DNA from: a virus
Lineage: Duplodnaviria > Caudoviricetes
IMG/VR virus record: IMGVR_UViG_3300034095_001474
Location: 64,001 to 128,000 of that record
Reading direction: 5' to 3' (one strand)
Length of the DNA stretch: 64,000 nt
The notes beneath the pieces were generated by a model, which made no database searches, was not told the origin of the DNA, and saw nothing but the letters and a program-made list of their open reading frames with translations. Below, one piece after another: positions 1 through 64,000 of the stretch. The position numbers and the translations under genes were made by a program. Within the stretch, counting starts at the first letter, position 1. Every line of letters begins with the position of its first letter.

Positions 1-204
1 GCCATTAACATCACAAGTATAATAGGTGATGCGATAGCACAAAATAACCCACCAATAATCAAATAACCACCTAGACTAAACAATTGCAATGTTGCAAATG
101 TATCAAAATCATATTCGTTGGCTGTGAAACTTTTGCCGTCAGACGTTTCACCTTTTATTACGTTTTTTGGAAAAATATTGAAACTCATAATTTTAGTTTT
201 AGTT

Positions 205-432
205 TTATTTGTCTTTAAATAATTCACTCAATGTTTTAACATCATAAATAATGCTTTTATTATTTTCTTCATCAATCAAAGGTAAGATACCTTTCATTAA
301 TTCATCTTTAGTTGCCCTTACATGGTCTTTGATACATTTTTCAATGTAACTCTCAATCAATATCCCTAAAGGATTGTTTTCGTCTCTTAACGATGATAAA
401 ATATCACTCGTCATTTCTTTTGCTGTCTTCAT
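205..432 (-). CDS. hypothetical protein
   Basis: ORF in co-oriented gene run. Confidence 0.6.
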   Translation of the reverse strand: MKTAKEMTSDILSSLRDENNPLGILIESYIEKCIKDHVRATKDELMKGILPLIDEENNKSIIYDVKTLSELFKDK

Positions 433-445
433 AACTCTTAGATTT

Positions 446-712
446 TTAATTATATTTAACTGTTACAATACCTTCTGTCATTAATCTCCAACTAACACAT
501 GTGTAAATTCTATTTTTAAATTCAAAATTAGCAACATAATCAATAGTATGTGGTTCTTTTTTAAAAGATTTTAATACGACTTCTTCTGCTTGTAAGCTAA
601 AATCACCCCATTCATTTTTAACTCTAAATTTAAAAATAAATTTATCATTTACATTTGGTATTAATTTATAACCACTATCAATCAATTCTGTTAAATTAAC
701 TATTCTTTTCAT
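446..712 (-). CDS. hypothetical protein
   Basis: ORF directly downstream of a consensus promoter. Confidence 0.65.
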   Translation of the reverse strand: MKRIVNLTELIDSGYKLIPNVNDKFIFKFRVKNEWGDFSLQAEEVVLKSFKKEPHTIDYVANFEFKNRIYTCVSWRLMTEGIVTVKYN

Positions 713-736
713 AACTCTTAGTTTTTAATTATAATA

Positions 737-768
737 CAAATGTAAGTAATTTCCTGGACTTGTGCAAA
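737..768 (-). promoter_or_regulatory. Bacteroidota-type sigma-A promoter
   Basis: minus strand TTTG-N20-TACATTTG. Confidence 0.75.
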
Positions 769-771
769 TTT

Positions 772-1053
772 TTATGCAACTTTTTTTGGTGTTTCTAAAA
801 ATTTACCAAACATATCACTTCTTTTAACTGCATAGATGCATGCTTCTGTGATTTCAATGTCTTTCATTATCTCATTACCATTATCACCCCATGCTTGATA
901 AAAGTAATCTCTAATATAACTTGCTGATATTGTTTTACCCATGCTCTCAAACATATCAATGACTTGTTTTTGAGATGATGCCATAATATAGTATTGAGTT
1001 CCTTTATCTGAACCAAATTGGCTCCAATAACTAAATTGTTTTAATTTTTTCAT
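772..1053 (-). CDS. hypothetical protein
   Basis: ORF between two identical promoters. Confidence 0.7.
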   Translation of the reverse strand: MKKLKQFSYWSQFGSDKGTQYYIMASSQKQVIDMFESMGKTISASYIRDYFYQAWGDNGNEIMKDIEITEACIYAVKRSDMFGKFLETPKKVA

Positions 1054-1078
1054 AATTCTTTTGTTTTTGATTATGATA

Positions 1079-1110
1079 CAAATGTAAGTAATTTCCTGGA
1101 CTTGTGCAAA
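1079..1110 (-). promoter_or_regulatory. Bacteroidota-type sigma-A promoter (identical copy of 737-768)
   Basis: TTTG-N20-TACATTTG inside a 38-bp exact repeat (734-771 = 1076-1113). Confidence 0.75.
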
Positions 1111-1121
1111 TTTATTTGCAA

Positions 1122-1775
1122 TTATTTTTTTCTTTTTAATATATCTTCCAATTGTCTTTCAGCAATCGTAATGACAGATACGATTTTTCTACAATCTTCA
1201 TCAGATAACAAACCAGCATCACCTAACATATCTTTGATACCTCTTGCTGATAAGTTGACATAGATATTCTTTAAATCGTTTACCTTTAACATAGCACGTT
1301 GTACTGGAGTTGCAGCACCTTGTCTTTTCACATCTTCAATTATTTTCTCTTTACCATATCTTCTTGGTAATTCTTTGCCAGTCTTTTCTTTTTTAACTAT
1401 TGTCTTTTTAGGTGTAACAACAACTGGTTTCACTGGTACTATAGAATCTTCCTCATTATCGATTTCCTCTTCTTGTTCAACCTCTATCTCCAATTCTTTA
1501 GTCTGGTTTATCTCGACACCTTTAGTGTCAGCAAATTGCAGATATTTATTAATTAATTCTTTTTTGGTTAGAATTAACTTTTCAAAGATAATAGCTAATA
1601 GTTCTTTTGTTCTATCATTCAACGTACCTTCTTCTGATAGTTTATACAATATATTAAAAGGTAGTTTAATATCATCTGTAAAGATTGCTTTCAAATCAGC
1701 ATCTTGTTCGATTACACCCAATGTAATTGTAGTGTTGTAATCCATTTCTTTTAATTTTGCTACTTCTATTGCCAT
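1122..1775 (-). CDS. hypothetical protein
   Basis: 217-aa ORF with acidic linker and upstream TACCTTTG. Confidence 0.75.
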   Translation of the reverse strand: MAIEVAKLKEMDYNTTITLGVIEQDADLKAIFTDDIKLPFNILYKLSEEGTLNDRTKELLAIIFEKLILTKKELINKYLQFADTKGVEINQTKELEIEVEQEEEIDNEEDSIVPVKPVVVTPKKTIVKKEKTGKELPRRYGKEKIIEDVKRQGAATPVQRAMLKVNDLKNIYVNLSARGIKDMLGDAGLLSDEDCRKIVSVITIAERQLEDILKRKK

Positions 1776-1845
1776 AATATTTAATTTTATATTACAAAGG
1801 TATAAAATTAATATTTAATTTCCAAATAAAAAAGTATAAAAAAAA

Positions 1846-1877
1846 TTTGTTTATTAAAAAAGTTATTCTTACCTTTG
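1846..1877 (+). promoter_or_regulatory. plus-strand sigma-A promoter
   Basis: TTTG(1846-49)-N20-TACCTTTG(1870-77). Confidence 0.6.
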
Positions 1878-1883
1878 CTAAAC

Positions 1884-1965
1884 TGAAAGCAACACAATAG
1901 AAAATTGTGTTGCTATCGCTATTGTATGTAAATCAAAAAACCCAGCTGGATGGCTGGGCTTTAAT
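1884..1965 (+). ncRNA. candidate small RNA
   Basis: promoter, then hairpin AGCAACACAAT/ATTGTGTTGCT, then terminator-like hairpin CCCAGC/GCTGGG; no ORF. Confidence 0.35.
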
Positions 1966-1983
1966 GTATTTATATGCTATTAA

Positions 1984-2295
1984 TTATTTTTTTGCAGTAT
2001 TGATTGCTTTTATAATCAATGCTCTCTCTTCATCATTGAATTGATAAAGACCACCTTCATCGTTGGATTTTCTTCTTAACTTTTTACTGAATAAAGATTC
2101 TGCGGTTTTATCACCCACTTCACCTAACCCAGCTAACTTCATAATATCAGCTTGCGATGGTGCACCTACACCTTTTAGAGCATTTCTAATTTCAGCGTAT
2201 TCAGCTTTTATTTGCTTACGTTTTGCTTTGTGGGTATTAGCCTCAAGTATCAATAAATTTTCTCGAATTAATTGTTTTATATTTTCCTTATTCAT
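1984..2295 (-). CDS. hypothetical protein
   Basis: ORF; start moved to MNKEN. Confidence 0.7.
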   Translation of the reverse strand: MNKENIKQLIRENLLILEANTHKAKRKQIKAEYAEIRNALKGVGAPSQADIMKLAGLGEVGDKTAESLFSKKLRRKSNDEGGLYQFNDEERALIIKAINTAKK

Positions 2296-2416
2296 ATTTA
2301 TTTCTTTTATTATAAATATGTGGAAAATCAATAAAATTCCTTAAATTATTAATAACATGTACACTAATGTGTACATGGTTTGTTAAGTAGTAATGTACTT
2401 AACAAACCATTAAACA

Positions 2417-3283
2417 TTATAATTGATTATATGCAATTTTGATTGCATCATTCTTGCTTAATTTAATAAGTGTTTTGTTTTTAATTTGTCTAACCATTTC
2501 ACGACTCATATCAACAATCTCACTAACCTCTTGCAAAGTTCTTGGTTCACTTCCATCCAAACCAAACAATAGAATCATAATATCTTTATCTTTCTCTCTC
2601 AAAGAATCTAAACTAGTCATCAATGTTTTTTTATTGTCCAAGTCACTTACCAAATGGTCTGTTGGTTTGAATGAGTTATCATCAGACAATAAATCCAATA
2701 GAGTTGATGTATCACCATCATCACCGCCAAATTGTTTATCCAATGAATCCATACGATATGTTGTCAACACATCGAAAAACTCAAACTCATCAGTTTCTAA
2801 TTCATGTGATAATTCTTCGATGTCAACATGATATCCATTCTTTTGTTCATGTTCAGAAATCAACCTTTCCAACTTAGCCAATGAACTTACTTTATTCGAT
2901 GGTAAACGTACCATACGATTGTATTTAGTGATATGTTCAATGATTAATTTCTTTATCCACCATACACCATATGATATAAACTTCACATTGTTGTCTGGAC
3001 TAAATCTTTCAGCAGCCATTATCAAACCTAAATTACCCTCGTTAACTAAATCAGACAATGGTGAATTAGTTGTAACATATTGTTTAGCTACAGTTACAAC
3101 AAATCTAAGATTTCTAGTTACTAATTCTTCTCTAGCTATTAAATCACCTTTGCTAGCTTTAATAGCACATTCTCTTTCTTCATCAGCTGTGAAAGGTGTG
3201 ATTTTAGAGATATCTTTAAGATATTTGTTAAATGATTCACTCTCTCTACTTGTAATACTAGAATTAATTCCGATTTGTTTCAT
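2417..3283 (-). CDS. RpoD/RpoS-like sigma-70 factor
   Basis: region 2 NLRFVVTVAKQY..DLVNEGNLGL..AAERF; region 4 RTLQEVSEIVDMSREMVRQI. Confidence 0.92.
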   Translation of the reverse strand: MKQIGINSSITSRESESFNKYLKDISKITPFTADEERECAIKASKGDLIAREELVTRNLRFVVTVAKQYVTTNSPLSDLVNEGNLGLIMAAERFSPDNNVKFISYGVWWIKKLIIEHITKYNRMVRLPSNKVSSLAKLERLISEHEQKNGYHVDIEELSHELETDEFEFFDVLTTYRMDSLDKQFGGDDGDTSTLLDLLSDDNSFKPTDHLVSDLDNKKTLMTSLDSLREKDKDIMILLFGLDGSEPRTLQEVSEIVDMSREMVRQIKNKTLIKLSKNDAIKIAYNQL

Positions 3284-3358
3284 AATAATTTTATTTTTAG
3301 TTAATTAAATAATTAATAGTTCAAAGGTAATGATAATATTTCAATTATCCAAATATTT

Positions 3359-3799
3359 TTAAATATTTCTTTCGATTTCTCTTTTTAAATCTTTTTCTTT
3401 AAGAGAATTTCTTTTGTCGTACAAATTCTTTCCCTTTGCCAACCCAATTTCTAATTTTAGGAAGCCAGTGTTAGTTAATATAACCTCTAAAGGTATAATA
3501 GTCAACCCTTTTTGTGAAATATTTTCTCTTAATTTGATAATTTCTTTCTTCTTCATAAGAAGTTTTCTATCCCTAGTTGGATTGTGGTTATTGTATTTAC
3601 CACCTTCTTTATGTTCAGTTACATGCATACCTTTTATGAAGATTTCATCATTGACAATAAAACAATAAGCTTCAACAATAGAAACCTTTCCAGCTCTGAT
3701 AGATTTAACTTCAGAACCTTGCAATTTAATACCAGCAGTATACTTATCAAGTATTTGATACTCAAAATATGCTTTCTTATTTTTTGTTATTGATGTCAT
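3359..3799 (-). CDS. smpB: SsrA-binding protein SmpB
   Basis: NKKAYFEY..AGIKLQGSEVKSIR..PTRDRKLL..GKNLYDKR. Confidence 0.95.
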   Translation of the reverse strand: MTSITKNKKAYFEYQILDKYTAGIKLQGSEVKSIRAGKVSIVEAYCFIVNDEIFIKGMHVTEHKEGGKYNNHNPTRDRKLLMKKKEIIKLRENISQKGLTIIPLEVILTNTGFLKLEIGLAKGKNLYDKRNSLKEKDLKREIERNI

Positions 3800-3962
3800 C
3801 GTTCCATTTTTTAATTTGAATTAATTCTTTTTCTTTGTCTCTCACATAAGCAGCAGCTTCATATTGTTGTAGATATAACGCTACTATCTTTAATGCACGT
3901 AATACATCAGCACTCTTTTGACCTTTATTAATTAGATGTTCCAATGCTTCTTTTGTTTCCAT
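3777..3962 (-). CDS. small protein with UVR-like motif
   Basis: YEAAAYVRD motif; start trimmed to METKE. Confidence 0.45.
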   Translation of the reverse strand: METKEALEHLINKGQKSADVLRALKIVALYLQQYEAAAYVRDKEKELIQIKKWNDDINNKK

Positions 3963-3966
3963 AAGT

Positions 3967-4200
3967 TTAGTTTTTAGATTTTGGCCACATACCTTCACAT
4001 GGTGCATCACACCATCTAACTGTTCTGGCAACGATAACGTTTGTGGTGTGTATTTCACAACCATCTTCCATAAGTTTAGCAAATTCTCGGCTAGTTGCTC
4101 TGTTAATATATTTACTGACAGCAACCTTTACTGCACCACCACATTTAGAACATGTAGCTAGTTGCACTTTTACCAATCTTAAATCTTCTCCCTCTGCCAT
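3967..4200 (-). CDS. small Cys-containing protein
   Basis: CSKC and CDAPC; start MAEGE just after a TACATTTG promoter. Confidence 0.6.
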   Translation of the reverse strand: MAEGEDLRLVKVQLATCSKCGGAVKVAVSKYINRATSREFAKLMEDGCEIHTTNVIVARTVRWCDAPCEGMWPKSKN

Positions 4201-4237
4201 AATACAAATGTAAACATAATAAATTAATAAACCTAAT

Positions 4238-4936
4238 TTATTTTGATGATTTTGCGATATTATTTTCAATAATCAAGTATTCACCAGTAACACCCAACGT
4301 ATCAATCCCAATCATTCTATCAGTAATCGTTAGTTCTTTGAGTGTACTATGACCAACCACAAATGTATAGTCATCCAAACCATCTTGAAACAATGAAGGT
4401 AGTCTAACCCATAACGGAGATTGGGTGATATCATCACCACTTTGACTATAGTTATGACCCATCTGGAAATAGAAAGGCATTTTATTACTATAAAATAAAT
4501 CATTGATTGAATCTTGCAGCTTGTTTGGTAATCTGTTTACGTTATATGTAAGACACCATGTATTTGTAACACCAGCATGCGTAAATACATACTTATCGTG
4601 TACAAAACACATCTGCAAAGACTTATCAGATAGAGCATCTTCCAATATTTCGTTTATTTCTTTTACATTATGGTATTGGAAATTAGAATACGTCTCATTT
4701 ACACCATTCATATAGTGGAAATCATGATTACCTATAATAAGAACTACCTTATCTGGGTTACTACGTTTGAATTCTAGTATCTCTTTGAAGTTTGATACTT
4801 GGTCTTCTGGTGAAATACGTTCACGACTATCAAAATAGTCACCATTAAACACTATTTTATCAGCATCTGTTTCTTTTGATACAATATCTTTCCATATTGT
4901 ACGACCATGTGTATCACCTAGTGCTATTATTTTCAT
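4238..4936 (-). CDS. calcineurin-like metallophosphoesterase
   Basis: GDTHG, GDYFD, GNHD, HAG, GHS motifs. Confidence 0.9.
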   Translation of the reverse strand: MKIIALGDTHGRTIWKDIVSKETDADKIVFNGDYFDSRERISPEDQVSNFKEILEFKRSNPDKVVLIIGNHDFHYMNGVNETYSNFQYHNVKEINEILEDALSDKSLQMCFVHDKYVFTHAGVTNTWCLTYNVNRLPNKLQDSINDLFYSNKMPFYFQMGHNYSQSGDDITQSPLWVRLPSLFQDGLDDYTFVVGHSTLKELTITDRMIGIDTLGVTGEYLIIENNIAKSSK

Positions 4937-4937
4937 A

Positions 4938-5135
4938 TTATTTAGTATAAGTCTTTGTTATATCCCTCTCATTAAACGTTTTTTCCAGTTCAATACAATC
5001 AGTTACTGGTTTCCATTCGTTTCTACGAAATATTTCCCATGTAATTGCATTGATTCTTCTATATACGTTATAGTTTTCCTTATCATTTATATAAATGATG
5101 CTGTAATTATGTTCTTCAACCTTCAATAATTTCAT
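4938..5135 (-). CDS. hypothetical protein
   Basis: tightly packed ORF. Confidence 0.55.
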   Translation of the reverse strand: MKLLKVEEHNYSIIYINDKENYNVYRRINAITWEIFRRNEWKPVTDCIELEKTFNERDITKTYTK

Positions 5136-6183
5136 TTTCTTTATTTAATATATTAAAAATCTCGTCATTACTATGTTTAGCTGTCAATGATTTAACAAAA
5201 AACACTCTATCTGTTGTCATATTCTCAGTCATTTCAGCCAATTCTATGTCACCATCTAGTATATCTAATCTATTTTCATAGTTAGGACCAGTTATTTCAG
5301 TAACAAACTTCATTCTTGATGGTCTATCTTTAATAGAAGCATCGATTTTATCAATATCATTGCATGTCATGAAGAAAACTACTTGGTTATACTCATTATA
5401 AACACCATCCAACACACTCAATAATGAATCAAACGTGAATTTAACCTCATTGTTCTTCATTATACACTCTCTTTTATTGAAATAGTTATCGAAATCCTCA
5501 AACAATACAATACATTTCTCTGGAATATCATTAAACATCACTAGTATGTCCAAGTTATTATACTCTGGGTTCAAGAATATAGAGTATATAGGTAGATTAT
5601 ACTTCAAAGAGAAGTATTTTACTAGCCTAGTCTTACCAGTACCTGGTTTTCCATATAGCAGTGCACTTGTTTTACCTTTGCCAGTACCCAATATGTTTAC
5701 TATATCTTCTTCTATATGCTCATATTGGTCCTTGTTTATATATACCTTGGGTTTTTCACTAGTAGAAAGTTGTCCTAGCTTATCAGAACCCCATGGTGCC
5801 AATGCCATTACGTTTACATATTCTTTGGCATTTACTATATTACCAATGAAAGACTTTATTCTTTCACGATGCCATCTGAAATAATACAACTCAGATATAG
5901 TTTCTTTTGATTGCCAACCAGCGGTAAGTAATCTTTCACTTCTAGTAAAATAAACTATAGTACCATTAAGCATAGCAAATGAAGAGTAAGTTGATGGATA
6001 CTTTTTATTCACACTTATTTCATTATTAATCTCAAACTTATACTTCGCATTAATTATAGCTGGAATCAAACTCTTGCTCAAGTTATCATCCAATCTCATA
6101 CTTTGCGATATAATATACTTTAGAAAAGCCCATATTGACACTAGCAATCCACCAATAATTCCAATTAAACTCCAAACTCCCAT
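5116..6183 (-). CDS. membrane-anchored AAA+ ATPase
   Basis: N-terminal TM, Walker A GKPGTGKT, Walker B VLFEDFD, RPSR arginine finger. Confidence 0.88.
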   Translation of the reverse strand: MGVWSLIGIIGGLLVSIWAFLKYIISQSMRLDDNLSKSLIPAIINAKYKFEINNEISVNKKYPSTYSSFAMLNGTIVYFTRSERLLTAGWQSKETISELYYFRWHRERIKSFIGNIVNAKEYVNVMALAPWGSDKLGQLSTSEKPKVYINKDQYEHIEEDIVNILGTGKGKTSALLYGKPGTGKTRLVKYFSLKYNLPIYSIFLNPEYNNLDILVMFNDIPEKCIVLFEDFDNYFNKRECIMKNNEVKFTFDSLLSVLDGVYNEYNQVVFFMTCNDIDKIDASIKDRPSRMKFVTEITGPNYENRLDILDGDIELAEMTENMTTDRVFFVKSLTAKHSNDEIFNILNKENEIIEG

Positions 6184-6207
6184 AATTATAAATTTTATGT
6201 ATTACTT

Positions 6208-6396
6208 TTATTTATCTTCTTTCTCTTTTAACTCTTTTATTTCTAAATGAGCTCCCAATGCACCAGCCGATAATCCAGCCGCTATCAACCAAACAAACCC
6301 TACATCACCATGACCATCACTATATGCAAAGTATGCGTTAAAAAAACAAGAAAGACTTCCTAAGAAATATACCCAAATTGAAATTTTATTTTTCAT
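6208..6396 (-). CDS. small membrane protein
   Basis: two hydrophobic segments. Confidence 0.55.
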   Translation of the reverse strand: MKNKISIWVYFLGSLSCFFNAYFAYSDGHGDVGFVWLIAAGLSAGALGAHLEIKELKEKEDK

Positions 6397-6397
6397 C

Positions 6398-6595
6398 TTA
6401 ATCAAATTTATATACATAAACGGTATCAACGGTCTTTCCGTCTGTTACCAACTTTATTTGTGGTTTTATGGGTTCGGATACTTCGAATGTATCATCGATA
6501 AATACATAATCAATAAGATTATACAATCCTACCATAAGCAATAAACCAAATGATACCAACCCCAAAATCAGTGCTGTTCCTATTCCTTCACCCAT
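6398..6595 (-). CDS. small membrane protein
   Basis: N-terminal TM, coupled to neighbours. Confidence 0.6.
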   Translation of the reverse strand: MGEGIGTALILGLVSFGLLLMVGLYNLIDYVFIDDTFEVSEPIKPQIKLVTDGKTVDTVYVYKFD

Positions 6596-6825
6596 TATTC
6601 TTTAGTTACGTTTCTGAACATTAAATAATGCACCAATAATGCGATAAAACTACCAGCAGCTGCAAAAGCACCTAAAAATATAAATATTCCATCTCCTTCA
6701 ACAGAATCTTGGATTATACTTGGCAATGAAGTCCAAAATGCAATATTAATAACTCCACTGAATATAAACCCACCTAAGTAGATTAAATTCTCTTTTCTCT
6801 TATTTACTTTAAATCTATCTTCCAT
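6595..6825 (-). CDS. small membrane protein
   Basis: two TM segments. Confidence 0.6.
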   Translation of the reverse strand: MEDRFKVNKRKENLIYLGGFIFSGVINIAFWTSLPSIIQDSVEGDGIFIFLGAFAAAGSFIALLVHYLMFRNVTKE

Positions 6826-6830
6826 AATTA

Positions 6831-7184
6831 TTATTTTTTATTAAAATATTTATCAACTCTTACCATTACAAAACCGTATGTAATAGCCAACGCCAACGAA
6901 CCCAACAACCAGATTGGACTATTAGTGATTGCAGCAATTATTGATGGTACTACAATGATAGTCAATAATGCTGTAATAACAACAACATTGAAAGGTTTCT
7001 TTTCTGTTCTCTCTACCCACACAAGACGTTCCAACGCATCTTCCATATCTTTACCATACGCTGGCATTACGTTTGTTGTACCATCTAACTCTAGGATAGT
7101 GAATTGATATTTAAAATACCCAGGTGATGTCTTGCTCTCACCAATTAATTTTGCATCAATTGCTTTTCTTCTGTCTTTACTCAT
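6831..7184 (-). CDS. membrane protein
   Basis: two C-terminal TM segments. Confidence 0.65.
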   Translation of the reverse strand: MSKDRRKAIDAKLIGESKTSPGYFKYQFTILELDGTTNVMPAYGKDMEDALERLVWVERTEKKPFNVVVITALLTIIVVPSIIAAITNSPIWLLGSLALAITYGFVMVRVDKYFNKK

Positions 7185-7420
7185 CTTATTATTCTTTTAT
7201 AGTTTTTATTTTTACTTTTCCTTTTTCTATTCTTTGGACTCGCAGCTTTTCTAGTTTTAATCATGGCTTTCTTCATTCTAGCATCTTCTTTATGAACAAT
7301 CTTCATTCTAAGGTCTCTAGATTCATTATGTGTTCTACCTTGATTATAATTAGGACCCACTATGTGAGGGGTACATGTTGCTAATACTAAGAAACACATC
7401 ACTAAGATAAAATTACTCAT
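7181..7420 (-). CDS. basic putative lipoprotein
   Basis: hydrophobic leader ending LATC; Lys/Arg-rich tail. Confidence 0.55.
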   Translation of the reverse strand: MSNFILVMCFLVLATCTPHIVGPNYNQGRTHNESRDLRMKIVHKEDARMKKAMIKTRKAASPKNRKRKSKNKNYKRIIR

Positions 7421-7435
7421 ATTTTTATCTATTTT

Positions 7436-7678
7436 TTAACAACGCATAATACCATCTTTATCTGTATCCAAATATGAACTTGGGAAACTAGGTTTAGGTT
7501 TATGTATTTCATTTAATATTTGTTGATGTTTATCATCACCCATAGATGGGTCAATCTCATGTTTGAACACCAAAGCTAAATGACTCTTTATCATTTCTGT
7601 TTGTGCAATGGTAATTTCAATTGGGTCTGCTACTTCAAAGAAGCCTTGCAGCCAAAATGCAAAATCTCTACTTGTCAT
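7436..7678 (-). CDS. hypothetical protein
   Basis: ORF beginning MTSRDFAFWLQGFFE. Confidence 0.7.
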   Translation of the reverse strand: MTSRDFAFWLQGFFEVADPIEITIAQTEMIKSHLALVFKHEIDPSMGDDKHQQILNEIHKPKPSFPSSYLDTDKDGIMRC

Positions 7679-7844
7679 AATTATTGTTTTATATAGTTTT
7701 CATTTGAATCCAACACATACTCAATTAGAGTACCGCCATTTTTTAATATCAAAGTTGGTTTTTTTATGTATGGACCTAAAAATTGTTCACCTCTATCAAC
7801 GTAGTATAGTTTTTTAGGTAATTGATATTGATATTGTCCTCTCA

Positions 7845-8123
7845 TTATTGTTTTTTACCGTAAATAAACTCTTCTATCATTTCAATGCTAGGTCTCATAC
7901 CTTCACTATACGTTGGATAGTCAAATACTTCACCTTCTGAATTGGTTAGCTTACTATAACCGTTTACAAAGTCAACAATTTCAGATTCAACCAAAACATC
8001 AATGGTTTTTTTAAATTCATCTACCATATAAAACTCGTCAACATTTTTATATGCTGTTAATATGTTACCTTCTGAGTTCAACAACACAAGAGTAGGTAAT
8101 TTTTTTAATTCTTTAATTTTCAT
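7845..8123 (-). CDS. hypothetical protein
   Basis: ORF in run. Confidence 0.6.
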   Translation of the reverse strand: MKIKELKKLPTLVLLNSEGNILTAYKNVDEFYMVDEFKKTIDVLVESEIVDFVNGYSKLTNSEGEVFDYPTYSEGMRPSIEMIEEFIYGKKQ

Positions 8124-8127
8124 ATTT

Positions 8128-8388
8128 TTATTTTTTTAGTTCTAAAAATGTTATCACCACGATAGCCCCCAATAAATATCCTAATCCAGATATTAACGCC
8201 ATTTTAAATCTTTCATTCCAAGTTTTACTTTCAACCATATACCCAACAAAAGGTAAACCTAAAAATGGTCCAATAAAAGCAAAAAATAACATTCCAGAAT
8301 AATTTTTATCTGCTACTGATGTTATGTAAAAAGTGCTGGCTATTTCAATAATAAATGTTGATATACCGATAACAAAATATTTTTTCAT
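8128..8388 (-). CDS. small membrane protein
   Basis: three hydrophobic segments. Confidence 0.65.
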   Translation of the reverse strand: MKKYFVIGISTFIIEIASTFYITSVADKNYSGMLFFAFIGPFLGLPFVGYMVESKTWNERFKMALISGLGYLLGAIVVITFLELKK

Positions 8389-8400
8389 ATCACAAATGTA

Positions 8401-9087
8401 CTACTTTTTTGTTATATATCCAAGTTCTAACGAAGAAATATTTTCATATTCCATAGTAATTGGTTTATTTTGCATCTCATATCGTCTATTCAACACACTA
8501 GCATTCAAAAATAATTGACCATCAGCAAACTCATGACTACCATATGCCTCGTGGATATGTCCACATGAATGAATCTTTAAATCTGTGAACTCTGGTAGTT
8601 TGGCTCTCAAAAACTCACAACCAGTTCTATCACCTTCTACTGTCATATCCAAATAACCGAATATAGGACCATGTGTTATTAGAATATTTGTATCTAAAGG
8701 TATCTTATCCCAATGCTCATTGATAGTTTCACCTATTCGATTAAAAGCCCAATTATGGAAGTATGGTTGTACTGGACTACCCCATATCTTTATACCCTCT
8801 ATCTCTACCCCACTATCATTTAGGTATGTAATCTCTGGATACATTGCCATCTTAGCAGCAACTATGTGTTTTGATGAAGTCTCAAAGAAGAAATCATGAT
8901 TTCCAGCTATAAGAATTTTATGTGTATATGGTAATTTACTATACCAATTCAAGAAAGCATCGATTTCATACTCCATACCTCTAGATGAAACATCACCAGA
9001 GTGTATAATTACATCACCACCTTGTAAATAATCGGTAGGAATTAGATTATGCTTATTATGTGTGTCACTTAGAAATGTTAAATTCAT
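8401..9087 (-). CDS. metallophosphoesterase (MPPED-like)
   Basis: SDTH, HSGD, AGNHD, THGP, GHIHE. Confidence 0.9.
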   Translation of the reverse strand: MNLTFLSDTHNKHNLIPTDYLQGGDVIIHSGDVSSRGMEYEIDAFLNWYSKLPYTHKILIAGNHDFFFETSSKHIVAAKMAMYPEITYLNDSGVEIEGIKIWGSPVQPYFHNWAFNRIGETINEHWDKIPLDTNILITHGPIFGYLDMTVEGDRTGCEFLRAKLPEFTDLKIHSCGHIHEAYGSHEFADGQLFLNASVLNRRYEMQNKPITMEYENISSLELGYITKK

Positions 9088-9943
9088 CTTTTTTTGGTTT
9101 TTCTAGTTCAAATAAGAACTGTCCGCAGCTGGAACCTATGTCGTTCCCTGGTGGTTTATAATATTCTACAATTTTTCCTTCACTTCTTAACCATTTCATA
9201 TATTTTTCCAATTCTTCTTCATCAGCTTTTACTGCATCCAATGATTCTTTCTCAGAAAACATCATAAATTTAATTGTAGTATGTCCATCAATCCATTCAT
9301 TTAAGGAATCTATATGATAATCACTATCATTTACGTCTTTCATAATGGTATAATGCACTTCAATTGGGTTTCCAGTCAATGAACGATACAATTTTAACAT
9401 GTTCATTGATGATTCTAAGTCCAAAGCAGACGGCATCCACTCTTTTCTTTGCTCATCATCAACAAAATGCATTGATAAATGTACTTTCACTGGTAAATTC
9501 ATAGACTTAACTCGTTCAATCAATGTGAAAAACGCAGCATAGTGCTTTTTAGGTAGCATAGTTGCTAACCCAAACCTAATATTAGGTTCTTTTAACATAA
9601 CCATACTATCAATAACGTTGTTTATGTTAGCCAAAGCTTCACCACAACCCATATATGATATAAGAATAGTTCTATAACCCAACCTTAAATCACATATGAT
9701 GTATTCTATACCCTCCACTATGTCCTTGTAGTCCATATCTTTTGTTGGTATCTTACCAATATGGTCAGTCAAGTGGCAGAAGGTGCACTTCATGTTGCAC
9801 ATAGTCTGGCATGGAACACATATGATATCTTTATCAGTACCATTGTCAATGTATGAGAACTCCACCATTTGTCCATCTACATCAAATATAAATTTAATAG
9901 TAGCATCCTCATTAGATGCTACCTTTTTATTAAATGTTATCAT
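9065..9943 (-). CDS. RlmN/Cfr-like radical SAM RNA methyltransferase
   Basis: CQTMCNMKCTFC, MGCGEAL (cf. MGMGEPL), C-terminal SCGQF (cf. ACGQL). Confidence 0.8.
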   Translation of the reverse strand: MITFNKKVASNEDATIKFIFDVDGQMVEFSYIDNGTDKDIICVPCQTMCNMKCTFCHLTDHIGKIPTKDMDYKDIVEGIEYIICDLRLGYRTILISYMGCGEALANINNVIDSMVMLKEPNIRFGLATMLPKKHYAAFFTLIERVKSMNLPVKVHLSMHFVDDEQRKEWMPSALDLESSMNMLKLYRSLTGNPIEVHYTIMKDVNDSDYHIDSLNEWIDGHTTIKFMMFSEKESLDAVKADEEELEKYMKWLRSEGKIVEYYKPPGNDIGSSCGQFLFELEKPKKDEFNISK

Positions 9944-9946
9944 TGT

Positions 9947-10501
9947 TTAAAAGTTTTTAAAAACCTCAAATGATTTACCACTAGTGTCACCACCATAGTT
10001 ATCCACTTCTTCTCCGTCATAGAAGACACCAGATACTGTATCAGTAAAAGAGTAGTCACAAGCCACAATATCTGTATCAATAGTTATTTTTAATTTAGTT
10101 AAATCAAATTCTTCAGCCTCAAAATCACCCATGAAGAAACTACCTTTTTCTTGTGCAAGACTAACAAATAAATCTAAATCTTGGTTGATTTGTTCGTATA
10201 TATCTATAGACTCAACTAATTCAAATTCTTCTGTATCGTGGTCATACAAACCTTTTTCAGTAACTTCAAAAACTACATTACCATCCTCATCTTCAATAGT
10301 AATAGTATAACTGTCAGTCGCTCCCCATCTATGGTATTGATTATCAATTTCATGATAACCGCCATAATCGTCTAAATCTTCATTGGCAATATCAACCAAT
10401 TCTTTTTCTTCGTTATTAAGAATTTCTTTTTGTTCATCGGTTACTGAACCAATTGTAATCTCATGTCCATATCCTTGTATGGAAACTGTGTATTTTTTCA
10501 T
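9947..10501 (-). CDS. acidic hypothetical protein
   Basis: 184-aa ORF with own promoter. Confidence 0.75.
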   Translation of the reverse strand: MKKYTVSIQGYGHEITIGSVTDEQKEILNNEEKELVDIANEDLDDYGGYHEIDNQYHRWGATDSYTITIEDEDGNVVFEVTEKGLYDHDTEEFELVESIDIYEQINQDLDLFVSLAQEKGSFFMGDFEAEEFDLTKLKITIDTDIVACDYSFTDTVSGVFYDGEEVDNYGGDTSGKSFEVFKNF

Positions 10502-10578
10502 AATATATTTATTTTATACAAATGTACTAACAATATTTCTATTAAACAAATTTTAATCACCAAAAGTTAAAATATTAT

Positions 10579-10947
10579 TCATATTAACTTTTTGATTGTT
10601 ACTTTTATTTTACCTTGCTTATGATTAGCTATCTTTCCAAATGCTTTCTTACTTAAATCAATATGATTAGGTCCAGCCAAACATTTATCAGTTGCTTCAA
10701 CAGTATCAACCTTATTGTTCGATAAGTTAGCTACTATTAATAATGTACCTTTTTGGTTTTTATTTGCTATTTTTATACCTAAGTGTTGTATTAAGTTTTT
10801 ACTAATAGCCGCTGTTGAATGTTCTCTATGAACAATAGGGTGTGGTGTTGTATCATACCATGTTGCAGTACAATTGTGTGTTTTTTTTATTTCATCACTA
10901 ACAAAGCTAGAACAAGTAATTAAAATTACTAATAATTTTTTAATCAT
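10579..10947 (-). CDS. RlpA-like double-psi beta-barrel protein
   Basis: signal peptide, ATWY..TAA..IDLSKKAF pattern. Confidence 0.65.
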   Translation of the reverse strand: MIKKLLVILITCSSFVSDEIKKTHNCTATWYDTTPHPIVHREHSTAAISKNLIQHLGIKIANKNQKGTLLIVANLSNNKVDTVEATDKCLAGPNHIDLSKKAFGKIANHKQGKIKVTIKKLI

Positions 10948-10956
10948 ATTTTTGAT

Positions 10957-11745
10957 TTATTGGTTCGTTAGTCTCCAGTTCGGTGTTGGATTTCTAATAA
11001 CCCTATCAGAAGCTTCCATTACTGCTTCTTCATACCATTTGTCGTACATGTTTAATATAAACTGGTGGTGAAACTCACTTTCAGTTATAAAGTTCTTCAA
11101 CAATGTTGCTTTACTTAATGGTCCATGACCAATCCATGTAACGACCCAATTTCTTGGACCTAACGTTATTACTAGTTGAGATAGCATATCTTTTATTTTA
11201 CCACCTATAACTGTTTCTGAATACCAGTTGTTTAAGTATTCTTTTGCAAATGTAATTAATTGTTGATGTTCCAAAATAAACTCATCTTGGAAATCATCAA
11301 CCAATCTTTTACTACCTAATTCAGCTTTAAATAATTTAATATGGTTATCTAATTTAGGTGTTATAATTTTATCTTTATAATAATCTAAAAAGAAAGATGT
11401 TATAAAATCTTCATGATATTGATTCTCGTATTTTTCCTTACAAGTTTTTAATACTTCCGTCAAATTCTTTTGACTACGTTCAGCATTATCTAAATTATCA
11501 AACACATCATATAAAACTTTTGTTAATATTCTTTTTTTAGAAGAGAACCAAATCTGTAATATAGTAGTGGATGAATTATCATTATCTATGTTGAAGTCAC
11601 CAAATATTTTTAGAAAGTGTAAATTAAAATCTCTAGGTGCAAACGTCTTCTCATCACTCTTATCAAAAAAGATAAAGGATTGTCTATCAGTCTTCACATC
11701 ATAGTTTTTATCTAAAAAATTTAGTATCAGTTTTTCATCTGTCAT
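10957..11745 (-). CDS. hypothetical protein
   Basis: 262-aa ORF. Confidence 0.75.
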   Translation of the reverse strand: MTDEKLILNFLDKNYDVKTDRQSFIFFDKSDEKTFAPRDFNLHFLKIFGDFNIDNDNSSTTILQIWFSSKKRILTKVLYDVFDNLDNAERSQKNLTEVLKTCKEKYENQYHEDFITSFFLDYYKDKIITPKLDNHIKLFKAELGSKRLVDDFQDEFILEHQQLITFAKEYLNNWYSETVIGGKIKDMLSQLVITLGPRNWVVTWIGHGPLSKATLLKNFITESEFHHQFILNMYDKWYEEAVMEASDRVIRNPTPNWRLTNQ

Positions 11746-11790
11746 ATTGTTTTTTAATAAATATACAACTTATTTTATAAAAAATAAAGT

Positions 11791-13746
11791 TTACAAACTA
11801 ATTAAACTCAAATTTATGTTCTTTTTCTCTATATCAACTGACGAAATAACTACATGTACCACGTCACCTAAACGTATGATATTCCCAGTGTTATGACCTT
11901 TTACTCTGTAGTTTTCAGCATCAGCAACATATGTATCACCAATGATTTCACTCAACCTTACAAGACCATCACAACCATTATCTTCCATAGTAATAAACAA
12001 ACCGTAATCAGTTACACTAGTAACCATACCCTTGAATATTTTACCCACCTTATCAGACATATAGATACATTGCATGTATTTGATACTATCTCTCTCAGCT
12101 TTTTGTGCTTTCTTCTCTCTTTCAGACAAGTGACCACACTTAGCATCTAGTTTTGCTATGTTAGGCAAAGATTTAGATGTACCATCTAAGTACATACCTA
12201 ACAATCTATGTACGATTACATCTGGATAACGTCTGATTGGACTAGTAAAGTGAGCATAGTTCTTGAACCCTAACCCATAGTGACCAATATTTTTGGTCAT
12301 GTAGTTAGCTTTTTGCATTGTACGTACAACCAAGTTGCTAATCATATCCTCTTCAGCGGTACCTCTAACATCCATTAGTAGTTTATTCAACGTACTTGTT
12401 GTTTCTTCTGGTGTACTTATCTTGATATCATAACCAAATTGTATTATAAAGTCTTTAAGTTGTTCTAACTTTTCTTCGTTAGGTTTCTCGTGTGCTCTGT
12501 TTACCATTGGAAACTGACGACTATTAACATATTGTGCAACATGTTTGTTTGCTAGCAGCATGTATTCCTCAATAAGTTTGTTAGAATCTTTACCAACCTT
12601 GAATATAATATCAACTGGTTTGTTATTTTTATCCAATTTGAACTTGATTTCATGTTTGTCGAATGATAAAGAACCTTTTTGTAAACGTACCTTACGCATT
12701 TTCTTAGCAATCTTATCAAGTGTTTTGATTGGTTGATGAAAAGGATATGCATATGCAACCTCTTCATGTGTTGATGTTGCTAGATATGGTATACCTAACA
12801 CATTTCCATGTTCTATTATGTTCTGTGCTTCTTCATATGTAAATCTCATATCAGAATTGATAACAGTTCTACCGAACCACTCATCCAACACATGACCATT
12901 GTGGTCAATTTTAAACACCACTGAGAAGCAAAGTTTATCTTCGTTAGGTCTTAGTGAACAAAGTCCGTTAGATAAGTTCTCTGGAAGCATAGGTACACAT
13001 CTATCTACAAGATAAACACTAGTTCCTCTACCATAAGCTTCTCTATCCAATTCTGTTTCTGGACGCAAATAATGTGATACATCAGCAATGTGAACACCAA
13101 CAAACAACTCACCGTTTACCCATTCAACACTCAGAGCATCATCGAAGTCTTTTGCATCATGTGGGTCAATAGTAAATGTAAGCACATTACGCATATCTCT
13201 ACGTTTTTCTATTTCTTCTTGAGTTATTTCAGTTGAGATTGCATCAGCTTCTGCGATTACATCTTCTGGGAAATCATATGGTAATCCATATTCTTCAAGG
13301 ATACTATGTATCTCTGTTTCGTGTTCACCAGCATCACCTATGATTCTAACTATTTTACCGTTAGGGTTCTTTGCGTTATCTTTCCAATCAGCCAATTGTG
13401 CAACAACCTTTTGTCCATGAGTTGCACCATTTAATTTATTCAAAGGAATAAAGAAATCGATTGCTAATTTGTTTGAGTCTGGGATAAAGAATGCAAACTT
13501 CTCGCTAATCTCAATTGTACCAACAAATTCTGTTCTGAATCGTTCGATTATCTCAATAACTTTACCTTCGATTGACCTTCCTTGTCCAGCAATTACCTCA
13601 ATTCTAACTGTGTCTAAATGTAACGCTTTGTTCGTTTTAGACTTATGTAAATAAATATCTTTTGGTAAGTCTACGCTAACCAAATATGCTGAACCACTTG
13701 CGTTCATACTTATTTTACCTTCTAATATGTCTCCTATTTTAATCAT
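11791..13746 (-). CDS. rnr: ribonuclease R
   Basis: TIDPHDAKDFDDA, HIADVSHY, HFTSPIRRYPD, C-terminal S1 domain. Confidence 0.95.
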   Translation of the reverse strand: MIKIGDILEGKISMNASGSAYLVSVDLPKDIYLHKSKTNKALHLDTVRIEVIAGQGRSIEGKVIEIIERFRTEFVGTIEISEKFAFFIPDSNKLAIDFFIPLNKLNGATHGQKVVAQLADWKDNAKNPNGKIVRIIGDAGEHETEIHSILEEYGLPYDFPEDVIAEADAISTEITQEEIEKRRDMRNVLTFTIDPHDAKDFDDALSVEWVNGELFVGVHIADVSHYLRPETELDREAYGRGTSVYLVDRCVPMLPENLSNGLCSLRPNEDKLCFSVVFKIDHNGHVLDEWFGRTVINSDMRFTYEEAQNIIEHGNVLGIPYLATSTHEEVAYAYPFHQPIKTLDKIAKKMRKVRLQKGSLSFDKHEIKFKLDKNNKPVDIIFKVGKDSNKLIEEYMLLANKHVAQYVNSRQFPMVNRAHEKPNEEKLEQLKDFIIQFGYDIKISTPEETTSTLNKLLMDVRGTAEEDMISNLVVRTMQKANYMTKNIGHYGLGFKNYAHFTSPIRRYPDVIVHRLLGMYLDGTSKSLPNIAKLDAKCGHLSEREKKAQKAERDSIKYMQCIYMSDKVGKIFKGMVTSVTDYGLFITMEDNGCDGLVRLSEIIGDTYVADAENYRVKGHNTGNIIRLGDVVHVVISSVDIEKKNINLSLISL

Positions 13747-13747
13747 T

Positions 13748-14263
13748 TTAATATTTTTTAATTATGAATTGTTCAAACAATTCTTTGTATTTTTTTTCAC
13801 TGTTTTGTATTCTACCAAAAAACCCTCTGGCTGTTTGTCTATACTTTATTTTGTTATATTCTAAATGTAATTGTTGAGTCATCACACTAGGATAAATATC
13901 TTTGTTTAATTTTTGATAAATATAACAACCATATCTATCAGCAATTTGTTCTTCATGAAGAACATGTTCAAAAAATTCATCAAAACTATCCAAAGATAGG
14001 TTTCTTAATATTTCTTGTTTGCCAAGTTTCTTCATTCTTTTGATATGGGCTGTTTCATGTAGTATAATAAAAAACATTAGTTGTGGGTTCAATACCCTAC
14101 TAAAATCTAAATACACACCTTCAAAAGTTGCCATCGCTAATGGACCCATTAAATCTGCTCTATAAAAAGGTACATTAATTTCTTCCATATAAGAAATTAA
14201 TGATTCCACATTATATCCAGATAAATTTTCTCTAATTTTTTCTTTTAATTCTTCATTTAACAT
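13748..14263 (-). CDS. zincin-like (HExxH) protein
   Basis: ILHETAH plus downstream EQIAD. Confidence 0.6.
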   Translation of the reverse strand: MLNEELKEKIRENLSGYNVESLISYMEEINVPFYRADLMGPLAMATFEGVYLDFSRVLNPQLMFFIILHETAHIKRMKKLGKQEILRNLSLDSFDEFFEHVLHEEQIADRYGCYIYQKLNKDIYPSVMTQQLHLEYNKIKYRQTARGFFGRIQNSEKKYKELFEQFIIKKY

Positions 14264-14298
14264 TAAATGAAGATAAAGAAATAATCAGCTAAGTAAAC

Positions 14299-14324
14299 AA
14301 AAACCCACTAATATTAGTGGGTTT
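14299..14324. terminator. bidirectional intrinsic terminator
   Basis: AAACCCACTAAT/ATTAGTGGGTTT inverted repeat. Confidence 0.7.
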
Positions 14325-14328
14325 ATTA

Positions 14329-14850
14329 TTAATGTCTATCTTGTGGTACGTGGTTAATTTTAAAAGATTCTAACCTTCCTTCTTTTACTTTGGTATCACC
14401 CCAAGCTTGGAAAATCGGCAAATGTTCCTCTCTATCATCCCACATCTCTACACTTGTAACGTTTGTGTATTTCTCCATCAAACTATCAAGTGTTTTTATT
14501 TTTGCTTCATCAGTTGTACCACCTCTATTGTAGTGGTATTCATGGAATGTTAATGCTTTGTCATCCAAAATGTTTTTAACTAATTCTCCTAGTCTTGACA
14601 TTCGACCAGTCAACATAATCATTCCAGTTTCTGGTTTAAGTTTCTCTTTTTCGTATGCAGTCATTACCATGGGTACTGTTGGCATATCAAATATTTCCAT
14701 ATCCAAACTCAATGGTTTACTCCACCAACCAGTATGTGGCCATTCTTTGCCAGTTTTATTTTTGTATTCTTGTTTACCAAATTCTGGTAGTGGTGTATCG
14801 ACAAGTGTTCCGTCAAAGTCCCAAATCGCTAGTTTTGTTATTTTCTCCAT
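14329..14850 (-). CDS. HAD phosphatase (Swiss-army-knife RNA-repair-like, HAD_SAK_1 type)
   Basis: WDFDGTLVDTP, LTGR, WDDR..H. Confidence 0.75.
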   Translation of the reverse strand: MEKITKLAIWDFDGTLVDTPLPEFGKQEYKNKTGKEWPHTGWWSKPLSLDMEIFDMPTVPMVMTAYEKEKLKPETGMIMLTGRMSRLGELVKNILDDKALTFHEYHYNRGGTTDEAKIKTLDSLMEKYTNVTSVEMWDDREEHLPIFQAWGDTKVKEGRLESFKINHVPQDRH

Positions 14851-15179
14851 AATTTTTTAAATAATCTTGTTATTAAGTTTTCTTGTTTCATGTTACTCAA
14901 AAGTGCACCATGTATTCTTTTGGTTGCACTTCCAATGAATTGTTTAGTTATTGGACCATGTGCGTTGAGAGTTTGTTTCAATGCACCACTAATCCGTTTA
15001 GTTTCTAGATGTCTTTCTCTTTTTAGTTTCCCTATCGTATCTAAATTAGCTTTTTGATATTCATCAAAAGCTATCATCAAGAAATCCAATTCAGTTTCAG
15101 TCGGTTCTATTCTTTGTAATATAAACTCTAGGTCTTTTCTAAGTTTATTTTTTCTTGTTTTAAAAATTTGTATTTCCAT
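14838..15179 (-). CDS. hypothetical protein
   Basis: ORF with own promoter. Confidence 0.65.
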   Translation of the reverse strand: MEIQIFKTRKNKLRKDLEFILQRIEPTETELDFLMIAFDEYQKANLDTIGKLKRERHLETKRISGALKQTLNAHGPITKQFIGSATKRIHGALLSNMKQENLITRLFKKLWRK

Positions 15180-15223
15180 ATTATATTTGCAAATGTACGT
15201 AAAGTTTTTTAATTAACCAAATA

Positions 15224-15658
15224 TTAATCTTCTTTTTTTATTTCTATTTGTGGTGTAGTTGTTTCTGGAATGAAATCACCATAAACATAATCCGTATATA
15301 ACAACTCACCTCTAGGTGCACTCAATGGTGTTACTGAAACTATATCCGTACCCATAGTTCGTGCTGCTACTGCTAGGGCTATCGGAAATCCAATAAGGTT
15401 TTCTAATGTAGTCCAATAGAATTCTAAATCAACATTTGGTTTTTCTGAAACAGCCCAATCATTTATAATTAATTTGATTAGCACTTCTTCTATACCAAAA
15501 ACTGTGTTTATCTCCTTTAATAGTAGACTATAGTTATGTGGTGATTTCCATTTGTTTTGATTTAGTTTGTAATATATTCCATCGTTACCAATTTCGCTAG
15601 TGTCAATGTAATAGTATTCAAACAAATATTGTTGTACAAGTTTTTCCATGCACAACAA
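15224..15658 (-). CDS. hypothetical protein; C-terminus resembles a T4 gp23-type capsid segment
   Basis: FPIALAVAARTMGTDIVSVTPLSAPRGELLYTDYVYG. Confidence 0.55.
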   Translation of the reverse strand: MLCMEKLVQQYLFEYYYIDTSEIGNDGIYYKLNQNKWKSPHNYSLLLKEINTVFGIEEVLIKLIINDWAVSEKPNVDLEFYWTTLENLIGFPIALAVAARTMGTDIVSVTPLSAPRGELLYTDYVYGDFIPETTTPQIEIKKED

Positions 15659-15685
15659 TAGATATTTTTTTTGGTTTAGTAAACA

Positions 15686-15994
15686 CTAAACTCCACCACC
15701 AATTGCTATTGTATAATTACCAGTTGCTATCGAATTATAACCCATTGCAACGGAATAGTTTCCACTGGGTCTTATTCTTTTCATTTCAACATATGTTGAA
15801 ATATCAAAGATAGCCCATTCATGTATGTATTGGTTAATTAAATCCTCACCAACACCAAAAATGGTTTTTAAATCATCAACCAAATCATCATAAAATTGAA
15901 AACATTGATTTGAATAATCGTAGATAACATCAACGTTATTTTCTAACCTAGTATTATAATGCCTATTCAAAAAGTGAAAGACAATCTCTCTCAC
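15686..15994 (-). CDS. hypothetical protein with YadA-head-like repeats
   Basis: SGNYSVAMGYNSIATGNYTIAIG. Confidence 0.55.
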   Translation of the reverse strand: MREIVFHFLNRHYNTRLENNVDVIYDYSNQCFQFYDDLVDDLKTIFGVGEDLINQYIHEWAIFDISTYVEMKRIRPSGNYSVAMGYNSIATGNYTIAIGGGV

Positions 15995-16506
15995 TTTTTA
16001 GGTTTTGGTTTTAAAGTTACAGACATTTTCTTACCCTCTAATTTAGGTAAAGACTCTGCTGTTCCATGTTCCTCAACTTCCAAAATTAGTTTCAACAACA
16101 ATTCTTGTCCCTTGTCAACATGATTCATTTGACGACCTTTGAACTGCATACTTATTTTAACTTTGTGTCCTTTATCTAAAAACTCAATGATGTGTTTAAT
16201 ACGATACTCAACATCATTATCAGAAGTATTTGGTCCCAACTTAATCTCTTTTAATTCAGCTGATTTCACTTTGTTCTTTAATTTCTTCTTTTGTTCATAG
16301 AGAAACTTTTCATAGTTTACTATTTTACAAATAGGTGGTGTTGTTGTAGTATTCACACAAACCAAATCCATTTCATCGGCTTGGGCCATTTTCAACGCTT
16401 CAGTTGTTTTAACGATACCTTCTGGTAGTCTAACAGAGTATTCTCTAATTTCTTCGTTTATAAAGTGTTCTCTTTTGTTATTAAATTTTTTCATAAATGT
16501 ATTCAA
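15991..16506 (-). CDS. infC: translation initiation factor IF-3
   Basis: INEEIR..MDLVCV..PPICKIVNYEKFLYEQKKK; KEIKL..DVEY..GHKVKISMQFKGRQ. Confidence 0.93.
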   Translation of the reverse strand: MNTFMKKFNNKREHFINEEIREYSVRLPEGIVKTTEALKMAQADEMDLVCVNTTTTPPICKIVNYEKFLYEQKKKLKNKVKSAELKEIKLGPNTSDNDVEYRIKHIIEFLDKGHKVKISMQFKGRQMNHVDKGQELLLKLILEVEEHGTAESLPKLEGKKMSVTLKPKPKK

Positions 16507-16942
16507 CTAATTCATAAATATCATTAACTTGTTTTATATTGTATTTCTCACAAACAATATCCACGTTTCCTTTTCTCCAAAAACCTTCTGGACAAATAAC
16601 TACCATCTTTTCACTACTCGCATGCAAACCCAATTCCAATAAAGAGATTGGTGATTTTGTGTTAGGGTCAAATACCATAACAATTATATCAGCTACTTCC
16701 AATCCGTTGAGTTCCCATTCTACTTGTTCTCTAAACTGTGGGTTTGTTATTTCTTGAGTCCATGAAGAATCCCAATCACTACGTCTAGGATTTAAAAATG
16801 TAATCATTTCATCTTTTAATCTTTCGATTAAATCTTTTTGCCAATCTATGGCTTTACCCATTTCTATTGAACCACCTAAAAATATTTTAGTGTTGGTCTT
16901 AACGTTGGGTATTTCGTTAGGTGCTTGTATTTCAATTGCCAT
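16481..16942 (-). CDS. nucleoside 2-deoxyribosyltransferase-like protein
   Basis: IFLGGSI..FLNPRR..QVEWE..SPISLLELG. Confidence 0.85.
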   Translation of the reverse strand: MAIEIQAPNEIPNVKTNTKIFLGGSIEMGKAIDWQKDLIERLKDEMITFLNPRRSDWDSSWTQEITNPQFREQVEWELNGLEVADIIVMVFDPNTKSPISLLELGLHASSEKMVVICPEGFWRKGNVDIVCEKYNIKQVNDIYELVEYIYEKI

Positions 16943-17174
16943 TAATCAAATTTATTTTTTCTTTTCTTGTTAGTTTTTTAATTCTATATTCTTCTTTAGC
17001 AGCTGTGCTCTTATCAAAACCATCAAAAGAAGCTCGTAGAACAACTGGAAGACGAGTCTTCGAATACTTTGCCCCTTTGCCTTTATTGTGTGTTTCTATA
17101 CGCTTATTTACGTCTGTTGTTATACCAGTATATAAAGTTCCATCAGAACACTCTACTATATATACATACCACAT
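16932..17174 (-). CDS. small GIY-YIG nuclease
   Basis: WYVYIVECSDGTLYTGITTDVNKRIETHN. Confidence 0.88.
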   Translation of the reverse strand: MWYVYIVECSDGTLYTGITTDVNKRIETHNKGKGAKYSKTRLPVVLRASFDGFDKSTAAKEEYRIKKLTRKEKINLINGN

Positions 17175-17392
17175 TAAACCAAAGTTATTATAATTGACCC
17201 CCAATTCACGAAACCTTCGGAACAAACAAACCCATAATCATTTACGCAATCACGTACAATATTCTTCATTTGTTCTGAGTTCCCAGTAACAATTTCTATT
17301 TGCGGTATTTTTCTCAGCATGGCCTCCCAAATGAATCTATCGACTTCATTTGAAACATTCTCATGCTTAATTCCATGTAAATCTAGTTTCAT
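17174..17392 (-). CDS. Smr-like domain protein
   Basis: LDLHG and IVTG motifs. Confidence 0.7.
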   Translation of the reverse strand: MKLDLHGIKHENVSNEVDRFIWEAMLRKIPQIEIVTGNSEQMKNIVRDCVNDYGFVCSEGFVNWGSIIITLV

Positions 17393-17410
17393 AATCTTAT
17401 TTTTTAAATT

Positions 17411-17863
17411 TTATCTTGAAAATAATTGTTTTACTTTATCTAAACAAGCTACTTGTGTTTCATGTAACAATAATCTAGCGTCATCTACTGTCACCCATTT
17501 GTATTCATCCATTTCTGGAAAGCCACCTCTTTCCTCTGGTACATTTGAATTACATTGAATGGTAATCAACGATAAATCCAAGTACTCACATTCAGTCTCA
17601 AACAATACGAAAGGAATAAGCATTTTCTTTCTATGAGAATAGTTAACTGAATCCAACATAATCATTTTATCTTTATAATCAGATATGTCTATGTTAGTTT
17701 CTTCAAATGTTTCACGAATACAAGCATTAGCAAACGTTTCTAATGCTTCCACCTTACCTTTTGGAATACTCCAAACATTTGATGGGTGTTGTGTTGGGTG
17801 ACAAATCAATAATTTGTTTGATTTGTTAATTAAAAACACTCCAGCTGCCGTTATTTTACTCAT
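17411..17863 (-). CDS. Nudix hydrolase
   Basis: PKG..E....ACIRETFEET Nudix box; FPEMDEY. Confidence 0.88.
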   Translation of the reverse strand: MSKITAAGVFLINKSNKLLICHPTQHPSNVWSIPKGKVEALETFANACIRETFEETNIDISDYKDKMIMLDSVNYSHRKKMLIPFVLFETECEYLDLSLITIQCNSNVPEERGGFPEMDEYKWVTVDDARLLLHETQVACLDKVKQLFSR

Positions 17864-18022
17864 TTTACATAAAATTTGTTTGTTATTATTTCTATTTGTT
17901 TTTCATTCTCATCTATAACAACATCAAACTCATCTGTTTCTCCTTCCGCACCAATCATTTTTAATAATTGATTTGACTTAACCAAAGCATCTTTGAATGC
18001 TTTTAGGTGTTCTATCGATACT

Positions 18023-18466
18023 TTATACATCTTCGTTTATTAATTTCATTTCTTTTAATATTCCTTCTATCTTCGCCCAATCAACAAATGGTCGGTTACT
18101 ATACACTGGATTAAAAATCAATGGACAACCCAACGCTGTATCATCTATCATAAATTGAGCATAACTTTTTGGTGATGATGTCCATAAATGTTGTGTTGGG
18201 TTCGATTGAATCCCATATAACGGTATATCATTTTCTTTAAACCAGTTAACAGCTTCAGTCAAATAAGTAACACCCTTGGTTACTATTTCAAAATGTTCAT
18301 TGAGTACATCATCAGAATCATTTCTCATAGTAAACAAGATAAGTTGGTGTCCGTTTTGTACCAATCTATTTAATACTCTTGCAGCACCAATATCTTTTCC
18401 AACTCTAGGAAAGTCATGTGTGGTACAAGTACCGTCAAAATCAATATTAAATGTTATCTTTTCCAT
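18023..18466 (-). CDS. HAD-like phosphatase
   Basis: IDFDGT, LFTMR, IDD. Confidence 0.75.
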   Translation of the reverse strand: MEKITFNIDFDGTCTTHDFPRVGKDIGAARVLNRLVQNGHQLILFTMRNDSDDVLNEHFEIVTKGVTYLTEAVNWFKENDIPLYGIQSNPTQHLWTSSPKSYAQFMIDDTALGCPLIFNPVYSNRPFVDWAKIEGILKEMKLINEDV

Positions 18467-18514
18467 ATTACAAATGTACAATTATTTTTTTATTAAAACA
18501 ATATCAAACATACT

Positions 18515-19294
18515 TTATTTTAATTTATTTTTTCCTTTTACCATATGTTTGCTACATTCTTCAAGCCATCCGTTTCTTAATGCAGAATTATATGATGATT
18601 TACTAATTTTAACCCAGTCATTGTATGAATTACATTTTAATGCAATTTCAAGGCTACGTTCTTTAGTCCAATATCCACGTGGTTTTACTAACTGCACCAT
18701 ATGAGTAGTTGCTTCTTCAAACCAACCATTTTTTCTAGCATTTGCACATGATGTTGAATTATTTTTTAACCATTCGGTCACAGTAGAAAATTGTTTTGCA
18801 TGTTCAATACAATTTTCTTTGTTCCAGTAACCCATAGGTTTTTGGTTTTCAACCATATGAGCAGCACATTCATCAATCCATCCGTTTTTTAATGCAGAAT
18901 TATAACATGGTTTGTTATTTCTTAAAAATTGAGTTCTCGTTTTATATTTCAGTGCTTCTTCTATACATTTTTCTTTATCCCAATACCCTCTAGGTTTGCG
19001 ACCTTTATCAATATGTGCTGTGCACTCAATAACCCAATCGTTATAATAAGCTATTTTATACGACATTTGATTAAATTCTCGCCATTCTTTAATTGAATTA
19101 TATTTAAGTGCTTCTTCTATACATTTTTCTTTGGACCAATACCCTTTTGGTTTTCTATTGGTTGGGGGAATTTTAAATTTCCAACCAAACATATCACAAA
19201 TTTCTTTTGTAAGTTTTAATCTTACAGCACGGTCATAAGCTTTAGGGTCATTTTTACCCCATTCAGTTAATGAATTATATTTACTTTTATACAT
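18515..19294 (-). CDS. tandem-repeat protein (4 x ~52 aa)
   Basis: repeat GYWxKExCxExAxKY...EW....Y..A..NGW.EEC..HM. Confidence 0.85.
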   Translation of the reverse strand: MYKSKYNSLTEWGKNDPKAYDRAVRLKLTKEICDMFGWKFKIPPTNRKPKGYWSKEKCIEEALKYNSIKEWREFNQMSYKIAYYNDWVIECTAHIDKGRKPRGYWDKEKCIEEALKYKTRTQFLRNNKPCYNSALKNGWIDECAAHMVENQKPMGYWNKENCIEHAKQFSTVTEWLKNNSTSCANARKNGWFEEATTHMVQLVKPRGYWTKERSLEIALKCNSYNDWVKISKSSYNSALRNGWLEECSKHMVKGKNKLK

Positions 19295-21362
19295 TATAAG
19301 ACATTTTTGTTGTTGTCTTTTTCATATGTGCACTGCATTCATCTAACCACCCATTTTTTCTAGCTTCTTTCATAGAACCATTACTTTTTTCTTGCCATTC
19401 AACTTTATTTTTATATTTTAAAGCTTCAGCTAAGACATGTTCTTTAACTTTCCAATAACCCATAGGTTTTCTATCTTGTTTCATATGTGCAATACACTCA
19501 TCATAACAACCTAAAGGTTTAGCTCTGGAGAACCCTTCACCCAATTCTCTCCATTCTTTAGGTGTGTTCCATTTTCTAGCTTCTGCAATTAATAGTTCTC
19601 TGGTCCAAGTACCATTAGGTCTAACTAAATAGACCATATGTGCTGTACATTCATCATGCCAACCGTTTTTCTTAGCTGATTTATATGAACTTGAACTATT
19701 TTTAGACCATTCACTTCTTGTTTTATATTTCAAAGCTTCAATCAAAACAGTTTCTTTTGAATCCCAATAACCTTTTTTGGTTGATAATTCCATATGTGCT
19801 GTACATTCATCATGCCAACCATTTCTACGTGAAACTTCTAATGAAGCACCTCCATTCAAACGCCAATCTTTTATGTTATTATATTTCAACGCTTCAACCA
19901 ACACATTTTCTTTTATTTGCCAATACCCCATAGGTTTTTGGTTTTCATCCATGTGTGCTGTACATTCATCATACCAACCATTTCTAATTGCTGATTTTTT
20001 AGCCGCAGAACTTTTTTTCTGCCATTCAGTTTTGCTTTTATATTTTAAAGCATCTTCTAAACATTTTTCTTTATCATTCCAATACATTGGTGGTTTTTTT
20101 AATAATTCCATATGTTCTAAACATTCATCTAACCACCCATTTGTTCTTGCAGCCCATACTGATTTTTCATCAGCTTTAACCCAATCTAATCTATTATCAT
20201 ATTTTTTAGCAATGGATAACACTTTTTCTTTGGTCCAAAAACCAGCTGGGGTGTGTCCTTCAGCATATTCCATATGAGCTATACATTCATCATACCAACC
20301 ATTTTGGTTAGCTGAATGATATGCACCAGACGAGTTTTTACTAAAATCACTTCTTGTTTTATATTTCAAAGCTTCAGTCAACACATTTTCTTTTATTTTC
20401 CAATGACCATTCCTAGCAGTTGAAAAAATCATATGACTTGTACATTTGTCTATTAAATTTTGCTTTTTCGCTGCTTGATAAGCTCCTTGTTCATCTTTAA
20501 GCCAATCACTATAATATTTGTATTTTTTAGCAGTTTCAAGTAATACTTCTTTGGTCCAATACCCAACTGGTTTATTAATTTCAATCATATGAGCTGTAGC
20601 CTCTTCAAACCAACCATTTTTTTTGGCTGAATTATATGAAGCACCATGAGAATTTGGTCCAGTACCCCATTCACTTCTTGTTTTATATTTAAATGCTTCA
20701 GCCAATACGTTTTCTTTAATTTGCCAATAACCAAGTTTTTTATAGTTTTCAACACCCATCTCTGCCAAACATTTAGCGTATAACCCTTCAATTTTAAAGG
20801 CCGTAGAATATGAAGTGGATGAATTATTTTTCCATTCTTTAGGGTTATTATATTTTTTTGATTCTTCAAAAATTGTTTCAGCGTTCCAATAACCAGCTGG
20901 TTTAGCCTTAATATAACCCATTTCATCTGTACATTTATCATATAATCCTTCAATTTTAAAAGACATAGAATATGAAGTTGATGAACCCTTTTTCCATTCA
21001 GTAGGTGTTTTATATTTTTTTGATTCTTCAAAAATTGTTTCAGCATTCCAGTAACCATTTGGTTTAATTAAAAAGCTCATATGAGCTGTTGCTTCCTCAA
21101 ACCAACCATATTTACGAGCAGCAGCATAAGCTGTTGCATTATTTTTAGTCCATTCAGTAGGTGTTTTATATTTCAACGCATCACATAATACGTTTTCTTT
21201 AATTTGCCAGTAGCCATTTCGGTGTAATTTAGTTTTTTCTTTTGGTAAATCCCAACCAAAAATTTCACAAATATCTGGTATAATACCAGATTTTTTAGCT
21301 GATTGATAAGCACTAGGATTACTTTTACACCATTCTGCTATCGATTTATACTTGCTGTCCAT
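19287..21362 (-). CDS. tandem-repeat protein (12 x ~52-55 aa)
   Basis: same repeat as 18515-19294; 12 full units plus a partial N-terminal unit. Confidence 0.88.
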   Translation of the reverse strand: MDSKYKSIAEWCKSNPSAYQSAKKSGIIPDICEIFGWDLPKEKTKLHRNGYWQIKENVLCDALKYKTPTEWTKNNATAYAAARKYGWFEEATAHMSFLIKPNGYWNAETIFEESKKYKTPTEWKKGSSTSYSMSFKIEGLYDKCTDEMGYIKAKPAGYWNAETIFEESKKYNNPKEWKNNSSTSYSTAFKIEGLYAKCLAEMGVENYKKLGYWQIKENVLAEAFKYKTRSEWGTGPNSHGASYNSAKKNGWFEEATAHMIEINKPVGYWTKEVLLETAKKYKYYSDWLKDEQGAYQAAKKQNLIDKCTSHMIFSTARNGHWKIKENVLTEALKYKTRSDFSKNSSGAYHSANQNGWYDECIAHMEYAEGHTPAGFWTKEKVLSIAKKYDNRLDWVKADEKSVWAARTNGWLDECLEHMELLKKPPMYWNDKEKCLEDALKYKSKTEWQKKSSAAKKSAIRNGWYDECTAHMDENQKPMGYWQIKENVLVEALKYNNIKDWRLNGGASLEVSRRNGWHDECTAHMELSTKKGYWDSKETVLIEALKYKTRSEWSKNSSSSYKSAKKNGWHDECTAHMVYLVRPNGTWTRELLIAEARKWNTPKEWRELGEGFSRAKPLGCYDECIAHMKQDRKPMGYWKVKEHVLAEALKYKNKVEWQEKSNGSMKEARKNGWLDECSAHMKKTTTKMSYNV

Positions 21363-22860
21363 CTCTTATTGTTAAATATTCTTCTAAACTAACTCCCATT
21401 GCTGATGCAAAAATTTTATCATCAGTCCATGTTAAAACTCTACCATGACCTAACATTTTTTTAACGTCATTGATTGTTGTCATCTTATAGATACTAACTG
21501 GATTACTTAAATTATGTAATATATCTTTGAACAAATCAATAACGTCAAAAGTAAATTCTGGTAATATATTCTGATTTTTTTTATTGCTACTACCACTAGA
21601 AGTACCACCACTTCCAGTACTGGTTCTTTTACCTTTGATAACTGGAATCTCTAAATTATTAAAGTTTTTACCATCAAATAATAACAAATAATTTTTGTCA
21701 GTTAACATTAGAGCACCACACATAGATAAATGTGTCAAAGACATGTTGTGTAATTCTTTTGGTGTAAGTTTCAAATAGAATTTTTGAGTTTCTGGTCCAC
21801 CTCTAAGTACTCGACTAAACATTTGATAGATAACATCTGGGTTATGTGTTCCAGACATATCTATAATATTCATCAAATTAACATCATTGTAACCTAATTT
21901 ACCTCTGTTAACAACAACCAATACATCATACATGTTGTTTTTAAATTCAGTTATTATATCCCCATTTACATCACATTCAGAATGTGATACAGCAGAATTA
22001 ACACCCATTTCTAAAAGGATTTTGTTAACCATTTCAGCTTGTTCTTGTCGTTTACAAACAATCATTGTTTTACCTATAGTTTTATAAGTAAAAGCCCAAG
22101 TTTTTATTTTTGTTAAAAATGAAGGATGATTAAATTGTTCGGCTTTTAACCCGTATTTAATCCTAGCCATTAATTTTTCCATAACAACTTCTAAAGTTGA
22201 TTTGGTATCATCGTAGGTGAATCTAAACTTTTTAGTCACCTCATTATTAGAATCGTAGAAACCACTCCATTTATAATCAGATGCAACCAATTCAACATTT
22301 AATTTTGCAAACCATTCAGAACTAATTTCGTTTGATGCAATTACATATATATCAAATAACGGTTCAATATTTGGTTTATTCTCTCTTTTGTTTTTAGCTA
22401 CATGTTCTTTATTTTTAAGAATAAATTTAGATGGTGTTCCAGTAAGTAATAACTGTTTTGATGGTTTTACTTTATCGATAATTCTTTGAACACGTGGTGC
22501 TAAATAATTCTCATGTGCTTCATCAATTACAACAAAATCATAATGACCTTTTATTTTATGTTCGATATTAGGTAAACATAAATGCACTTGTACGTTTTCA
22601 TCTAAATTTGTTGAGTAAGTAAATGATACTTTAATCTCTTTTAACCTATCAACAAAGTTATCCAACAACACATTCGTTGAATGGGTTAAGATTAAAACTT
22701 TAGCTTTTGTAAAAAGTTTTAAATACTTTTCAACAACATCTATTGTTATTTCTGTTTTACCACCACCTGGAGCAATTGCTAAAACACATTTTTTAGACCC
22801 CAACACATAATTAGATGCTGGTTCTTGATAATCCCTTAATATTAACGTTCTTTTATTCAT
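21346..22860 (-). CDS. superfamily 2 (DExH) helicase
   Basis: APGGGKT, VIDEAH, LTGT, QMFSRVLR. Confidence 0.88.
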   Translation of the reverse strand: MNKRTLILRDYQEPASNYVLGSKKCVLAIAPGGGKTEITIDVVEKYLKLFTKAKVLILTHSTNVLLDNFVDRLKEIKVSFTYSTNLDENVQVHLCLPNIEHKIKGHYDFVVIDEAHENYLAPRVQRIIDKVKPSKQLLLTGTPSKFILKNKEHVAKNKRENKPNIEPLFDIYVIASNEISSEWFAKLNVELVASDYKWSGFYDSNNEVTKKFRFTYDDTKSTLEVVMEKLMARIKYGLKAEQFNHPSFLTKIKTWAFTYKTIGKTMIVCKRQEQAEMVNKILLEMGVNSAVSHSECDVNGDIITEFKNNMYDVLVVVNRGKLGYNDVNLMNIIDMSGTHNPDVIYQMFSRVLRGGPETQKFYLKLTPKELHNMSLTHLSMCGALMLTDKNYLLLFDGKNFNNLEIPVIKGKRTSTGSGGTSSGSSNKKNQNILPEFTFDVIDLFKDILHNLSNPVSIYKMTTINDVKKMLGHGRVLTWTDDKIFASAMGVSLEEYLTIRDGQQV

Positions 22861-22907
22861 AATTTTTTATTTATAATACAAAGGTATATATTATTTTTTA
22901 ATAAACC

Positions 22908-22942
22908 AAAAAAAATCCGATAAATTATCGGATTTTTTTTTT
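22908..22942. terminator. intrinsic terminator
   Basis: AAAAATCCGATAA/TTATCGGATTTTT. Confidence 0.75.
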
Positions 22943-24506
22943 ATTTGAACGTAGTGTACTCACCATTTTGAAAATTTATATGTTGGGCTCTACCATCTTC
23001 ATGTATTATAACATGTGATTGTAACCATGAACTTGGTCCTATATTGTAACCTACACGTAGTTTTGTAGATGTACCTACTGCTAATCCACCATCTTTTCTT
23101 CCAGGTGAGTGATAATGTCCTACTACACATTTAGTATTTAGTTTTCTAAACTGTAACAATGACCCACGACTTCCGTTAGCACCAACATCACCATGTTGTC
23201 CCAACTCCCAATCTTTAACTTTGAATGAAGTACTTCTATCCAACGTTGTCATCTTAGGGAAATTCTTCTCAATCAAATAAGGAATTATACCTTTAGGTGC
23301 ATCACCTTTCAAAATAGCATGTGAATATTCAATATACTCCAACGCATTTTTGATGTTCTTCTTCCAATCATTGTTAATAAGCCATCTATCGATAAAGTCA
23401 TCGTGGTTACTTCTAACGATAGTTACGTTGTATTTCTCAACTTTCTTCAACCACTCCAACATGTTTTCAACCTCACGTTTTACAGAGTTTGTACCATCTT
23501 GTTCTCTACGATATAATTGGAACGCATCTTTTGATTCGTGGTGACTAATAGAATGACCATCAAATACATCATGCAATACAACGTTTGCTGGTTTTAAGTT
23601 CTTTAACAACACATTAAGAGTTACATCAATAACTTCATCATCATGATGACCTAAGTGTAAATCACCCAACACAACTGCTGCAATTGTTTTTACTCTAGAA
23701 ACGTTACCTTTGGATACATTATGATACAAATCAGTAAACTCACCAGTTTTGTCATCAGCTGTTACTTGTCTGATAAAGAAAACTTCATCATCTTTAATCT
23801 CAACGATACAAAATCCGAATGTGTGGTGAAAATCACCTACCTTTCCAGACTTTGAATCAGTATAATTCTTTTCTGTAATCGAACCAGTGGTAAGCATTAT
23901 TTTAGGTACGTTACCATCTAGTACTGGAATCATTTCCATTTGTACTTTAGGTGCACCGAAAATACATGAATTCATACCACTTAAAGCATTCATACCAGTC
24001 ATTGGATTAACCGCAGTAGGTTGTACCTTGATATCACTCATGATACTAACGTATTTGTGTATGTCATGTCTGTTCGCATCCAAGTATTTTAAGATACTTT
24101 GGTCCCAAAATTCATTGTCTTCTTGCTCTGTAGTCCATGTACTAGTAGGGTTTTTGTATCTACCAGCGATAACATGTACAGATGCATTGATATATTCAGC
24201 GTATGCCTCTATGTTTTTAAGTAATCCAGAGTTAACTGGTGTGTTGTTTTGAGCCCATGTAACGATAAAACGCTTTTTATTGGTATCAAACTCCTTATTT
24301 TGAGCTAAAGTATATTGTTCTGGTACAACTTCATCTCTTTCTTTAAGTTTTAGCTTCTCTGAAACCCATTTTCTAATGGTTCTTTGTGTTACACCGAACT
24401 CAACAGCTAAATTATCAGCCCTTTTATCCCAAGATGTATTACCTTTGTCATTATAAACAGCAGTAATGTAATCTATTTGCAATTCTGTTAACTTTTTAAA
24501 CTTCAT
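22941..24506 (-). CDS. HTH plus metallophosphoesterase-fold protein (T5 A1-like)
   Basis: N-terminal HTH, FIVTWAQNNT, GDLH, HDVFDG, SNHD, HGD, GHYHSP. Confidence 0.65.
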   Translation of the reverse strand: MKFKKLTELQIDYITAVYNDKGNTSWDKRADNLAVEFGVTQRTIRKWVSEKLKLKERDEVVPEQYTLAQNKEFDTNKKRFIVTWAQNNTPVNSGLLKNIEAYAEYINASVHVIAGRYKNPTSTWTTEQEDNEFWDQSILKYLDANRHDIHKYVSIMSDIKVQPTAVNPMTGMNALSGMNSCIFGAPKVQMEMIPVLDGNVPKIMLTTGSITEKNYTDSKSGKVGDFHHTFGFCIVEIKDDEVFFIRQVTADDKTGEFTDLYHNVSKGNVSRVKTIAAVVLGDLHLGHHDDEVIDVTLNVLLKNLKPANVVLHDVFDGHSISHHESKDAFQLYRREQDGTNSVKREVENMLEWLKKVEKYNVTIVRSNHDDFIDRWLINNDWKKNIKNALEYIEYSHAILKGDAPKGIIPYLIEKNFPKMTTLDRSTSFKVKDWELGQHGDVGANGSRGSLLQFRKLNTKCVVGHYHSPGRKDGGLAVGTSTKLRVGYNIGPSSWLQSHVIIHEDGRAQHINFQNGEYTTFK

Positions 24507-24534
24507 ATTTTTAAATTTATGTAAATATACAATT

Positions 24535-25071
24535 TTATATTGAAGGATACAACTTTGAAAGTGTTTTTTTCATCTTTATTTTACTTCTAAGTAGGTTTGT
24601 CTTAGATGAACTAACACTAATACCCAAAATTTTAGCTATTTCTTGATGGGATTTCTCTTCCAAGTAATACAAAGTAACAACTTTCTTATATTGAGGTGAT
24701 AAACTATCAATCAAAGTGGATATGTCGTTTATGAATATATCATAAAACGATTCTTGTTCATAATAATTAAACAAACCATCATGTATTTCAACCATGTTTA
24801 TATTCTTTTTCTTTCTATATAAGTCTATAGTTCTATTTTTAACGATTACTCGCATCCAAGCCTCTAGACTAGCTGTAGTGTTACCATTAAATCTATATAT
24901 GTTTTCATATATACTAATAAATGATTCTTGTACTAGGTCTTGCACATCGCTACCACCGTTAGAATATTTGTAAGCAACACTTAACATCTTTTGATAAAAG
25001 AGTTTATGTAACATATATTGAGCTCTAGAGTTGTTATCTTTGCAACCTTGAACAATTTTATCCAGTTCCAT
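24535..25071 (-). CDS. ECF-type sigma-70 factor
   Basis: DVQDLVQESF..EAWMRVIVKN; region 4 SHQEIAKILGISVSSSKTNLLR. Confidence 0.9.
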   Translation of the reverse strand: MELDKIVQGCKDNNSRAQYMLHKLFYQKMLSVAYKYSNGGSDVQDLVQESFISIYENIYRFNGNTTASLEAWMRVIVKNRTIDLYRKKKNINMVEIHDGLFNYYEQESFYDIFINDISTLIDSLSPQYKKVVTLYYLEEKSHQEIAKILGISVSSSKTNLLRSKIKMKKTLSKLYPSI

Positions 25072-25085
25072 TATTTTGTTTTTAG

Positions 25086-25328
25086 TTACCAACTACCAAC
25101 ATCAGTCAAATCCAATTTAGTACCATCAGCACATTTAACCACTTCTATCACACCTAAACCAGTAGGTGTGAAACAGAATGTGTATGCACCACCAATAGCA
25201 CCAACATTAACTTCACCCTTTGCCTTGTTCTTTTCAATACGCCATGTATCGAATTTTTTCATTTGCTCTGCTGTTAGAGTAAATGTACGGTCTTCATAGA
25301 CCTTTTCTTTTTTATCGCTCACTATCAA
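25086..25328 (-). CDS. hypothetical protein
   Basis: ORF with GAIGGAYTFCFTPTGLG. Confidence 0.65.
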   Translation of the reverse strand: MIVSDKKEKVYEDRTFTLTAEQMKKFDTWRIEKNKAKGEVNVGAIGGAYTFCFTPTGLGVIEVVKCADGTKLDLTDVGSW

Positions 25329-25436
25329 TAGTTATAAATAAAATAAATACTAACCAACCCCAACCTTCTGTTCCGTTAGAGGCTAGATATACAATACCAC
25401 CTATCATGGCCAATTGTAGTAATCTCATTGATGACA

Positions 25437-26483
25437 TCATACTGTTTCTAATTTTTTACCTTTTAATACTTCGTAACTCAAATTATTATTGATAGCGGCA
25501 ATTGCCAAACCAATTTGTTCTGCAACACTAATAACAATTGTTTTTTCACAACCTTTGATAATGTTATAACATTTTGTTTCATTAAATTCTTTATTACATA
25601 ACTCATTAGCAGTCTTCAATGCTAATGAATCACTAATAATAAGCGATTCTAATTTGCTTTCACCAATTCGTTCCATCGCTGGACCAGACAATACACCATG
25701 ACTGATTATTGCTCTAACTGATTTAGCACCAGCATCTTTCAACACTTCAGCAGCTTTACACAATGTTCCAGCTGTATCAACCATGTCATCCAAGATGATA
25801 ACGTGTTTATCTTTAACATCACCGATTATAACCATTTCATCAATTACATTGGCTTTGCTACGAGTTTTGTCTAACATAACATAATTAAGATTGATATTGT
25901 GTCTTTTCATCAATTGGTCTTTCATACGTTTTACACGTTTACCAGAACCAGCATCTGGTCCACATAAAATTGTTTCACCATCAAAAAATTTAGTCATTTC
26001 AGCTATGTGTTTATCAAACACGTTTTTACCTTCGATGTGTGTTAGTGGTATGTTGAAGAATCCTTGTATTTGGTCAGCATGTAAATCAAATGTAATTACA
26101 GATGTTGAACCACGATGTTCTAGCATTTCAGCTATAATTTTAGCACCGATTGGTCCTCTACTTTGGTCTTTCTTATCTTGACGAGCATAAGGAAAATATG
26201 GTAAAATCGGTATGATTTCTTTAGCCGCACCACGTTTAGCTGCATCTATTGCTAAATTCAATTTCATTATTTCATCAGAGTTATTTGGACTTGATAAAAT
26301 ATAAACACGTTTACCTCTAACCGAATCAGTAAAATCAACACATAACTCTCCATCAGAGAATTTTTGAGTTCTTAATTTACCCAACCCTAATTCTTCGTCA
26401 CGCATAAGAATATTTGTTTCTTCTAAAATAGCGTTTGTTAGTTCATCTCCAACATTTAATGAGAATAATAATGAATTATACAT
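25437..26483 (-). CDS. prs: ribose-phosphate pyrophosphokinase (or ADPR-PP synthetase homolog)
   Basis: FSDGE, PYFPYARQDKK, DLHADQIQGFF, PDAG, LDDMVDTAGT. Confidence 0.93.
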   Translation of the reverse strand: MYNSLLFSLNVGDELTNAILEETNILMRDEELGLGKLRTQKFSDGELCVDFTDSVRGKRVYILSSPNNSDEIMKLNLAIDAAKRGAAKEIIPILPYFPYARQDKKDQSRGPIGAKIIAEMLEHRGSTSVITFDLHADQIQGFFNIPLTHIEGKNVFDKHIAEMTKFFDGETILCGPDAGSGKRVKRMKDQLMKRHNINLNYVMLDKTRSKANVIDEMVIIGDVKDKHVIILDDMVDTAGTLCKAAEVLKDAGAKSVRAIISHGVLSGPAMERIGESKLESLIISDSLALKTANELCNKEFNETKCYNIIKGCEKTIVISVAEQIGLAIAAINNNLSYEVLKGKKLETV

Positions 26484-26503
26484 ATTTTTAATTTTAAAGA
26501 TTT

Positions 26504-26689
26504 TTATATTCTGTCAGCCATGCTTATCAACATAGTAGCAGCCATTATCATAAGAAATTGAATGAAACCTATTTGGGTAAATAAGCTATATCTTTCACTT
26601 TCAACTCTACCCATATCTATCGATTTGAATATTAGGAAATATCCTAAGAAATATATTAAAAATTGTATCATTTTATATTTCTTTAACAA
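26504..26689 (-). CDS. small membrane protein
   Basis: two hydrophobic segments. Confidence 0.5.
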   Translation of the reverse strand: MLKKYKMIQFLIYFLGYFLIFKSIDMGRVESERYSLFTQIGFIQFLMIMAATMLISMADRI

Positions 26690-26864
26690 TGTATTCCCAA
26701 CCAGAATCAGAGTTCTCAGTCAATATATTGGCCCAGTTTTGAGCTTCTGTGTTATCCTCAAATTCTAACACCTCATGGCTAGAATCCAATAAAACAACGT
26801 TTAATGTTTTACCATTTGCTTGTACTATCTTCTTGATAATACAAAAACTTTTTACAATTTTCAT
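26673..26864 (-). CDS. hypothetical protein
   Basis: ORF after promoter. Confidence 0.6.
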   Translation of the reverse strand: MKIVKSFCIIKKIVQANGKTLNVVLLDSSHEVLEFEDNTEAQNWANILTENSDSGWEYIVKEI

Positions 26865-26930
26865 ATTTTATATTTTTTTAATTAATACAAAGGTATAAAT
26901 AATATTTTGAATAAACAAGAAAAAGGTGAG

Positions 26931-27287
26931 TTATTTCACCTTTTTCCAGTTTCTATCGTGATATTTTGTTTTGTAACCACCTAATTGAAAACTTTGGTTA
27001 TGTAATATGACATCCAAAGCAACTGGCAACTCACCATATAGTTTGTCCCATTCCTCTTTTTGTTCATCACTATATTCAGCATAATCCTCAGTTTCAAATG
27101 GGTTAACATCTTCTGGTCTACCATTAAGAATTAAATCGATAGCTTCATAGATGTTATTTTCACCGAAAGGTAAAGACTCTTCTTCATCATCTATCCCAAC
27201 AATAAGATTGTTTTTGTCTTTGCTCCAACGCAAATGTTTTAACAATTTTATATGTTCTTCTTTTAATTCAAACTTTAATACACTCAT
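26931..27287 (-). CDS. hypothetical protein
   Basis: ORF in run. Confidence 0.7.
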   Translation of the reverse strand: MSVLKFELKEEHIKLLKHLRWSKDKNNLIVGIDDEEESLPFGENNIYEAIDLILNGRPEDVNPFETEDYAEYSDEQKEEWDKLYGELPVALDVILHNQSFQLGGYKTKYHDRNWKKVK

Positions 27288-27289
27288 AG

Positions 27290-27652
27290 TTAAAACGGTA
27301 AATCATCATCGCTTGGAGCGTTATTGAAAACAGCTGACTTAGTTTTCGTTTTTGTCTCCGTTTTACCGTTGACTGTTTCACTTACAATACCAGCAATCGC
27401 AATCGCTCTGTTGCTAGTGTAATACTTTCCTTGGTATTCATTACCCATCAACTTAAAGATGATAGTTACAGCTTCACCTTCAATAAAATTGTCTAGTGCG
27501 TTGATGCCATTTTCATCAGCAAATTCAAATTTGATGTCTTGTGGGTATTCATCATCTGAAACCACGACAAATTCTCTCTTTTTGAAATTGTTCTTAAACT
27601 CTTGGGTGTCAAATACCAATTTGATAGTCCCATTAAACTTGTGATAATCCAT
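27290..27652 (-). CDS. DUF3127-like OB-fold/SSB-like protein
   Basis: FKKREFVV..YPQDIKFEF; acidic tail DDDLPF. Confidence 0.75.
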   Translation of the reverse strand: MDYHKFNGTIKLVFDTQEFKNNFKKREFVVVSDDEYPQDIKFEFADENGINALDNFIEGEAVTIIFKLMGNEYQGKYYTSNRAIAIAGIVSETVNGKTETKTKTKSAVFNNAPSDDDLPF

Positions 27653-27664
27653 ATTCTTTTTTTT

Positions 27665-28387
27665 TTATTTTGTTATTAATTCATTTACTATTTCTGTTAT
27701 GCCTTCAACAGCATTTTTTCTAATGTACTCTACTTTAAGTCCGTAGTTAGACAAATAGTTCATTGGCTCTGGGTCAACGTAGATGATTCTACACGCATCA
27801 TTTTTGTCAGATACTTTTTGTCTAACGTTTGTAAGTACGTCCAATGTATAACCAATTTGTAAACTAGTTCCAACAACTATAAGAATATCTGCGTTGTAAA
27901 CTGCATCATAAGCTTCATCAACTCTATGTGGCATTTCTCCAAACCAAACTATGTCTGGTCTTAATTGAGAACCATTTTCTGGACACTTTGTACCCAATTC
28001 AATATCGTTGTAACCAACATGATATTTATTTTTTTTGGTCATACTATCACATGCCATGTTCAAAGCACCATGCAAATGAACAACATTGTGACAATTTGCT
28101 CTTTCTAACAAGTCAGATACATTTTGAGTTAAATGAATCACTTCATAGTCTTCTTCTAACTTACTCAAAGCCAAGTGAGCACCATTGGGTTCAACCTCTG
28201 GCATTTGTCTTCTACGTTCATTGTAGAAATTTAAAACTGTTTCACGTGATTGTCTCCAACCATTTGGTGTTGCTACATCATCAATCTTATGATTATTCCA
28301 CAACCCATCTATACAATCACGAAACGTTAGGACTCCAGACTCTCTATCTAATCCAGCACCGCTGAATATTACTATTTTCTTTTTCAT
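27665..28387 (-). CDS. Sir2/CobB NAD-dependent deacylase
   Basis: FSGAGL..ESG, TQNVSDL, HLHG, LRPDIVWFGE, VGTSL. Confidence 0.92.
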   Translation of the reverse strand: MKKKIVIFSGAGLDRESGVLTFRDCIDGLWNNHKIDDVATPNGWRQSRETVLNFYNERRRQMPEVEPNGAHLALSKLEEDYEVIHLTQNVSDLLERANCHNVVHLHGALNMACDSMTKKNKYHVGYNDIELGTKCPENGSQLRPDIVWFGEMPHRVDEAYDAVYNADILIVVGTSLQIGYTLDVLTNVRQKVSDKNDACRIIYVDPEPMNYLSNYGLKVEYIRKNAVEGITEIVNELITK

Positions 28388-28707
28388 GATAATCTTTGTT
28401 TAGCCTTTATTCCTCTTATTGTGTAACCAATAATTTTAATCATGAAGAAAAATCCACCTACATAACCAAAATTATACCAACCACCATTGTTATTCACCGC
28501 ATATACAGCAACATCATTCCATATAAGACTACCTATAAACGATGGAACCATAATTATTCCATGCCATGTCCCCCCCCAGAAACCATATGTGTGTTCTGTT
28601 GATGGTAAACATGCTTGTACATGTGATACATCAGCACAACTTGTTAGTGTGAAAATTGCAACAACTATTGCAATTATAATCAATCCTACTGTTCTTTTTT
28701 TTCTCAT
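28384..28707 (-). CDS. membrane lipoprotein
   Basis: lipobox LTSC; YGFWGGTWHG. Confidence 0.7.
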   Translation of the reverse strand: MRKKRTVGLIIIAIVVAIFTLTSCADVSHVQACLPSTEHTYGFWGGTWHGIIMVPSFIGSLIWNDVAVYAVNNNGGWYNFGYVGGFFFMIKIIGYTIRGIKAKQRLS

Positions 28708-29141
28708 TGTTCTTTTTTAATTGTTAAATATTCATTAACCAATATCCAATCAGTATCGCCATTGAAGCCAGCTTTGTCTTCAAACAATACATTCATGTAA
28801 GGTTTTTTATCGTAGTTACCATAACCTTCAAGGTTGGTTGCTATCTCTGGATTCTCATTGATGTAATCAAAATGAATGTTATTCTCTTTGAAATACTCAA
28901 TGTATTGTTCAATCTCGTGTGGATGTGAACATGTGTAAAGAATCATTACAACATCTTCCATCTCGCTAATCATCTGAAGTGTTTCTTTAGCAAATGGGTA
29001 GAACTCTTTTGGAATATTACCATACTCGTAATTGGGTTTTAGAATTGTACCATGGATGTCAAACACCCAATATGTTTTATCCCAATTTCTATTGAACATG
29101 TGTTCATAATGATTAATTTCTATTGACCTTACTATACTCAT
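28704..29141 (-). CDS. HAD-like protein
   Basis: WVFDIHGT, LYTCS, EDKAG. Confidence 0.7.
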   Translation of the reverse strand: MSIVRSIEINHYEHMFNRNWDKTYWVFDIHGTILKPNYEYGNIPKEFYPFAKETLQMISEMEDVVMILYTCSHPHEIEQYIEYFKENNIHFDYINENPEIATNLEGYGNYDKKPYMNVLFEDKAGFNGDTDWILVNEYLTIKKEQ

Positions 29142-29323
29142 ATTTTATAAATTAAAAATTTTTTTGAAATCTTCCCTTTTCATTGAAAAATACGCATCTT
29201 CATTTTTAAAAAAAACTGTATCACCCATATATGTTAAATTTGTTGGTGTCCATTTAGAAACATCATCAATCTTTAATATTTTAGAACCCTCATTGGCAAA
29301 ACCAACATTTACATCTGTATCCA

Positions 29324-29758
29324 TTAAAATAAAAGTATTTCGATATTAGCTTCCTTCATCATTTGAATCGCAGCTTTGAAGTGTTCACCCCATACTTCGT
29401 GGCTCAAATTTGGTTCTGGTGCTATTAGTTTTGTTATTCCAGATTGAATCATTGCTCTCGCACAATCAGCACATGGAAATAAAGTTACATACATTTTACA
29501 ACCTTTCAATGATACACCGTGTCTTGCTGAATGATATATTGCGTTTCTTTCAGCATGTTCTGTAAAAAAATACTTTGTTGGTCTTTCATATCTAGATTCA
29601 TCTGTATCATCACAACCTCTAGGTATACCGTTATACCCCATAGACAACACTATATTATCGCTATCAACAATTACTGCACCTACTTTTTTGTTTTTATCTT
29701 TACTCCAAACTGATATGTGCTTAGACAATTTGATAAACTTTTTATCCCATTTTTCCAT
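29324..29758 (-). CDS. dCMP deaminase family
   Basis: HAERNAI, PCADC. Confidence 0.92.
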   Translation of the reverse strand: MEKWDKKFIKLSKHISVWSKDKNKKVGAVIVDSDNIVLSMGYNGIPRGCDDTDESRYERPTKYFFTEHAERNAIYHSARHGVSLKGCKMYVTLFPCADCARAMIQSGITKLIAPEPNLSHEVWGEHFKAAIQMMKEANIEILLF

Positions 29759-30224
29759 TTAACTTTTCAATTATTGTTTCACGTATTCCTTTACGTTTTA
29801 TTCCATCTTGATGATTAGGGCAGAGTACAAAGTTTGGGTGTAACCACTCATCCATATTCAAATCGTCAACTGCAACCCACTTTACATCATTCTTCCATGC
29901 ATGCAATTCTAACCAAGCTTTAATCTCATCTGCCCGACCACCTTCAAGGTTCGTACCAGTGTATGTTTTCATTGATGGTGTAAACCCAATTGGTCCTTTC
30001 AACACACAGTTATGTGCGAAGATTTCACGCATCTCTTGTAATGTGTAAGTATTTCTCCAATCAGATGACAATATAATCTCAGCTCCAGTTTCTTGGAGTA
30101 TAAAATTAAATGCTGCAACACACTTAACATCAAACATATATGAACCCCATTTGTTTTTTGTTCCAACACCATATGTTGAATTTGTTGCTAAAACGCCATC
30201 AATATCTAAAAATATATATTTCAT
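29742..30224 (-). CDS. HAD domain protein (HAD_SAK_2 type)
   Basis: FLDIDGVL, LSSDWR, RADEIKAWL, VAVDDL. Confidence 0.8.
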   Translation of the reverse strand: MKYIFLDIDGVLATNSTYGVGTKNKWGSYMFDVKCVAAFNFILQETGAEIILSSDWRNTYTLQEMREIFAHNCVLKGPIGFTPSMKTYTGTNLEGGRADEIKAWLELHAWKNDVKWVAVDDLNMDEWLHPNFVLCPNHQDGIKRKGIRETIIEKLNGKMG

Positions 30225-30254
30225 ATTACAAAGGTACTAAAAATAATCTAAAAA

Positions 30255-30554
30255 TCAAATGTTTTCTTCTTTTTTCTTTAAAAAAGCATATCTAATAATC
30301 ATACCACCATGTGTTACCCCTTCATAAGGTATAGAAACAAGGGGTTGCATATCATAAATTAAAAGACCTTCAACAGAACTATAATTAGGATGTGTGTTGA
30401 TTCTTTCTTCCTTTCTAATCAACCATTCCCTAAAAGTTTCCTCTGATTTCATACACTCACTAGTCACACACCAATAAACTACTCTACCATCAATTAATTG
30501 TGGTTCAACAGTGTTTTCGTTTTGTAATACTTTATCAACAAAGATTACTTTCAT
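30255..30554 (-). CDS. hypothetical protein
   Basis: ORF in run. Confidence 0.55.
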   Translation of the reverse strand: MKVIFVDKVLQNENTVEPQLIDGRVVYWCVTSECMKSEETFREWLIRKEERINTHPNYSSVEGLLIYDMQPLVSIPYEGVTHGGMIIRYAFLKKKEENI

Positions 30555-31006
30555 GGTACGTATTGAACAATCGTTACATACTCACCAATCATTTCATCCT
30601 CAATGATTTTCTCAATGATATCCCAATCACCACCAGCCAAACCAGCACCAATCATTGGCAATCCAAATGTTTTACCAGAGAACTTTTCTTTCATTTCTTT
30701 CAAACCAGAACGCAAAGCATCATAGTCTAAATCCATATTACCACTACGTCTACCTTTGGTATCGTATTGTGAATAAATGTTTACAATTGTTGGTTTACTG
30801 TAAACAGTATGAGAAATAGTCCCCATCTTTGATTCATCACCAGCAACTGTCTCACAGTCAGCTTCAAATGCTTCTGGAAACGCATTTTTAATTTGTGGTG
30901 CGATACCAGCACCCATAGCACAGAAACAGTTACAACCATGTGCTATTACATCGAATTTCCCTTCTTTGGCCATTTTCACTAAATCGCCTTCTACATATCT
31001 AATCAT
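30551..31006 (-). CDS. macro domain (ADP-ribose binding/hydrolase) protein
   Basis: HGCNCFCAMGAGIA, PMIGAGLAGGDW. Confidence 0.9.
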   Translation of the reverse strand: MIRYVEGDLVKMAKEGKFDVIAHGCNCFCAMGAGIAPQIKNAFPEAFEADCETVAGDESKMGTISHTVYSKPTIVNIYSQYDTKGRRSGNMDLDYDALRSGLKEMKEKFSGKTFGLPMIGAGLAGGDWDIIEKIIEDEMIGEYVTIVQYVP

Positions 31007-32622
31007 TATACTAATTGTTTATTTAATGTTATTATTCTTGCTCTATAACGTATATCTTCAAATGGTGTTTCAGTTAATAGTTTACCATTTTCAAAAACTG
31101 TTCTTAATTCATCACGTGATTCAACATACGTATCTTCCAATGATGTCACAGTGTAGTATTTACCAGTTGTATAGTGTTTAACCAATTTCAAACGACCTTG
31201 TTTAGATTTTTTGAATGATGGTTTCAAATCTCCATTCTCATCAACCTCTGTTGGTGATTTAACCAAATCACGGTGTTCACCATTTACTACTGCGAAACAT
31301 GCTTTTGTTGCAAAGTTTTGTGTATCTCTGTTGATATCAGCTTGTAACAATTTACCACCCATACCAAACACAATGTTTTCAGCAGAAATACCCAAAGAAG
31401 TCAACTCTTCGTAAATTTCAATAATTGAATTGATGTTTACACCATCACCTTGAATTACACGTACTTGTGGAGGTAAAACTTTGAAACCTTTATCGTTTAC
31501 GGTGTAACCAAATTTGTCAAACAAGATTGCAAACACTTCTTTTAATGTGTTGATAACGTGACCAGAATCTGGACGGATAACTAGTTGATTACCTGGAGTT
31601 GCTGGACGAGATAAAATCAAATCACGTAACTCAGTTCCCCATTTCTCAGAACATGCACGCAAGATATGGTAAGAGTCAGATACACACGCTACAATACCAG
31701 TAGGATATTGTTCCAACACACGTTTCATCATTTCAACTTCACCTTCTTCACCTTTCATAGTCATGATAGAGTGTTCAGTTGCTGGAACTGATTTACCAAA
31801 TACTGTGTTGGTATTGTAGTATTCACATATGCGTTTAGATGCAACAGTTGTATCAGAACCCATAAAGTTAATCAAGTGTGCTGAACCACCAATACCAGCT
31901 GATTGAACAGAAGATACACCTCTGAAACCGAAATCATTCAATACGAACTCAACAGCTACTCTCATGATATCTCCAGGCAACGAAACTGTTTTGTCGTAAT
32001 ATTCAGTAACGATTTTCTTAACTTCACGTGACAATGTTGCCACAGTGATTGGATACCACAATTGCATCATGATAGTTTCTAAGAAGTTTGTTAACCAATA
32101 ACAATTAGGGTCAGTGTTCTCAATAGTCATAAGAACGTTTTTAACACCTACAACTGTACCCTCTGGTACTGCTTTGATACGTACTGGTAATTTACCACCA
32201 TGAACATCGATAATGTATTGGAATTTAGATTTGTCAAAGACATCATCACGACCAAACACACCAAGTTCAGTACCCAAGTACTCATATGCTTCATCTAATT
32301 CTTCTTGTGTGAAGGCAACACCCTCTAAATATTCTTTGATGAACATTTCAAGACCATACCATACTGTTTCACTGAAACGACCACCACGTGATTCCATGTA
32401 TGAATAAACAGTTGTTGTGTTTTCTTCATAGAATTTGTGGTGCGAGTACTTATAAGCATCACCCATAAGTACAAGATTGTTAGGTTTATCCATTGCTTTT
32501 GAGATAAGACCTTCCAATGTTTCGATTGAAGACCAATCTTTATTTTTGATTGCCTCTGCCAATCTAGTTTTAATCACTTCTTTAAGTGCTAAACTTTTTA
32601 AATTTTTATTTTCTGATTCCAT
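31006..32622 (-). CDS. nadV: nicotinamide phosphoribosyltransferase (NAMPT)
   Basis: DAYKYSH, DFGFRG, PATEHS, VSDSY, RPDSG, IQGDG, FGMGGKLLQ. Confidence 0.93.
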   Translation of the reverse strand: MESENKNLKSLALKEVIKTRLAEAIKNKDWSSIETLEGLISKAMDKPNNLVLMGDAYKYSHHKFYEENTTTVYSYMESRGGRFSETVWYGLEMFIKEYLEGVAFTQEELDEAYEYLGTELGVFGRDDVFDKSKFQYIIDVHGGKLPVRIKAVPEGTVVGVKNVLMTIENTDPNCYWLTNFLETIMMQLWYPITVATLSREVKKIVTEYYDKTVSLPGDIMRVAVEFVLNDFGFRGVSSVQSAGIGGSAHLINFMGSDTTVASKRICEYYNTNTVFGKSVPATEHSIMTMKGEEGEVEMMKRVLEQYPTGIVACVSDSYHILRACSEKWGTELRDLILSRPATPGNQLVIRPDSGHVINTLKEVFAILFDKFGYTVNDKGFKVLPPQVRVIQGDGVNINSIIEIYEELTSLGISAENIVFGMGGKLLQADINRDTQNFATKACFAVVNGEHRDLVKSPTEVDENGDLKPSFKKSKQGRLKLVKHYTTGKYYTVTSLEDTYVESRDELRTVFENGKLLTETPFEDIRYRARIITLNKQLV

Positions 32623-32623
32623 A

Positions 32624-32962
32624 CTATTTTGTATTTATTATTATTGTGGGTTTCCCTAATTTTTCAGCTTTTGTTATGCTATCTTTAGTCCCTTTACTTT
32701 CACCATCCCAAAATGCTATGATAGTATCAGCGTTGTTAACGATATAGGTATTTCTCAATACTCCAGCTGCTGCACCATGTTTTTTCCAATCTGGTTTAAA
32801 TATAAGTGTTTCGATATTATTCTCTTTGGCATATCTTTCACCCAATGAGTCAGCACCATTCGCACCACCACTAACCAATAATTTTATTTGAAATGGTGAT
32901 AATGTGGTTTTAACCAATTCATAGTCATCAAAACCTCTGCTACCAATTACTGCTACTTTCAT
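32624..32962 (-). CDS. SLOG-family protein (DUF2493-like)
   Basis: AVIGSR, VSGGANGAD, AGVLRN, FWDGESKGT. Confidence 0.82.
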   Translation of the reverse strand: MKVAVIGSRGFDDYELVKTTLSPFQIKLLVSGGANGADSLGERYAKENNIETLIFKPDWKKHGAAAGVLRNTYIVNNADTIIAFWDGESKGTKDSITKAEKLGKPTIIINTK

Positions 32963-33960
32963 GAGATACTTTCTCCATATTTAACTTTAGCGTTTTCAAT
33001 AGCTGTTGGTATTTTAGCATTTTCCAATATGTTATTTTTAGACAAATAAACACACAAGTTAGCATACAAGTCTCTATGTTCAACCATGATGTCTTTATCA
33101 ACGTTGATATTCTTAGGTTCAACCCAATGCAATGAAGCGATATCATCAGATGGTTCAATACGTCCCCATAAGAACTTACCAATAAACAATGTTGTCATGA
33201 TACCAGATTCTGTTTTACCATATCTCCAATCAGTAACAGCACCACTGCAAACATATTTAATATCATCGATTTCAGCGTTACCACCAGTTTCTTCTTTAAA
33301 CTCACGTTTTGCTGCTTCTTCCCAAGTCAAATCAGTTCTATCAACGAAACCACCGATAAAACGGTAGAAGTCTTCATTTGGTTTTTTAGCCAAAAGGATT
33401 TGTCCTTTATCGTTGTATACTGTAATATCTACTGTTGGATATGTAACTGGTCTAGCAGCATATGTTGCGTGGATTACACCAGCTCTAAAGTCCTCAGAAG
33501 CCAAGATTTCTTTTGATACTTGTTTACGAACTTCAGTACCAGAATACAATATATCAGTTATCAATTCAACAACAGCATATTTTCCAGAATAGTAAGGAAT
33601 AAATGAATCACGACTACCATATAATACTGCACTCAAAGAGCTGCGTTCACCAAAAGGTACTTGGATTTGGTTGTCTAACTCTCTTGACCATTTTTCGTTA
33701 GACCTTTGGTCTTTCAATGGTAATACAATCACATTTGGATAAGATTGTTTAATCATCGCTTCTCTAGATGCATAATCCAATGGATTTGATTTTGTGTTTC
33801 CAATAACTGGTACACCCAAGAAAATAACTACTTTTTTATGATTTTCAATAACCTTATCAATAAGACTGATTTGCCCTTCATGCAATTTATGCACTTGGAA
33901 TCTTGCTACAATAACACCGATTTCGTAATCAGTTGGATTGATATTTGATTTAACTTCCAT
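32959..33960 (-). CDS. bifunctional NMN adenylyltransferase / Nudix hydrolase (NadM-like)
   Basis: ARFQ..KLHEGQ, SGTEVR, GGFVD..AAKREFKEETG. Confidence 0.9.
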   Translation of the reverse strand: MEVKSNINPTDYEIGVIVARFQVHKLHEGQISLIDKVIENHKKVVIFLGVPVIGNTKSNPLDYASREAMIKQSYPNVIVLPLKDQRSNEKWSRELDNQIQVPFGERSSLSAVLYGSRDSFIPYYSGKYAVVELITDILYSGTEVRKQVSKEILASEDFRAGVIHATYAARPVTYPTVDITVYNDKGQILLAKKPNEDFYRFIGGFVDRTDLTWEEAAKREFKEETGGNAEIDDIKYVCSGAVTDWRYGKTESGIMTTLFIGKFLWGRIEPSDDIASLHWVEPKNINVDKDIMVEHRDLYANLCVYLSKNNILENAKIPTAIENAKVKYGESIS

Positions 33961-33993
33961 ATTTATCTTTTTTTATTTATAATACAAATGTAT

Positions 33994-34034
33994 AAAAAAA
34001 TTCCCAATAAAACAAATTATTGGGAATCTTTTTT
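33994..34034. terminator. intrinsic terminator
   Basis: TTCCCAATAA/TTATTGGGAA with flanking A/T tracts. Confidence 0.65.
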
Positions 34035-34037
34035 GAT

Positions 34038-35378
34038 TTATTTTGTTTGAAAACCCATTGTGGATTTCTCTTTCTCCACTTGACTAGAATAGAACCCTTT
34101 GTATGATTCATTAACCAATGAAACAGTGTCGTCAATTGACCAATTTTCATCATCTTCTGACATTTCTTTGATATTGTCAGCCAAGTTTGCAATAAATGCA
34201 CCAGTTATTTTAACTTTCTTGCCATTGATGGTTCCAGTCAATGCATCATAAACTTCTTTAACTTGCCATCTTTCTGGTAAATGGATATTACAAACTCTTT
34301 CAATTTGTTTCTCATCCAAGAATGAATAATCCAATGTGAAGTTAAAACGTCCAGGTCTTTCCGCAGCTTTATCAACCAAACCTTTATCGTTTGTAGATGC
34401 CAACAAACTGATTTTACGTTTCTTAACCCCATCAAAGAATGATAAGAATTGACCCAATAATCTTGTGTAACTTCCGTTATCACGTGAACCTAAGTATAAA
34501 TCGATATCATCCATAATGATAACGGCATTTTCAAAAATCTCACATGCTTCCATGATTGATGTCAAATCATCACTATTACCAAAATCTGGTATAATGAATG
34601 TAACATTAGGAATCAATTTACGTGCAATCTCACGAATGGATTCTGTTTTACCAGTTCCTGGTTCTCCGTTGAATAGGTATCTGGCATTTCCACCTCTACC
34701 AACACGACTAATAAAGTGTTCAATAAATTTTGTTTGAACATCATTCAACACTAATTCATTGCTAGATTCAACAATGTCAATTATTTCAATACCTTTGAAT
34801 CTACCTTCTCTCAATTTAACTTTGATACATTTTCCTCTGTATTCTGAGTTATTGAAAGCTAAAATCTTTATTTTTTTAAACAATTCAACAATTTTGGTGT
34901 ATTCAATACCTTTTTTACAAGTAATATTGATTTGATTAACCAACTCATTTCTTCCGTCAATAAACATTTTAGTTTGAAATACGTAATCGTTATCATCACC
35001 TTCAAATTTGCTGTTGAACCAAAATGAACCAGTAATTTCAAAACTACCACCAAATGTTATTCTACCAATACTATCTGTTATCCCATAAGATGAAACTTTG
35101 ATTTGGTTTTGTTTACCTTTAAAACACTCATATAAATAAGCATTAAAAATTGCGAATTCTATGAAACTTACTTCTTCACAATATGAATTTGTAGGATAAT
35201 CATCATCATCATCTTCATCATCATAACCATATTCATCTTTATCTGATTTTACACCAAAATCTTCATTGACAACATCATCATGACTTGATGATTCCAAATC
35301 ATCAATTTGTATTTTAATACTTGAAAGTTTCAAAAGTTCTCTTTCAAATTTTTTCGGTAATCTGTGTTTTTCGCTCAT
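34038..35378 (-). CDS. AAA+ ATPase
   Basis: GEPGTGKT, IIMDDID, STN, RPGRF. Confidence 0.9.
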   Translation of the reverse strand: MSEKHRLPKKFERELLKLSSIKIQIDDLESSSHDDVVNEDFGVKSDKDEYGYDDEDDDDDYPTNSYCEEVSFIEFAIFNAYLYECFKGKQNQIKVSSYGITDSIGRITFGGSFEITGSFWFNSKFEGDDNDYVFQTKMFIDGRNELVNQINITCKKGIEYTKIVELFKKIKILAFNNSEYRGKCIKVKLREGRFKGIEIIDIVESSNELVLNDVQTKFIEHFISRVGRGGNARYLFNGEPGTGKTESIREIARKLIPNVTFIIPDFGNSDDLTSIMEACEIFENAVIIMDDIDLYLGSRDNGSYTRLLGQFLSFFDGVKKRKISLLASTNDKGLVDKAAERPGRFNFTLDYSFLDEKQIERVCNIHLPERWQVKEVYDALTGTINGKKVKITGAFIANLADNIKEMSEDDENWSIDDTVSLVNESYKGFYSSQVEKEKSTMGFQTK

Positions 35379-35399
35379 ATCTTTTTTTTTTATTTTTAA

Positions 35400-35990
35400 T
35401 TAATTATGGTCTACTTGTTCAACTTCTTTTGACATCATATTTTGTTTAACATCAGTATAATGTATTGGACAATAATCCCAACCATTACAACCCATATCCA
35501 AAACTTTACGTTTGTAGTATTCTGGGTTTTGTTTAACTAAACTCTGATGACAATGACCATGTAAATGCCAATCCCCATGATGTGCTTTGTCCCATGAAAG
35601 TATTGGGTAATGCATCATCATAATCCCTTGACGTTTTCTAGGACTATCTTCGTCTGGTACTGAAAGATTGATATAGTCACTTATCGTTTCAAAACGATTT
35701 AGTTTTCTAATATCTTTTTCATCATCATGATTTCCCAATATATAATGTATCTTACCATTTAAACGTTTAACGATTTCTTGTGTTTGTTTTCCACTTCTAT
35801 CGAATGATAAATCACCCAAATAAAAGACAACATCGTTAGCAGCAATATAATGGTTCCAGTTTTCTATCAAGGACTCATTCATTTCTTCCACATCTTTGAA
35901 TGGTCTACCATCATATTTTATCACATTTGCATGGCAAAAATGATAATCAGATGTAAACCAAACATTTTGATGGTCTAATTTTATTCTCAT
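35400..35990 (-). CDS. calcineurin-like phosphoesterase
   Basis: SDYHF, LGD, GNHD, HYP, HGHCH. Confidence 0.9.
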   Translation of the reverse strand: MRIKLDHQNVWFTSDYHFCHANVIKYDGRPFKDVEEMNESLIENWNHYIAANDVVFYLGDLSFDRSGKQTQEIVKRLNGKIHYILGNHDDEKDIRKLNRFETISDYINLSVPDEDSPRKRQGIMMMHYPILSWDKAHHGDWHLHGHCHQSLVKQNPEYYKRKVLDMGCNGWDYCPIHYTDVKQNMMSKEVEQVDHN

Positions 35991-36577
35991 TTGTTTTCTA
36001 ATTTAGCTTTTAATTGTGCCAACACTCCGTTGGTGTCACCCAAAGTGAAAGTAGCGGTTCTATCTGCTTTCTTTTCTATTTTCTTAACTGCTGACTGAAC
36101 CTTGTCGTCAGTAATATTTTTGGCTCTACCCAATAACGATTCACGTCTGATATTACCCAACAACCAATTGATGTGTTTATCACCTTTTAGTGATTTTGTG
36201 ACTACCCAATTGAAAAACTCTTGTGCAACTGGTACTGACATAAAAGTTGTTGTACCTTTTCCAGTAACACCTAATTTCTTCTCACCAATTAGTTTGGCCA
36301 TTGCTGTTGTCTTATCAGCGTTATCATCAAACATTGTCTTCATTGATTTCATCAAATCAGTTTTGAACTGCTCAGTTTGAATTCCTTCTAGAATTTCATT
36401 TACTGATATCAAATCATCATTTGATAAAGCACATTTGAAGTCAGCTTCTGGTTTTTCATTAACCTTCTCAATGTTTGATACTGGCATGTAACTGCGAACC
36501 AAATGATTAAGGAAATTTTTAGCTTTTGGGTTTTCAAGCATTTTATCTAAGCTTGAGTGGATTTCTTCTACTGTCAT
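35987..36577 (-). CDS. hypothetical protein
   Basis: 196-aa ORF. Confidence 0.75.
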   Translation of the reverse strand: MTVEEIHSSLDKMLENPKAKNFLNHLVRSYMPVSNIEKVNEKPEADFKCALSNDDLISVNEILEGIQTEQFKTDLMKSMKTMFDDNADKTTAMAKLIGEKKLGVTGKGTTTFMSVPVAQEFFNWVVTKSLKGDKHINWLLGNIRRESLLGRAKNITDDKVQSAVKKIEKKADRTATFTLGDTNGVLAQLKAKLENK

Positions 36578-36951
36578 AATTGTAATAAATAATTAAAAGT
36601 TATTAATAATTGCATATAATGTAAAACTTGGTCTAAACCTATCACAACAAAGAAATCGTGATATCTTTCTTCTTTGTATAGTTTACTAGTCAACCTACTA
36701 GTAAAATAATCTGTTATCCAGTGAGTAACAAAGATAACAATAAATGATAACCAAATACCTAAACTAGAAATATGAATAGACGTAAAAGGAAACACAAAAG
36801 ACCACATAACAATTGTTGTAAATGCATAAACTAAAACATGTAGACTTAGATAGTAATTGCTACTACTTTTTCTTATACTCATATGATGTGTTTGTAATAC
36901 GAAATCAGCAAACCAATGTACAATCAATATAAATAAAACAGACCAAATCAT
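36574..36951 (-). CDS. DUF3307-like membrane protein
   Basis: HWFADFVLQ, HWITD, GLDQVLH. Confidence 0.8.
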   Translation of the reverse strand: MIWSVLFILIVHWFADFVLQTHHMSIRKSSSNYYLSLHVLVYAFTTIVMWSFVFPFTSIHISSLGIWLSFIVIFVTHWITDYFTSRLTSKLYKEERYHDFFVVIGLDQVLHYMQLLITFNYLLQL

Positions 36952-37352
36952 CTTCCAGAAATTATTTTGTTAATAATAGCTGAAACTGCTTGATTATCAG
37001 CTTTACCCTTATAATTAGAATTGAATTCTTTCATCAATAAAGGCATTGTTGTTAACCCATTGTCATTGTAATAACCTCTGATAATAGTTTCAATCTCATC
37101 ATCACCCATAAGTGTTGGTAAGTATGGTTTGATATACTCTAACTCATTTAATGATTCAGCAGTGTTGGTTTGTTTCAAAGACTTTTCAATTTTCTTTAAG
37201 ATACCCAAAACTGTTTCATCATCTTCTTTCCCAGAACGACCAGCTTCATTTTGAACTTCACCTTTTACTACCCCCAAAAAGTTTTTCTTTTCCATTTCTT
37301 TAGCTTTGAAAGCTATCATGAAATCTACATTGATTTGTTCTTTTAAATTCAT
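36948..37352 (-). CDS. YqeY (GatB/Yqey) domain protein
   Basis: LKEQINVDFMIAFKAKE; YLPTLM; GKAD. Confidence 0.8.
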   Translation of the reverse strand: MNLKEQINVDFMIAFKAKEMEKKNFLGVVKGEVQNEAGRSGKEDDETVLGILKKIEKSLKQTNTAESLNELEYIKPYLPTLMGDDEIETIIRGYYNDNGLTTMPLLMKEFNSNYKGKADNQAVSAIINKIISGR

Positions 37353-37355
37353 TTC

Positions 37356-37688
37356 CTATTTTTTTAAAACTATATAATAATGATATCCTTTATCACTATC
37401 TGTTGCGTAATACGCATATTTTATCTCACCACTTTTAACTTTTGCCGAGAACTCACTTCTTTCTTCTGGTTTAGCATCCAACGCTATTTTAATATATTTG
37501 TTTTCAGCTCTTTTTACCTTAATTTCAGTTGTGTCGTTAGTGTTTAACTCTATCTTTGTTTCAACAACTTTTTTAACCTCTGTTTCAACATCTGGTTTAA
37601 CAGCTACCATTGCTTTTGTGTCAACTCTTTTCTTAGGTTCAACTTTTGCAACTGGTTTTAGTGTAGCTTTTTTGCGTTCTTCACTCAT
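37356..37688 (-). CDS. hypothetical protein
   Basis: ORF after promoter. Confidence 0.65.
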   Translation of the reverse strand: MSEERKKATLKPVAKVEPKKRVDTKAMVAVKPDVETEVKKVVETKIELNTNDTTEIKVKRAENKYIKIALDAKPEERSEFSAKVKSGEIKYAYYATDSDKGYHYYIVLKK

Positions 37689-37739
37689 AACTTTTAATTA
37701 TAATACAAAGGTACAATATTATTTTTGATTTTACAAATA

Positions 37740-38249
37740 TTATGAAACTTTTTTTACGTATTCTTTGAAAATAAATTTGAAACCATTTTCTTCCAATATT
37801 TCAGATATGTTTATTAGAGTCCATTCTTCAACGTTAAAACCTTCTAAATACGTATCACCATCAATATCACCCCATACTTCAGTCAAATATAATTTTTTAG
37901 CTATTGGGAAGAACTGTTTATATATTTCAGCACCCCCAATAACAAAATTTTCTTTTGGTCCATAGTTGATAGATGATAAACTATATTCTATTATAAATTG
38001 ATTCAAATCTGATAAAACAAAACCACCATCAGCAACATAAGTATTGTCTCTACTGATAATAATGTTATCTCTTTTAGGAAGTGGTCTAAACTTCTCTGGA
38101 ATTGATTCCCAACACTTACGACCCATGATAACTCGTTTACCAGTAGTTAGTTCTTTAAAACGTTTTAAATCACTTGGTATATGCCATGGCAAGGCATTGT
38201 TTCTACCAATAACCATATTGGTAGAAGCAGCAACTATAATGCTAATCAT
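37740..38249 (-). CDS. folA: dihydrofolate reductase
   Basis: IGRNNALPWHIPSDLKRFK, MGRK, PLPKR, IGGAEIY, GDTY. Confidence 0.95.
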   Translation of the reverse strand: MISIIVAASTNMVIGRNNALPWHIPSDLKRFKELTTGKRVIMGRKCWESIPEKFRPLPKRDNIIISRDNTYVADGGFVLSDLNQFIIEYSLSSINYGPKENFVIGGAEIYKQFFPIAKKLYLTEVWGDIDGDTYLEGFNVEEWTLINISEILEENGFKFIFKEYVKKVS

Positions 38250-38437
38250 TTCTTTTCTCTTATGATTTTACCGTCTTTCTCGGTGATTGAAACTAAACTA
38301 TCTTTGCTTGAGTAAGCAAATGGTGTGAATACCATGGAGTAACCATGATTTATCCATCTTTTGAAGATTAAATCTCCTTTTGCGTTAAATAGATATAATT
38401 CATTACCTACTATCTTCTTTTTAAATGTTCCTTCCAT
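38246..38437 (-). CDS. hypothetical protein
   Basis: coupled ORF. Confidence 0.55.
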   Translation of the reverse strand: MEGTFKKKIVGNELYLFNAKGDLIFKRWINHGYSMVFTPFAYSSKDSLVSITEKDGKIIREKK

Positions 38438-38655
38438 AATAAAACTATTGGATTATAAATGTAAATTAAATTAACTACTATAACCATAAAGTTTAAAAAA
38501 ACCAATGGCATTCTTTCATGATATATTGAATATATCAAAAACAAAATACAACCTACCGTATTCAATAGTCTTAACATTATTACGTCTTTTACTATAAAAG
38601 ATATCAAAACTATTATTGAGGCACAGTATGCCATTATTTCCATATTTTCAGTCAT
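38410..38655 (-). CDS. YgjV-like small membrane protein
   Basis: LRLLNTVGCILFLIY..PLVFLN. Confidence 0.65.
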   Translation of the reverse strand: MTENMEIMAYCASIIVLISFIVKDVIMLRLLNTVGCILFLIYSIYHERMPLVFLNFMVIVVNLIYIYNPIVLLWKEHLKRR

Positions 38656-38657
38656 AA

Positions 38658-38858
38658 TTATTTACAGTTTAACGAATCTTTTTTATATTTCAACGATAGA
38701 GATAATACATGATATGTATACTCATCATTGAATTGATTGTTGAATAACTCTAAATATTTCTCAGCATTATCAAAGTGGTCACACATTGTGCATGACTCAA
38801 TAATTGCCATTGCTTTATCTTCAGCAGCAATTTGTTCTGGTGTTTTTTCTTTTTCCAT
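38658..38858 (-). CDS. hypothetical protein
   Basis: ORF in run. Confidence 0.55.
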   Translation of the reverse strand: MEKEKTPEQIAAEDKAMAIIESCTMCDHFDNAEKYLELFNNQFNDEYTYHVLSLSLKYKKDSLNCK

Positions 38859-38864
38859 GTTTTA

Positions 38865-39107
38865 TTAATTTAATGAATAATCCAACAACATTTCACATTG
38901 TTTACAATATGGTGGTGGTGTTTGACCTATTGGTGTTTTAATATAATCAATATTGTTTAATTTTCTAATTTCTTTTACTTTACAAAATTTACCATCTTCT
39001 TCTCTACAACTAACATAGCACATAGTTGCACGACATCTATTACATAAAGCTACTGGTTCACCACCATTAAACTTTATTATTGGGTTTGGTTTCTTCATCA
39101 TTCTCAA
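38865..39107 (-). CDS. Cys-rich hypothetical protein
   Basis: CNRC and CKQC pairs. Confidence 0.6.
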   Translation of the reverse strand: MRMMKKPNPIIKFNGGEPVALCNRCRATMCYVSCREEDGKFCKVKEIRKLNNIDYIKTPIGQTPPPYCKQCEMLLDYSLN

Positions 39108-39540
39108 GTTTTTTCTCTTCCATGTCTAACAATCCTTTTCCAAATCTTTTGACACGTTTATAATACCTTTCTTTAACTCTATCTGATATCGGAAGAGAAT
39201 TACCCTCATCATCTATTCTAACAAATCTAATAGATGTACTCATAGCAACTTCTTGTTCACCAGTATATACGTTATGTTTTCTTATCTCAATATACAATGT
39301 AACTGATGTGTTACCAAATGTTGATACATTTGCATATACTTTGATAATATTACCAACCTTGATTGGTTTCTTGAAAAACATTTCGCTAATTGATAAAGTA
39401 ACCATTCTAGGTGTATCACAAATTTGTGATGCATATGCTGCACTACTTTGGTCAATCAACGCTACCAAATTACCACCAAACATATTAGAATGAACACCAA
39501 TATCACTAGTTTTACATAAATAAGTTGTCACTAATTCCAT
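39067..39540 (-). CDS. acyl-CoA thioesterase (HotDog fold)
   Basis: NMFGG..IDQ, FKKPIKVG, GNTS, FVRID. Confidence 0.88.
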   Translation of the reverse strand: MELVTTYLCKTSDIGVHSNMFGGNLVALIDQSSAAYASQICDTPRMVTLSISEMFFKKPIKVGNIIKVYANVSTFGNTSVTLYIEIRKHNVYTGEQEVAMSTSIRFVRIDDEGNSLPISDRVKERYYKRVKRFGKGLLDMEEKKLENDEETKPNNKV

Positions 39541-39616
39541 TATACCTTTTAATAATAAATATCTTTAAAAAGTATCATATTTACAAAGGTACAAATAAAT
39601 TTAATAAATAACTAAT

Positions 39617-40105
39617 TTATTTTACTTTATTGTCAAGTTGACTATTATCTAAACAATAGCAATCACCTTTGAATGTCCAAGTTGGGTCTGAACCTTTAGT
39701 ATCAACCTCACCTTTTTTCTTAAACTCAGCCTCTTCAAAAAATTCTTCTTTACCTTTCCAACCAATTATCCAACCTTTGGATAAATCTGTTAATATTGCA
39801 ACAAAACAATAATAATCACATTTTTGTTTTGTATTGAATGCAAATATGTTTGCTCTATGGTGTGGTTCTGGAGCCATATTCTGTAGTTTCGTCTTTACGT
39901 CAATCTTCTTGTCTTTGATAATCATATCATAATCGTAAGAACCAACATACTTTGTTTTACTTTTATATTTATCCCAAACTATAATTTCACCCAATGCACC
40001 TACTTCATTCCCTTTACCTTCAGTTACCGAACCTTTCAACACATTGAATTCATATAATTCTTGACCTCGTTTTCTTTGGTCATCAGTTATTAAAATTTCT
40101 GTCAT
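39617..40105 (-). CDS. putative PD-(D/E)xK nuclease
   Basis: GALGE..YD..IDVKT pattern. Confidence 0.5.
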   Translation of the reverse strand: MTEILITDDQRKRGQELYEFNVLKGSVTEGKGNEVGALGEIIVWDKYKSKTKYVGSYDYDMIIKDKKIDVKTKLQNMAPEPHHRANIFAFNTKQKCDYYCFVAILTDLSKGWIIGWKGKEEFFEEAEFKKKGEVDTKGSDPTWTFKGDCYCLDNSQLDNKVK

Positions 40106-40113
40106 AATTAAGA

Positions 40114-40374
40114 TTATTTTTTCTTTGGTTCTTCAATCAACATTTTTGTTAATTGTTTGATTGATTCAGTAATCAACTCATCTTTTTTTGCGTAATCATT
40201 TTGTTCAGCAACATGTATAAGTGTGCATAATGCTTCACATACACATGCAATGTCATTCACAATCATTTTTGCTGCTTCTTCTTTATTTACTGGTGGTTCA
40301 TTCTCTGGACCTTTACCAATAAGAATTTGTTGCTCTCTTTCAGTGTCAACATCAATGTAAATTGTATTTTTCAT
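40114..40374 (-). CDS. hypothetical protein
   Basis: ORF after promoter. Confidence 0.65.
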   Translation of the reverse strand: MKNTIYIDVDTEREQQILIGKGPENEPPVNKEEAAKMIVNDIACVCEALCTLIHVAEQNDYAKKDELITESIKQLTKMLIEEPKKK

Positions 40375-40445
40375 ATTAATATTTTTTTTACAAATATACG
40401 AATAAAAAACTAAAACAACAAATATTTATAATAAAATTAATTATT

Positions 40446-40592
40446 ATGGCAAAAGCAGCAAAAGGGGCTACTTCTTCGTCATCGAAGATTAGCAAAGGAA
40501 AAAAGAAAAGACCAGGAGTTCACTCTAAGTGTAAGACTTCAGTTTCTAAAAACGCTAAACATTATCAGAAAAAAAGCGTAGGACAAGGTTAA
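40446..40592 (+). CDS. 48-aa basic protein (not in ORF track)
   Basis: MAKAAKGATSSSSKISKGKKKRPGVHSKCKTSVSKNAKHYQKKSVGQG; A-rich start; own terminator. Confidence 0.75.
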   Translation: MAKAAKGATSSSSKISKGKKKRPGVHSKCKTSVSKNAKHYQKKSVGQG

Positions 40593-40595
40593 AAT

Positions 40596-40627
40596 AAAAA
40601 AGGAGCTCAATGGCTCCTTTTTTTATT
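40596..40627. terminator. bidirectional terminator
   Basis: AAAAAGGAGC/GCTCCTTTTT. Confidence 0.8.
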
Positions 40628-40748
40628 AATGGATTAACAAAAATGTTTTATGTACATCATTTCGTTGTGCACCTTCGGATGCATATCGTGTTCAGTAAAA
40701 TCGTTTGTTCAGTCAAATCGTCTGTTCAGTGTCACTGAAGTCTTCGTT

Positions 40749-41183
40749 TCACTGAACACGTAAATATTTAATAGCTTCTGTTAGTATATGTTTACATTCT
40801 CGTAATTGACCAATAGCTGAATTACAATTTCGACAAAGTAACCCTCTAACTTCCATGGTTTCATGGTCATGGTCAACAAATAATCCTTTTGAACCACCTA
40901 ATTGATAATCTTTTTTACAAATAGCACATTTACCATTTTGATTATAATACATACCTTCATATTCTTCTAAAGTAATACCATATCGATATTTCAGCATTCT
41001 TTTCTTTGCTTCAAGTTTTACTTCTTCAACACTTTTAACTATTTTTGGTTTTCTTTCTTTAGGTGTATACCTAGCATTATTAGATATTGATTCGCATTTT
41101 TTACACCAAGAAAATAAACCATTTCCTCTCATTCTAAATTCACAAGAATCTTTATCTTCACCACATTTTGTACATTTTTTCAT
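40749..41183 (-). CDS. endonuclease VII-type (HNH) homing endonuclease
   Basis: CAICK..VDHDH..VRGLLCRNCN; N-terminal CTKC/CKKC. Confidence 0.88.
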   Translation of the reverse strand: MKKCTKCGEDKDSCEFRMRGNGLFSWCKKCESISNNARYTPKERKPKIVKSVEEVKLEAKKRMLKYRYGITLEEYEGMYYNQNGKCAICKKDYQLGGSKGLFVDHDHETMEVRGLLCRNCNSAIGQLRECKHILTEAIKYLRVQ

Positions 41184-41258
41184 AATAACTTTTACTATAA
41201 ATATGTACAAAATTATAAAAGTTCAAATGTCTGAACATGGCAATATAATGAACACTAG

Positions 41259-41331
41259 TGTACCCGAAGAGATTCGAACTCTTGACCCCTCCGTTAAAAG
41301 CGGAGTGCTCTACCAACTAAGCTACGAGTAC
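41259..41331 (-). tRNA. tRNA-Lys(UUU)
   Basis: cloverleaf; ASL CTCCG-CTTTTAA-CGGAG. Confidence 0.92.
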
Positions 41332-41337
41332 ATATAG

Positions 41338-41411
41338 TCTCCCCGATTGGGCTCGAACCAATGACTCTCGCATTAAAAGTGCGATACTCTAGCCAACTGA
41401 GTTACGAGGAG
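41338..41411 (-). tRNA. tRNA-Lys(UUU)
   Basis: cloverleaf; ASL TCGCA-CTTTTAA-TGCGA. Confidence 0.92.
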
Positions 41412-41456
41412 ATATTATTTTTCCAATAACACTCGTAACCATTATGGCCGAGTGCC

Positions 41457-41498
41457 TTATTCCTTTTTCTTTCGCTTGATGTTGATAAGTGTTTTCAT
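41457..41498 (-). promoter_or_regulatory. Lys-rich leader ORF MKTLINIKRKKKE
   Basis: mini-ORF plus hairpin directly upstream of two tRNA-Lys. Confidence 0.55.
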
Positions 41499-41637
41499 AA
41501 TTTAATAGTTTTTAATTTTTTTATAATAACGTCAGTAGGACTTAAAGGGAACCACTCATTTCTATCCCTTCATCAAACGGTAATTATCCGTTATTTGGCG
41601 TAATCCATACATTGCTGCACGTGTATCCTACTTATTG

Positions 41638-41709
41638 AGCGAGAAATGGGATTCGAACCCACGACCCTCTGGTTGGTAACCAGATGCTCTACCACTGAGC
41701 TATTCTCGC
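41638..41709 (-). tRNA. tRNA-Gly(ACC)
   Basis: G1C2G3/C70G71C72, U73; ASL TCTGG-TTACCAA-CCAGA. Confidence 0.88.
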
Positions 41710-41713
41710 ATTG

Positions 41714-41786
41714 AGCTAAAAATCAGAATCGAACTGATAACCTCTTCATTACTAGTGAAGTGCTCTACCAATTGAGCTATTTCAGC
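41714..41786 (-). tRNA. tRNA-Thr(AGU)
   Basis: ASL CTTCA-CTAGTAA-TGAAG. Confidence 0.88.
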
Positions 41787-41845
41787 ATTGAGTGTGGTAG
41801 GTCAGCTGAACCTTGAGGCACCCACACTAGTTATCCCTCTTTTTG

Positions 41846-41916
41846 TGCAGAATGAGGGAGTCAAACCCTCGCCTCGGACTTGGAAGGCCCATGTGCTTTC
41901 GTAACACCTATTCTGC
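41846..41916 (-). tRNA. tRNA-Gly(UCC)
   Basis: ASL TGGGC-CTTCCAA-GTCCG. Confidence 0.8.
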
Positions 41917-42008
41917 AAATTTCGAAGAAAGACAGTCACGGCCACCGCTGGAAATTCTTCTAATGTTAAAGTTTTGGCAAAATGTGGCTCGACCCAAATT
42001 AACACTTG

Positions 42009-42081
42009 AGCCTCAGATGGGACTCGAACCCATAACCTACTGATTACAAATCAGTTGCACAGCCAATCGTGCTCCAGAGGC
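42009..42081 (-). tRNA. tRNA-Thr(UGU)
   Basis: ASL ACTGA-TTTGTAA-TCAGT. Confidence 0.88.
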
Positions 42082-42153
42082 AAATTGATTTTTATTATCC
42101 CCTTGAACTATGTCAAGTACATGGTTAAAAATCTAAATTCTACCTTAACTAAG

Positions 42154-42235
42154 TGAGGCTAGTAGGAATCGAACCTACTCAGCTTACGCAACAGATTTAC
42201 AGTCTGCCCCAGCTCTCCAACTCTGGCGTATCCCC
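42154..42235 (-). tRNA. tRNA-Tyr(GUA)
   Basis: ASL GCAGA-CTGTAAA-TCTGT; long variable arm. Confidence 0.88.
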
Positions 42236-42306
42236 AAATAACAGAATGGCATGTTGATTTTCAAATCCAAATTGAAGCTTTTTAATTTGCTGCAACCATT
42301 CTTTAG

Positions 42307-42380
42307 ATGTCCGAGAGGGCTTCGAACCCCCAGATTCTCCCTTCAAAGGGGAGTGACTTTGCCAGTTTGTCTATCGGACA
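42307..42380 (-). tRNA. tRNA-Gln(UUG)
   Basis: U1-A72; ASL CTCCC-CTTTGAA-GGGAG. Confidence 0.85.
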
Positions 42381-42437
42381 ATAATCTAATTCTACGCTCC
42401 GTTGCACACGGTCTATGAATTAGTAACAATCTGACAG

Positions 42438-42511
42438 TCGAATAAGCTGGATTCGAACCAGCGTGCTCGGCATTCCAAATGCCGCTAGATAAACCGCTCC
42501 TATACTACTCG
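42438..42511 (-). tRNA. tRNA-Pro(UGG)
   Basis: C1-G72, A73; ASL CGGCA-TTTGGAA-TGCCG. Confidence 0.85.
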
Positions 42512-42554
42512 TTAAAGTACGTTCCTATGAGTGTACGTACAACTGACCTCAAAA

Positions 42555-43208
42555 TTATTTCCTACCTTTTAACCATCCTTTATTAAGATAGGTATCTATT
42601 TCTTCTTTTTTAATTTTTTTGTTGGTACCATCTTTGGTTATCCAACATGTACCAAATTGTGAATTATTTTCACCACTTCCTTTACCTTTCATTACACTTT
42701 TAAGTAACTTTTTTGTTTCCTCAGAATGTTTCTTATTTTTAAAGTTACCTTCATTAGTCTCAAAATACTTTTTTTGAGACTTACTCATTTTATCTTTATA
42801 CTCTGGTGTTTCTTTTGCTTTAGCTATATTTAACATTCTTTGTTCTTTAGTGTTATTGAAATTGTTAATACCAGCTTCAGTGAAAACTTTTTTATGACTT
42901 TCAGACCAAATACGACCACCACCAGAACCACCCTCTTTTAAATTCATACAATTATTATCATTAATCATATCTGCGGTAATCGCTTTTATTTCAGCTTCAA
43001 TCAATAATTCTCTATTATCAAAGAACTCTAATATCTCTTTAACATGGTTTTTTTTACCATGTTTCCTTATACTATATCTTAATCTCTTTCCACTACCCAT
43101 ATAACCATCATACATGTTACATGTTGAGTGCATACCTATATAATATCTATTTGTCACCAAACAAGTAGTCTTATATAAGTAATGTATGTGCTTTTCTTTC
43201 CTTGCCAT
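42555..43208 (-). CDS. GIY-YIG (Seg-like) homing endonuclease with NUMOD3-type tail
   Basis: YLYKTT..YYIGMH..YMGSG..KEIL; KKHSEETKK. Confidence 0.88.
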   Translation of the reverse strand: MARKEKHIHYLYKTTCLVTNRYYIGMHSTCNMYDGYMGSGKRLRYSIRKHGKKNHVKEILEFFDNRELLIEAEIKAITADMINDNNCMNLKEGGSGGGRIWSESHKKVFTEAGINNFNNTKEQRMLNIAKAKETPEYKDKMSKSQKKYFETNEGNFKNKKHSEETKKLLKSVMKGKGSGENNSQFGTCWITKDGTNKKIKKEEIDTYLNKGWLKGRK

Positions 43209-43255
43209 ATATTCTTTTTATATAAATATACTGCAAGGTACAAAAAAGTCAAGTG

Positions 43256-43328
43256 TCTAAATAGCTGGACTCGAACCAGCGGTCTCTGCGTCCCAAACGC
43301 AGCGGAATACCAACTTTCCCATATCTAG
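43256..43328 (-). tRNA. tRNA-Pro(UGG)
   Basis: C1-G72, A73; ASL CTGCG-TTTGGGA-CGCAG. Confidence 0.88.
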
Positions 43329-43423
43329 ATAATTTACATTCCTACTCTTGTATATGTACAACCCAAAATAAACCAATATGTCAAATAACTTTCCTAACTT
43401 GTAAAATGGTGTAGGTACCAAAT

Positions 43424-43457
43424 AAAAAAACCCGAAGTCATTTCTGAAATCGGGTTT
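43424..43457 (-). terminator. attenuator terminator of cassette A
   Basis: AAACCCGA/TCGGGTTT followed by U tract. Confidence 0.8.
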
Positions 43458-43481
43458 GGAATATCTTGTAATTAAGAAACT

Positions 43482-43577
43482 TTATTCTTCATTACTCAAC
43501 AGATATAACACACCCGATACACTCGGCTTTCCGCCTTGCGTTTGTTTCGGTTGATATGTGATAAATGTTGTTTTCAT
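43482..43577 (-). promoter_or_regulatory. leader peptide A: MKTTFITYQPKQTQGGKPSVSGVLYLLSNEE
   Basis: 31-aa ORF between promoter and terminator; ATCGGGT complements ACCCGAT of the terminator. Confidence 0.75.
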
Positions 43578-43649
43578 AATTTCTCTTTTTTTTAAATGGG
43601 TTTTTAGCCCGTTGTTTTAATAAATATAACCTTCTTTCTAAAAGTTATA

Positions 43650-43681
43650 CAAATGTACGAACTTTATTTTGATTTGTCAAG
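43650..43681 (-). promoter_or_regulatory. promoter of cassette A
   Basis: CTTG-N20-TACATTTG. Confidence 0.7.
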
Positions 43682-44113
43682 TTTTTTCGTAACTTTTTTT
43701 TGTTTTTTTTCAATTTTATTCATTTCATCCCTTATTTCAGCAGCTTTTTCGTATTCTTCTTCTTCCAAAGCTATCGCCAAAAGTTCTTCAAGTGATTTAT
43801 TTTCTTCAAATGGTACTTCAGAAACTTCTAATTTCACCAAATCACCATCTTCTGTGTTCCATATAGACCTTTTGAAATATAAACCATCTGAATGAAATAA
43901 ATGTATTTCATGTGGTTCACCTAATTCATTGTCTATTTGATGTTGTTTATCAACATCAGTTATTTCTGAAAAGTTTTGTAGACTATCTATAATCTTTTTA
44001 GCTTTTTCTTCATAACTGTCATAATTTTTCTCTTTTCTAGGTCTCCCTCTTTTTTTAGACTTTTTATCGTTGTTATTAAAAAAAGCATCAAAAAGTTCAT
44101 CAAATGTTTCCAT
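43664..44113 (-). CDS. UVR (UvrB/C motif) domain protein
   Basis: C-terminal LEELLAIALEEEEYEKAAEIRDEM. Confidence 0.75.
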   Translation of the reverse strand: METFDELFDAFFNNNDKKSKKRGRPRKEKNYDSYEEKAKKIIDSLQNFSEITDVDKQHQIDNELGEPHEIHLFHSDGLYFKRSIWNTEDGDLVKLEVSEVPFEENKSLEELLAIALEEEEYEKAAEIRDEMNKIEKKQKKVTKKLDKSK

Positions 44114-44114
44114 A

Positions 44115-44549
44115 TTATTTTTTTTTAGTTAATTTTCTGTGTGTATTCACTGCATGGTATTTAAAAGCCTTGATTGGATTTATATTGTAAAAGTACATAA
44201 ATAATATGAAAAAAGCAAATGCTAACATATACATTATTGATATTGTTAACCAATAACTCTTTGTAAGTAACGTTATTGTATAAACAACTATATCATAACC
44301 CAATGGATTTAAAAATAAAGCAATTGCAATAAATATATTTCCCCAGTTAATTTTCTTTAATTTAAAGAATAAATGTGAAAATAAGAATGATACAAATGCC
44401 AATCCATAAAGAATGTACATTGTAACCCAATAATCGTTTGTTAATTGTGTCAGTTTGAACACTAAAATGTCGAACCCAAATGGGTTTAGAAAAGTCGCTA
44501 TCACCAGACAAACTGTCCCCAGTGCTTTTCTGTTCACCACTATCATCAC
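44115..44549 (-). CDS. membrane protein with internal duplication
   Basis: FLNPFGFDILV / FLNPLGYDIVV halves. Confidence 0.75.
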   Translation of the reverse strand: MMIVVNRKALGTVCLVIATFLNPFGFDILVFKLTQLTNDYWVTMYILYGLAFVSFLFSHLFFKLKKINWGNIFIAIALFLNPLGYDIVVYTITLLTKSYWLTISIMYMLAFAFFILFMYFYNINPIKAFKYHAVNTHRKLTKKK

Positions 44550-44601
44550 TATCCATCTTGTTTTTTTTAGTTACAATCACATTATATTAATTTTATGATT
44601 C

Positions 44602-45336
44602 TTATTTTTCTTTATTTAATAAATATCCTAGTCCTACAGTTAAGTTATGAATCATAACAACTTTACTGGTGCTAGCATAATTAATAACATCTTGAATCAT
44701 AAATGATAAATGTTTACTAGACTTCAACGTCACCTTTGTGTTTCCAGTTATAATGACATTATTTGTTACCATACTAGGTTGGTAATAATACTCAGTGTAA
44801 AAACCAAATATGTTTTTTTGATAGTTAAATTTAACTCTAACTGAATGTCTTACATTTTCTTTGACACTATTATTAAAATATTCTGTATTTTGATATATAA
44901 TACCATAAGACAACGATAATTTTGAATTCTTGAACTTTTTCTTATAACCAATTCCCAACCCAAACCAATTATCATTCTGCATACTTCTCAACAATGAATA
45001 ATTGTATTGATTATTAACAAATGAAAACACATTTTTATGTTCATGACTTATATTTAATTTATGAGAAAATTCATTTTGATTTATACTTGGTGAAAAACCA
45101 ATAGTATAATTTAGTATTGAATTCAAATCTAAATTTTTAAAGTTGATGCCGTTATTTCCAATATATGTTATGTTTACATTATCTATATTGGATTGTGCTA
45201 ATACTCCAGTCAACGAATTATCAAAGTTGTATCCATTTAATATTTCTGAATTTGTAAAGAAAGCAGTGTCTACTGATAATGAATCTTGTGAAAATAAGTT
45301 AACACTAATAAACAAAAATAAAATTAATAATTTCAT
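44602..45336 (-). CDS. outer-membrane beta-barrel protein (DUF481-like)
   Basis: signal peptide; alternating beta-strand pattern; EYYYQPS. Confidence 0.65.
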   Translation of the reverse strand: MKLLILFLFISVNLFSQDSLSVDTAFFTNSEILNGYNFDNSLTGVLAQSNIDNVNITYIGNNGINFKNLDLNSILNYTIGFSPSINQNEFSHKLNISHEHKNVFSFVNNQYNYSLLRSMQNDNWFGLGIGYKKKFKNSKLSLSYGIIYQNTEYFNNSVKENVRHSVRVKFNYQKNIFGFYTEYYYQPSMVTNNVIITGNTKVTLKSSKHLSFMIQDVINYASTSKVVMIHNLTVGLGYLLNKEK

Positions 45337-45653
45337 AAATATTTCCTAAAACTAAATAAACGTCTCTTTTTCAAATATGTCAAATCATGGTCATTACCAT
45401 ATGCTTCTTTTTCAAATGAAATATTCATATACCCTTTGGTATACAATTCAATCAGATACCATATATAAAAAGGTATAATCAACATCTCTATTTGCTGCCT
45501 CAAATGAATTCTCTCATGATTTATCAATTCAGCATCAATTATTGTATCAGATGCAATGAATATAAAGGGCCAGAATGCTAGACCCCTTATACCACCACTG
45601 TTACCAAAGAACAATCCGAAAAATCTTAACGCTCTATCGCTTACTACTATCAT
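45333..45653 (-). CDS. HExxH-containing protein
   Basis: INHERIHLRQQ..ISFEKEAY. Confidence 0.7.
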   Translation of the reverse strand: MIVVSDRALRFFGLFFGNSGGIRGLAFWPFIFIASDTIIDAELINHERIHLRQQIEMLIIPFYIWYLIELYTKGYMNISFEKEAYGNDHDLTYLKKRRLFSFRKYL

Positions 45654-45895
45654 ATAGGAAACATTTTATATTGGTTTGGAGAAAGTAGTTCCCATTTTTT
45701 TATTTCACCATCAACATCATTTATCTTTTTTTTAAGAATATTACGTTGTGTATCAAGTAATTTTAGTGCAGTACTATGCTCATGTTTCAAAGAATTCAAT
45801 TCTCTAATTTTAGCAGCAATTTCTTCTGGACCATAAATAGCACTATCTTTATTTTCAGTTAATAATGCTAATTTTTTCTTAATCATATCTTTCAT
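45650..45895 (-). CDS. hypothetical coiled-coil protein
   Basis: ORF in run. Confidence 0.6.
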   Translation of the reverse strand: MKDMIKKKLALLTENKDSAIYGPEEIAAKIRELNSLKHEHSTALKLLDTQRNILKKKINDVDGEIKKWELLSPNQYKMFPI

Positions 45896-45929
45896 ATTTA
45901 CAATTTATATATATAAATATGATGAAAGT

Positions 45930-46763
45930 TTATGATTTCAATAATAATTCTTTGATTTCTGTTACAACTTGTCTATGACCGTTGCCATAAGGTTCCCAAG
46001 CCAATCCCATTGCTTTCAAGTCATAATGCTTAACAATAGTACTAACAGTTTCACCTTCTGGAAATCCAACGATATAGATACTATCAGCCAATTCCACTGC
46101 CAAACGAATATCGTGTGTTGAGAATATGATTGTGTTGTATTCATCTGCTGACAATATACGACCAAATGATTCTTTTACTTTCTCAATATTTCCAACATCC
46201 AATCCAGAGAATGGTTCATCCAAAATCATGAAATGCTTAGAAGTAAGCATTTGTTCAATGATTGCAGTTCTTTGTCGTTGACCACCAGATAATTCACCAG
46301 AGTATTTATCTTTGTGTTCCATCAAACCCCAATCTGTTAAGTACTCTTTGATAAGAGCTTCTTTCTCTGGTTTTGTAAGTGTGCTTTTACGCAATGCGTA
46401 TTGGCAAATTTGATAGACAGTCTTATGTCTAAAGATTGTGTACTTTTGGTCAACAAAACCAATATCACCTTCAGCTACTTGCTTAGCATCTGATTTGTCT
46501 TCTGTTTTGAAGTCAGTGATAAGTACTTGACCACTTGTTGGTAACAATAACCCAGTCAATGCTTTGAATAGCGTAGACTTTCCACGACCAGAACGACCAA
46601 TGAATGCTATTGTTTGACCAGTAGACTCATGTCCATCTCTAATGATGTCTTTCTCTACGATTGTAACGTCTTTAAGGATTTGTTTATCCTTTCCGTTTTT
46701 GTCTTTATACCCTACTGATAATTTATCAACGTAAAGTATCGTTTCTTCTGCTCTATAACTCAT
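45930..46763 (-). CDS. ABC transporter ATP-binding protein
   Basis: GRSGRGKST, LSGGQRQR, ILDEPF, THD. Confidence 0.93.
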   Translation of the reverse strand: MSYRAEETILYVDKLSVGYKDKNGKDKQILKDVTIVEKDIIRDGHESTGQTIAFIGRSGRGKSTLFKALTGLLLPTSGQVLITDFKTEDKSDAKQVAEGDIGFVDQKYTIFRHKTVYQICQYALRKSTLTKPEKEALIKEYLTDWGLMEHKDKYSGELSGGQRQRTAIIEQMLTSKHFMILDEPFSGLDVGNIEKVKESFGRILSADEYNTIIFSTHDIRLAVELADSIYIVGFPEGETVSTIVKHYDLKAMGLAWEPYGNGHRQVVTEIKELLLKS

Positions 46764-47046
46764 TTTTTAATATTTTAATTTCAATAATCGTACCTATCAA
46801 ATTGAGTGTGCCAATAAATAATGGAAACACCCAATAATCGTTTTTTAAAGATATTATACAAATACCTAAAATTATACCTCTTAATATACCTTTTACATAG
46901 TTAATCATGATTAACAGTTTTTTCTAATTTAACAATCTTTTTTTCTAGAACCACATTCTTATCTCTTTCTTTATGGAAAGCAACACAATAGGCGATTGAT
47001 ATCATTACCGCAGTAATCAAAGGGAATACTAATTTATTTTCCATGA

Positions 47047-47817
47047 TTAATAGTTTGAATATCTGAATATTAACTTTCTTAATTTTGTTAGAATGAAATC
47101 TAACGACAACCCTACTATGATGATTACGATTTGAACAGCAACTACTTTTCCGTTATCACCAATCTTATCACCATTTTTGATTAAAACGCCTAACCCACCA
47201 GCAGCAATAAGGATACTCTCAATACTTACAAGCATCATCCATACAATCGCTAAGTTTTGTCTAACCAATTCAAATACGTAATCAAAACGACCTTTGATTA
47301 CCACTTCCCAAAGGATTTCCCATCTATTGCAGCCTAGTGTTCTAGCATGGTCGAATTCTTCTTCTGGAATGTCTTTAATCATTTGCATAAGACTCGTTAT
47401 AAGGAATGTTGTCATAAACATTACCAACACCCATACTTGAATAGTTCTTGCATCGTTTACTAGAATAGTAATGTAGAATGCAATACCAGTAAGTGGCAAA
47501 TATCTAAGTTTAGATATAAACGTACCCAATGATTTAAAGACTGGAATAGCTGTCAAATAAGCAAAGAACAAAGAGATTATAACTGAATATAACACTGCTT
47601 GTGCACAAAGCCCTATAGAGCTTCCTAAATGCACCATAAGTCCTTCTGACCATAATGAACCCATACCGTGCAACACTTGTGCTGGAGTTGGGAATAAATG
47701 TGTTGTTCCAACACTACATGCAACCCAAAAAAGGATAATTGCGATTAACCAACCACTTTGAATGAAACCTTTTTTAATTCCAGTTATTGTTTCAAATGGT
47801 GTAAATAATTTTTTCAT
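47047..47817 (-). CDS. ABC transporter permease (NitT/TauT-like)
   Basis: FPTPAQV, RYLPL, EAA-like loop HARTLG, GGLG. Confidence 0.88.
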   Translation of the reverse strand: MKKLFTPFETITGIKKGFIQSGWLIAIILFWVACSVGTTHLFPTPAQVLHGMGSLWSEGLMVHLGSSIGLCAQAVLYSVIISLFFAYLTAIPVFKSLGTFISKLRYLPLTGIAFYITILVNDARTIQVWVLVMFMTTFLITSLMQMIKDIPEEEFDHARTLGCNRWEILWEVVIKGRFDYVFELVRQNLAIVWMMLVSIESILIAAGGLGVLIKNGDKIGDNGKVVAVQIVIIIVGLSLDFILTKLRKLIFRYSNY

Positions 47818-47882
47818 ATTTCTTTTATTTTAAATTTATAATACAAATGTACAAATTCTTTTTTAATAAACCTAATTTTAAT

Positions 47883-47913
47883 AAAAAAACCCTAATATTT
47901 CTATTAGGGTTTT
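47883..47913. terminator. intrinsic terminator
   Basis: AAAACCCTAATA/TATTAGGGTTTT. Confidence 0.65.
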
Positions 47914-47932
47914 GAATTATATATATCGGTTG

Positions 47933-49777
47933 TTATTTTAACAATGTGATATCAACACGTCTGTTTGCCGCTTTACCACTTGCTGTTGCGTTGCTACCTA
48001 TTGGGTTAGCATCACCTTTACCAGTTACGATTTGGAAACGTTGTGAAGAAATACCTCGACTAGTTAAGTAATTAGCTACAGATTGAGCACGTCCTTGTGA
48101 AAGTGATACGTTAGAACTATGATTACCTACGTTGTCAGTATAACCGATTATGTTTAATTTAGCATCTTCAGCTTGAACAAGTAAGTTATAGATTGTTTCC
48201 AAGTCTCTTTCAGAACCTTCAATCGTTGCACTACCAGTAGCGAAGTTGATATTCCAATGACCAGAAGCCATAACTGTTGTTTTTGTTGCTGCATAGCTAA
48301 TCGCCTCAGTTTTACCAGCATATAAACCATCTTTGATAGAAGATAAGAAGTATAAGTTAACTGCATCTTCGTAAGCAACAACACCACTAGGACAAGATTC
48401 ATTGAAACCACATGGGTTCAAGTCAGTCAAGTATGCAGAGATTTGATTGTATACTGCTTTGTAACGATTTTTGTTATCACCACCCAAACCAAAGTATTGT
48501 TCAGCATCAGCATAGTTAAATACTCGTGTACCACCTACGTTGTAATCCAATCCAGCTTTTGTACCTTTTTGTCCTTTGAACATGTTGTACCAGTAGTCAG
48601 CGTTTTCAAAGTCATAAGTTGTAGCAACACATTCAGCAGCCTTACGAGCCCATTTGTCATATAACTTGATTTGGTTACAAGCAACGTATGTTTGTTTCAA
48701 GATTGCTTTAACTTCTTTCTCATGTAACAAAGCCCATTCTTTTACTACGATGATTGATGTTGCCATTTGGTTAACAAAGTCTTTTGTAGATACAACATCA
48801 GTAAAGCCAGTCAAAGCATCGAAAGCCATCTTATCTCCAGGTGTCCACGTTGTAGCACCATCAATTTTGTGGTCAACAGTTTTACCAGTCAATTTACCAT
48901 CAATTACTTCTTTCAAAGGTACAGTATATCCCATGTTTTGAGATTTGATAAGTTCTTTTACAGAGTTGATATAGTCATCATCTTGAGAAGGTACAAAGTT
49001 GATTGCGTTAGCATCATAAGTTGTTGGGTCTGGATTTACTGGAATCTTGTTAGCAGATGCATAGTTTACAGCAACTACCCAGTCACCATCGCCAATTACT
49101 GATGATATTACAGCACCTCTAAGAGTTTGTGGGTTATCTTTCCAAATTTTTGGTCCGATTAATTTATCTTCTCCACATGATAATCCGATAGCACCGATGT
49201 TTTGTACGTGGTATTTACCTTTACCAAACTTGCTATCCAACGATTGTTGTGTAGTTGTTATGTAGAAAGGAACACCATCACCCATGATAGATACAGCAAA
49301 TGCTGATTTATCAGATTTAGGATAGTCAACACCTTTTGAAAATTCTTCTACAAACTTAACTTGCATATCACGTAAACCACCAACCATGTCTTGACGAACG
49401 ATTTCTAAGTTTACACCAGCAGCTTCCATTAGAGACCCACTAGTTGTACGAGGACCACCATTTGCTACAATCATACCAGAGTTACCATTCCATGCATACT
49501 CAGCGATTCTAATTAATCCGTTTCCAGATACTACACTAGATGCTGTTGTTGTCGGCAAAGGTAGTAAATCACCTTTAGTAACGTTGTTTAACTCGTCTGT
49601 ATCGATATCTAAACTAGATAACTCTTTAGACACTGCTACTCTCAATCCAGGGGCAGCCACATAGACAATACCTAAAACGATTGCTAACCCTAAACCCATA
49701 ATAAGGGCTTTACTTAATTTAGTTAAACGAGCCCATTTTGCTGTTAAACCACTTTGTGTTCCATTTACATTTTCCAT
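47933..49777 (-). CDS. substrate-binding protein fused to OmpA peptidoglycan-binding domain
   Basis: N-terminal TM; C-terminal GYTDNVG..LSQGRA..NRRVDI. Confidence 0.85.
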   Translation of the reverse strand: MENVNGTQSGLTAKWARLTKLSKALIMGLGLAIVLGIVYVAAPGLRVAVSKELSSLDIDTDELNNVTKGDLLPLPTTTASSVVSGNGLIRIAEYAWNGNSGMIVANGGPRTTSGSLMEAAGVNLEIVRQDMVGGLRDMQVKFVEEFSKGVDYPKSDKSAFAVSIMGDGVPFYITTTQQSLDSKFGKGKYHVQNIGAIGLSCGEDKLIGPKIWKDNPQTLRGAVISSVIGDGDWVVAVNYASANKIPVNPDPTTYDANAINFVPSQDDDYINSVKELIKSQNMGYTVPLKEVIDGKLTGKTVDHKIDGATTWTPGDKMAFDALTGFTDVVSTKDFVNQMATSIIVVKEWALLHEKEVKAILKQTYVACNQIKLYDKWARKAAECVATTYDFENADYWYNMFKGQKGTKAGLDYNVGGTRVFNYADAEQYFGLGGDNKNRYKAVYNQISAYLTDLNPCGFNESCPSGVVAYEDAVNLYFLSSIKDGLYAGKTEAISYAATKTTVMASGHWNINFATGSATIEGSERDLETIYNLLVQAEDAKLNIIGYTDNVGNHSSNVSLSQGRAQSVANYLTSRGISSQRFQIVTGKGDANPIGSNATASGKAANRRVDITLLK

Positions 49778-49879
49778 TTTTTTTCTTTTTTAATTGTTAT
49801 TTTTTAAACTTATAATACAAATGTAAGGAGAATATTTCAATTCTCCAAACATTTTTGTAATTATTTTTATTTTTTTTTT

Positions 49880-50701
49880 TTAGTATCTTAAACTAACTTT
49901 CTCTCTACGTCTAAAATTATAGATGTTTTCAATCATTAATTTACATTGTTCTCTATTAGCACAATCATACAATGCATTTGTTTGAGTTTTTAATTTACCC
50001 AAAAATTCTTTGTGGTTATAATTTTCATTTTGTAAAATTTGAATCATAGTACCAACAAAAACACTTTTATTGTATCCAGTGAAAAATTGTTTAAAATCTC
50101 TGATTTTGTCAGCCCATTCTTGTGCGATATCAAAATCTCTACCTTTCCAAGTTCCTTCTTCAAAAACTTGAGACATTTTCATTACTGAGTCACCATTAAC
50201 ACCTCTATTTTTTTGGTTAGCAAAACTGCCACTAGAAGTTGATTTGTTTGAACACAAAGAAATTGAATCAGTAAAACTAAAATCTGCATTGTTTTCAATA
50301 AATGTTCTTAATTTAATGTAAGAAATTTCACCCATGTCAGCATAACCTTCCATAAAATCTTTTTTGGTCCAGTTTTTTTGGTTTAAATTAAGTGTGTGAA
50401 CGTCAGTTAACGTATACCCATCTAACATAATGTAATAGAAACTGATATTTGCTTTTTTAGCCGCAAAAAATCTGTGTTGTCCATCAATTATCTCATAACT
50501 TCTATTTACTATGATTGGATTACATAATAAACCATTATCAAGAATACTATTATATAGTCTATTGATATGTTTAGGGTTTGGTGGTCTATTACCATCAATA
50601 CTTTTAAACTTTGAATAGTCGTTTGTTACATAAACGTTAATCCCAGTCATCTCTGTTACAGCTTCATCAAATAATGTTGGCTCTGTTGTTAAATTTTCCA
50701 T
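49880..50701 (-). CDS. ParB/Srx N-terminal domain protein
   Basis: NPIIVN..IIDGQHR. Confidence 0.75.
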   Translation of the reverse strand: MENLTTEPTLFDEAVTEMTGINVYVTNDYSKFKSIDGNRPPNPKHINRLYNSILDNGLLCNPIIVNRSYEIIDGQHRFFAAKKANISFYYIMLDGYTLTDVHTLNLNQKNWTKKDFMEGYADMGEISYIKLRTFIENNADFSFTDSISLCSNKSTSSGSFANQKNRGVNGDSVMKMSQVFEEGTWKGRDFDIAQEWADKIRDFKQFFTGYNKSVFVGTMIQILQNENYNHKEFLGKLKTQTNALYDCANREQCKLMIENIYNFRRREKVSLRY

Positions 50702-50884
50702 TTTATTTTATTTTTATATTGTTACTTTTTTATTTCGCAAGTCTAAGAAACTACCCTTATCGGTCTAAAACTCATCTTACTTTGGTAATACTCATATCGG
50801 GAACCACATACCCATAATATCTTGTCCACTCCTTCAAACCCCGTTGATAAGACTTGGGTGCTACTCGAACAGTTTTTTAGTGTA

Positions 50885-52003
50885 TTAGAACATTTCAGCG
50901 AAACCACCAGATTTAATCTGGTCATCACTTGTCAATTTATATTCTGGGTTAGAATATTGTTTCGCATTTGGAACAATATCGTTACCAATCTTGATTTTAT
51001 CAGCGATTTGATTCAAGTTAGCATATAATTCATCAGAATCTAATGAATAGTTACTAGTTAATGACTCAATATCTCTCAAGTTACCAGATGTAATTGCGAT
51101 ATCAGCAGCAATAGTTGATGTTACAACTTCCAAAGCATAATCCATTTCCCATCCTTTTGTGAAACCCATTGCTGATTTAGCAGCTGTAGTTGCAGCGTTA
51201 GATTTTTGACCAAACTCGTAGTCTTTCTTCAACATGTCGATAGTCGCATCAAAGTCTTGAATCTTTATATCCATAACTGTTTCAACCATTGTCAACTTTT
51301 GACCCATTTTCTTCATGATACTAGCACGAGAACCATACTTTTGAACGAAGTCTTTAGATTGAGTTAACTTGTTAGCAACACGTTGTGCTTCAGCCAATAC
51401 TTTTTGTAACTCAGAAGCATATTGTACGTACTCATCTTCCATCTTAGCCTCGATACCCATTTTCTTAACCATTCCGTCCATAGATACTTTTATGTTCTCA
51501 GCTTTTCCTTGCAACGCAATGATACGTGTTTGACCAGTGTTGGCATCTGTTTCAGATTTTTTAGCTTCAACTTCCATTTCTTGTTTCAAAGAAGCAATGT
51601 TTCCTTTAGCCATTCTAAAACTTTGTTGATTTTGAAGCATTTTACCTCTTTCAACTTCCAACTGAGCAAATGGGTCATACTTTATAAGAGATTTGTGTAA
51701 ACTTCTTGCAAAAAGACGAATCCCTTTTACGATTACTGGTGCTAATATCACCAAACCTATAATCATCACTCCAGTTGCAGCAACCGCTAACATTTGTCCA
51801 ATTGCTAGGAACACTGGAGGTAACACATATGTCCAAGCCGCCCATGCGATTGCACCAAATACTGCTAATTTTAAGAACCAAAATAAGTTCTTCTCACCTT
51901 TTCTGAAGGTATCTACTTTTGTAGCGATTTCATTCTGACTGAAATGCTTCATCATTGGCAACTCCATTAGGTTTGCGTTCAATGTTTTACTTTCTGTTTG
52001 CAT
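50885..52003 (-). CDS. membrane-anchored coiled-coil (PspA-like) protein
   Basis: two TMs followed by a long coiled coil. Confidence 0.65.
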   Translation of the reverse strand: MQTESKTLNANLMELPMMKHFSQNEIATKVDTFRKGEKNLFWFLKLAVFGAIAWAAWTYVLPPVFLAIGQMLAVAATGVMIIGLVILAPVIVKGIRLFARSLHKSLIKYDPFAQLEVERGKMLQNQQSFRMAKGNIASLKQEMEVEAKKSETDANTGQTRIIALQGKAENIKVSMDGMVKKMGIEAKMEDEYVQYASELQKVLAEAQRVANKLTQSKDFVQKYGSRASIMKKMGQKLTMVETVMDIKIQDFDATIDMLKKDYEFGQKSNAATTAAKSAMGFTKGWEMDYALEVVTSTIAADIAITSGNLRDIESLTSNYSLDSDELYANLNQIADKIKIGNDIVPNAKQYSNPEYKLTSDDQIKSGGFAEMF

Positions 52004-52010
52004 ACTTTTT

Positions 52011-52709
52011 TTATTTAAGATTAATTACTATTCCATTCTTAACTTGCTCGATGGATTGGATTACTTTATTTTTAGCCATATCGTTAGCAGCAAGTTTGCC
52101 TTCGATTTCTTGCAATTTAGGTCCATATTTACCATCAATTGCTTGAAGTTTTGTTTCACGGTCTTGGATTTGTGTTTTAAGAGCCTCCATTTGTTGTCTC
52201 ATCAAATCCAATTCACCTACCAATGATTGATTCTCGTTGGTTTTTAAATCAATCGTTTCTTGTTTCTTTGCATTACCTTTAGCGACATACTCATCGTATA
52301 CCTTTCCAATTTCAGCAATATAAAAGTTTGATTGTTCTACCAACTTATCTTTGGTAATAGTTTTGTCCATACCAGAACCCATCATAAATGCCATTTGGTA
52401 AATCTGTGGGTTGTCAGCACCAGCATTCATTACTGCTTGGAAAAACTCATAGAAATCATATCCAGATTGATTCAGCGAATCAAATCCTTTTTCATAAACT
52501 TCTAGAGCATTGTTCAAATGTTCTTGAGATACACCTACTGGTGCGTATGTTGGTGTTGGACTTGGAGTTGGTGTAGTTGGAAAACTAAACGAACTTGGTT
52601 GACTTGTTTCCGCTGTTGGAAACTTAGTCGTGTTACTTGGTGTTTGCTCAACTGTTGGTACTACTGCACTTTCTTCAGTATCTGTTACAAACCATGATTT
52701 AAAACTCAT
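52011..52709 (-). CDS. hypothetical protein (Pro/Thr linker, coiled coil)
   Basis: first gene of the ABC/OmpA operon; GYDFYEF motif. Confidence 0.75.
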   Translation of the reverse strand: MSFKSWFVTDTEESAVVPTVEQTPSNTTKFPTAETSQPSSFSFPTTPTPSPTPTYAPVGVSQEHLNNALEVYEKGFDSLNQSGYDFYEFFQAVMNAGADNPQIYQMAFMMGSGMDKTITKDKLVEQSNFYIAEIGKVYDEYVAKGNAKKQETIDLKTNENQSLVGELDLMRQQMEALKTQIQDRETKLQAIDGKYGPKLQEIEGKLAANDMAKNKVIQSIEQVKNGIVINLK

Positions 52710-52808
52710 TTTTCTTTTAATTTAATTGTTAATAATAAACTTTTAACAAAGGTACAAAACTTATTTCGATAAAACAAATATATTCGTAAATATTTTTAAA
52801 TTTTTTTG

Positions 52809-52879
52809 AAATTCATACTGGGCTCGAACCAGTGTCTGATGGCTTATCGCCCTCCGTGGTGCCACTCCACTAATGAATC
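52809..52879 (-). ncRNA. tRNA-like RNA with degenerate anticodon loop (Ile GAT-like)
   Basis: intact acceptor, D and T arms; ASL GAGGG-CGATAAG-CCATC lacks U33. Confidence 0.55.
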
Positions 52880-52976
52880 AACTATCTCCTTTTGCTCGGC
52901 AAAGCTCCATTTGATAGACGGATTATACGATATCAACTAGATTGCCGTCCAGTATCATTTGTACTCCCCAATTTTG

Positions 52977-53055
52977 TTGCGATTTGAGGAATTGAACCTC
53001 ACGGGGGTATATCTACCAATTCGTCTCATGAAAACGACCCTACACCATTATCGCA
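52977..53055 (-). ncRNA. rearranged tRNA-like RNA with CAU loop
   Basis: acceptor TGCGAT/ATCGCA, T arm, hairpin TCGTT-TTCATGA-GACGA in unusual position. Confidence 0.45.
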
Positions 53056-53061
53056 ATTTTG

Positions 53062-53219
53062 TTCCGATGGAAGGACTCGAACCTTCATTCTCTGGTAAAG
53101 CCACCAGCGATGTATTCCTTTCTACGTTTGTTAAACCATCAGCTTCGTATTGTACACTACTAGGCTTGAAAACCAAACATTCTTTTATACCAAAAGGCAA
53201 CCAATTCATCTTCATCGGG
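53062..53219 (-). ncRNA. tRNA-like RNA with ~85-nt D-loop insertion
   Basis: CCCGATG/CATCGGA acceptor, GATG/CATC D stem, CTGGT/ACCAG stem with 6-nt loop, T arm. Confidence 0.5.
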
Positions 53220-53421
53220 TGAAGTTTATAAGGGCCGAGAGATTTACCTCCAGACTTCCACCACTTTGTTTTACTAAACAAAGAAAATAAGTAAAAGAGA
53301 AGCTTTGGGTCTTTCGGGGTTTCTGATTGAATGCAATGAGTAAGCTCTACCTACTATAAACCCTTTTTCGGTAATTAATACACTCTACCTTTCAATTACA
53401 GCTTAACTACTTCTCTTTATG

Positions 53422-53528
53422 TACAGAATAAAGGATTCGAACCTTTGAGTCCCCGTGTATAGGTATCATACATACCACATTCCCAGACTTTATGTATGCT
53501 CAACCTTAAGCCACTCGGTCAATTCCAT
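53422..53528 (-). ncRNA. class II-like tRNA with enlarged anticodon arm
   Basis: D arm ACC/GGT, CATACATA/TATGTATG stem with 16-nt loop, T arm AAAGG/CCTTT. Confidence 0.5.
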
Positions 53529-53620
53529 ATTTGAGGCTGAGAAGACCTCTGTGTTGTTATAAAAGAAATGTTTAACATTTCTACGTTCCTTTCTCAATGG
53601 AACAACACAATATTTGAGCA

Positions 53621-53750
53621 TCAAGATTGACTTTTTTGTGCTAGCCAGTTACACCACACGCCCACACCTCTGTTAGGACATGCTGGGATTCGAACCCAGA
53701 CCCTTTGTTTTACAGACAATTTTGGTTTATTTGCTGAAACAATCTTTTGT
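53621..53750 (-). tRNA. candidate circularly permuted tRNA (GUA anticodon)
   Basis: 3' half (53675-53720) precedes 5' half (53638-53663); acceptor GGGCGTG/CATGTCC. Confidence 0.6.
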
Positions 53751-53787
53751 ATGCTCTGTTTAGGTCAGAGGAACCTTCAATGTGGGG

Positions 53788-53915
53788 ACAAGATTAACTT
53801 TTTTTCATACGTGCTCTACCACTGAGCTACCGACCTCTGCGAGACCAGGTGGGATTCGAACCCACGACCACGGCATTAACAAGGCTTGAATTTTTGGTTG
53901 CTGAAATAATCTTTT
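53788..53915 (-). tRNA. candidate circularly permuted tRNA-Asn(GUU)
   Basis: 3' half (53841 to ~53885) precedes 5' half (53810-53836); acceptor AGGTCGG/CTGGTCT. Confidence 0.55.
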
Positions 53916-53965
53916 TACCCTTGCAATATTCTACGCAGTTCCCCACGTAGAGTATTGTTTAACAA

Positions 53966-54601
53966 TTACTTGTTAGATGGTGTCACGTTAATTGACCCAA
54001 CTGAACCAGCTTTAGCTCTTTCGATACCAGCAGCTCTTTCAGCATCTAACTGTAAGTACAATTTAGTTACTTGTTCTTCTAAGAACTTGTTTTGAGTAGC
54101 TAATGTACCAATTTTTGCAGCATTTTCAGCAGCGACAGCTTTGTTCTCAGAGTGGATTAATTTAATCTCATTCTCATACTGAGTTTTCAAAGTTGCAACG
54201 ATAGTTGCTACTTCTTTTTTCACTGTAGCTTCAGTGTTAGTTCTTGCAGTGTCTAAATCAGAACGTAAAGTTGTTAATTCAGATGTTGCGATAGACGTGT
54301 AACCGTTAGATGTTAACCACTGAGTTACAACTCTTTCTTGGTTAGCTCTGAATGATAAGTCTAACTCAACGTCAGCTTGTCTACGTTTTTCAGCGTACTC
54401 AACTTCTAATGCAGAAATTGCTTCTTCTTTATTAGCTACTAACATAGTTAATTGCTCTGATTGGTCCGATAAAGTAGAAACTGTTGCAGTTGCTGCTTTT
54501 AATTCGTTTACAGCTTTAGCGATTTGTGCTGCTGCTTGTCCTAAAACTACTTCTGTGTTTGCAGAAGCTTTTCTTGCTGGTGTACTTTTTGGTGTTGCCA
54601 T
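53966..54601 (-). CDS. Ala-rich coiled-coil protein
   Basis: 211-aa ORF with own promoter. Confidence 0.8.
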   Translation of the reverse strand: MATPKSTPARKASANTEVVLGQAAAQIAKAVNELKAATATVSTLSDQSEQLTMLVANKEEAISALEVEYAEKRRQADVELDLSFRANQERVVTQWLTSNGYTSIATSELTTLRSDLDTARTNTEATVKKEVATIVATLKTQYENEIKLIHSENKAVAAENAAKIGTLATQNKFLEEQVTKLYLQLDAERAAGIERAKAGSVGSINVTPSNK

Positions 54602-54844
54602 ACTTTTTTTTCTTTTTTTACTTTTTTTTTTATTATATTATGATTATTATATCCTTTTTCTATACTACAAATATACGAACATTTTCTTTAAATGTCAAGT
54701 GTTTTTGTAATTATTTTTAAAAAATTTTAGTATTTAACTATTTGATTACCAATACTTTTCAATGAACTTTTTCTATACTACAAATGTACGAACTCTTTTT
54801 GAATAATTCAAACTTTTTTACAATTATTTTTATTTTTTTTTTTG

Positions 54845-54938
54845 TGGAGAGATGTGGATTCGAACCACACTTTGGACGGATATTAAGTTATATCTTTCAA
54901 TAACACCACCCTTACTTTACCAATCAAGCTATCTCTCC
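54845..54938 (-). ncRNA. tRNA-like RNA with elongated anticodon arm
   Basis: GGAGAGA/TCTCTCC acceptor, D and T arms, ~20 extra nt in the anticodon arm. Confidence 0.55.
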
Positions 54939-55211
54939 AAATTACCCTCTGAGATTACGAGGACTAGATTTTAACGGTTTTTTTCATCTTGAACAAAACT
55001 ATCTCTCAATTACGCCTATAGTTTTTAACACTACTCTTTGATTGAGCCTTTACATTAGTGTCTTACCACATAAAAATAAGTCAACCATTACGATGGGGGT
55101 AAGATGGTCTTCTTCCCGATTCCAACGAGTCCCCACTCTGGCCGTAGGACTATCTGCCAAGACGTTGTTTAAGTATCGTCATCATAACTTATGAGTACCC
55201 CTTACTCATTG

Positions 55212-55336
55212 TCGGAAGGGAAGGAATCGAACCTCCAAATAGCAGTCCCTAATAGTAGTTTTATGCTGAACATAATCTTTAAACAGATTAACTTTTTTTT
55301 ACATACTGCCGCCTTTACCAATTTGGCCACCTTCCG
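55212..55336 (-). tRNA. tRNA with ~51-nt anticodon-loop insertion (identity uncertain)
   Basis: CGGAAGG/CCTTCCG, GCAGT/ACTGC stem, insert with AATCT/AGATT hairpin. Confidence 0.6.
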
Positions 55337-55350
55337 AATTTAACTTTAAG

Positions 55351-55423
55351 TGGTGAGAGGTGGATTTGAACCACCGACACATGAGTTTTCAGCCCATTGC
55401 TCTACCAACTGAGCTATCTCACC
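55351..55423 (-). tRNA. tRNA-Phe(GAA)
   Basis: ASL ATGGG-CTGAAAA-CTCAT. Confidence 0.9.
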
Positions 55424-55427
55424 ATAA

Positions 55428-55611
55428 TAACCGAAGATAGATTTATGGAATCTTGCTGCAACCATAAACATCTCTTATAGTCTTTATACTATCGTCATAA
55501 ACATTTATGAGCTTCACACACCATTAGAGAGCCGAGTATTTCTACTTATCCTTAGTGCGACACCCTCCGACACGTCTCTCCACGCTTCCTATCCTACGTC
55601 TTTTTCGGTTA
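55428..55611 (-). ncRNA. candidate structured ncRNA
   Basis: closing stem TAACCGAA/TTCGGTTA, GC-richer than flanks, internal GCAGCAA hairpin, promoter upstream. Confidence 0.4.
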
Positions 55612-55700
55612 CTTTATTTTTAATACTTCAATGAACTTAATTTTAACACTGCAAATGTACAAACAATATTTGATATATGCAAATGTTTTTTATTTTTTTT

Positions 55701-55862
55701 TTAATCTAAATAGATGTCGTGTTGAATTACAGCGTAAGCATCCAGCTTAGCACCCAATTCAAAATAGTAACCGAACATGTCGTCACTAATTGCATTCTCT
55801 AACATATAAATTATATAGTTAGCCATCATCTGCATTGCTTTTTGTAGTATCTTTCTTTTCAT
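55701..55862 (-). CDS. 53-aa hypothetical protein (not in ORF track)
   Basis: MKRKILQKAMQMMANY..IYLD directly after a promoter. Confidence 0.55.
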   Translation of the reverse strand: MKRKILQKAMQMMANYIIYMLENAISDDMFGYYFELGAKLDAYAVIQHDIYLD

Positions 55863-55888
55863 ATTACAAATGTACAACAATTTTTTGA

Positions 55889-56077
55889 TTAATCCAAATT
55901 TTTATTAATATTTTCTTTAAGATTTTTGTTCCCTTTTGAATTTGTTGGGTCAAACGGACAATGCCTACAAATATTTCCGCAGCATGTACCTCTTTTTTTA
56001 AGATAGCGTTCAGTATAAACTATCTTTCCTTTTTCTAGGTAATAATCGATTCCTTCTTCAAAACTAAATTTATCCAT
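55889..56077 (-). CDS. DUF5522-like Cys-rich protein
   Basis: YTERYLKKRGTCCGNICRHCPF. Confidence 0.8.
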   Translation of the reverse strand: MDKFSFEEGIDYYLEKGKIVYTERYLKKRGTCCGNICRHCPFDPTNSKGNKNLKENINKNLD

Positions 56078-56411
56078 TTTTGTTTTTATCTAATATTTTG
56101 TAGAACCATAATTTTATATATTCTCTTTGTTCATTATATGTTTTTTCATTTAATTGGAAATTGAATACATTTTTAATTTCTTTCTCACAAACTATTTTTC
56201 CATGTTTTATCAACCCAATTGAATTTATTTCACCTACTGGAATTAAAGAATGTGAAAAATCATTAACATCACTATCACCTAGAACAGTTAAAAATAAATT
56301 ATACTTACCTTCTTTTATTTTATTAGTATCAAAATAAGTATTAACGTTATTAATTTCAGATTCTTTAATTATCGGTAGTGAAACACTTAAATATAACCAA
56401 TATATTTTCAT
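56070..56411 (-). CDS. hypothetical protein
   Basis: start trimmed to MKIYW, downstream of tRNA-Ala. Confidence 0.6.
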   Translation of the reverse strand: MKIYWLYLSVSLPIIKESEINNVNTYFDTNKIKEGKYNLFLTVLGDSDVNDFSHSLIPVGEINSIGLIKHGKIVCEKEIKNVFNFQLNEKTYNEQREYIKLWFYKILDKNKNG

Positions 56412-56427
56412 TTTTAAATAGTTTTTG

Positions 56428-56500
56428 TGGAGATGATGGGACTCGAACCCACATCCTTTACCTTGCAAAGGTAACGCTCAGCCAATTGAGCTACATCCCC
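56428..56500 (-). tRNA. tRNA-Ala(UGC)
   Basis: G3:U70; ASL TTACC-TTTGCAA-GGTAA. Confidence 0.92.
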
Positions 56501-56583
56501 ATATAGTTTGGTAACTATTCGCAAGTTTCGAACCTTTTAATAGCTTTATATCCATACCCACCAAACCACTGGGTATTTACAAT

Positions 56584-56657
56584 TGGCGGTCCATGAGGGT
56601 AACGCTCCCTCGTCTTCGCAGTGACAGTGCGAGATTCTACTTTTATACTAATGGACC
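56584..56657 (-). tRNA. tRNA-Asp(GUC)
   Basis: G73 with encoded CCA; ASL TCGCA-CTGTCAC-TGCGA. Confidence 0.85.
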
Positions 56658-56766
56658 AGTTATCAATTTTCTTTTATTTTCAGTCAGCGGCATTGATTGG
56701 CCTTTCTGTTAATCTTTATTTTCGACCTTTAATCCAACCTTCGTTTAGGTACAAAAAAGTCAATAG

Positions 56767-56838
56767 TACTCCCAGAGAGAATCGAACTCTCATTACCAGA
56801 TTGAAAACCTGGGGTCCTAACCGTTAGACGATAGGAGC
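56767..56838 (-). tRNA. tRNA-Glu(UUC)
   Basis: ASL CCAGG-TTTTCAA-TCTGG. Confidence 0.88.
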
Positions 56839-56909
56839 GTGTTATCTGTCTTTCCAGATTGCCATACTCATACTCTCCAATGAAACGTAACTTTCATTGC
56901 AAGCGTTTG

Positions 56910-56981
56910 TACTGCCACGGAGAATCGAACTCCGATTTTATGGATGAAAACCATAGGTCCTAACCGTTAGACGATGGCAGC
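56910..56981 (-). tRNA. tRNA-Glu(UUC)
   Basis: ASL TATGG-TTTTCAT-CCATA. Confidence 0.88.
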
Positions 56982-56987
56982 ATTTTG

Positions 56988-57060
56988 TGGTGATGGAGGG
57001 ATTCGAACCCCCGACACTCGCATCTTCAATGCGATGCTCTACCAACTGAGCTACATCACC
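56988..57060 (-). tRNA. tRNA-Phe(GAA)
   Basis: ASL TCGCA-TTGAAGA-TGCGA. Confidence 0.9.
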
Positions 57061-57142
57061 GTTATTGTTTTACAAATGTACAAACTCTTTTTCAATTATC
57101 CTAATTTATTTGTACTTTTTTTTTTATTTTTTTTCTATAAAC

Positions 57143-57175
57143 AAAAAAAGCTCTGATTTTTAGGTCAGAGCTTTT
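57143..57175 (-). terminator. attenuator terminator of cassette B
   Basis: AAAAGCTCTGA/TCAGAGCTTTT followed by U tract. Confidence 0.8.
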
Positions 57176-57198
57176 ATCAATTATGTTAAACGATTACG

Positions 57199-57291
57199 TT
57201 AACTTATGATAATAGATGACCTCCCCAAGCTTTCATCGGCCTCGGCTGCAAAGTTAAATGCAAAATCAAATATGTTAGTTAATGTTTTCAT
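57199..57291 (-). promoter_or_regulatory. leader peptide B: MKTLTNIFDFAFNFAAEADESLGRSSIIIS
   Basis: 30-aa ORF; AGGTCA..TTATCA complements TGATAA..TGACCT overlapping the terminator. Confidence 0.78.
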
Positions 57292-57358
57292 AGTTTTTCT
57301 TTTTATGGGTTTTAACCCGTTGTTTTAATTAAATATACCGTTGTTTCCAAAAGTTATA

Positions 57359-57390
57359 CAAATGTACGACATTTATTCCAATTTGTCAAG
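57359..57390 (-). promoter_or_regulatory. promoter of cassette B
   Basis: CTTG-N20-TACATTTG, near-identical to A and C. Confidence 0.7.
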
Positions 57391-57413
57391 TTTTTTTACA
57401 ATTATTTTATTTT

Positions 57414-57755
57414 TTATAAAGAATTTAAGTCTTTTACCTCTTTATGTTTGAATTCAGCACCATCTGTTGTTTTCATAGAAGGTACATATTCATATTCACC
57501 TTGGTACTTTTGTTTTAGATATTGCATCATTGCAGAACCATAACCTTTTCTTCTAAATCCTTCTCTAACTTCTATATGACTTACAGTTAACTCACCATCA
57601 TATAAAACATATTGAACAATACCCATTACATCGCCATTGATATATAAACCCAACTCATAATTATGTTGACCATCATAAGAATCTAAATGTTCTATCTTAT
57701 ATTCAACTTTTGGTTCAATCGATTCTCTTAATATTTGTTTTATAAAATTTTTCAT
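57414..57755 (-). CDS. GNAT-family acetyltransferase
   Basis: IEVREGFRRKGYGSAMM acetyl-CoA motif. Confidence 0.8.
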   Translation of the reverse strand: MKNFIKQILRESIEPKVEYKIEHLDSYDGQHNYELGLYINGDVMGIVQYVLYDGELTVSHIEVREGFRRKGYGSAMMQYLKQKYQGEYEYVPSMKTTDGAEFKHKEVKDLNSL

Positions 57756-57760
57756 CTTTT

Positions 57761-58453
57761 TTATTTATCACCATATTTTCCAGTTATTGCCATTGCCACT
57801 TTTTTTATAAATTCCCTTCTTTGTTCTGGTGTTAACCCAGCACCACCATTTTCATAACTATTAATCATGTTAGCAATAACAATTTCTTTTTTTCTCACCA
57901 TTTGATGCTTGTAATCCAAAACATCTCTCAATCCCATAAACCAAAATCCATCTTCAAATTCTAAATCTGATATTATTTCAGCTTCATTTCTAATTTCAAC
58001 ATTAGCATAAGCACCACCAGCTCTTTTGGGGTCCCAAACAGTAAACGCTTCAATATTCATAGTTGTTAATGGTGGATTTAAGTTATAAGGTCTATATATA
58101 CCATCTTTTAAAAACTCACCCATACCAGCATTTTCCCATATTTCAGTGTTTGGTATTACTATATCTAAATCACCGACACTAGTAGGAAATTCTGGGTCTA
58201 ATTGATTCATTTCATAAACCAACTCTGGATATAAGTATAATCTAGCAGAACCAGCAATAAAATATACACCTCTTTCAGAGTTTGGTTTTATACCAAATTT
58301 ATCAAATATTACAGTTTTTGATTCATGTAAATATTGTGACAATTTAGAATTCATAACCTCATTTAATTGATTACCATCTTTTAGTATTGATTCTAATTTT
58401 GTCCACACATTGTTTTCTTTCAATGCTTCATTAAATAATTCAGATAATTTCAT
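57761..58453 (-). CDS. putative nucleotidyltransferase-fold protein
   Basis: IAGSARL..GDLDIVI (GS..DxD). Confidence 0.5.
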   Translation of the reverse strand: MKLSELFNEALKENNVWTKLESILKDGNQLNEVMNSKLSQYLHESKTVIFDKFGIKPNSERGVYFIAGSARLYLYPELVYEMNQLDPEFPTSVGDLDIVIPNTEIWENAGMGEFLKDGIYRPYNLNPPLTTMNIEAFTVWDPKRAGGAYANVEIRNEAEIISDLEFEDGFWFMGLRDVLDYKHQMVRKKEIVIANMINSYENGGAGLTPEQRREFIKKVAMAITGKYGDK

Positions 58454-58751
58454 ATTCTTTTAATCTTTCTATTGCTTCTTTATCATATTGGTTTTCAATA
58501 GTCAATGATTTAAAAGATAAAAACATATCTTTTGGACTTGGACCTTTTAAGAATAAAAAGTTGTAAGCCGACCATTCACTAGTTAAATAGTAACCATTTT
58601 CATTTTTCATTTTATCAAGCAAACACATTGGGTGTTTATTGATGTATTTCCAATCGTAATCATTACATACTTTACTTACTTTCTTCATAAAGATTGTAAA
58701 CTCAATGTATCTAACTACTAAAACCAAAGATATAAACCAAATCGCTATCAT
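58440..58751 (-). CDS. hypothetical protein with N-terminal TM
   Basis: ORF in run. Confidence 0.6.
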   Translation of the reverse strand: MIAIWFISLVLVVRYIEFTIFMKKVSKVCNDYDWKYINKHPMCLLDKMKNENGYYLTSEWSAYNFLFLKGPSPKDMFLSFKSLTIENQYDKEAIERLKEYEII

Positions 58752-58826
58752 AATATAAATATTTAATGTTTATCAAATGTAATGATAATATTTTAATTAT
58801 CCTAATTATTTATGAATTTTTATTTG

Positions 58827-58908
58827 TACAGATAGAGAGACTCGAACTCTCACGCCTTTCGGCAAACGCTTCTAAGGCGTTCGGGTCTACCAATTCCCCC
58901 ATATCTGC
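58827..58908 (-). tRNA. tRNA-Leu(UAG)
   Basis: ASL AACGC-CTTAGAA-GCGTT; long variable arm; A73. Confidence 0.9.
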
Positions 58909-58913
58909 ATTTA

Positions 58914-59014
58914 AGATTGAAGTAGGACTCAAACCTACACAGCAGCCTTTGTTAGACCTCTAATGCTACCACCCCAGGTTATTGAGGCATGTCTATCAAT
59001 TTCATCATTCAACC
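58914..59014 (-). ncRNA. Leu-type tRNA-like RNA with 23-nt anticodon loop
   Basis: GGTTGAA/TTCAATC, D arm ATG/CAT, GCCTC/GAGGT stem, T arm. Confidence 0.55.
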
Positions 59015-59018
59015 TTTG

Positions 59019-59100
59019 TACCGAGAGAGGGAGTCGAACCCTCACGCCCTACGGGCAAGGGATTTTAAGTCCCTCGTGTCTACCATTCCACCACCTCGGC
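59019..59100 (-). tRNA. tRNA-Leu(UAA)
   Basis: ASL AGGGA-CTTAAAA-TCCCT; long variable arm. Confidence 0.92.
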
Positions 59101-59175
59101 ATTTGGATAGACATATGACCGTGTGGTCTATCCCGTCACCGTGACAAATAATTGACTAGTTCATGCATTCGTCAA

Positions 59176-59397
59176 TCAATCATTCATCAACACAATTTGT
59201 GCTTCTTCGAGAGGCATGTGTGTCTGCTGTTTCCATTGGTTGTCTCTGTAGTTCTTCCAACTCTTATGGTCAGAATTTCTATTTCTGTTACAACCTCTGT
59301 GTGGTGCACAAATTGGACACCCCAATATTTCTTCTCTAACAGTCATTTTATACACTCTGCTGTTGTTCGTGTGTTTTTTCTCGTCTTTTTTTCTCAT
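59176..59397 (-). CDS. small basic Cys/His protein
   Basis: CPICAPHRGCN..SWKNYRDNQWK. Confidence 0.55.
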   Translation of the reverse strand: MRKKDEKKHTNNSRVYKMTVREEILGCPICAPHRGCNRNRNSDHKSWKNYRDNQWKQQTHMPLEEAQIVLMND

Positions 59398-59468
59398 AAT
59401 TTAAGTGTTAAGCATGTGCTTCACCTAAATCGAGTTCCTTTTCTAGTTTTCATATTCTTCATTTTTAG

Positions 59469-59541
59469 TAGGGGTAGAGGGATTCGAACCCCCGACCTAT
59501 TGCATGTAAGGCAATTGCTGCTACCGCTGAGCTATACCCCT
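59469..59541 (-). tRNA. tRNA-Val(UAC)
   Basis: ASL ATTGC-CTTACAT-GCAAT. Confidence 0.88.
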
Positions 59542-59731
59542 ATTTTTCTTTATCTTTAATCATATTTGTTGCACAACACTCATATAGTTCTGCTATGTTT
59601 TTTCTTTTATCACCTGGATATGTTGTTAATCCATCTAACAAACCACTATCAATCCATTTCTGAATCATTTCTTCACGTCTGTTTTTCATACGTTCAATAT
59701 TGTCTGATATTGAGTGACCTAAGTTTTCCAT
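59540..59731 (-). CDS. hypothetical protein resembling a gp23-type capsid N-terminal segment
   Basis: KWIDSGLLDGL..NIAELYE; start trimmed to MENLG. Confidence 0.5.
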   Translation of the reverse strand: MENLGHSISDNIERMKNRREEMIQKWIDSGLLDGLTTYPGDKRKNIAELYECCATNMIKDKEK

Positions 59732-59745
59732 ATTCTTAATTTTTG

Positions 59746-59818
59746 TTGGCCTGGGGAATTTCGAAATCCCGACTTCTGCCATGTAAAAGCAGCACTCTTG
59801 CCTCTGAGTTACAGTCCA
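59746..59818 (-). tRNA. tRNA-Val(UAC)
   Basis: ASL CTGCT-TTTACAT-GGCAG. Confidence 0.82.
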
Positions 59819-59830
59819 AGGTGATGGGGT

Positions 59831-60094
59831 TTAATTACCCCATCTTATTGTGTTATTTGCAATTGCTTTTCGAATATATCTCATTAGCGTAATTGCTTTA
59901 TATGTTCTTTCAAAGCTTGACTCACCAATATCTTCAGTATTGGTTGTATCAATTGGGAACTCATATTTATACTTATCAGTTTGAACTGTGTAATATAAGT
60001 TACCTTCTTTGTAGTATGCGAACTCTGCTGTCGTTCCTTTTACTATTTCTGTAATCGTTTGTGGTACTACCACTGTTTCGTTAACTGTATCCAT
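59831..60094 (-). CDS. hypothetical protein
   Basis: ORF ending KAITLMRYIRKAI. Confidence 0.7.
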   Translation of the reverse strand: MDTVNETVVVPQTITEIVKGTTAEFAYYKEGNLYYTVQTDKYKYEFPIDTTNTEDIGESSFERTYKAITLMRYIRKAIANNTIRWGN

Positions 60095-60404
60095 TTTCTT
60101 TTTTATATTTTTCGTGCATTAAATGTATTGTATGGTAAGGACTTCCACCTTTACCTTCAACTATTTCATTGAAACCGTTTTCTTTGGTTATAACAGATTC
60201 TTCAGCTTTGATAGAACCTCTGAATTTATCACCATAACTTCCAGAAACTGTTTTGGTTGCTGGGTCTATATCACCCCAAGAACTTCTAAAGTTTCTAGGT
60301 TCAATAAATTCAACAAAATACTGCTTACCAGTTTGAATATACGTAATCACTTCTCTTCCAGTTTCATCTCTGTTAACTAGGAAATTCTTTCTAACATTTG
60401 TCAT
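60081..60404 (-). CDS. hypothetical protein
   Basis: ORF in run. Confidence 0.7.
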   Translation of the reverse strand: MTNVRKNFLVNRDETGREVITYIQTGKQYFVEFIEPRNFRSSWGDIDPATKTVSGSYGDKFRGSIKAEESVITKENGFNEIVEGKGGSPYHTIHLMHEKYKKENGYS

Positions 60405-60584
60405 AACATTTTTTTTTACTTTCTTTTAGTCTTTAACAACTTTTTTATTATTTTTCCCCAATTGAATGAATTATCCAATTTTACTACATTTGGTCTCATG
60501 ATTTCTCTAGACCCTTTGATATTCCCCGACATCACTTTTTTTCCTTCTTCGTTTCTTTCTGTTTTCATATTTTATTTGTTTTAG

Positions 60585-60657
60585 AACACCTAGTTGGATT
60601 CGAACCAACGCATAACGGTTTTGCAAACCGCCCCCTTAACCACTTGAGCATAGGTGC
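60585..60657 (-). tRNA. tRNA-Cys(GCA)
   Basis: U73; ASL GCGGT-TTGCAAA-ACCGT. Confidence 0.9.
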
Positions 60658-60660
60658 ATA

Positions 60661-60692
60661 AAAAAAGCCCATCTAAATTGTTAGATGGGCTT
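60661..60692 (-). terminator. attenuator terminator of cassette C
   Basis: AAGCCCATCTAA/TTAGATGGGCTT plus U tract ending about 3 nt before tRNA-Cys. Confidence 0.85.
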
Positions 60693-60721
60693 CATATTGT
60701 TTTTGTTATTTAAGTCAAACA

Positions 60722-60796
60722 CTAACAAACATAGCCCACCCCGTCTACTGCAAGTAAACATAATAAAAGGACGTGTAATGTGTTAATTGTTTTCAT
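60722..60796 (-). promoter_or_regulatory. leader peptide C: MKTINTLHVLLLCLLAVDGVGYVC
   Basis: 24-aa ORF; GGTGGGCT..TTTGTTA complements TAACAAA..AGCCCATC. Confidence 0.78.
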
Positions 60797-60846
60797 AATT
60801 TTTCTTTTTGTTTCTATTAAATATACCCCTATTTCTAAAAGTTACA

Positions 60847-60878
60847 CAAATGTACGACATTTATTTCAATTTGTCAAG
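60847..60878 (-). promoter_or_regulatory. promoter of cassette C
   Basis: CTTG-N20-TACATTTG. Confidence 0.7.
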
Positions 60879-60933
60879 TCTTTTCGTATTTATTTTTATT
60901 TTTTATTGACTATATGGTAAATATTATCTATAA

Positions 60934-61263
60934 TTGAATATGGGATATGTTTATTTATTTTTAGAGGTTGATAAAGAAGGTAATGAAGCTTATAAGATTG
61001 GTATTACTAAAAATGAGCCAATCAAACGAGTGAAACAATTGCAAACTGGTAATTCACGCAAATTGACTTACCTTAAATCTTATAAATCAGAAAACTACTT
61101 AAAAGTAGAACGTTTTTTACATAGAAAATATATGATAAAAACTGAAGCTGAAAATGAATGGAGAACTCTTACTGATGAACAAGTTATTTCATTCATTAAA
61201 GATTGTGAGGAAGCTGATGAAAATATCAACTTCCTTTTAAAAAACAATCATTTTTATAAGTGA
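60934..61263 (+). CDS. GIY-YIG / T5orf172-like nuclease
   Basis: YVYL..YKIGIT..RVKQLQTGN..E..LH..NEW. Confidence 0.82.
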   Translation: MNMGYVYLFLEVDKEGNEAYKIGITKNEPIKRVKQLQTGNSRKLTYLKSYKSENYLKVERFLHRKYMIKTEAENEWRTLTDEQVISFIKDCEEADENINFLLKNNHFYK

Positions 61264-62429
61264 TAGAATTCTCTTCTAATCTTAATCAACAACTTGTTAA
61301 CCAATTCTGGGTCAATACCTTTAGGTAAATCAGATTCATCAAAAATCCTATCCATCTCTTTGATTTCAGCTTCTGCTGTATCAATAAGTGAATCTAAATC
61401 AATTTCGCCTCTACGAATAGACAATAGATATTCTCTATCTGGTCGTCTTACAATGATTCCTTCACCACGTCCAATTTCTTGTGACATTCTAATAAGTCTC
61501 ATACAATGCATCATATTCTTACCATCAATTTGTTGTCCATGTTTAACCGTATCAACGTATCTTGCAGTGTTTCTATTCTCAACCCATTCCATATATTCTT
61601 TATAGTCCTTGCAGTGAGCTGTATACCCATCTTTGTTGAACATGATGTTACAGATAGGTGTTTCACCCTTTGGAATACTTGATAAACGTAATTGATTGGA
61701 TTCAGCAGCATTATCAGAACCGCCAACCTTAGCAAGAGCCTTATAACCAAATCCCATCGCTTTACCTTGTGATTTTAACTCATTCTTCATAAATTCTCTT
61801 TGTTCTTCACTAAAAAACTCACCAAAACAAGCAGCCGCAATATTATCGTAAAAAACAGCATATAAATCTTTTGCGTGTGGAACATTGGTAATACCTAAGA
61901 ATTTTTCTTCATAACCCAGACCTTCACACCATTTTTTCCATGGAACTGATTGTTCACCTTGAATAACATAACAGAAATCCAACACATCTTTACGAGTAAC
62001 TGAACCTTGTTCTATGTTTTGTTTCTTGTTAAGACCTCTAGCTTTAGATATTTGTTGTACAGCATACCCACCAAATGAGTTCTTACACCCTTTGGTGATA
62101 AAATCAGCCTTGTGGTCCAATACATATTGAAACAATGGATGTTTTGTAATGATACAATCTTCTGGTGTGTTTAATAACTCCAATACTGTCGGATTTGAGC
62201 TTCCCATTAGTTCTAAGAACCTTTTAAGTTCCCAACCAGTATAATCCTTGTTTACGTTTAATTGTTCAACGTAACCAGTCCCTAAGATGTAATCTTGTGG
62301 TAAGATATATACAAACTTCTTATCAACATCAGATGTTGGAGTTTGTGTTCCATATGCTTGTGACCCAATGATACATTCAAATAGGATAAGCCCGTTTTGT
62401 TCTAAGTATTCGTGTGTAATCTTTTCCAT
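61254..62429 (-). CDS. Pol-beta superfamily nucleotidyltransferase (RlaP/YcgL-like)
   Basis: GSQAYGT..SDVD; KNMMHCMRL. Confidence 0.82.
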   Translation of the reverse strand: MEKITHEYLEQNGLILFECIIGSQAYGTQTPTSDVDKKFVYILPQDYILGTGYVEQLNVNKDYTGWELKRFLELMGSSNPTVLELLNTPEDCIITKHPLFQYVLDHKADFITKGCKNSFGGYAVQQISKARGLNKKQNIEQGSVTRKDVLDFCYVIQGEQSVPWKKWCEGLGYEEKFLGITNVPHAKDLYAVFYDNIAAACFGEFFSEEQREFMKNELKSQGKAMGFGYKALAKVGGSDNAAESNQLRLSSIPKGETPICNIMFNKDGYTAHCKDYKEYMEWVENRNTARYVDTVKHGQQIDGKNMMHCMRLIRMSQEIGRGEGIIVRRPDREYLLSIRRGEIDLDSLIDTAEAEIKEMDRIFDESDLPKGIDPELVNKLLIKIRREFYHL

Positions 62430-62672
62430 TTATTTTAATATTACTTTTTTACAAATATATCTAACTAATGCACCATCATGGTCATATAGTTTAAAAAATT
62501 CACCAGTTAGTTCATGCAATTCCCACTCTCGTCTTTTTATATAGCTACCTCTATCGCCTTCATCAAAGAATGATTTACATTCATCCAGCGTTTTAAAACA
62601 TTCATCATAAACTGTAGTACTACCGTTTTTATTGTTGTAATAGTTTATTGTTATTGGTATAAATAATTCCAT
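62430..62672 (-). CDS. hypothetical protein
   Basis: ORF after promoter. Confidence 0.55.
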   Translation of the reverse strand: MELFIPITINYYNNKNGSTTVYDECFKTLDECKSFFDEGDRGSYIKRREWELHELTGEFFKLYDHDGALVRYICKKVILK

Positions 62673-62711
62673 TTCTCTTTATTTTTAACAAAGGTAAGTA
62701 TAATATTCCAA

Positions 62712-63176
62712 TTATCCTAAATTATTCAAATATCTTTTATATAATCTACAAGTACCAGAACTATTAAATAATTTACCTTTTACTGTTTTATAACCATTTT
62801 TGTTTAAAATGTCAGCTATCTTATCGTAAGAATAACCTTTATTTCTACCATCAACAACAACAACCATAGCTTTTTTATTATTTTCATTGTCTAAAGCTTT
62901 TTGTTTAATAGCTCTATTACCCTTATCTTTAGCTTCTTGAGTCAAGTTTTCTGGTTTACCTAACTTCACACCACGAGCTTTAGCTTTTTGTAATCCCTCA
63001 ATTGTTAACCGTTTATGGTCTGGTCTATTTTTTAATCCATGAACCTTACAGTGACATTCAACACATAATGGTATTGTTTTAGTACCACCTCGAACTCTAG
63101 GTATTACATGGTGCATTTCACCATAAGGTTCACCACATTCAAAACAAATATCTGTATCAATTGTTATTATAGCCAT
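62712..63176 (-). CDS. HNH endonuclease fused to recombinase-type DNA-binding segment
   Basis: CFEC..HHVIPRVRGG..LCVECH; TIEGLQKAKARGVKLG. Confidence 0.72.
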   Translation of the reverse strand: MAIITIDTDICFECGEPYGEMHHVIPRVRGGTKTIPLCVECHCKVHGLKNRPDHKRLTIEGLQKAKARGVKLGKPENLTQEAKDKGNRAIKQKALDNENNKKAMVVVVDGRNKGYSYDKIADILNKNGYKTVKGKLFNSSGTCRLYKRYLNNLG

Positions 63177-63177
63177 A

Positions 63178-63402
63178 TTACCCTAAAAATTCTTTCAATT
63201 CTTTTTCTAATTGTTCATATATGTTATCTCTAACAACACTATCATCAACACCCCATCTAATCGCATCATCTTTTATGTGTTGAGGTAACATCTCGAATAC
63301 TTTCAATAGTTGCTCATGATTCAACGATACATCTGTCAAATCAAATACTGTGTCATGTAGTGAATCAAAATCACCTTCTTCCCATTCTATTGTAATTTTC
63401 AT
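63178..63402 (-). CDS. hypothetical protein
   Basis: ORF after promoter. Confidence 0.6.
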   Translation of the reverse strand: MKITIEWEEGDFDSLHDTVFDLTDVSLNHEQLLKVFEMLPQHIKDDAIRWGVDDSVVRDNIYEQLEKELKEFLG

Positions 63403-63450
63403 TTCTTTTTATTTTTAACAAAGGTATGTAAAATAATTCAATCTACCAAA

Positions 63451-63990
63451 TTAATTTGTAATAAAACCTTTTTTAATACAATCATGTATGTATGTTGAGT
63501 GGAATATGTTCTTTTCATTGGCATATCCCATTGACATATGCAATCCAAAGTGTGGTCTACCCAAATTTATCTCTGCTCTTATCTCATGCAGCACCTCTCT
63601 TTCATCATTTGGTATGTTTAACCACCATGAACGGTCATCTGTTCTAGGGTTTAGGTCCAATACTATCTCTATTTGTTTACCATCCCATTTTTTCTTGCAT
63701 TCTTCCCAAGATTTTAACGCAGCTTCTTCAGATATAGTTCCGTTTTGTGTTAAATCTCTCATACTATCGTTGATAAATGATATGTGAGCACCCCTTAGTG
63801 GTTTGTTTAGTGTGATACTATATCTACGTTGTAAAAACCAAGCATAGTATTCACATATATCACCATCAATAAACACCATAGCAACCTTCTTCCAAGATGC
63901 TTGGTCCTTGTGTTTACGTGTGTAGTCCTCTGGTTCGAATCCAATAGTTCCATATAACGTTATTCTTTCTTGCATTTTCTCTTTGTTCAT
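63451..63990 (-). CDS. putative 2H phosphoesterase
   Basis: two HxS motifs: AHISF and LHMSM. Confidence 0.55.
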   Translation of the reverse strand: MNKEKMQERITLYGTIGFEPEDYTRKHKDQASWKKVAMVFIDGDICEYYAWFLQRRYSITLNKPLRGAHISFINDSMRDLTQNGTISEEAALKSWEECKKKWDGKQIEIVLDLNPRTDDRSWWLNIPNDEREVLHEIRAEINLGRPHFGLHMSMGYANEKNIFHSTYIHDCIKKGFITN

Positions 63991-64000
63991 ATGTTGAGGT

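Follow-up and report, generated by a model that had tools for sequence, protein, structure and literature searches.

Gene organisation of the cassette

The locus raises the question of why a phage would encode a helicase directly ahead of two proteins that are built of one small repeat. We examined it within the window, i.e. the whole stretch of 64,000 nucleotides that was analysed. A sequence-only reading had described three overlapping genes that follow one promoter, and the ORF coordinates on the minus strand agreed with this description, as listed below from upstream to downstream.

22908..22940 (-), hairpin terminator-like element, whose 15-bp stem leads into a T run and which closes the upstream A1-like gene
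22879..22910 (-), promoter-like element with -33 TTTG, a 20-nt spacer and -7 TACCTTTG
21346..22860 (-), SF2 helicase gene, 504 aa
19287..21362 (-), array protein A gene, 691 aa, a head and 12 units of about 53 aa
18515..19294 (-), array protein B gene, 259 aa, a head and 4 units
18468..18507 (-), next promoter-like element, TACATTTGTAA, which starts a HAD-like gene and ends the three-gene unit

The helicase gene overlaps the array A gene by 17 nt, and the two array genes overlap by 8 nt. The single promoter was upheld by the terminator upstream and by the next promoter copy, which was found only past array B. The helicase ATG is located about 20 nt downstream of its promoter-like element. The repeat family to which this element belongs numbers more than 15 members in the window, and every member precedes a gene. 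TAnnTTTG is the Bacteroidota -7 consensus, and the cassette promoter is, by its sequence, of the Bacteroidota type. The cassette is placed among early and auxiliary, DNA-metabolism-type genes; no methyltransferase or HsdS was found near it among the ORFs of the window, and no iteron-like DNA repeats were seen in the window besides the promoter family and the coding repeats.

Both gene junctions were spanned without indels by contigs from four independent lake-water studies, so the split-gene state is not an assembly error. A frameshift fusion of helicase and array as a conserved feature is unlikely on sequence grounds: stop codons are located 2 and 4 codons upstream of the array A ATG in the array-A frame, no slippery site was evident at the helicase/array A junction, and the geometry of the helicase/array junction varies among relatives.

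The helicase

The helicase was assigned to the Pfam domains ResIII (55.9 bits, cut-off 22.5) and Helicase_C (36.7 bits, cut-off 23.5), and the following features were located in its gene.

22750-22773 (-), motif I (GxGKT)
22507-22524 (-), motif II, DEAH
22432-22443 (-), motif III, TGTP
21799-21825 (-), motif VI (QxxxRxxRG)
21568..21633 (-), low-complexity linker, rich in Gly, Ser and Lys, which joins the helicase core to the C-terminal region and is poorly conserved in the consensus
21448..21564 (-), small C-terminal region, LPEFT..DVID.FKNI.HNL.NPVSIYK.TTI, conserved in the consensus of 32 homologues
21394..21429 (-), tail, WTDDKIFASAMG, which resembles the first helix of the repeat unit

Motifs I, II, III and VI are intact in the window helicase and invariant across the 32 homologues. 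A PDB search with the single sequence gave no match; the best solved relatives in a search with the family profile were RadD (7e-8) and XPBII (5e-6). The protein is an active-looking SF2 motor of the XPB/RadD/ResIII type, with which it has the four motifs and the ResIII/Helicase_C domains in common. It is nevertheless distant from XPB and RadD, and differs from them by its own C-terminal region, which terminates either with a helix of the repeat unit or with an entire array.

A known defence role was sought with PADLOC, which recovered only generic helicase-core similarity for the helicase (best match PbeA, E 8e-10, residues 4-134) and no match for the arrays. The NCBIfam model of the Type I restriction subunit EcoAI HsdR matched the helicase weakly (27.1 bits, cut-off 550), and no HsdM or HsdS partners were present; we therefore rejected an assignment as Type I R subunit. 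The logic of Type I restriction is similar, as HsdR is an SF2 ResIII-type motor that is addressed by separate, variable and sometimes multiple HsdS proteins, but the cassette has no nuclease domain, methyltransferase or HsdS fold.

Repeat units and arrays

We set the unit boundaries by splitting the array proteins at the G-Y-W anchor, which agreed with the earlier count of 12 units in array A and 4 in array B, each behind the same partial N-terminal module (the head). The unit HMM recovered 13 modules in array A, 5 in array B and none elsewhere in the 64-kb window.

21252-21353 (-), array A head, KYKSIAEW...ICEIFGW, a unit without helix 1
19290-21215 (-), array A units, 12 units
20733-21056 (-), array A units 2 and 3, recently duplicated
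19181-19282 (-), array B head
18518-19144 (-), array B units, 4 units

Units 2 and 3 of array A are 70% identical in protein and 79% in DNA (20724-20885 vs 20886-21047), above the 27–62% protein identity of the other units; the recent duplication that had been suspected in the 691-aa protein is thus borne out. Across 146 units from many proteins, W7, E10, W41, H48 and M49 were near-invariant, and entropy was highest at positions 23, 26, 28-31, 34, 35 and 37 and in the linker (50-53), which sustains the fixed scaffold with variable positions that had been described. Cys is frequently substituted at its positions in the unit, and in array A this applies to most units.

The arrays gave no Pfam match at E <= 0.1 and no NCBIfam match, and the units tile both proteins end to end, in line with the earlier statement that no nuclease domain is attached. 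Array A matched PHROG 20046, of unknown function (1.5e-139). In array B orthologues at 98%, 89% and 69% identity the variable, unit-specific residues are kept; the array ORFs are intact and, by sequence comparison, under purifying selection.

AlphaFold modelled array B as confident helical beads joined by low-confidence linkers (pLDDT 84, pTM 0.34), and the arrays are predicted to be small four-helix beads on flexible linkers rather than a TALE-like solenoid. TALE and TALE-like arrays likewise combine a constant scaffold with a variable patch in tandem repeats, but they form a continuous superhelix and vary at two residues per repeat, whereas variation in the window unit extends over at least nine positions. 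In view of this bead model and this spread of variation, the recognition helix and the reprogrammable code that had been proposed from the sequence are conjectural. The suggested role in phage competition or counter-defence is conjectural too. TALE-like specificity through one or two hypervariable residues was rejected on the entropy profile.

Nuclease relatives of the unit

The usual partner of the unit was a GIY-YIG nuclease domain, which lies inside the array with units on both sides, typically 3 + 3. Of 139 among the 150 best unit-bearing cluster representatives, about 100 had an embedded domain some 90 aa long, and GIY-YIG was confirmed in all three that were sampled. Fusions of units with Vsr-like MTES_1575 and with I-HmuI NUMOD-like domains also occur. 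Vibrio Schizotequatrovirus genomes hold up to 10–11 copies, and two neighbouring genes (4 and 5) of Vibrio phage PVA23 have GIY-YIG matches. The GIY-YIG homing-type proteins of PVA23 and of Rhizobium phage RHph_TM3_3_9 (annotated 'GIY-YIG nuclease domain-containing protein') have the same unit of about 53 aa and the same scaffold as the window, and proteins of this type form tandem arrays of 4–17 units, encoded on phage genomes like the window arrays. They differ in that they have an embedded nuclease and no head, whereas the window arrays start with a head, have no nuclease and are tied to a helicase. The window arrays were accordingly rejected as GIY-YIG homing endonucleases, since they have no catalytic domain, though they share the DNA-binding-type module.

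That GIY-YIG, Vsr-like and NUMOD-bearing proteins carry the unit, and that the arrays are basic (pI 9.1–9.5), supports nucleic-acid binding indirectly. With GIY-YIG as its usual partner, the unit is most probably a DNA-binding module of the homing-endonuclease type. We give little credence to the alternative that the units bind RNA or protein, for instance to steer an RNA helicase to transcripts or to recruit host factors. RNA helicases do occur among DEAH-type SF2 enzymes, and the unit fold has no characterised relative in PDB searches (no relative for the unit profile; no significant match for the single-unit model, best Z 2.9), but RadD and XPBII are DNA enzymes, and apart from the helicase the unit was seen only together with DNA nucleases or with DNA-binding modules of the NUMOD type.

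Linkage of helicase and arrays

Linkage in other genomes had been set beforehand as the test on which the coupling would stand or fall. We counted it in 55 loci, viral or from metagenomes, whose helicase homologue (37–92% identity) was followed by 600 bp or more of sequence. In 51 of the 55, units were found immediately downstream on the same strand, as 1–5 array ORFs with 2–22 units, or in the helicase ORF itself as an in-frame fusion; such linkage indicates that the coupling is not due to chance. At least two loci (L044 and L049) had a helicase with no array within reach. Fusions recurred in other samples: 8 of the 120 helicase homologues listed had C-terminal units (2–5 units in 7 of the 8), freshwater loci had a helicase and 4–10 units within one ORF, and the six of the 139 cluster representatives that had a long N-terminal extension all proved to be ResIII/Helicase_C proteins, the family of the window helicase, with 28–35% identity to it. 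In the fused forms the small C-terminal helicase region is present immediately ahead of the first unit. A single recently spread clone is excluded, since helicase identities range over 28–92%. Helicases flanked by arrays were found in a T4-like backbone (Gp23) as well as in relatives of this phage. These genomic comparisons strongly support a functional coupling of helicase and arrays.

The commonest context of the unit is the GIY-YIG homing-type gene, a kind that inserts between phage genes and decays, and the arrays could in principle be decaying remnants of such genes that landed by chance beside the helicase, with no functional link. We find this hardly credible in view of the linkage across divergent helicases and different phage backbones, the in-frame fusions, the intact ORFs under purifying selection, and a head specific to helicase-linked arrays (75 of 80).

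At least 12 studies of lake water yielded metagenomes with a near-identical cassette. The cassette is located on lytic-type phage contigs; a search of the genomes of 185,579 species returned one cassette match, on a MAG contig. Because the nearest cultured phages lack it, the cassette is accessory. Its array set varies between phages whose helicases are 78–92% identical, and the number of units shifts freely between close relatives; the cassette as a whole is nevertheless conserved together with the helicase.

This pattern bears on a possible role at the replication origin. The herpesvirus UL9 origin-binding protein combines an SF2 helicase with a sequence-specific DNA-binding part, and the arrays might, by the same design, bring the helicase to phage origin repeats; the setting among early, DNA-metabolism-type genes would suit this. 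We regard it as improbable, since the nearest cultured relatives replicate without the cassette, an array set that differs at such helicase identities is unexpected for an origin-initiator pair, and the window showed no iteron-like repeats. UL9 also has a single C-terminal domain and is essential and conserved, whereas the window cassette is accessory and has rapidly changing multi-unit arrays on separate polypeptides.

The freely shifting unit number could also reflect non-specific DNA avidity, with the arrays acting as a tether or processivity aid that reads no sequence, and with more beads binding tighter. The beads on flexible linkers and the basic charge of the arrays are compatible with such a function. 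We consider it unlikely, though less so than binding to RNA or protein or a role at the origin: the units of one array differ at defined surface-type positions, and orthologues at 89% identity retain these variable positions. Moreover, the same module is found in GIY-YIG homing-type nucleases, which need site selection, and phages hold 2–5 different arrays rather than one long array.

Head and tail as a proposed split unit

The head aligned to the unit profile with a probability of 99% (E 4.9e-18; head residues 1-39 on unit positions 14-52) and matches helices 2–4 of the unit. The helicase tail aligned by hhalign to unit positions 4-21 (E 0.0036, probability 9%), which is weak alone, and the helicase family consensus terminates in WTxExIxASAxG. 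The degenerate unit that had been proposed for the helicase end is therefore recognisable in its first helix, by this weak alignment and by the natural fusions, but not in the rest. In one such fusion (P0164), the tail and the head together match the unit over its full length (31.7 bits, E 2e-11).

The head was found at the start of 75 of the 80 free-standing arrays that adjoin helicases. None of the 21 relatives checked that bear a nuclease or NUMOD had one, and free arrays with a head were not seen at loci where the helicase is fused. A relative at 92% identity (L076) has its own head in cis on the helicase and a 373-aa array without a head, and a head-only protein exists; the split-unit rule is thus not universal.

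Because the tail corresponds to helix 1, the head to helices 2–4, and natural fusions give a complete unit, these alignments suggest a mode of docking, in which an array would join the helicase by supplying the missing part of a split unit. Head and tail could instead be relics of gene fission inside a unit, and not a docking device.

On balance, we judge it probable that the three-gene operon encodes a site-directed SF2 DNA helicase or translocase, whose nuclease-free arrays are detachable address subunits that dock via the split unit. Arrays A and B would both serve the motor in this way: the head of an array and the helicase tail would complete one unit in trans, and either array could dock on the same motor, which would take it to different DNA sites. 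We infer DNA binding, sequence specificity and physical docking of the arrays. The site-directed helicase may act in host takeover, recombination or inter-phage conflict, roles that its setting among early and auxiliary genes makes possible. A wider version, in which interchangeable reader arrays plug via the split unit into a multi-address targeting motor, and DNA-reading modules on either a nuclease or a helicase are used in phage-phage or phage-host conflict, is rather doubtful, if somewhat less so than avidity.

Relation to known repeat systems

The T5orf172 homing endonucleases have independently folded CapR/DUF723/DUF4379 DNA-binding repeats, described as 'beads on a string', which steer the nuclease and change in number via recombination (Barth, Nguyen and Seed 2023, PMC10448857). 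CapR itself is a nuclease-free satellite repressor, in which the DNA-binding part was co-opted without the nuclease (PMC10448857). The window arrays resemble these repeats in bead design, in changing repeat number and in the precedent for a nuclease-free form. They differ in their helicase partner, in place of a nuclease or repressor function, and in the frequent replacement of Cys, as CapR/DUF723/DUF4379 are zinc fingers.

Membership of the unit in the DUF723 family was rejected, with no sequence relationship detectable: neither the window proteins nor 40 relatives gave a Pfam match to DUF723 (PF05265) at E <= 1, and the unit profile aligned to a DUF723 protein at E 0.33 (hhalign). In the ESM Atlas, the single-unit model matched clusters rich in DUF723, GIY-YIG and NUMOD1 (TM 0.73–0.86). 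For clusters with DUF723 in 92–100% of members, TM was 0.73–0.81 over 51–56 residues, but the match may lie in parts other than DUF723, and short helical domains match easily.

It was known before that arrays of small DNA-binding repeats steer phage homing nucleases, with one nuclease-free co-option (CapR). What would be new here is that such steering modules are stably joined to a helicase motor, not a nuclease, across many phage lineages, either fused to it or, as it seems, plugged in through a split domain. The pairing in dozens of phages points to an undescribed way of directing a helicase to chosen DNA sites. In addition, neither Pfam nor NCBIfam has a model for the unit, although the domain family that it represents is large, with 9,326 protein clusters at 50% identity. 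If the units read DNA modularly, they are a possible engineering scaffold, and if each reads a few base pairs predictably, they would provide a new modular scaffold for DNA recognition.

Cassette organization and promoter-like elements

The window, which belongs to a large, low-GC phage genome (about 31% GC), has all its genes on the minus strand. We confirmed the helicase gene and two repeat-array genes that the sequence-only reading had described, with 12 and 4 repeat units, overlaps of 17 nt (helicase/array A) and 8 nt (array A/array B), and a shared partial module (about 35 aa) ahead of the units in both arrays. The cassette and its upstream neighbour were arranged as follows:

22941-24506, minus strand: T5 A1-like 'DNA transfer' / metallophosphoesterase protein (PHROG 1745, E 6.5e-151), directly upstream of the cassette
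22860..21346, minus strand: SF2 helicase, 504 aa
21362..19287, minus strand: array A, 691 aa
19294..18515, minus strand: array B, 259 aa

A hairpin terminator and then a promoter-like element (TTTG at -33, 20 nt, TACCTTTG at -7) were found directly after the A1-like gene, and the following promoter-like element came immediately after array B. The element ahead of the helicase belonged to an intergenic repeat that occurred more than 15 times in the window. This dispersed repeat was 50-70 nt long, each copy stood before a minus-strand gene (e.g. 22872-22941, 18456-18507, 33970-34047, 49811-49880, 54774-54843 and 57066-57135), and its core on the coding strand was TTTG-(~20 nt)-TAnnTTTGTA; it resembles a family of Bacteroidota-type promoters specific to the phage. 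The closest cultured kin of the A1-like protein were in Maribacter and Flavobacterium phages (46% identity), and its gene adjoined the cassette in the close relatives L014 and L076, not in other cassette carriers.

Both cassette junctions were spanned without indels by contigs from four independent studies. Near-identical DNA was present in lake-water metagenomes from at least 12 studies, with no RNA data sets among those listed. A megablast search of phages with the cassette region gave no match. Contig joints within the repeats (e.g. a 973-nt skip) were not trusted, their sides being only 20-25 nt.

The possibility of a programmed frameshift fusing the helicase to array A was rejected as a conserved mechanism: array A lies in the +1 frame, stop codons occur 2 and 4 codons upstream of its ATG, and a slippery run was not evident. 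Moreover, the junctions of relatives varied (genes overlapping by 17 nt or by 8 nt, or separated by 2 nt), and the helicase stayed at about 504 aa in at least 10 relatives.

Helicase family and its linkage to arrays

The helicase contained ResIII and Helicase_C domains, both above cut-off, with invariant motifs I, II (DEAH), III and VI, and the best solved relatives of its family profile were RadD and XPBII. As a single sequence it had no match in IMG/VR or in the PDB, nor was any found among GenBank phages by tblastn; a search of genomes representing 185,579 species returned only one match, in a Cytophagales MAG (contig of 4.1 kb). Metagenomic homologues numbered in the hundreds.

The unit HMM was used to scan 63 loci from metagenomes, 6 from IMG/VR and several long contigs, and linkage was counted where the sequence ran on for at least 600 bp beyond the helicase in the downstream direction (55 loci). 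Units were located directly downstream and on the same strand in 51 of these 55, in 1-5 ORFs (2-22 units) or within the helicase ORF itself, and some helicase loci also had upstream arrays. Fusions were frequent: C-terminal units were present in 8 of the 120 listed helicase homologues, freshwater forms combined the helicase and 4-10 units in a single ORF, and all six unit-rich proteins checked that had a long N-terminal extension belonged to this helicase family (28-35% identity to the helicase of the window). The backbones carrying the cassette varied, one being T4-like with Gp23 and others relatives of the window phage. Absence of linkage in other genomes had been set as a test of the proposed coupling, which is therefore borne out by the adjoining units and fusions.

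Sequence and predicted structure of the repeat unit

When split at the G-Y-W anchor, the units of arrays A (12) and B (4) measured 51-57 aa each, and an HMM scan of the window recovered no modules outside the two arrays. The second and third units of array A were 70% identical at the protein level, clearly higher than the 27-62% of the remaining pairs, and 79% identical at the DNA level; thus, the recent duplication claimed for them held. Based on an alignment of 146 units from many proteins, the fixed scaffold comprised W7, E10, A16, K18, Y19, W25, Y33, A36, N39-G40-W41, E44, H48 and M49, and the variable positions were 23, 26, 28-31, 34, 35 and 37, together with the linker. A zinc finger at the Cys/His positions was rejected as a general feature, since C12 and C45 were substituted in many units, including most of those in array A.

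The AlphaFold model of array B (pLDDT 84) consisted of individually confident units, each with four short helices, joined by low-confidence linkers and without a fixed arrangement between units (pTM 0.34). A single-unit model built from the 146-row alignment had the same four helices. No known fold could be assigned, as neither model matched solved structures significantly: the whole array-B model had no PDB match below E 0.49, the single-unit model had none by Foldseek and a best Z of 2.9 in a wide VIA-align search, and the sole match of the unit profile to PDB sequences was spurious (a designed repeat protein).

Relationship to homing-endonuclease-type proteins

The unit has no Pfam or NCBIfam model, and the arrays had no real match in Pfam, NCBIfam or PADLOC; scattered Pfam matches in relatives (Insulin, UL128, SERRATE and others) were compositional artefacts. 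PHROG 20046, of unknown function, was the only family matching the repeat. When 1.84 billion cluster representatives were searched with the unit profile (E <= 0.001), 9,326 proteins contained the unit, up to 17 units each. We looked closely at the 139 newly returned proteins among the best-scoring 150 of these: about 100 had one embedded non-unit stretch of roughly 90-100 aa, which was a GIY-YIG domain in all three proteins sampled. Among the first unit-search matches, GIY-YIG was typically flanked by three units on either side. Other domains accompanying units were the Vsr-like MTES_1575 nuclease domain and an I-HmuI NUMOD-like module. By tblastn, KVP40-like Vibrio phages had as many as 10-11 sites with the repeat in a single genome, and it also occurred in 'GIY-YIG nuclease' genes of Rhizobium phages and in BcepSauron; Vibrio phage PVA23 had GIY-YIG matches in two neighbouring genes.

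Such partners fit a DNA-binding module from genes of the homing-endonuclease type, which the unit most likely is. The CapR/DUF723/DUF4379 repeats of T5orf172 nucleases have been described as 'beads on a string' (Barth et al., PMC10448857), an arrangement that the unit arrays parallel. In ESM Atlas shape searches the unit model fell near viral clusters rich in GIY-YIG, DUF723 and NUMOD1 (TM 0.73-0.86 by query). Sequence profiles gave no relation between the unit and DUF723 (hhalign against a DUF723 protein, E 0.33), and we therefore took the Atlas result as resemblance, not membership. A scan of PVA23 for such a relationship gave no signal, but control genomes were equally silent. In L081, a T4-like carrier (1-785 and 5727-6617), DUF723/DUF4379 proteins and three GIY-YIG genes lay within 7 kb of the cassette, which there thus lies among many genes of the homing-endonuclease type.

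The head and tail modules

The partial module that opens both arrays (the head) could be aligned by hhalign with positions 14-52 of the unit (E 4.9e-18, probability 99%); it lacks the first helix of a unit and has an ending of its own, IC..FGW. It opened 75 of the 80 non-redundant free-standing arrays beside helicases and none of the 21 nuclease- or NUMOD-bearing relatives checked. The C-terminal end of unfused helicases (the tail; consensus WTxExIxASAxG) when taken alone gave a weak alignment (E 0.0036) with positions 4-21 of the unit, the first helix missing from the head. In P0164, a natural helicase-array fusion, tail and head were contiguous and together reached the score of a full unit (E 2e-11, 31.7 bits); in other fusions the helicase continued directly into full units. 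No free head-bearing arrays were found at loci with a fused helicase.

From these observations we infer that the head would dock on the helicase tail by completing one unit, which would let several arrays share one motor. Alternatively, head and tail may be a plain relic of fission. A complex prediction of helicase residues 425-504 with array-B residues 1-102, run with both as alignments and without controls, scored 0.26 against a mark of 0.32, which speaks neither for nor against docking. The 92%-identical relative L076 was irregular, with the helicase fused to a head, a 373-aa array without one, and a head-only protein (9847-10173; 108 aa) in which the head precedes a charged coiled-coil-like tail without units. 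If arrays dock by unit completion, this protein might compete for the docking site or serve there as an adaptor.

Array turnover and proposed function

Turnover of array content is fast: array number, size and position differed between phages whose helicases were 78-92% identical to that of the window. Array B orthologues at 89% identity retained their unit-specific residues; thus, purifying selection acts on each array even as duplication, loss and rearrangement alter the set.

The sequence-only reading had proposed a reprogrammable, array-type nucleic-acid-binding module guiding a helicase, and it is supported in part. Its coupling part stands on the linkage and fusions, and reading of DNA by the arrays is likely, the unit being common to GIY-YIG homing-type proteins; TALE-like programmability and the suggested role are conjectural. 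The best-supported interpretation is that the cassette probably encodes a helicase or translocase that is directed to particular sites on DNA by arrays that can be exchanged and that consist of DNA-binding modules of the homing-endonuclease type. Type I restriction motors with separate specificity subunits, and UL9-type helicases with a DNA-binding part, are closest in working logic, but the cassette has neither nuclease nor methylase and is not a member of either family. It was absent from Panino and elemo phages and is therefore accessory. Its surroundings of early and auxiliary genes, and a reader module common to selfish nucleases, are compatible with a role in host takeover, recombination control or inter-phage conflict. 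We found no description of this helicase-array cassette in the literature searched. It would represent a co-option of homing-endonuclease DNA-binding repeats or, with a smaller chance, a new multi-address targeting system.

Other genes of the window

The gene content of the window included sigma factors, NAD-salvage and nucleotide-metabolism genes and the A1-like protein. The auxiliary metabolism block comprised a PRPP synthetase, a nicotinamide phosphoribosyltransferase and an NMNAT/NUDIX fusion (NAD salvage). Further features were:

2417-3283 and 24535-25092: two sigma factors
11791-13746, minus strand: 651-aa protein, strong match to PHROG 13933 'nuclease' (E 1.6e-152)
15991-16506, minus strand: 171-aa ORF
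16932-17392, minus strand: small Smr-domain gene overlapping a 97-aa stand-alone GIY-YIG (URI-type) gene
25437-26483, 31006-32622 and 32959-33960, minus strand: auxiliary metabolism block

The L076 counterpart of the 171-aa ORF (12557-13060) contained Pfam IF3_N and IF3_C, which would make the ORF a phage homologue of translation initiation factor 3. The Smr/GIY-YIG pair was conserved in the relatives L003 and L076 and missing from T4-like cassette carriers; we therefore placed it outside the helicase-array cassette. Finally, 21 tRNA genes were located at 41258-43328 and 52808-60657. An A at the wobble position, which is uncommon in bacterial-type tRNAs, was predicted in three of them: Gly-ACC (41637), Thr-AGT (41713) and Tyr-ATA (52808).

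Follow-up and report, generated by a model that had tools for sequence, protein, structure and literature searches.

Three paralogous cassettes on the minus strand of a lake-water giant phage, located in a window of 64,000 nucleotides (the whole stretch of DNA that was analysed), appear to be multivalent ribosome-mediated transcription attenuators which gate the phage tRNA arrays behind them and would supply tRNA on demand; judging from sequence, we place the probability of this reading at about 80%. Each cassette is composed of a Bacteroidota-type promoter, a common 5′ UTR motif, an ORF of 24-31 codons, an intrinsic terminator and a tRNA array. An attenuator architecture had been proposed in a first-pass annotation of this DNA, and the proposal is supported here by 57 distinct cassettes, by the 20/20 partition of amino acids, by covariation and by the position at which the cognate codons end.

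Layout of the cassettes in the window

Every element that the first-pass annotation had listed for the three cassettes was located on the minus strand where it had been placed, and its tRNA lists for arrays A, B and C were correct. The promoter CTTGACAAAT..N..CGTACATTTG, which had been described as common to the three cassettes, gave three matches (43681-43650, 57390-57359 and 60878-60847) with 0.00 expected in shuffles, and the 5′ UTRs, described as related, were found to share a motif with three matches versus 0.02 expected. As had been read earlier, MKT begins all three leader peptides (31, 30 and 24 aa), and A-rich tracts precede the ATG of the ORFs. A terminator stem (-13 to -18.5 kcal/mol) with a U tract after it was present in 3/3 cassettes, and the terminators of B (57175-57146) and C (60693-60664) were the two strongest terminator-like sites on the minus strand of the region. 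The features are as follows.

Cassette A
43650..43681, minus: promoter of Bacteroidota type, TTG (-33), 20 nt, TACATTTG (-7)
43621..43653, minus: 5′ UTR motif common to the cassettes, TTTGTRTAACTTTT..TATATTTA
43482..43577, minus: leader ORF, 31 codons plus stop
43511..43526, minus: region 2, candidate 5′ strand of the antiterminator (core ATCGGGT, 43518-43512), pairing with ACCCGAT in the 5′ arm of the terminator
43424..43457, minus: intrinsic terminator, AAACCCGA..TCGGGTTT plus U tract, -13.8 kcal/mol
41258..43328, minus: array of tRNA Pro, (217-aa ORF), Pro, Gln, Tyr, Thr(UGU), Gly(UCC), Thr(AGU), Gly(ACC), Lys, Lys

Cassette B
57359..57390, minus: promoter
57330..57362, minus: 5′ UTR motif common to the cassettes
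57199..57291, minus: leader ORF, 30 codons plus stop
57217..57222, minus: candidate region 2, AGGTCA, 6 bp with TGACCT (57167-57162) in the top of the arm and the loop, no covariation
57143..57175, minus: intrinsic terminator, 11-bp stem plus U tract, -13.0 kcal/mol
57073..57080, minus: second -7-like box TACATTTG between terminator and tRNA-Phe, possible bypass promoter
56427..57060, minus: array of tRNA Phe, Glu, Glu, Asp(GUC, 56657-56587, detected by Rfam only), Ala

Cassette C
60847..60878, minus: promoter
60818..60850, minus: 5′ UTR motif common to the cassettes
60722..60796, minus: leader ORF, 24 codons plus TAG
60733..60742, minus: region 2, GGGGTGGGCT, pairing with AGCCCATC(T) in the 5′ arm of the terminator, -16.2 kcal/mol
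60658..60693, minus: intrinsic terminator, 13-bp stem plus U tract, -18.5 kcal/mol, with tRNA-Cys directly after it
58826..60657, minus: array of tRNA Cys, Val, Val, Leu(UAA), Leu(UAG), with small ORFs interspersed

As the arrays extend over 2-2.4 kb and contain ORFs, their distal tRNAs may be under other controls, such as the Lys mini-leader described below, a point counted against the attenuator reading. RNA traces of the cassettes were found in one lake metatranscriptome, where low-depth contigs identical to the phage bridge the 3′ part of the leader, terminator C and tRNA-Cys (60547-60741) and likewise terminator B and tRNA-Phe (56981-57190); protein-coding pieces appear there at similar depth, and a second metatranscriptome gave a 90-nt piece over leader C. 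Such contigs, which carry neither strand nor RNA ends and may stem from DNA carry-over, are a weak hint of co-transcription and were not counted as evidence.

Leader codons, tRNA arrays and relatives

The amino acids of each leader had been said to match the tRNAs downstream, and significant tests for all three window cassettes bear this out. In leader A, the cognate block was formed by codons 2-18 (43574-43524), with K, T, Y, Q, P or G in 15/17 (binomial p 2e-6); such a score was reached by 0/14,457 segments of equal length from the window's own proteins. The block of leader B spans codons 8-20 (57270-57232), 12/13 of them for F, D, A or E, which corresponds to 12/19 cognate codons in the test (p 2e-4), and that of leader C spans codons 7-17 (60778-60746), with L, V or C in 9/11 and 9/16 cognate codons tested (p 2e-4; 0/14,526 segments). 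Leaders B and C have non-cognate codons at positions 2-6, and this was counted against the attenuator reading.

When public viral and metagenome contigs were searched with the UTR motif, 19 viral and 46 metagenome loci were obtained, yielding 57 distinct cassettes in four classes. The fourth class, D, is absent from the window; I/H/M/S/N/W/R are abundant in its leader, which precedes His, Trp, Ile, Met, Asn, Arg and Ser tRNAs, so that a class outside the original observation obeys the same leader-to-tRNA rule. On one 54.5-kb contig the classes follow one another as D, C, B, A. More distant relatives were reached through the neighbouring RlaP gene (55-78% identity), and they keep the same classes; this search was directed at relatives with a differing tRNA partition and returned the same partition only. 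Three motif matches in cellular genomes were due to chance, with no tRNAs or leaders there, and the same holds for two metagenome loci (L035 and L050) as chance motif matches. A near-identity search of the whole region against GenBank phages gave tRNA-sized matches only; the best of them, Cellulophaga phage phi4:1, has a single mixed tRNA array without the cassette layout and represents a different system. On another contig (L012) the class D array may have been displaced or lost, and the adjacent loci of its sister contig leave a 6.5-kb gap.

The first-pass annotation had called for orthologous cassettes whose leader composition tracks tRNA content, and this was what the relatives displayed: 20/20 amino acids reach their highest leader frequency in the class that also has the matching tRNA in its array (binomial p 9e-13; four classes). 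The agreement extends to codons, as the block of each leader contains a codon for every anticodon species present in its array, and isoacceptors are covered for both Ser boxes (TCG, AGT), both Arg (AGA, CGC), both Leu, and Ile ATT and ATA. Replacements among homologues stay within the cognate set in 9/12 cases for class A and 7/8 for class D (for example Ser AGC to TCG); in classes B (1/8) and C (4/22) most of them leave the set. A few stray tRNAs have no leader counterpart: His in two arrays of class A, Ser in one of class B and Thr in one of class D. In two contigs tRNA-Ser alone follows the D leader within 3.7-4.8 kb, which was also counted against the attenuator reading.

A match over four classes (p about 1e-12) together with isoacceptor codon coverage is unexpected on a rival view in which the composition match is a by-product, with small functional peptides or untranslated spacers as leaders, constitutive insulators as terminators, and internal promoters for the tRNAs. 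The peptide order, moreover, drifts among relatives and the composition is retained, although the peptides of class C are hydrophobic and could pass as a membrane peptide. Possible sites of internal promoters do exist: the promoter-like box downstream of terminator B recurs as TAnnTTTG between terminator and tRNA-Phe in most class B relatives, so that attenuation there could only add to a basal level, and cassette A of the window has a 102-nt gap upstream of tRNA-Pro. On the other hand, terminator and first tRNA are 9-17 nt apart in class C, and in many class A relatives they are 11-22 nt apart, which leaves no room for a promoter and makes read-through the sole route to the first tRNA. We therefore regard the by-product explanation as very improbable.

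The leaders carry the marks of translation, since the reading frame is preserved in 57 homologues and indels within cognate blocks are multiples of three. This bears on direct RNA sensing of uncharged tRNAs in the manner of a T-box, where the leader codons would be specifier triplets with no translation involved. Codons matching the anticodons of downstream tRNAs would suit such sensing, and T-boxes likewise use a terminator/antiterminator pair, but here 10-17 different specifiers would stand in one frame that opens with ATG behind an A-rich stretch and closes with a stop, the indels are in frame, and there are substitutions that are synonymous or stay within the set. There is also no conserved T-box bulge for reading the acceptor end. 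Searches with the Rfam Trp, His, Leu, Thr and Phe leaders and the T-box gave no match in 41000-61000 even at E<=1, no other riboswitch being matched in the region either, and the Rfam leader families and T-box gave none in the whole window at gathering score. T-box-like sensing is thus hardly credible.

Pairing of leader and terminator

In all 49 complete homologous cassettes a strong stem is followed by at least 5 U, and compensatory changes are present in the terminator stems. The 3′ part of each leader had been claimed to be complementary to the 5′ arm of its terminator; against shuffles this stood for A (z -2.2) and C (z -3.7) and failed for B (z +0.5, arm-only), where the pairing is just the 6-bp AGGTCA:TGACCT, spanning arm and loop and invariant. 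By its candidate 6-bp antiterminator and its putative second promoter, cassette B is the weakest of the three, and weaker than the first-pass annotation had suggested. With relatives included, antiterminator pairing in classes A, C and D gave z -2 to -4.8 versus shuffles. The class A antiterminator was 100% paired (13 sequences) with 2 compensatory pairs, as compared with 12-50% in slid controls, and that of class C was 95% paired. In the MAFFT alignment A1 the 3′ arm of the window's subclade was off by one column, so the 59% terminator pairing of class A in it is an artefact, and the other alignment gave 13/13.

In classes A, C and D, covariation links the antiterminator to the 5′ arm of the terminator, and the same positions of this arm covary also with the 3′ arm. 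Such three-way covariation, in which leader segment and 3′ arm both follow the 5′ arm, is expected only if two pairings compete.

Folding the leaders with and without a ribosome footprint had been put forward as a check in the first-pass annotation, and the masked-fold profiles of all four classes were found to change over where the cognate block ends. The equilibrium probability of any 5′-arm pairing was too coarse because of local pairings, and the count of ORF-to-arm pairs was used instead. With a 28-nt ribosome mask, about 8-10 bp of ORF-to-arm pairing were retained at every A-site position as far as the cognate block reaches and 0-3 bp beyond it, the cognate fraction before/after this boundary being 0.96/0.42 in A, 0.64/0.03 in B, 0.60/0.39 in C and 0.89/0.36 in D. 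In these modelled folds, the cognate codons occupy exactly the part of the ORF where a stalled ribosome would leave the antiterminator free. Prior to region 3, region 2 is predicted to pair upstream with codons 5-15 (P 0.5-0.9), like the classic 1:2 helix; in class A this helix is 99% paired but invariant, and thus silent on covariation.

A ribosome at the stop codon masks region 2 in B and C, not in A and D. A distance of 22-30 nt separates region 2 from the stop codon after it in class A (and D), and the terminating ribosome leaves the region unmasked, so the model needs 1:2 refolding or a trailing ribosome there. Pairing 2:3 wins at equilibrium without a ribosome; this was counted against the attenuator reading, and it makes the default state of an untranslated leader uncertain. 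The same result would agree with a translation-dependent control lacking any terminator/antiterminator switch, in which leader ribosomes would influence the access of Rho, cleavage by RNase or the stability of the precursor, and the main role of the hairpin would lie in processing or stability. The weak antiterminator of cassette B fits this too, as does the Lys mini-leader within array A (41498-41457), whose hairpin is conserved and covarying and has no U tract, meaning that at least one related element cannot act by intrinsic termination. We nevertheless consider control without a switch unlikely, given the stem and U tract in every complete cassette and the specific covariation of the leader segment with a 5′ arm that itself covaries with the 3′ arm.

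Proposed control and known systems

Under the attenuation reading, host RNA polymerase would start at the Bacteroidota-type promoter and transcribe the short leader ORF, the front part of which holds codons for exactly those amino acids with tRNAs downstream. If decoding is fast, the ribosome would move into or past region 2, which would be masked or re-pair with region 1, and the terminator hairpin (3:4) would form and end transcription before the first tRNA. Scarcity of any cognate aminoacyl-tRNA would make the ribosome stall within the cognate block and leave region 2 free to pair with the terminator 5′ arm (2:3), so that the polymerase would read through into the tRNA array. The net effect would be a negative-feedback, demand-driven supply of tRNA in four separate channels, jointly covering all 20 amino acids.

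Going by these sequence features, the phage probably makes a tRNA block only if ribosomes read its codons slowly. We infer translation of the leaders, read-through caused by stalling and also the cause of tRNA depletion in infection: the trigger could be host tRNA loss, an anticodon nuclease, codon-usage mismatch or starvation. Amino-acid shortage would not be relieved by more tRNA, a further point counted against the attenuator reading. It seems likely, on the whole, that giant phages carry a four-channel self-correcting tRNA controller, in which a leader peptide gauges decoding speed for its amino-acid subset and slowed decoding (e.g. through host tRNA decay or anticodon nucleases) switches on the matching block only; this would be the first leader-peptide attenuation of tRNA genes, and it would provide an inbuilt means of sensing tRNA-targeting defence.

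The statement in the first-pass annotation that no attenuators of tRNA genes were known agrees with our full-text literature searches, in which no description of leader-peptide attenuation before tRNA genes was found; one candidate publication mentions a tRNA operon in another context only. To our knowledge, the regulation of phage tRNA genes is essentially unstudied, their expression being treated as promoter-driven or constitutive, and discussion of phage tRNAs is usually confined to codon-usage compensation or to a role as decoys or replacements against tRNA-cleaving defences. If true, the present reading would extend classical attenuation to a new target class, the sensed molecule itself, and would make tRNA supply regulable per amino-acid group; it would also offer a simple, testable reporter of tRNA depletion in infection and compact orthogonal parts for synthetic biology in the form of codon-specific sensors. 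As leader sequence predicts array content, nature has provided an unusually clean experiment in the way all 20 amino acids are shared out among the four paralogous leaders.

The attenuator architecture of trp, thr, ilv and pheST normally controls biosynthesis or synthetase genes, and multivalent examples in enterobacteria are ilvGMEDA (Ile/Leu/Val) and thr (Thr/Ile), beside trpL, hisL, pheL and leuL. The cassettes share with these enterobacterial leaders a short ORF in which regulatory codons are clustered, several amino acids being represented as in the multivalent ones, and competing helices (2:3, 3:4 and a predicted 1:2) with an intrinsic terminator last, where a stalled ribosome would free the antiterminator. 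Unlike the enterobacterial leaders, they precede tRNA genes and not biosynthetic enzymes, use 3-7 amino acids per leader with all 20 split among four paralogous leaders, are phage-encoded with Bacteroidota-type promoters, and in classes A and D have the stop codon well past region 2. As the downstream genes are tRNA arrays rather than biosynthesis or synthetase genes, we did not file the cassettes under a described leader family. E. coli pheST, with its pheM leader, is similar in that a component of the translation apparatus is attenuated through a leader peptide by the supply of charged tRNA; it concerns a synthetase, a single amino acid and a cellular genome, whereas the product of the cassettes is tRNA itself and the loop would close directly on the sensed molecule. 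T-box riboswitches also sense tRNA status and place a terminator/antiterminator switch before translation-related genes, but they bind one uncharged tRNA directly and are untranslated, whereas the cassettes carry features of translated ORFs. In T4, T5 and other phages, tRNA genes are regarded as compensation for codon usage, host tRNA decay or anticodon-nuclease defences, and the present phage resembles them in its large tRNA set, presumed to sustain translation late or under tRNA-targeting defence.

Leader cassettes in front of the tRNA arrays

ARAGORN called 21 tRNA genes in the window, all on the minus strand (41258-60657), and tRNA-Asp(GUC) at 56657-56587 was recovered from Rfam as an extra gene beyond that set. 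A 32-nt promoter word, made up of TTG, 20 nt and TACATTTG, was common to three sites 5′ of tRNA runs (three occurrences in the window versus 0.00 expected) and is, by its sequence, of the Bacteroidota -33/-7 type. Each promoter was followed by a 33-nt 5′ UTR motif (three matches in the window versus 0.02 expected), and 3′ of each promoter the order was A-rich tract, ATG ORF, strong hairpin plus U tract, tRNA array. The leader ORFs of these units, termed cassettes A, B and C, are 31, 30 and 24 codons long, respectively, and all begin with MKT. The three-cassette layout and tRNA lists of the first-pass annotation were accurate, as the promoters, UTR motif, MKT ORFs, hairpins with U tract and arrays were all found. 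The arrays and other annotated features are as follows:

Array A, minus strand: tRNA Pro, Pro, Gln, Tyr, Thr, Gly, Thr, Gly, Lys, Lys
Array B, minus strand: tRNA Phe, Glu, Glu, Asp, Ala
Array C, minus strand: tRNA Cys, Val, Val, Leu, Leu
Within 52808-55423, minus strand: second tRNA-Phe
55336-55212, minus strand: 125-nt tRNA-like gene (Rfam)
54938-54845, minus strand: weak tRNA match
53894-53787, minus strand: YrlA-like/tRNA-like match
52879-52808, minus strand: tRNA with anticodon ATA
11791-13746, 25437-26483, 31006-33960 and 61254-62429, minus strand: RNB-family exoribonuclease (RNase II/R-like, E 2e-109), PRPP synthetase, NAMPT, NUDIX, and RlaP RNA-repair-type nucleotidyltransferase

The window is part of a large AT-rich phage of lake-water metagenomes, parts of which occur in 23 DNA runs from 17 studies, and a related contig reaches 233 kb. 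The RNB, PRPP synthetase, NAMPT, NUDIX and RlaP genes are predicted auxiliary genes of RNA turnover or repair and NAD salvage (the latter NAMPT, PRPP synthetase and NUDIX), and endonuclease VII and HNH genes are among the neighbours; such a gene set would be consistent with remodelling of the host's RNA and nucleotide pools by the phage. Three genes at 45930-49777 (minus strand) resemble a transporter set carried by the phage: one product is an ATPase (Walker A, LSGGQ signature), one is a multi-pass membrane protein, and the third, of 614 aa, has an OmpA domain at its C-terminus.

Several smaller features were observed in and around the cassettes. A small hairpin lies between the shared UTR motif and the start codon at 43600-43615 and 57308-57322 (minus strand; GGGCT..ACCC and GGGTT..ACCC); in relatives its two strands change together (GAGG/CTC, GAGCAT/ATGCTC, GTGG/CCAC), and it is missing from cassette C of the window. 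The neighbouring genes tRNA-Gly(ACC) and tRNA-Thr(AGU) at 41637-41786 (minus strand) have anticodons with A34, a rarity in bacteria except in Arg(ACG), and Gly(ACC) is also present in the class A arrays of relatives. Between arrays B and A lies a cluster of odd tRNA-like genes (52808-55423, minus strand), at whose position ARAGORN predicts anticodons of 2 or 4 bases in relatives. In array A, the tRNA-Pro genes are separated by a 217-aa ORF (42555-43208, minus strand) that has a GIY-YIG-like YIG motif at its N-terminus, had no Pfam match, and has a C-terminus like one in locus L003, on another contig; the ORF probably represents a homing endonuclease that has inserted here. Inside array A there is also a fifth, smaller leader-like ORF (41498-41427, minus strand; M-K-T-L-I-N-I-K-R-K-K-K-E), with four Lys among its last seven codons, immediately 5′ of the two tRNA-Lys genes and followed by a 7-bp hairpin without a U tract. 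Since relatives also have this mini-leader, their peptides being rich in Lys and the hairpin covarying, Lys may be under its own sub-control through a different mechanism.

Leader composition and a fourth class

A front block of each leader is rich in the amino acids of the tRNAs downstream. In the window, {P,Q,Y,T,G,K} accounts for 15/17 residues in leader A (binomial p 2e-6), {F,E,D,A} for 12/19 in leader B (p 2e-4) and {C,V,L} for 9/16 in leader C (p 2e-4), and none or almost none of the equal-length windows from the 69 long ORFs of the window reached these scores. Because GenBank phages gave no close relative in a similarity search, the UTR motif was used to scan publicly available viral and metagenome contigs; after removal of two chance matches, 57 distinct cassettes were obtained, comprising the three classes of the window and a fourth, class D. 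Class D leaders resemble M-R-T-I-N-I-H-M-I-S-I-S-N-W-R-R-N-S.., and the tRNAs of their arrays (His, Trp, Ile, Met, Asn, Arg, Ser) are precisely those for the seven amino acids that A, B and C lack; this class lay outside the initial observation. One 54.5-kb contig has all four classes in the order D, C, B, A. In a contig whose RlaP is 96% identical to that of the window, D is upstream of C by 21.6 kb, which places the D cassette of the window's phage past the window's end. The classes were unchanged in more distant relatives recognized through RlaP (55-78% identity).

For 20/20 amino acids, the class with the richest leaders was the class with that tRNA in its arrays (p 9e-13, a value that assumes the amino acids to be independent). 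The leader-to-tRNA match claimed at first reading was borne out in the window and in the homologues, where leader composition tracks tRNA content at class level, although some arrays contain stray tRNAs without a counterpart in the leader. The match extends to codons: each anticodon species of an array has a matching codon in its leader block, including TCG and AGT for the two boxes of Ser, AGA and CGC/CGT for the two of Arg, TTA and CTT/CTA for Leu, GGC and GGA/GGG for Gly, and ATT and ATA for Ile. Residue order in the blocks drifts across homologues while composition is retained, with 9/12 replacements in class A and 7/8 in class D falling within the cognate set; one Ser codon switches box (AGC to TCG), block indels are multiples of three, and most block codons are A/T-ending, as the phage prefers (window GC 31.9%). 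Taken together, these patterns point to selection on decoded content rather than on peptide sequence.

Some observations concern the surroundings of class D. In loci L009, L012, L016, L018 and others, the terminator is directly followed by a conserved ORF (about 55-60 aa, without a Pfam match), and the tRNAs come after it; downstream of this ORF L012 encodes a NUMOD3/TnsA-like endonuclease and a kinase and tRNA-ligase-CPD-like protein. Two contigs have, downstream of the D leader, a small ORF, tRNA-Ser and then several ORFs (a homing-endonuclease-like and a kinase/CPD-like gene among them), with no other tRNA within 3.7-4.8 kb. Near the class D cassette on the contig of a relative (L039, 9005-9077, minus strand), ARAGORN called a tRNA with the amber-reading anticodon CTA; leader C of the window is the one leader with a TAG stop.

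The proposed terminator switch and modelled ribosome masking

A hairpin with a folding energy between -11 and -18.5 kcal/mol, with U tracts behind it, closes every complete cassette (49/49). In class C only 9-17 nt separate the end of the terminator U tract from tRNA-Cys, and in many class A relatives the gap to the first tRNA is 11-22 nt; there is no space for an extra promoter, so that at least the first tRNAs would be made only by read-through. The gap of window class A is 102 nt and is without a Bacteroidota -7 box. A second TACATTTG box with a poor -33 (57080-57073, minus strand) is found in cassette B and in most class B relatives, and B may therefore have a basal route. The sole RNA evidence comes from a small number of metatranscriptome contigs, of low depth, that span a terminator and its tRNA.

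Towards its 3′ end, the ORF contains a stretch (region 2) complementary to the 5′ arm of the terminator (region 3); in classes A, C and D this complementarity exceeds that of shuffled sequences (z -2 to -4.8). In class A this antiterminator was paired in 91/91 cells (13 sequences) with two compensatory pairs, compared with 12-50% in slid controls, and the two covarying 5′-arm positions also covary with the 3′ arm (region 4), so that three strands change together. The class C antiterminator was 95% paired, with compensatory changes. The leader-to-terminator complementarity originally described held for A and C; the class B candidate amounts to AGGTCA:TGACCT, 6 bp and invariant, while a class B hairpin spanning the stop codon does covary in the homologue alignment. 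As long as region 3 has yet to be transcribed, the predicted pairing of region 2 is with codons 5-15 upstream (region 1; P 0.5-0.9), which would give the classic 1:2, 2:3, 3:4 layout. The 1:2 helix of class A is invariant and hence uninformative on covariation.

Each leader was then folded as far as the terminator loop, once per possible A-site position, with 28 nt masked each time. ORF-to-arm pairing was about 8-10 bp at all positions through the end of the cognate block, the front part that carries the codons of the downstream tRNAs, and 0-3 bp past it. In all four classes the switch falls at the end of this block, as the attenuator reading predicts when a ribosome footprint is included.

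Table. Masking boundary and cognate fraction by class (masked folds)
Class; boundary codon; cognate fraction before/after
A; 17/18; 0.96/0.42
B; 19/20; 0.64/0.03
C; 15-17; 0.60/0.39
D; 17/18; 0.89/0.36

In these folds the cognate residues occupy just the masking-permissive part of the leaders. With the ribosome at the stop codon, the antiterminator stays blocked in B and C and is regained in A and D, since the stop codon of these is 22-30 nt farther downstream; termination in these two classes would need fast 1:2 re-pairing or a trailing ribosome.

Comparison with known attenuators

Composition match, homologues, covariation and masked folds support in silico the leader-peptide attenuator proposed in the first-pass annotation, with B the weakest in pairing; we put the probability of this model, in which leader translation, stalling and regulated read-through are predicted events, at roughly 80%. 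No Rfam leader or T-box model matched in the cassette region, and a full-text literature search found no attenuator described upstream of tRNA genes in phages or cells, in agreement with the initial statement that none was known. On these two grounds the cassettes are rated as a new form of a known mechanism, its target being tRNA genes, for which the full-text search found no earlier description. Multivalent leader-peptide attenuators are known from ilvGMEDA and thr, and theirs is the mechanism proposed for the phage cassettes; the pheST attenuator is the nearest case with a translation component as its target.

What the first reader, a model, noticed from the sequence alone, without database searches (positions are those of the whole stretch)
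43424..43681. Attenuator cassette A (Thr/Tyr/Gln/Pro/Lys/Gly sensor)
Codons 3-18 (TTFITYQPKQTQGGKP) consist of T, Y, Q, P, K and G except F5 and I6, covering all six amino acids of the array. The antiterminator segment ATCGGGT (codons 20-22) pairs 7/7 with ACCCGAT in the terminator arm. A ribosome reaching the stop would mask it; one stalled earlier would free it. An upstream ACCGA offers a 1:2 pairing.
Basis: partly seen in the sequence, partly recalled or inferred. Interest (0 to 1): 0.85.

Follow-up and report, generated by a model that had tools for sequence, protein, structure and literature searches.

The report
Leader-peptide attenuator gating phage tRNA genes
An uncultured large lake-water phage places a 31-codon test gene, written almost only in the six amino acids whose tRNAs lie behind it, in front of a switchable transcription stop, so it probably transcribes that tRNA block only when ribosomes read those codons slowly; I found no published case of this control for tRNA genes.

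Summary
On the minus strand lie a Bacteroidota-type promoter (43680-43650), a 31-codon ORF (43577-43482), a hairpin with a U-run (43457-43424), then tRNA-Pro and an array for Pro, Gln, Tyr, Thr, Gly and Lys.

- Composition: codons 7-18 are 12/12 array amino acids (p about 1e-6; 0/2000 random peptides). A relative at 39% neighbour-gene identity has 23/23.
- Translation: the ORF is open in nine homologues, with pN/pS of 0.16-0.35.
- Antiterminator: the best partner of the terminator's 5' arm is always codons 20-25. This segment covaries with the arm (AUCGGGU/ACCCGAU, CGGGC/GCCCG, GACUGGGU/ACCCAGUC).
- Switch: three mutually exclusive helices (1:2, 2:3, 3:4) are each 84-90% paired across homologues and show compensatory changes.
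- Ribosome position: folding with a ribosome mask lets the antiterminator form for A-site codons up to 17 and abolishes it for 18-28. That boundary is where the matched codons end.
- Rival promoter: the promoter-like remnant after the terminator is lost in relatives, where the U-run nearly abuts the first tRNA.

I read this as a ribosome-mediated attenuator, a new variant of a known kind (confidence about 0.75). There are no expression data. This scan has already noted the same design elsewhere in this genome and in other giant phages.

The parts
43650..43680 (-). Promoter: TTG, 20 nt, TACATTTG (Bacteroidota-type -33/-7 layout)
   Evidence: The motif TTG-N20-TAnnTTTG occurs 26 times in the window against 2.5 expected, and 23 of the 26 are on the coding strand. 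It belongs to a 13-copy repeat family. The extended form is shared with cassettes B and C.
43578..43642 (-). 5' untranslated leader (start point inferred), with a small hairpin GGGCUAAAAACCC at 43610-43598 and an A-rich run before the ATG
   Evidence: Repeat D2/D15 is shared with cassettes B and C. The hairpin is replaced by a different small hairpin in L002 and L020. The transcription start is inferred, not shown.
43482..43577 (-). Leader ORF, 31 codons plus stop (MKTTFITYQPKQTQGGKPSVSGVLYLLSNEE)
   Evidence: The ORF is open in nine homologues (28-33 codons). pN/pS is 0.16-0.35 in alignable pairs, and L017 versus L023 shows 4 synonymous and 0 non-synonymous changes.
43524..43574 (-). Sensor codons 2-18, rich in Thr, Tyr, Gln, Pro, Lys and Gly
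   Evidence: Best window p=9.5e-7, with 0/2000 random peptides matching it. Position 6 is Thr in L002, L007 and L020. L022 has 23/23 array amino acids.
43547..43570 (-). Segment 1: 5' strand of the 1:2 hairpin (includes ACCGA)
   Evidence: Minimum-free-energy fold. Across nine homologues 84.1% of cells are paired, against 20-52% when partners are slid. Three pairs changed on both sides. The covariation score is reached by 1/500 shuffles.
43519..43541 (-). Apical hairpin ACGC..GGC GGAAA GCC..GUGU inside the ORF
   Evidence: 95% of cells paired, 2 pairs with compensatory change, 0/500 shuffles.
43502..43518 (-). Segment 2: AUCGGGU..UAUAUC, which pairs either with segment 1 or with segment 3
   Evidence: It is the best partner of the terminator 5' arm in all seven lineages tested, always at codons 20-25. 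Covariation is shown.
43468..43495 (-). Spacer hairpin enclosing the stop codon
   Evidence: Its outer stem GUAAU/AUUAC becomes AUAGU/ACUAU in L020. In the near-identical L002 and L007 copies the fold keeps a shorter stem.
43449..43465 (-). Segment 3: GAUAUU..ACCCGAU, partner of segment 2 and also the 5' arm of the terminator
   Evidence: 2:3 helix: 84.4% of cells paired, against 14-51% when slid, with 3 pairs changed on both sides.
43424..43457 (-). Intrinsic terminator: AAACCCGA / UCGGGUUU stem with an inner 3-bp stem, then seven U
   Evidence: -13.5 kcal/mol. 89.8% of cells paired, 4 pairs with compensatory change, 0/500 shuffles. A stem plus U-run is present in all nine homologues.
43352..43384 (-). 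Promoter-like remnant (TTGACA, 19 nt to GTACATATA, that is 23 nt from TTG to TA)
   Evidence: It does not match the promoter motif. The -7-like part is absent in L017 and L020, and the whole spacer is absent in L022 and L019.
41258..43328 (-). Regulated tRNA array: Pro, [GIY-YIG gene insert], Pro, Gln, Tyr, Thr, Gly, Thr, Gly, [mini-ORF], Lys, Lys
   Evidence: The same order occurs without the insert in L002. Similar arrays occur in L017, L020, L022 and L024.

Best explanation
Cassette A is a ribosome-mediated (leader-peptide) transcription attenuator that gates a phage tRNA array.

Proposed mechanism:
1. Transcription starts at the promoter at 43680-43650.
2. A ribosome translates the 31-codon leader while RNA polymerase moves on toward the terminator.
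3. If Thr, Tyr, Gln, Pro, Lys and Gly codons are decoded quickly, the ribosome reaches codons 18-28 or the stop by the time the terminator region is made. Segment 2 (AUCGGGU..UAUAUC) is then covered or held apart, the hairpin at 43457-43428 forms, and the transcript ends at the U-run.
4. If decoding is slow because the matching charged tRNAs are scarce, the ribosome lags within codons 2-17. This melts the 1:2 hairpin and leaves segment 2 free. Segment 2 pairs with the terminator's 5' arm, and polymerase reads on into the tRNA genes.
5. The products then speed decoding, which gives negative feedback.

Shown here: the anatomy, the composition match, codon-level selection, and conservation with covariation of the three alternative helices.

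Inferred, not shown: the start site, translation, transcription-translation coupling in the host, and the actual response to tRNA supply.
For: 1. Architecture. The promoter belongs to a class present 26 times against 2.5 expected. It is followed by the ORF, a hairpin with a U-run, and then tRNAs.

2. Composition.
- The leader is enriched only for its own array's amino acids (17/30, p=4e-3; best window 12/12, p=9.5e-7; 0/2000 random peptides). It is not enriched for the sets of arrays B or C (p>0.5).
- Paralogous cassettes B and C show the same own-set-only enrichment.
- A tRNA that ARAGORN missed in array B has the anticodon GUC, so it is Asp, matching the D residues of leader B.

3. Relatives fetched through the neighbouring UVR-motif gene.
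- Leaders change by substitutions and in-frame indels but keep or purify the composition. L017 has TYQPKQYTQGGKP (13/13), L019 has 21/24, and L022 has 23/23 (p=3e-12).
- L021 lacks both the array and the leader at this position.

4. Translation. pN/pS is 0.16-0.35.

5. Switch.
- The best partner of the terminator 5' arm is always codons 20-25, with p from 0.002 to 0.16 per lineage.
- Compensatory changes: U-A to C-G in L023, C-G to U-A in L019 and L022 by the alignment, and A-U to G-C between L019 and L022.
- Pairing across homologues: 1:2 84.1%, 2:3 84.4%, 3:4 89.8%. With slid partners the range is 14-57%.

6. Ribosome-mask folding.
- Full length: the terminator probability is 1.0 with no ribosome, at the stop and at codons 15-31. 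It falls to 0.18-0.35 at codons 4-6 and 12. No shuffle in 200 is switch-like.
- Before the 3' arm is made: the 5' arm is paired to segment 2 for A-site codons up to 17 and about 0 for 18-28 in all nine homologues. In L017 and L024 this pairing needs a stalled ribosome.

7. No conserved promoter lies between the terminator and the first tRNA in relatives.
Against: - There are no expression, start-site or read-through data. No RNA run could be laid on the region.
- At equilibrium on full-length RNA the terminator wins whatever the ribosome position in L023, L024 and L019, and nearly so in L017. The switch there must be kinetic.
- In 7 of 9 truncated transcripts the antiterminator forms even without a ribosome. 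Termination without translation would therefore depend on 1:2 forming first.
- The window keeps a conserved promoter-like remnant at 43384-43352, which could add unregulated transcription.
- Cassette B has a full promoter between its terminator and tRNA-Phe, conserved in relatives.
- L019's leader keeps T, K and G, although only Pro, Gln and a weak Tyr tRNA follow within 4.5 kb.
- K2 and T3 are shared by all cassettes, so they are not specific to this array.
- Four of the nine homologues are nearly identical to the window, and the structures were derived from the window sequence. Both facts inflate the paired percentages.
- Whether the presumed Bacteroidota host couples transcription and translation tightly enough is unknown to me.
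Confidence: 0.75

Rival explanations
1. It is an ordinary small phage gene, a moron-like or PeSL-like unit of promoter, short ORF and stem-loop, with a leaky terminator. The tRNAs are made by constitutive read-through or from the weak downstream promoter. The amino-acid match is coincidence or reflects a peptide function.
For: - Promoter, small ORF and terminator form a self-contained unit.
- The ORF is under purifying selection, as a functional peptide would be.
- Cassette B's array has its own promoter.
- A promoter-like remnant follows terminator A.
Against: - Own-set-only enrichment occurs in three cassettes, and in cassette A's relatives it reaches 23/23.
- Indels and substitutions change the peptide sequence but keep its composition.
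- Segment 2 covaries with the terminator arm, and two mutually exclusive helices are conserved.
- The stall-permissive zone ends where the matched codons end.
- The leader is absent where the array is absent (L021).
Confidence: 0.1
2. Translation of the leader matters, but the output is not intrinsic termination. Ribosome position could instead control RNA processing or stability of the tRNA precursor, or Rho access, with the hairpin serving as a processing or protective element.
For: - The composition match and codon selection hold equally under this reading.
- In cassette C the U-run ends 3 nt before tRNA-Cys, close to the tRNA's 5' end where RNase P would cut (the RNase P site is from general knowledge).
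- Several homologues show no equilibrium switch.
Against: - The hairpin plus a run of 6-8 U is a canonical intrinsic terminator in all nine homologues.
- The conserved competitor of its 5' arm is what an antiterminator looks like.
Confidence: 0.1
3. It is an untranslated RNA switch or small RNA, for example a T-box-like element that binds tRNA directly or a stable sRNA ending at the terminator. The ORF would be incidental.
For: - The region folds much better than shuffles (z=-4.2).
- The terminated product would be a discrete RNA of about 220 nt.
Against: - No Rfam family reaches its threshold. The best hits are SdsR at 24 bits and Trp_leader at 18.7 bits, and there is no T-box hit.
- The ORF is kept open through in-frame indels in nine homologues.
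- Synonymous changes are favoured (pN/pS 0.16-0.35; 4 synonymous and 0 non-synonymous between L017 and L023).
- An amino-acid composition signal has no meaning for an untranslated RNA.
Confidence: 0.03

Closest known systems
Multivalent leader-peptide attenuators of enterobacterial amino-acid operons (ilvGMEDA leader with Ile/Leu/Val codons; thr leader with Thr/Ile codons) and the single-amino-acid trpL, hisL, leuL and pheL leaders (from established knowledge)
   Same: A promoter-proximal short ORF carries clustered regulatory codons. There is a 1:2 / 2:3 / 3:4 set of alternative helices with 3:4 as an intrinsic terminator. Ribosome position selects the fold. One leader senses several amino acids.
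   Different: - The regulated genes are tRNA genes, not biosynthetic enzymes, so the sensed quantity and the product are the same class of molecule (direct feedback).
- Six amino acids are sensed.
- It is encoded by a phage with Bacteroidota-type promoters.
- There is no sequence similarity; the Rfam Trp_leader hit is far below threshold.
pheM leader attenuator of the pheST (phenylalanyl-tRNA synthetase) operon of E. coli (from established knowledge)
   Same: Leader-peptide attenuation is applied to a component of the decoding machinery and responds to the level of charged tRNA.
   Different: It controls a synthetase rather than tRNA genes, senses one amino acid, and is cellular rather than viral.
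T-box riboswitches of Gram-positive bacteria (from established knowledge)
   Same: They couple tRNA status to a terminator/antiterminator choice upstream of translation-related genes.
   Different: T-boxes bind uncharged tRNA directly and need no translation. Here there is a selected ORF and no T-box motif.
Promoter / small ORF / stem-loop cassettes of large phages (morons; PeSL elements of T4-type phages) (from memory, not checked in a paper here)
   Same: Repeated promoter-bearing cassettes each hold a very short ORF ending in a stem-loop, dispersed in a large phage genome.
   Different: Those cassettes are not reported to match downstream tRNA content or to carry a conserved competitor of the terminator arm.

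Membership tests
Ribosome-mediated (leader-peptide) transcription attenuator | A short translated ORF lies between the promoter and the regulated genes | tested here: met
   The 31-codon ORF starts about 65 nt after the promoter. It is open in nine homologues with pN/pS of 0.16-0.35. Translation itself is inferred.
Ribosome-mediated (leader-peptide) transcription attenuator | Regulatory codons cognate to the regulated function are clustered in the ORF | tested here: met
   Codons 7-18 are 12/12 array amino acids (p=9.5e-7), and relatives reach 23/23. Enrichment is for the cassette's own set only.
Ribosome-mediated (leader-peptide) transcription attenuator | An intrinsic terminator lies between the leader ORF and the regulated genes | tested here: met
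   An 8-bp GC-cored stem plus seven U. It is conserved with 4 compensatory pairs.
Ribosome-mediated (leader-peptide) transcription attenuator | An antiterminator is mutually exclusive with the terminator, and its formation depends on where the ribosome sits | tested here: met
   In silico only. The 2:3 helix is conserved and covaries. It forms for A-site codons up to 17 and is lost at 18-28. An equilibrium switch appears in 5 of 9 homologues.
Ribosome-mediated (leader-peptide) transcription attenuator | An upstream 1:2 hairpin sequesters the antiterminator strand when no ribosome is stalled | tested here: met
   84.1% of cells paired, 3 compensatory pairs, 1/500 shuffles. It is weaker in L019 and L022, and at equilibrium 2:3 beats it in truncated RNA.
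Ribosome-mediated (leader-peptide) transcription attenuator | No independent promoter lies between the terminator and the regulated genes | tested here: inconclusive
   The window has a degenerate promoter-like remnant with wrong spacing and no TTTG. Relatives lack its -7-like box or have only 19-25 nt of spacer.
Ribosome-mediated (leader-peptide) transcription attenuator | The regulated genes are amino-acid biosynthesis or synthetase genes (all described members) | tested here: not met
   The downstream genes are tRNAs. For this reason I file it as a new variant and not a plain new member.
Ribosome-mediated (leader-peptide) transcription attenuator | Read-through rises when the cognate charged tRNA is limiting | not testable with these tools
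   This needs reporter or Term-seq experiments. No RNA run could be laid.
T-box riboswitch | A T-box sequence and specifier-loop architecture recognised by the Rfam model | tested here: not met
   No T-box hit even at E up to 10.
Rfam Trp_leader (RF00513) and other curated leader families | A score at or above the family's gathering threshold | tested here: not met
   Trp_leader scores 18.7 bits against 41 needed (E=0.37). No other leader family scores higher.

The most novel reading that the evidence does not exclude
Phage tRNA genes are under ribosome-mediated attenuation. The phage splits its tRNA repertoire into blocks, each behind its own codon-matched leader, so that each block is transcribed on demand when decoding of its codons slows. 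Slowing could come from mismatch with the host tRNA pool, host shut-off, or tRNA-cleaving host defences. This would be the first tRNA-pool homeostat of this kind, and the first case in which the attenuator's product is the molecule it senses.
Probability: 0.7. Interest if true: 0.9.

Novelty: new variant of a known kind. Interest (0 to 1): 0.85.

Why it matters
- Leader-peptide attenuation is textbook for amino-acid operons. I found no report of it for tRNA genes in four full-text searches.
- If real, large phages measure decoding speed codon family by codon family and top up their own tRNAs only where needed. That bears on the long-standing question of why phages carry tRNAs and how those tRNAs are regulated.
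- It also gives a natural, compact, multi-input sensor of tRNA availability that can be tested directly with reporters.
- It predicts that tRNA-depleting host defences would induce the matching phage tRNA block.
- Practically, it is an annotation rule: tiny ORFs upstream of phage tRNA arrays are regulatory leaders, not hypothetical proteins.

Tried and rejected
- Rfam at gathering and at E-value thresholds gave nothing but tRNAs. SdsR and Trp_leader matches were far below threshold.
- The window's whole genome is not held.
- Neighbour-protein scans of viral contigs with single proteins found nothing. DNA-pattern scans found only close relatives. A pattern taken from a divergent loose end found nothing in viral contigs; that variant later turned up as L022.
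- GenBank phages hold no DNA or protein match to the cassette or to its neighbour gene, and only tRNA-level matches to the region.
- Expression: no RNA holder was listed for the 1.2-kb stretch. Two runs marked RNA or guessed to be RNA held small shares of the 461-nt stretch, but I could not lay them because the single laying call had been used on DNA contigs. This is not evidence either way.
- The DNA contigs I laid showed only L002-like variants plus one divergent loose end.
- My first pair count used a structure string offset by one column. I discarded it and repeated the count correctly.
- Full-length equilibrium folding does not work as a universal test. It shows no switch for cassette C or for L023, L024 and L019, so I also used truncated-transcript folding.
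- L021 was examined for a leader upstream of its odd tRNA-like region. Nothing comparable was seen.
- One look-up (P0035) returned genes but no DNA.

Full report
**What is there**

The window is AT-rich, and essentially all long ORFs lie on the minus strand. ARAGORN and Rfam each list 21 tRNAs, with partly different sets. Other genes include GIY-YIG-like and HNH-like ORFs, an RNase II/R-family protein and NAMPT. No cultured phage in GenBank matches the cassette or its neighbour gene. Relatives come from lake metagenomes, and one lies on a 222,577-bp contig.

Read on the minus strand, the flagged stretch contains in order:
- a promoter, TTG-N20-TACATTTG, at 43680-43650;
- an untranslated leader of about 65 nt;
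- a 31-codon ORF at 43577-43482;
- a spacer hairpin that encloses the stop codon;
- a hairpin, AAACCCGA/UCGGGUUU, followed by seven U (43457-43424);
- a 95-nt spacer;
- tRNA-Pro at 43328, followed by the array Pro, Gln, Tyr, Thr, Gly, Thr, Gly, Lys, Lys down to 41258.

The promoter motif occurs 26 times in the window against 2.5 expected by chance. Of these, 23 are on the coding strand. I therefore take it to be a real promoter class. Its -33/-7 layout is that described for Bacteroidota (from my own knowledge).

**The observation**

Two refinements are given under the observation check.

Against the phage's own amino-acid frequencies (69 ORFs, 15,492 residues), the set {P,Q,Y,T,G,K} has frequency 0.315. 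The leader has 17/30 such residues (p=4e-3). Its best window, TYQPKQTQGGKP, is 12/12 (p=9.5e-7). None of 2000 random peptides gave as good a best window.

The 7-nt complement is not an isolated match. The duplex of the terminator's 5' arm with the leader is reached by only 10 of 1000 dinucleotide shuffles.

**Paralogues in the window**

The promoter, the 5' leader and the MKT start are repeated at 57442-57140 (cassette B) and 60930-60660 (cassette C).
- Leader B has the core FDFAFNFAAEADE and precedes tRNAs for Phe, Glu, Glu, an unlisted tRNA, and Ala.
- Before identifying the unlisted tRNA, I had noted that Asp or Asn would fit the model. Its anticodon is GUC, so it is Asp.
- Leader C (LHVLLLCLLAV...) precedes Cys, Val, Val, Leu, Leu.
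- Each leader is enriched for its own array's set and for neither of the other two (own-set best-window p of about 1e-6 to 1e-7; other sets p>0.5).

**Relatives**

DNA patterns found only near-identical copies (L002, L003, L007). A protein search with the upstream UVR-motif gene gave homologues from 97% down to 35% identity. Fetching their contigs gave cassette-A homologues next to genes at several identity levels:

| Locus | Neighbour-gene identity |
|---|---|
| L020 | 79% |
| L019 | 64% |
| L017, L018 | 60% |
| L023 | 55% |
| L024 | 53% |
| L022 | 39% |

All keep the order promoter, 28-33-codon ORF, hairpin with U-run, tRNA-Pro.

The peptides differ by substitutions and in-frame indels, yet they keep or sharpen the composition:
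- L017: ...TYQPKQYTQGGKP... (13/13).
- L019: 21 of 24.
- L022: KTTTTYQTQYQPKGGKPQGKTGY (23/23, p=3e-12).
- The two off-set residues of the window are not conserved: I6 is Thr in L002, L007 and L020, and the L019 and L022 leaders have neither F5 nor I6.

L021, whose UVR-motif gene is 61% identical, has neither the array nor the leader at this position.

**Is the ORF read as codons?**

In alignable pairs pN/pS is 0.16-0.35. L017 and L023 differ by four synonymous and no non-synonymous changes. This fits a translated ORF and argues against a purely structural RNA.

**The switch**

With no ribosome, the minimum-free-energy fold contains a long 1:2 hairpin inside the ORF, the spacer hairpin and the terminator.

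I then masked 30 nt to mimic a ribosome. Results on the full-length RNA:
- The terminator's GC pairs have probability 1.0 with no ribosome, at the stop, and at codons 15-31.
- The probability falls to 0.18-0.35 at A-site codons 4-6 and 12.
- In those states AUCGGGU..UAUAUC pairs with GAUAUU..ACCCGAU.
- None of 200 shuffles is switch-like.

The same equilibrium switch appears in L002, L007, L020 and L022. It is weak in L017 and absent in L023, L024 and L019.

Results on transcripts cut just after the 5' arm, that is, before the 3' arm exists:
- The 5' arm is paired to segment 2 for A-site codons up to 17 in all nine homologues.
- That pairing is essentially absent for codons 18-28.
- In L017 and L024 the pairing needs a stalled ribosome.

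So the permissive stall zone ends where the matched codons end.

Across lineages the best partner of the arm is always codons 20-25. Segment 2 changes together with the arm:

| Lineage | Segment 2 | 5' arm (segment 3) |
|---|---|---|
| window | AUCGGGU | ACCCGAU |
| L023 | CGGGC | GCCCG |
| L019 | AACUGGGU | ACCCAGUU |
| L022 | GACUGGGU | ACCCAGUC |

Pair counts on the MAFFT alignment of the nine homologues:

| Helix | Cells paired | Paired when partners slid | Pairs changed on both sides | Shuffles reaching the covariation score |
|---|---|---|---|---|
| 1:2 | 84.1% | 20-52% | 3 | 1/500 |
| Apical hairpin | 95% | 13-50% | 2 | 0/500 |
| 2:3 | 84.4% | 14-51% | 3 | 22/500 |
| 3:4 | 89.8% | 17-57% | 4 | 0/500 |

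Keeping two incompatible pairings for the same nucleotides is what a switch predicts. Two caveats apply. Four of the rows are nearly identical to the window. The structures were derived from the window sequence.

**The rival promoter**

The element at 43384-43352 has 23 nt rather than 20 between TTG and TA, and it reads TACATATA instead of TAnnTTTG. It is not among the motif matches. In L017 and L020 its -7-like part is missing. In L022 only about 19 nt separate the U-run from tRNA-Pro, and in L019 about 25 nt.

In those phages the tRNAs can hardly be transcribed except through the terminator. In the window itself a weak contribution from this remnant cannot be excluded.

**Points against the model, or still open**
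- There are no RNA data.
- The switch is kinetic rather than thermodynamic in several homologues.
- The antiterminator forms without a ribosome in most truncated folds.
- Cassette B has a full promoter after its terminator.
- L019's leader keeps T, K and G although only Pro, Gln and a weak Tyr tRNA follow nearby.
- Transcription-translation coupling in the host is unknown.

**Comparison and novelty**

The design matches the multivalent leader-peptide attenuators (the ilv and thr leaders) and, in its target class, the pheST attenuator. It differs in regulating tRNA genes, in sensing six amino acids, and in being viral. It has no sequence membership in any Rfam leader family and is not a T-box.

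Four full-text searches found no report of leader-peptide attenuation of tRNA genes. The library is not exhaustive. I class it as a new variant of a known kind.

Earlier notes of this scan describe the same design at a fourth cassette of this genome and in other giant phages. Those are unchecked AI notes, and I did not use them as evidence.

Noticed in passing
window 41503-41462 (minus), with a hairpin to about 41425, just upstream of tRNA-Lys 41411 and 41331: A 13-codon mini-ORF, MKTLINIKRKKKE, is followed by a conserved hairpin (CACUCG...CGAGUG) with a poor U-run. It sits inside array A directly before the two tRNA-Lys genes. Five relatives keep it as M(K/R)(T/N)xINIK(R/N)KxK(E/R). It may be a nested Lys/Arg-type leader.
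   Followed up: partly
window 56657-56587 (minus): ARAGORN missed this tRNA. Rfam scores it at 44.8 bits and its anticodon is GUC, so it is Asp. That completes array B as Phe, Glu, Glu, Asp, Ala.
   Followed up: yes
window 57442-57140 and 60930-60660 (minus): These are paralogous cassettes B and C. B has a full promoter copy between its terminator and tRNA-Phe. In C the U-run ends 3 nt before tRNA-Cys. C shows no equilibrium switch, but an antiterminator forms in truncated RNA.
   Followed up: partly
window 42555-43328 (minus): An extra tRNA-Pro and a GIY-YIG-like ORF with its own promoter-like sequence are inserted between the leader and the rest of array A. Both are absent in L002, L003 and L005, where the second tRNA-Pro follows the leader directly. 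A similar ORF follows tRNA-Cys in L001.
   Followed up: partly
window 41637-41709, 41713-41786 and 52808-52879 (minus): Three tRNAs have A at anticodon position 34: Gly(ACC), Thr(AGT) and Tyr(ATA). These are unusual for bacteria-type decoding.
   Followed up: no
window 55212-55336, 54845-54938 and 53787-53894 (minus): Two tRNA matches are over-long (125 and 94 nt), which suggests inserts. There is also a sub-threshold YrlA (Y RNA-like) match (41 bits against 69 needed) over tRNA-like repeats that ARAGORN does not call.
   Followed up: no
window 45930-49777 (minus); L017, L019, L020 and L022 upstream regions: A syntenic block is conserved next to the UVR-motif gene in relatives: an OmpA-domain protein (with an NMT1-type domain in L017), an ABC permease and an ABC ATPase. 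A complete ABC importer-like set is unusual cargo for a phage.
   Followed up: no
L019 5771-5825 and L020 about 5830-5885: A conserved palindromic element (CTAATTCATAG ... CATAGAATTAG) lies between the first tRNAs of the array in two relatives. Its function is unknown.
   Followed up: no
window 11791-13746 and 31006-32622 (minus): The phage encodes an RNase II/R-family exoribonuclease (RNB domain, E=2e-109) and a nicotinamide phosphoribosyltransferase.
   Followed up: no
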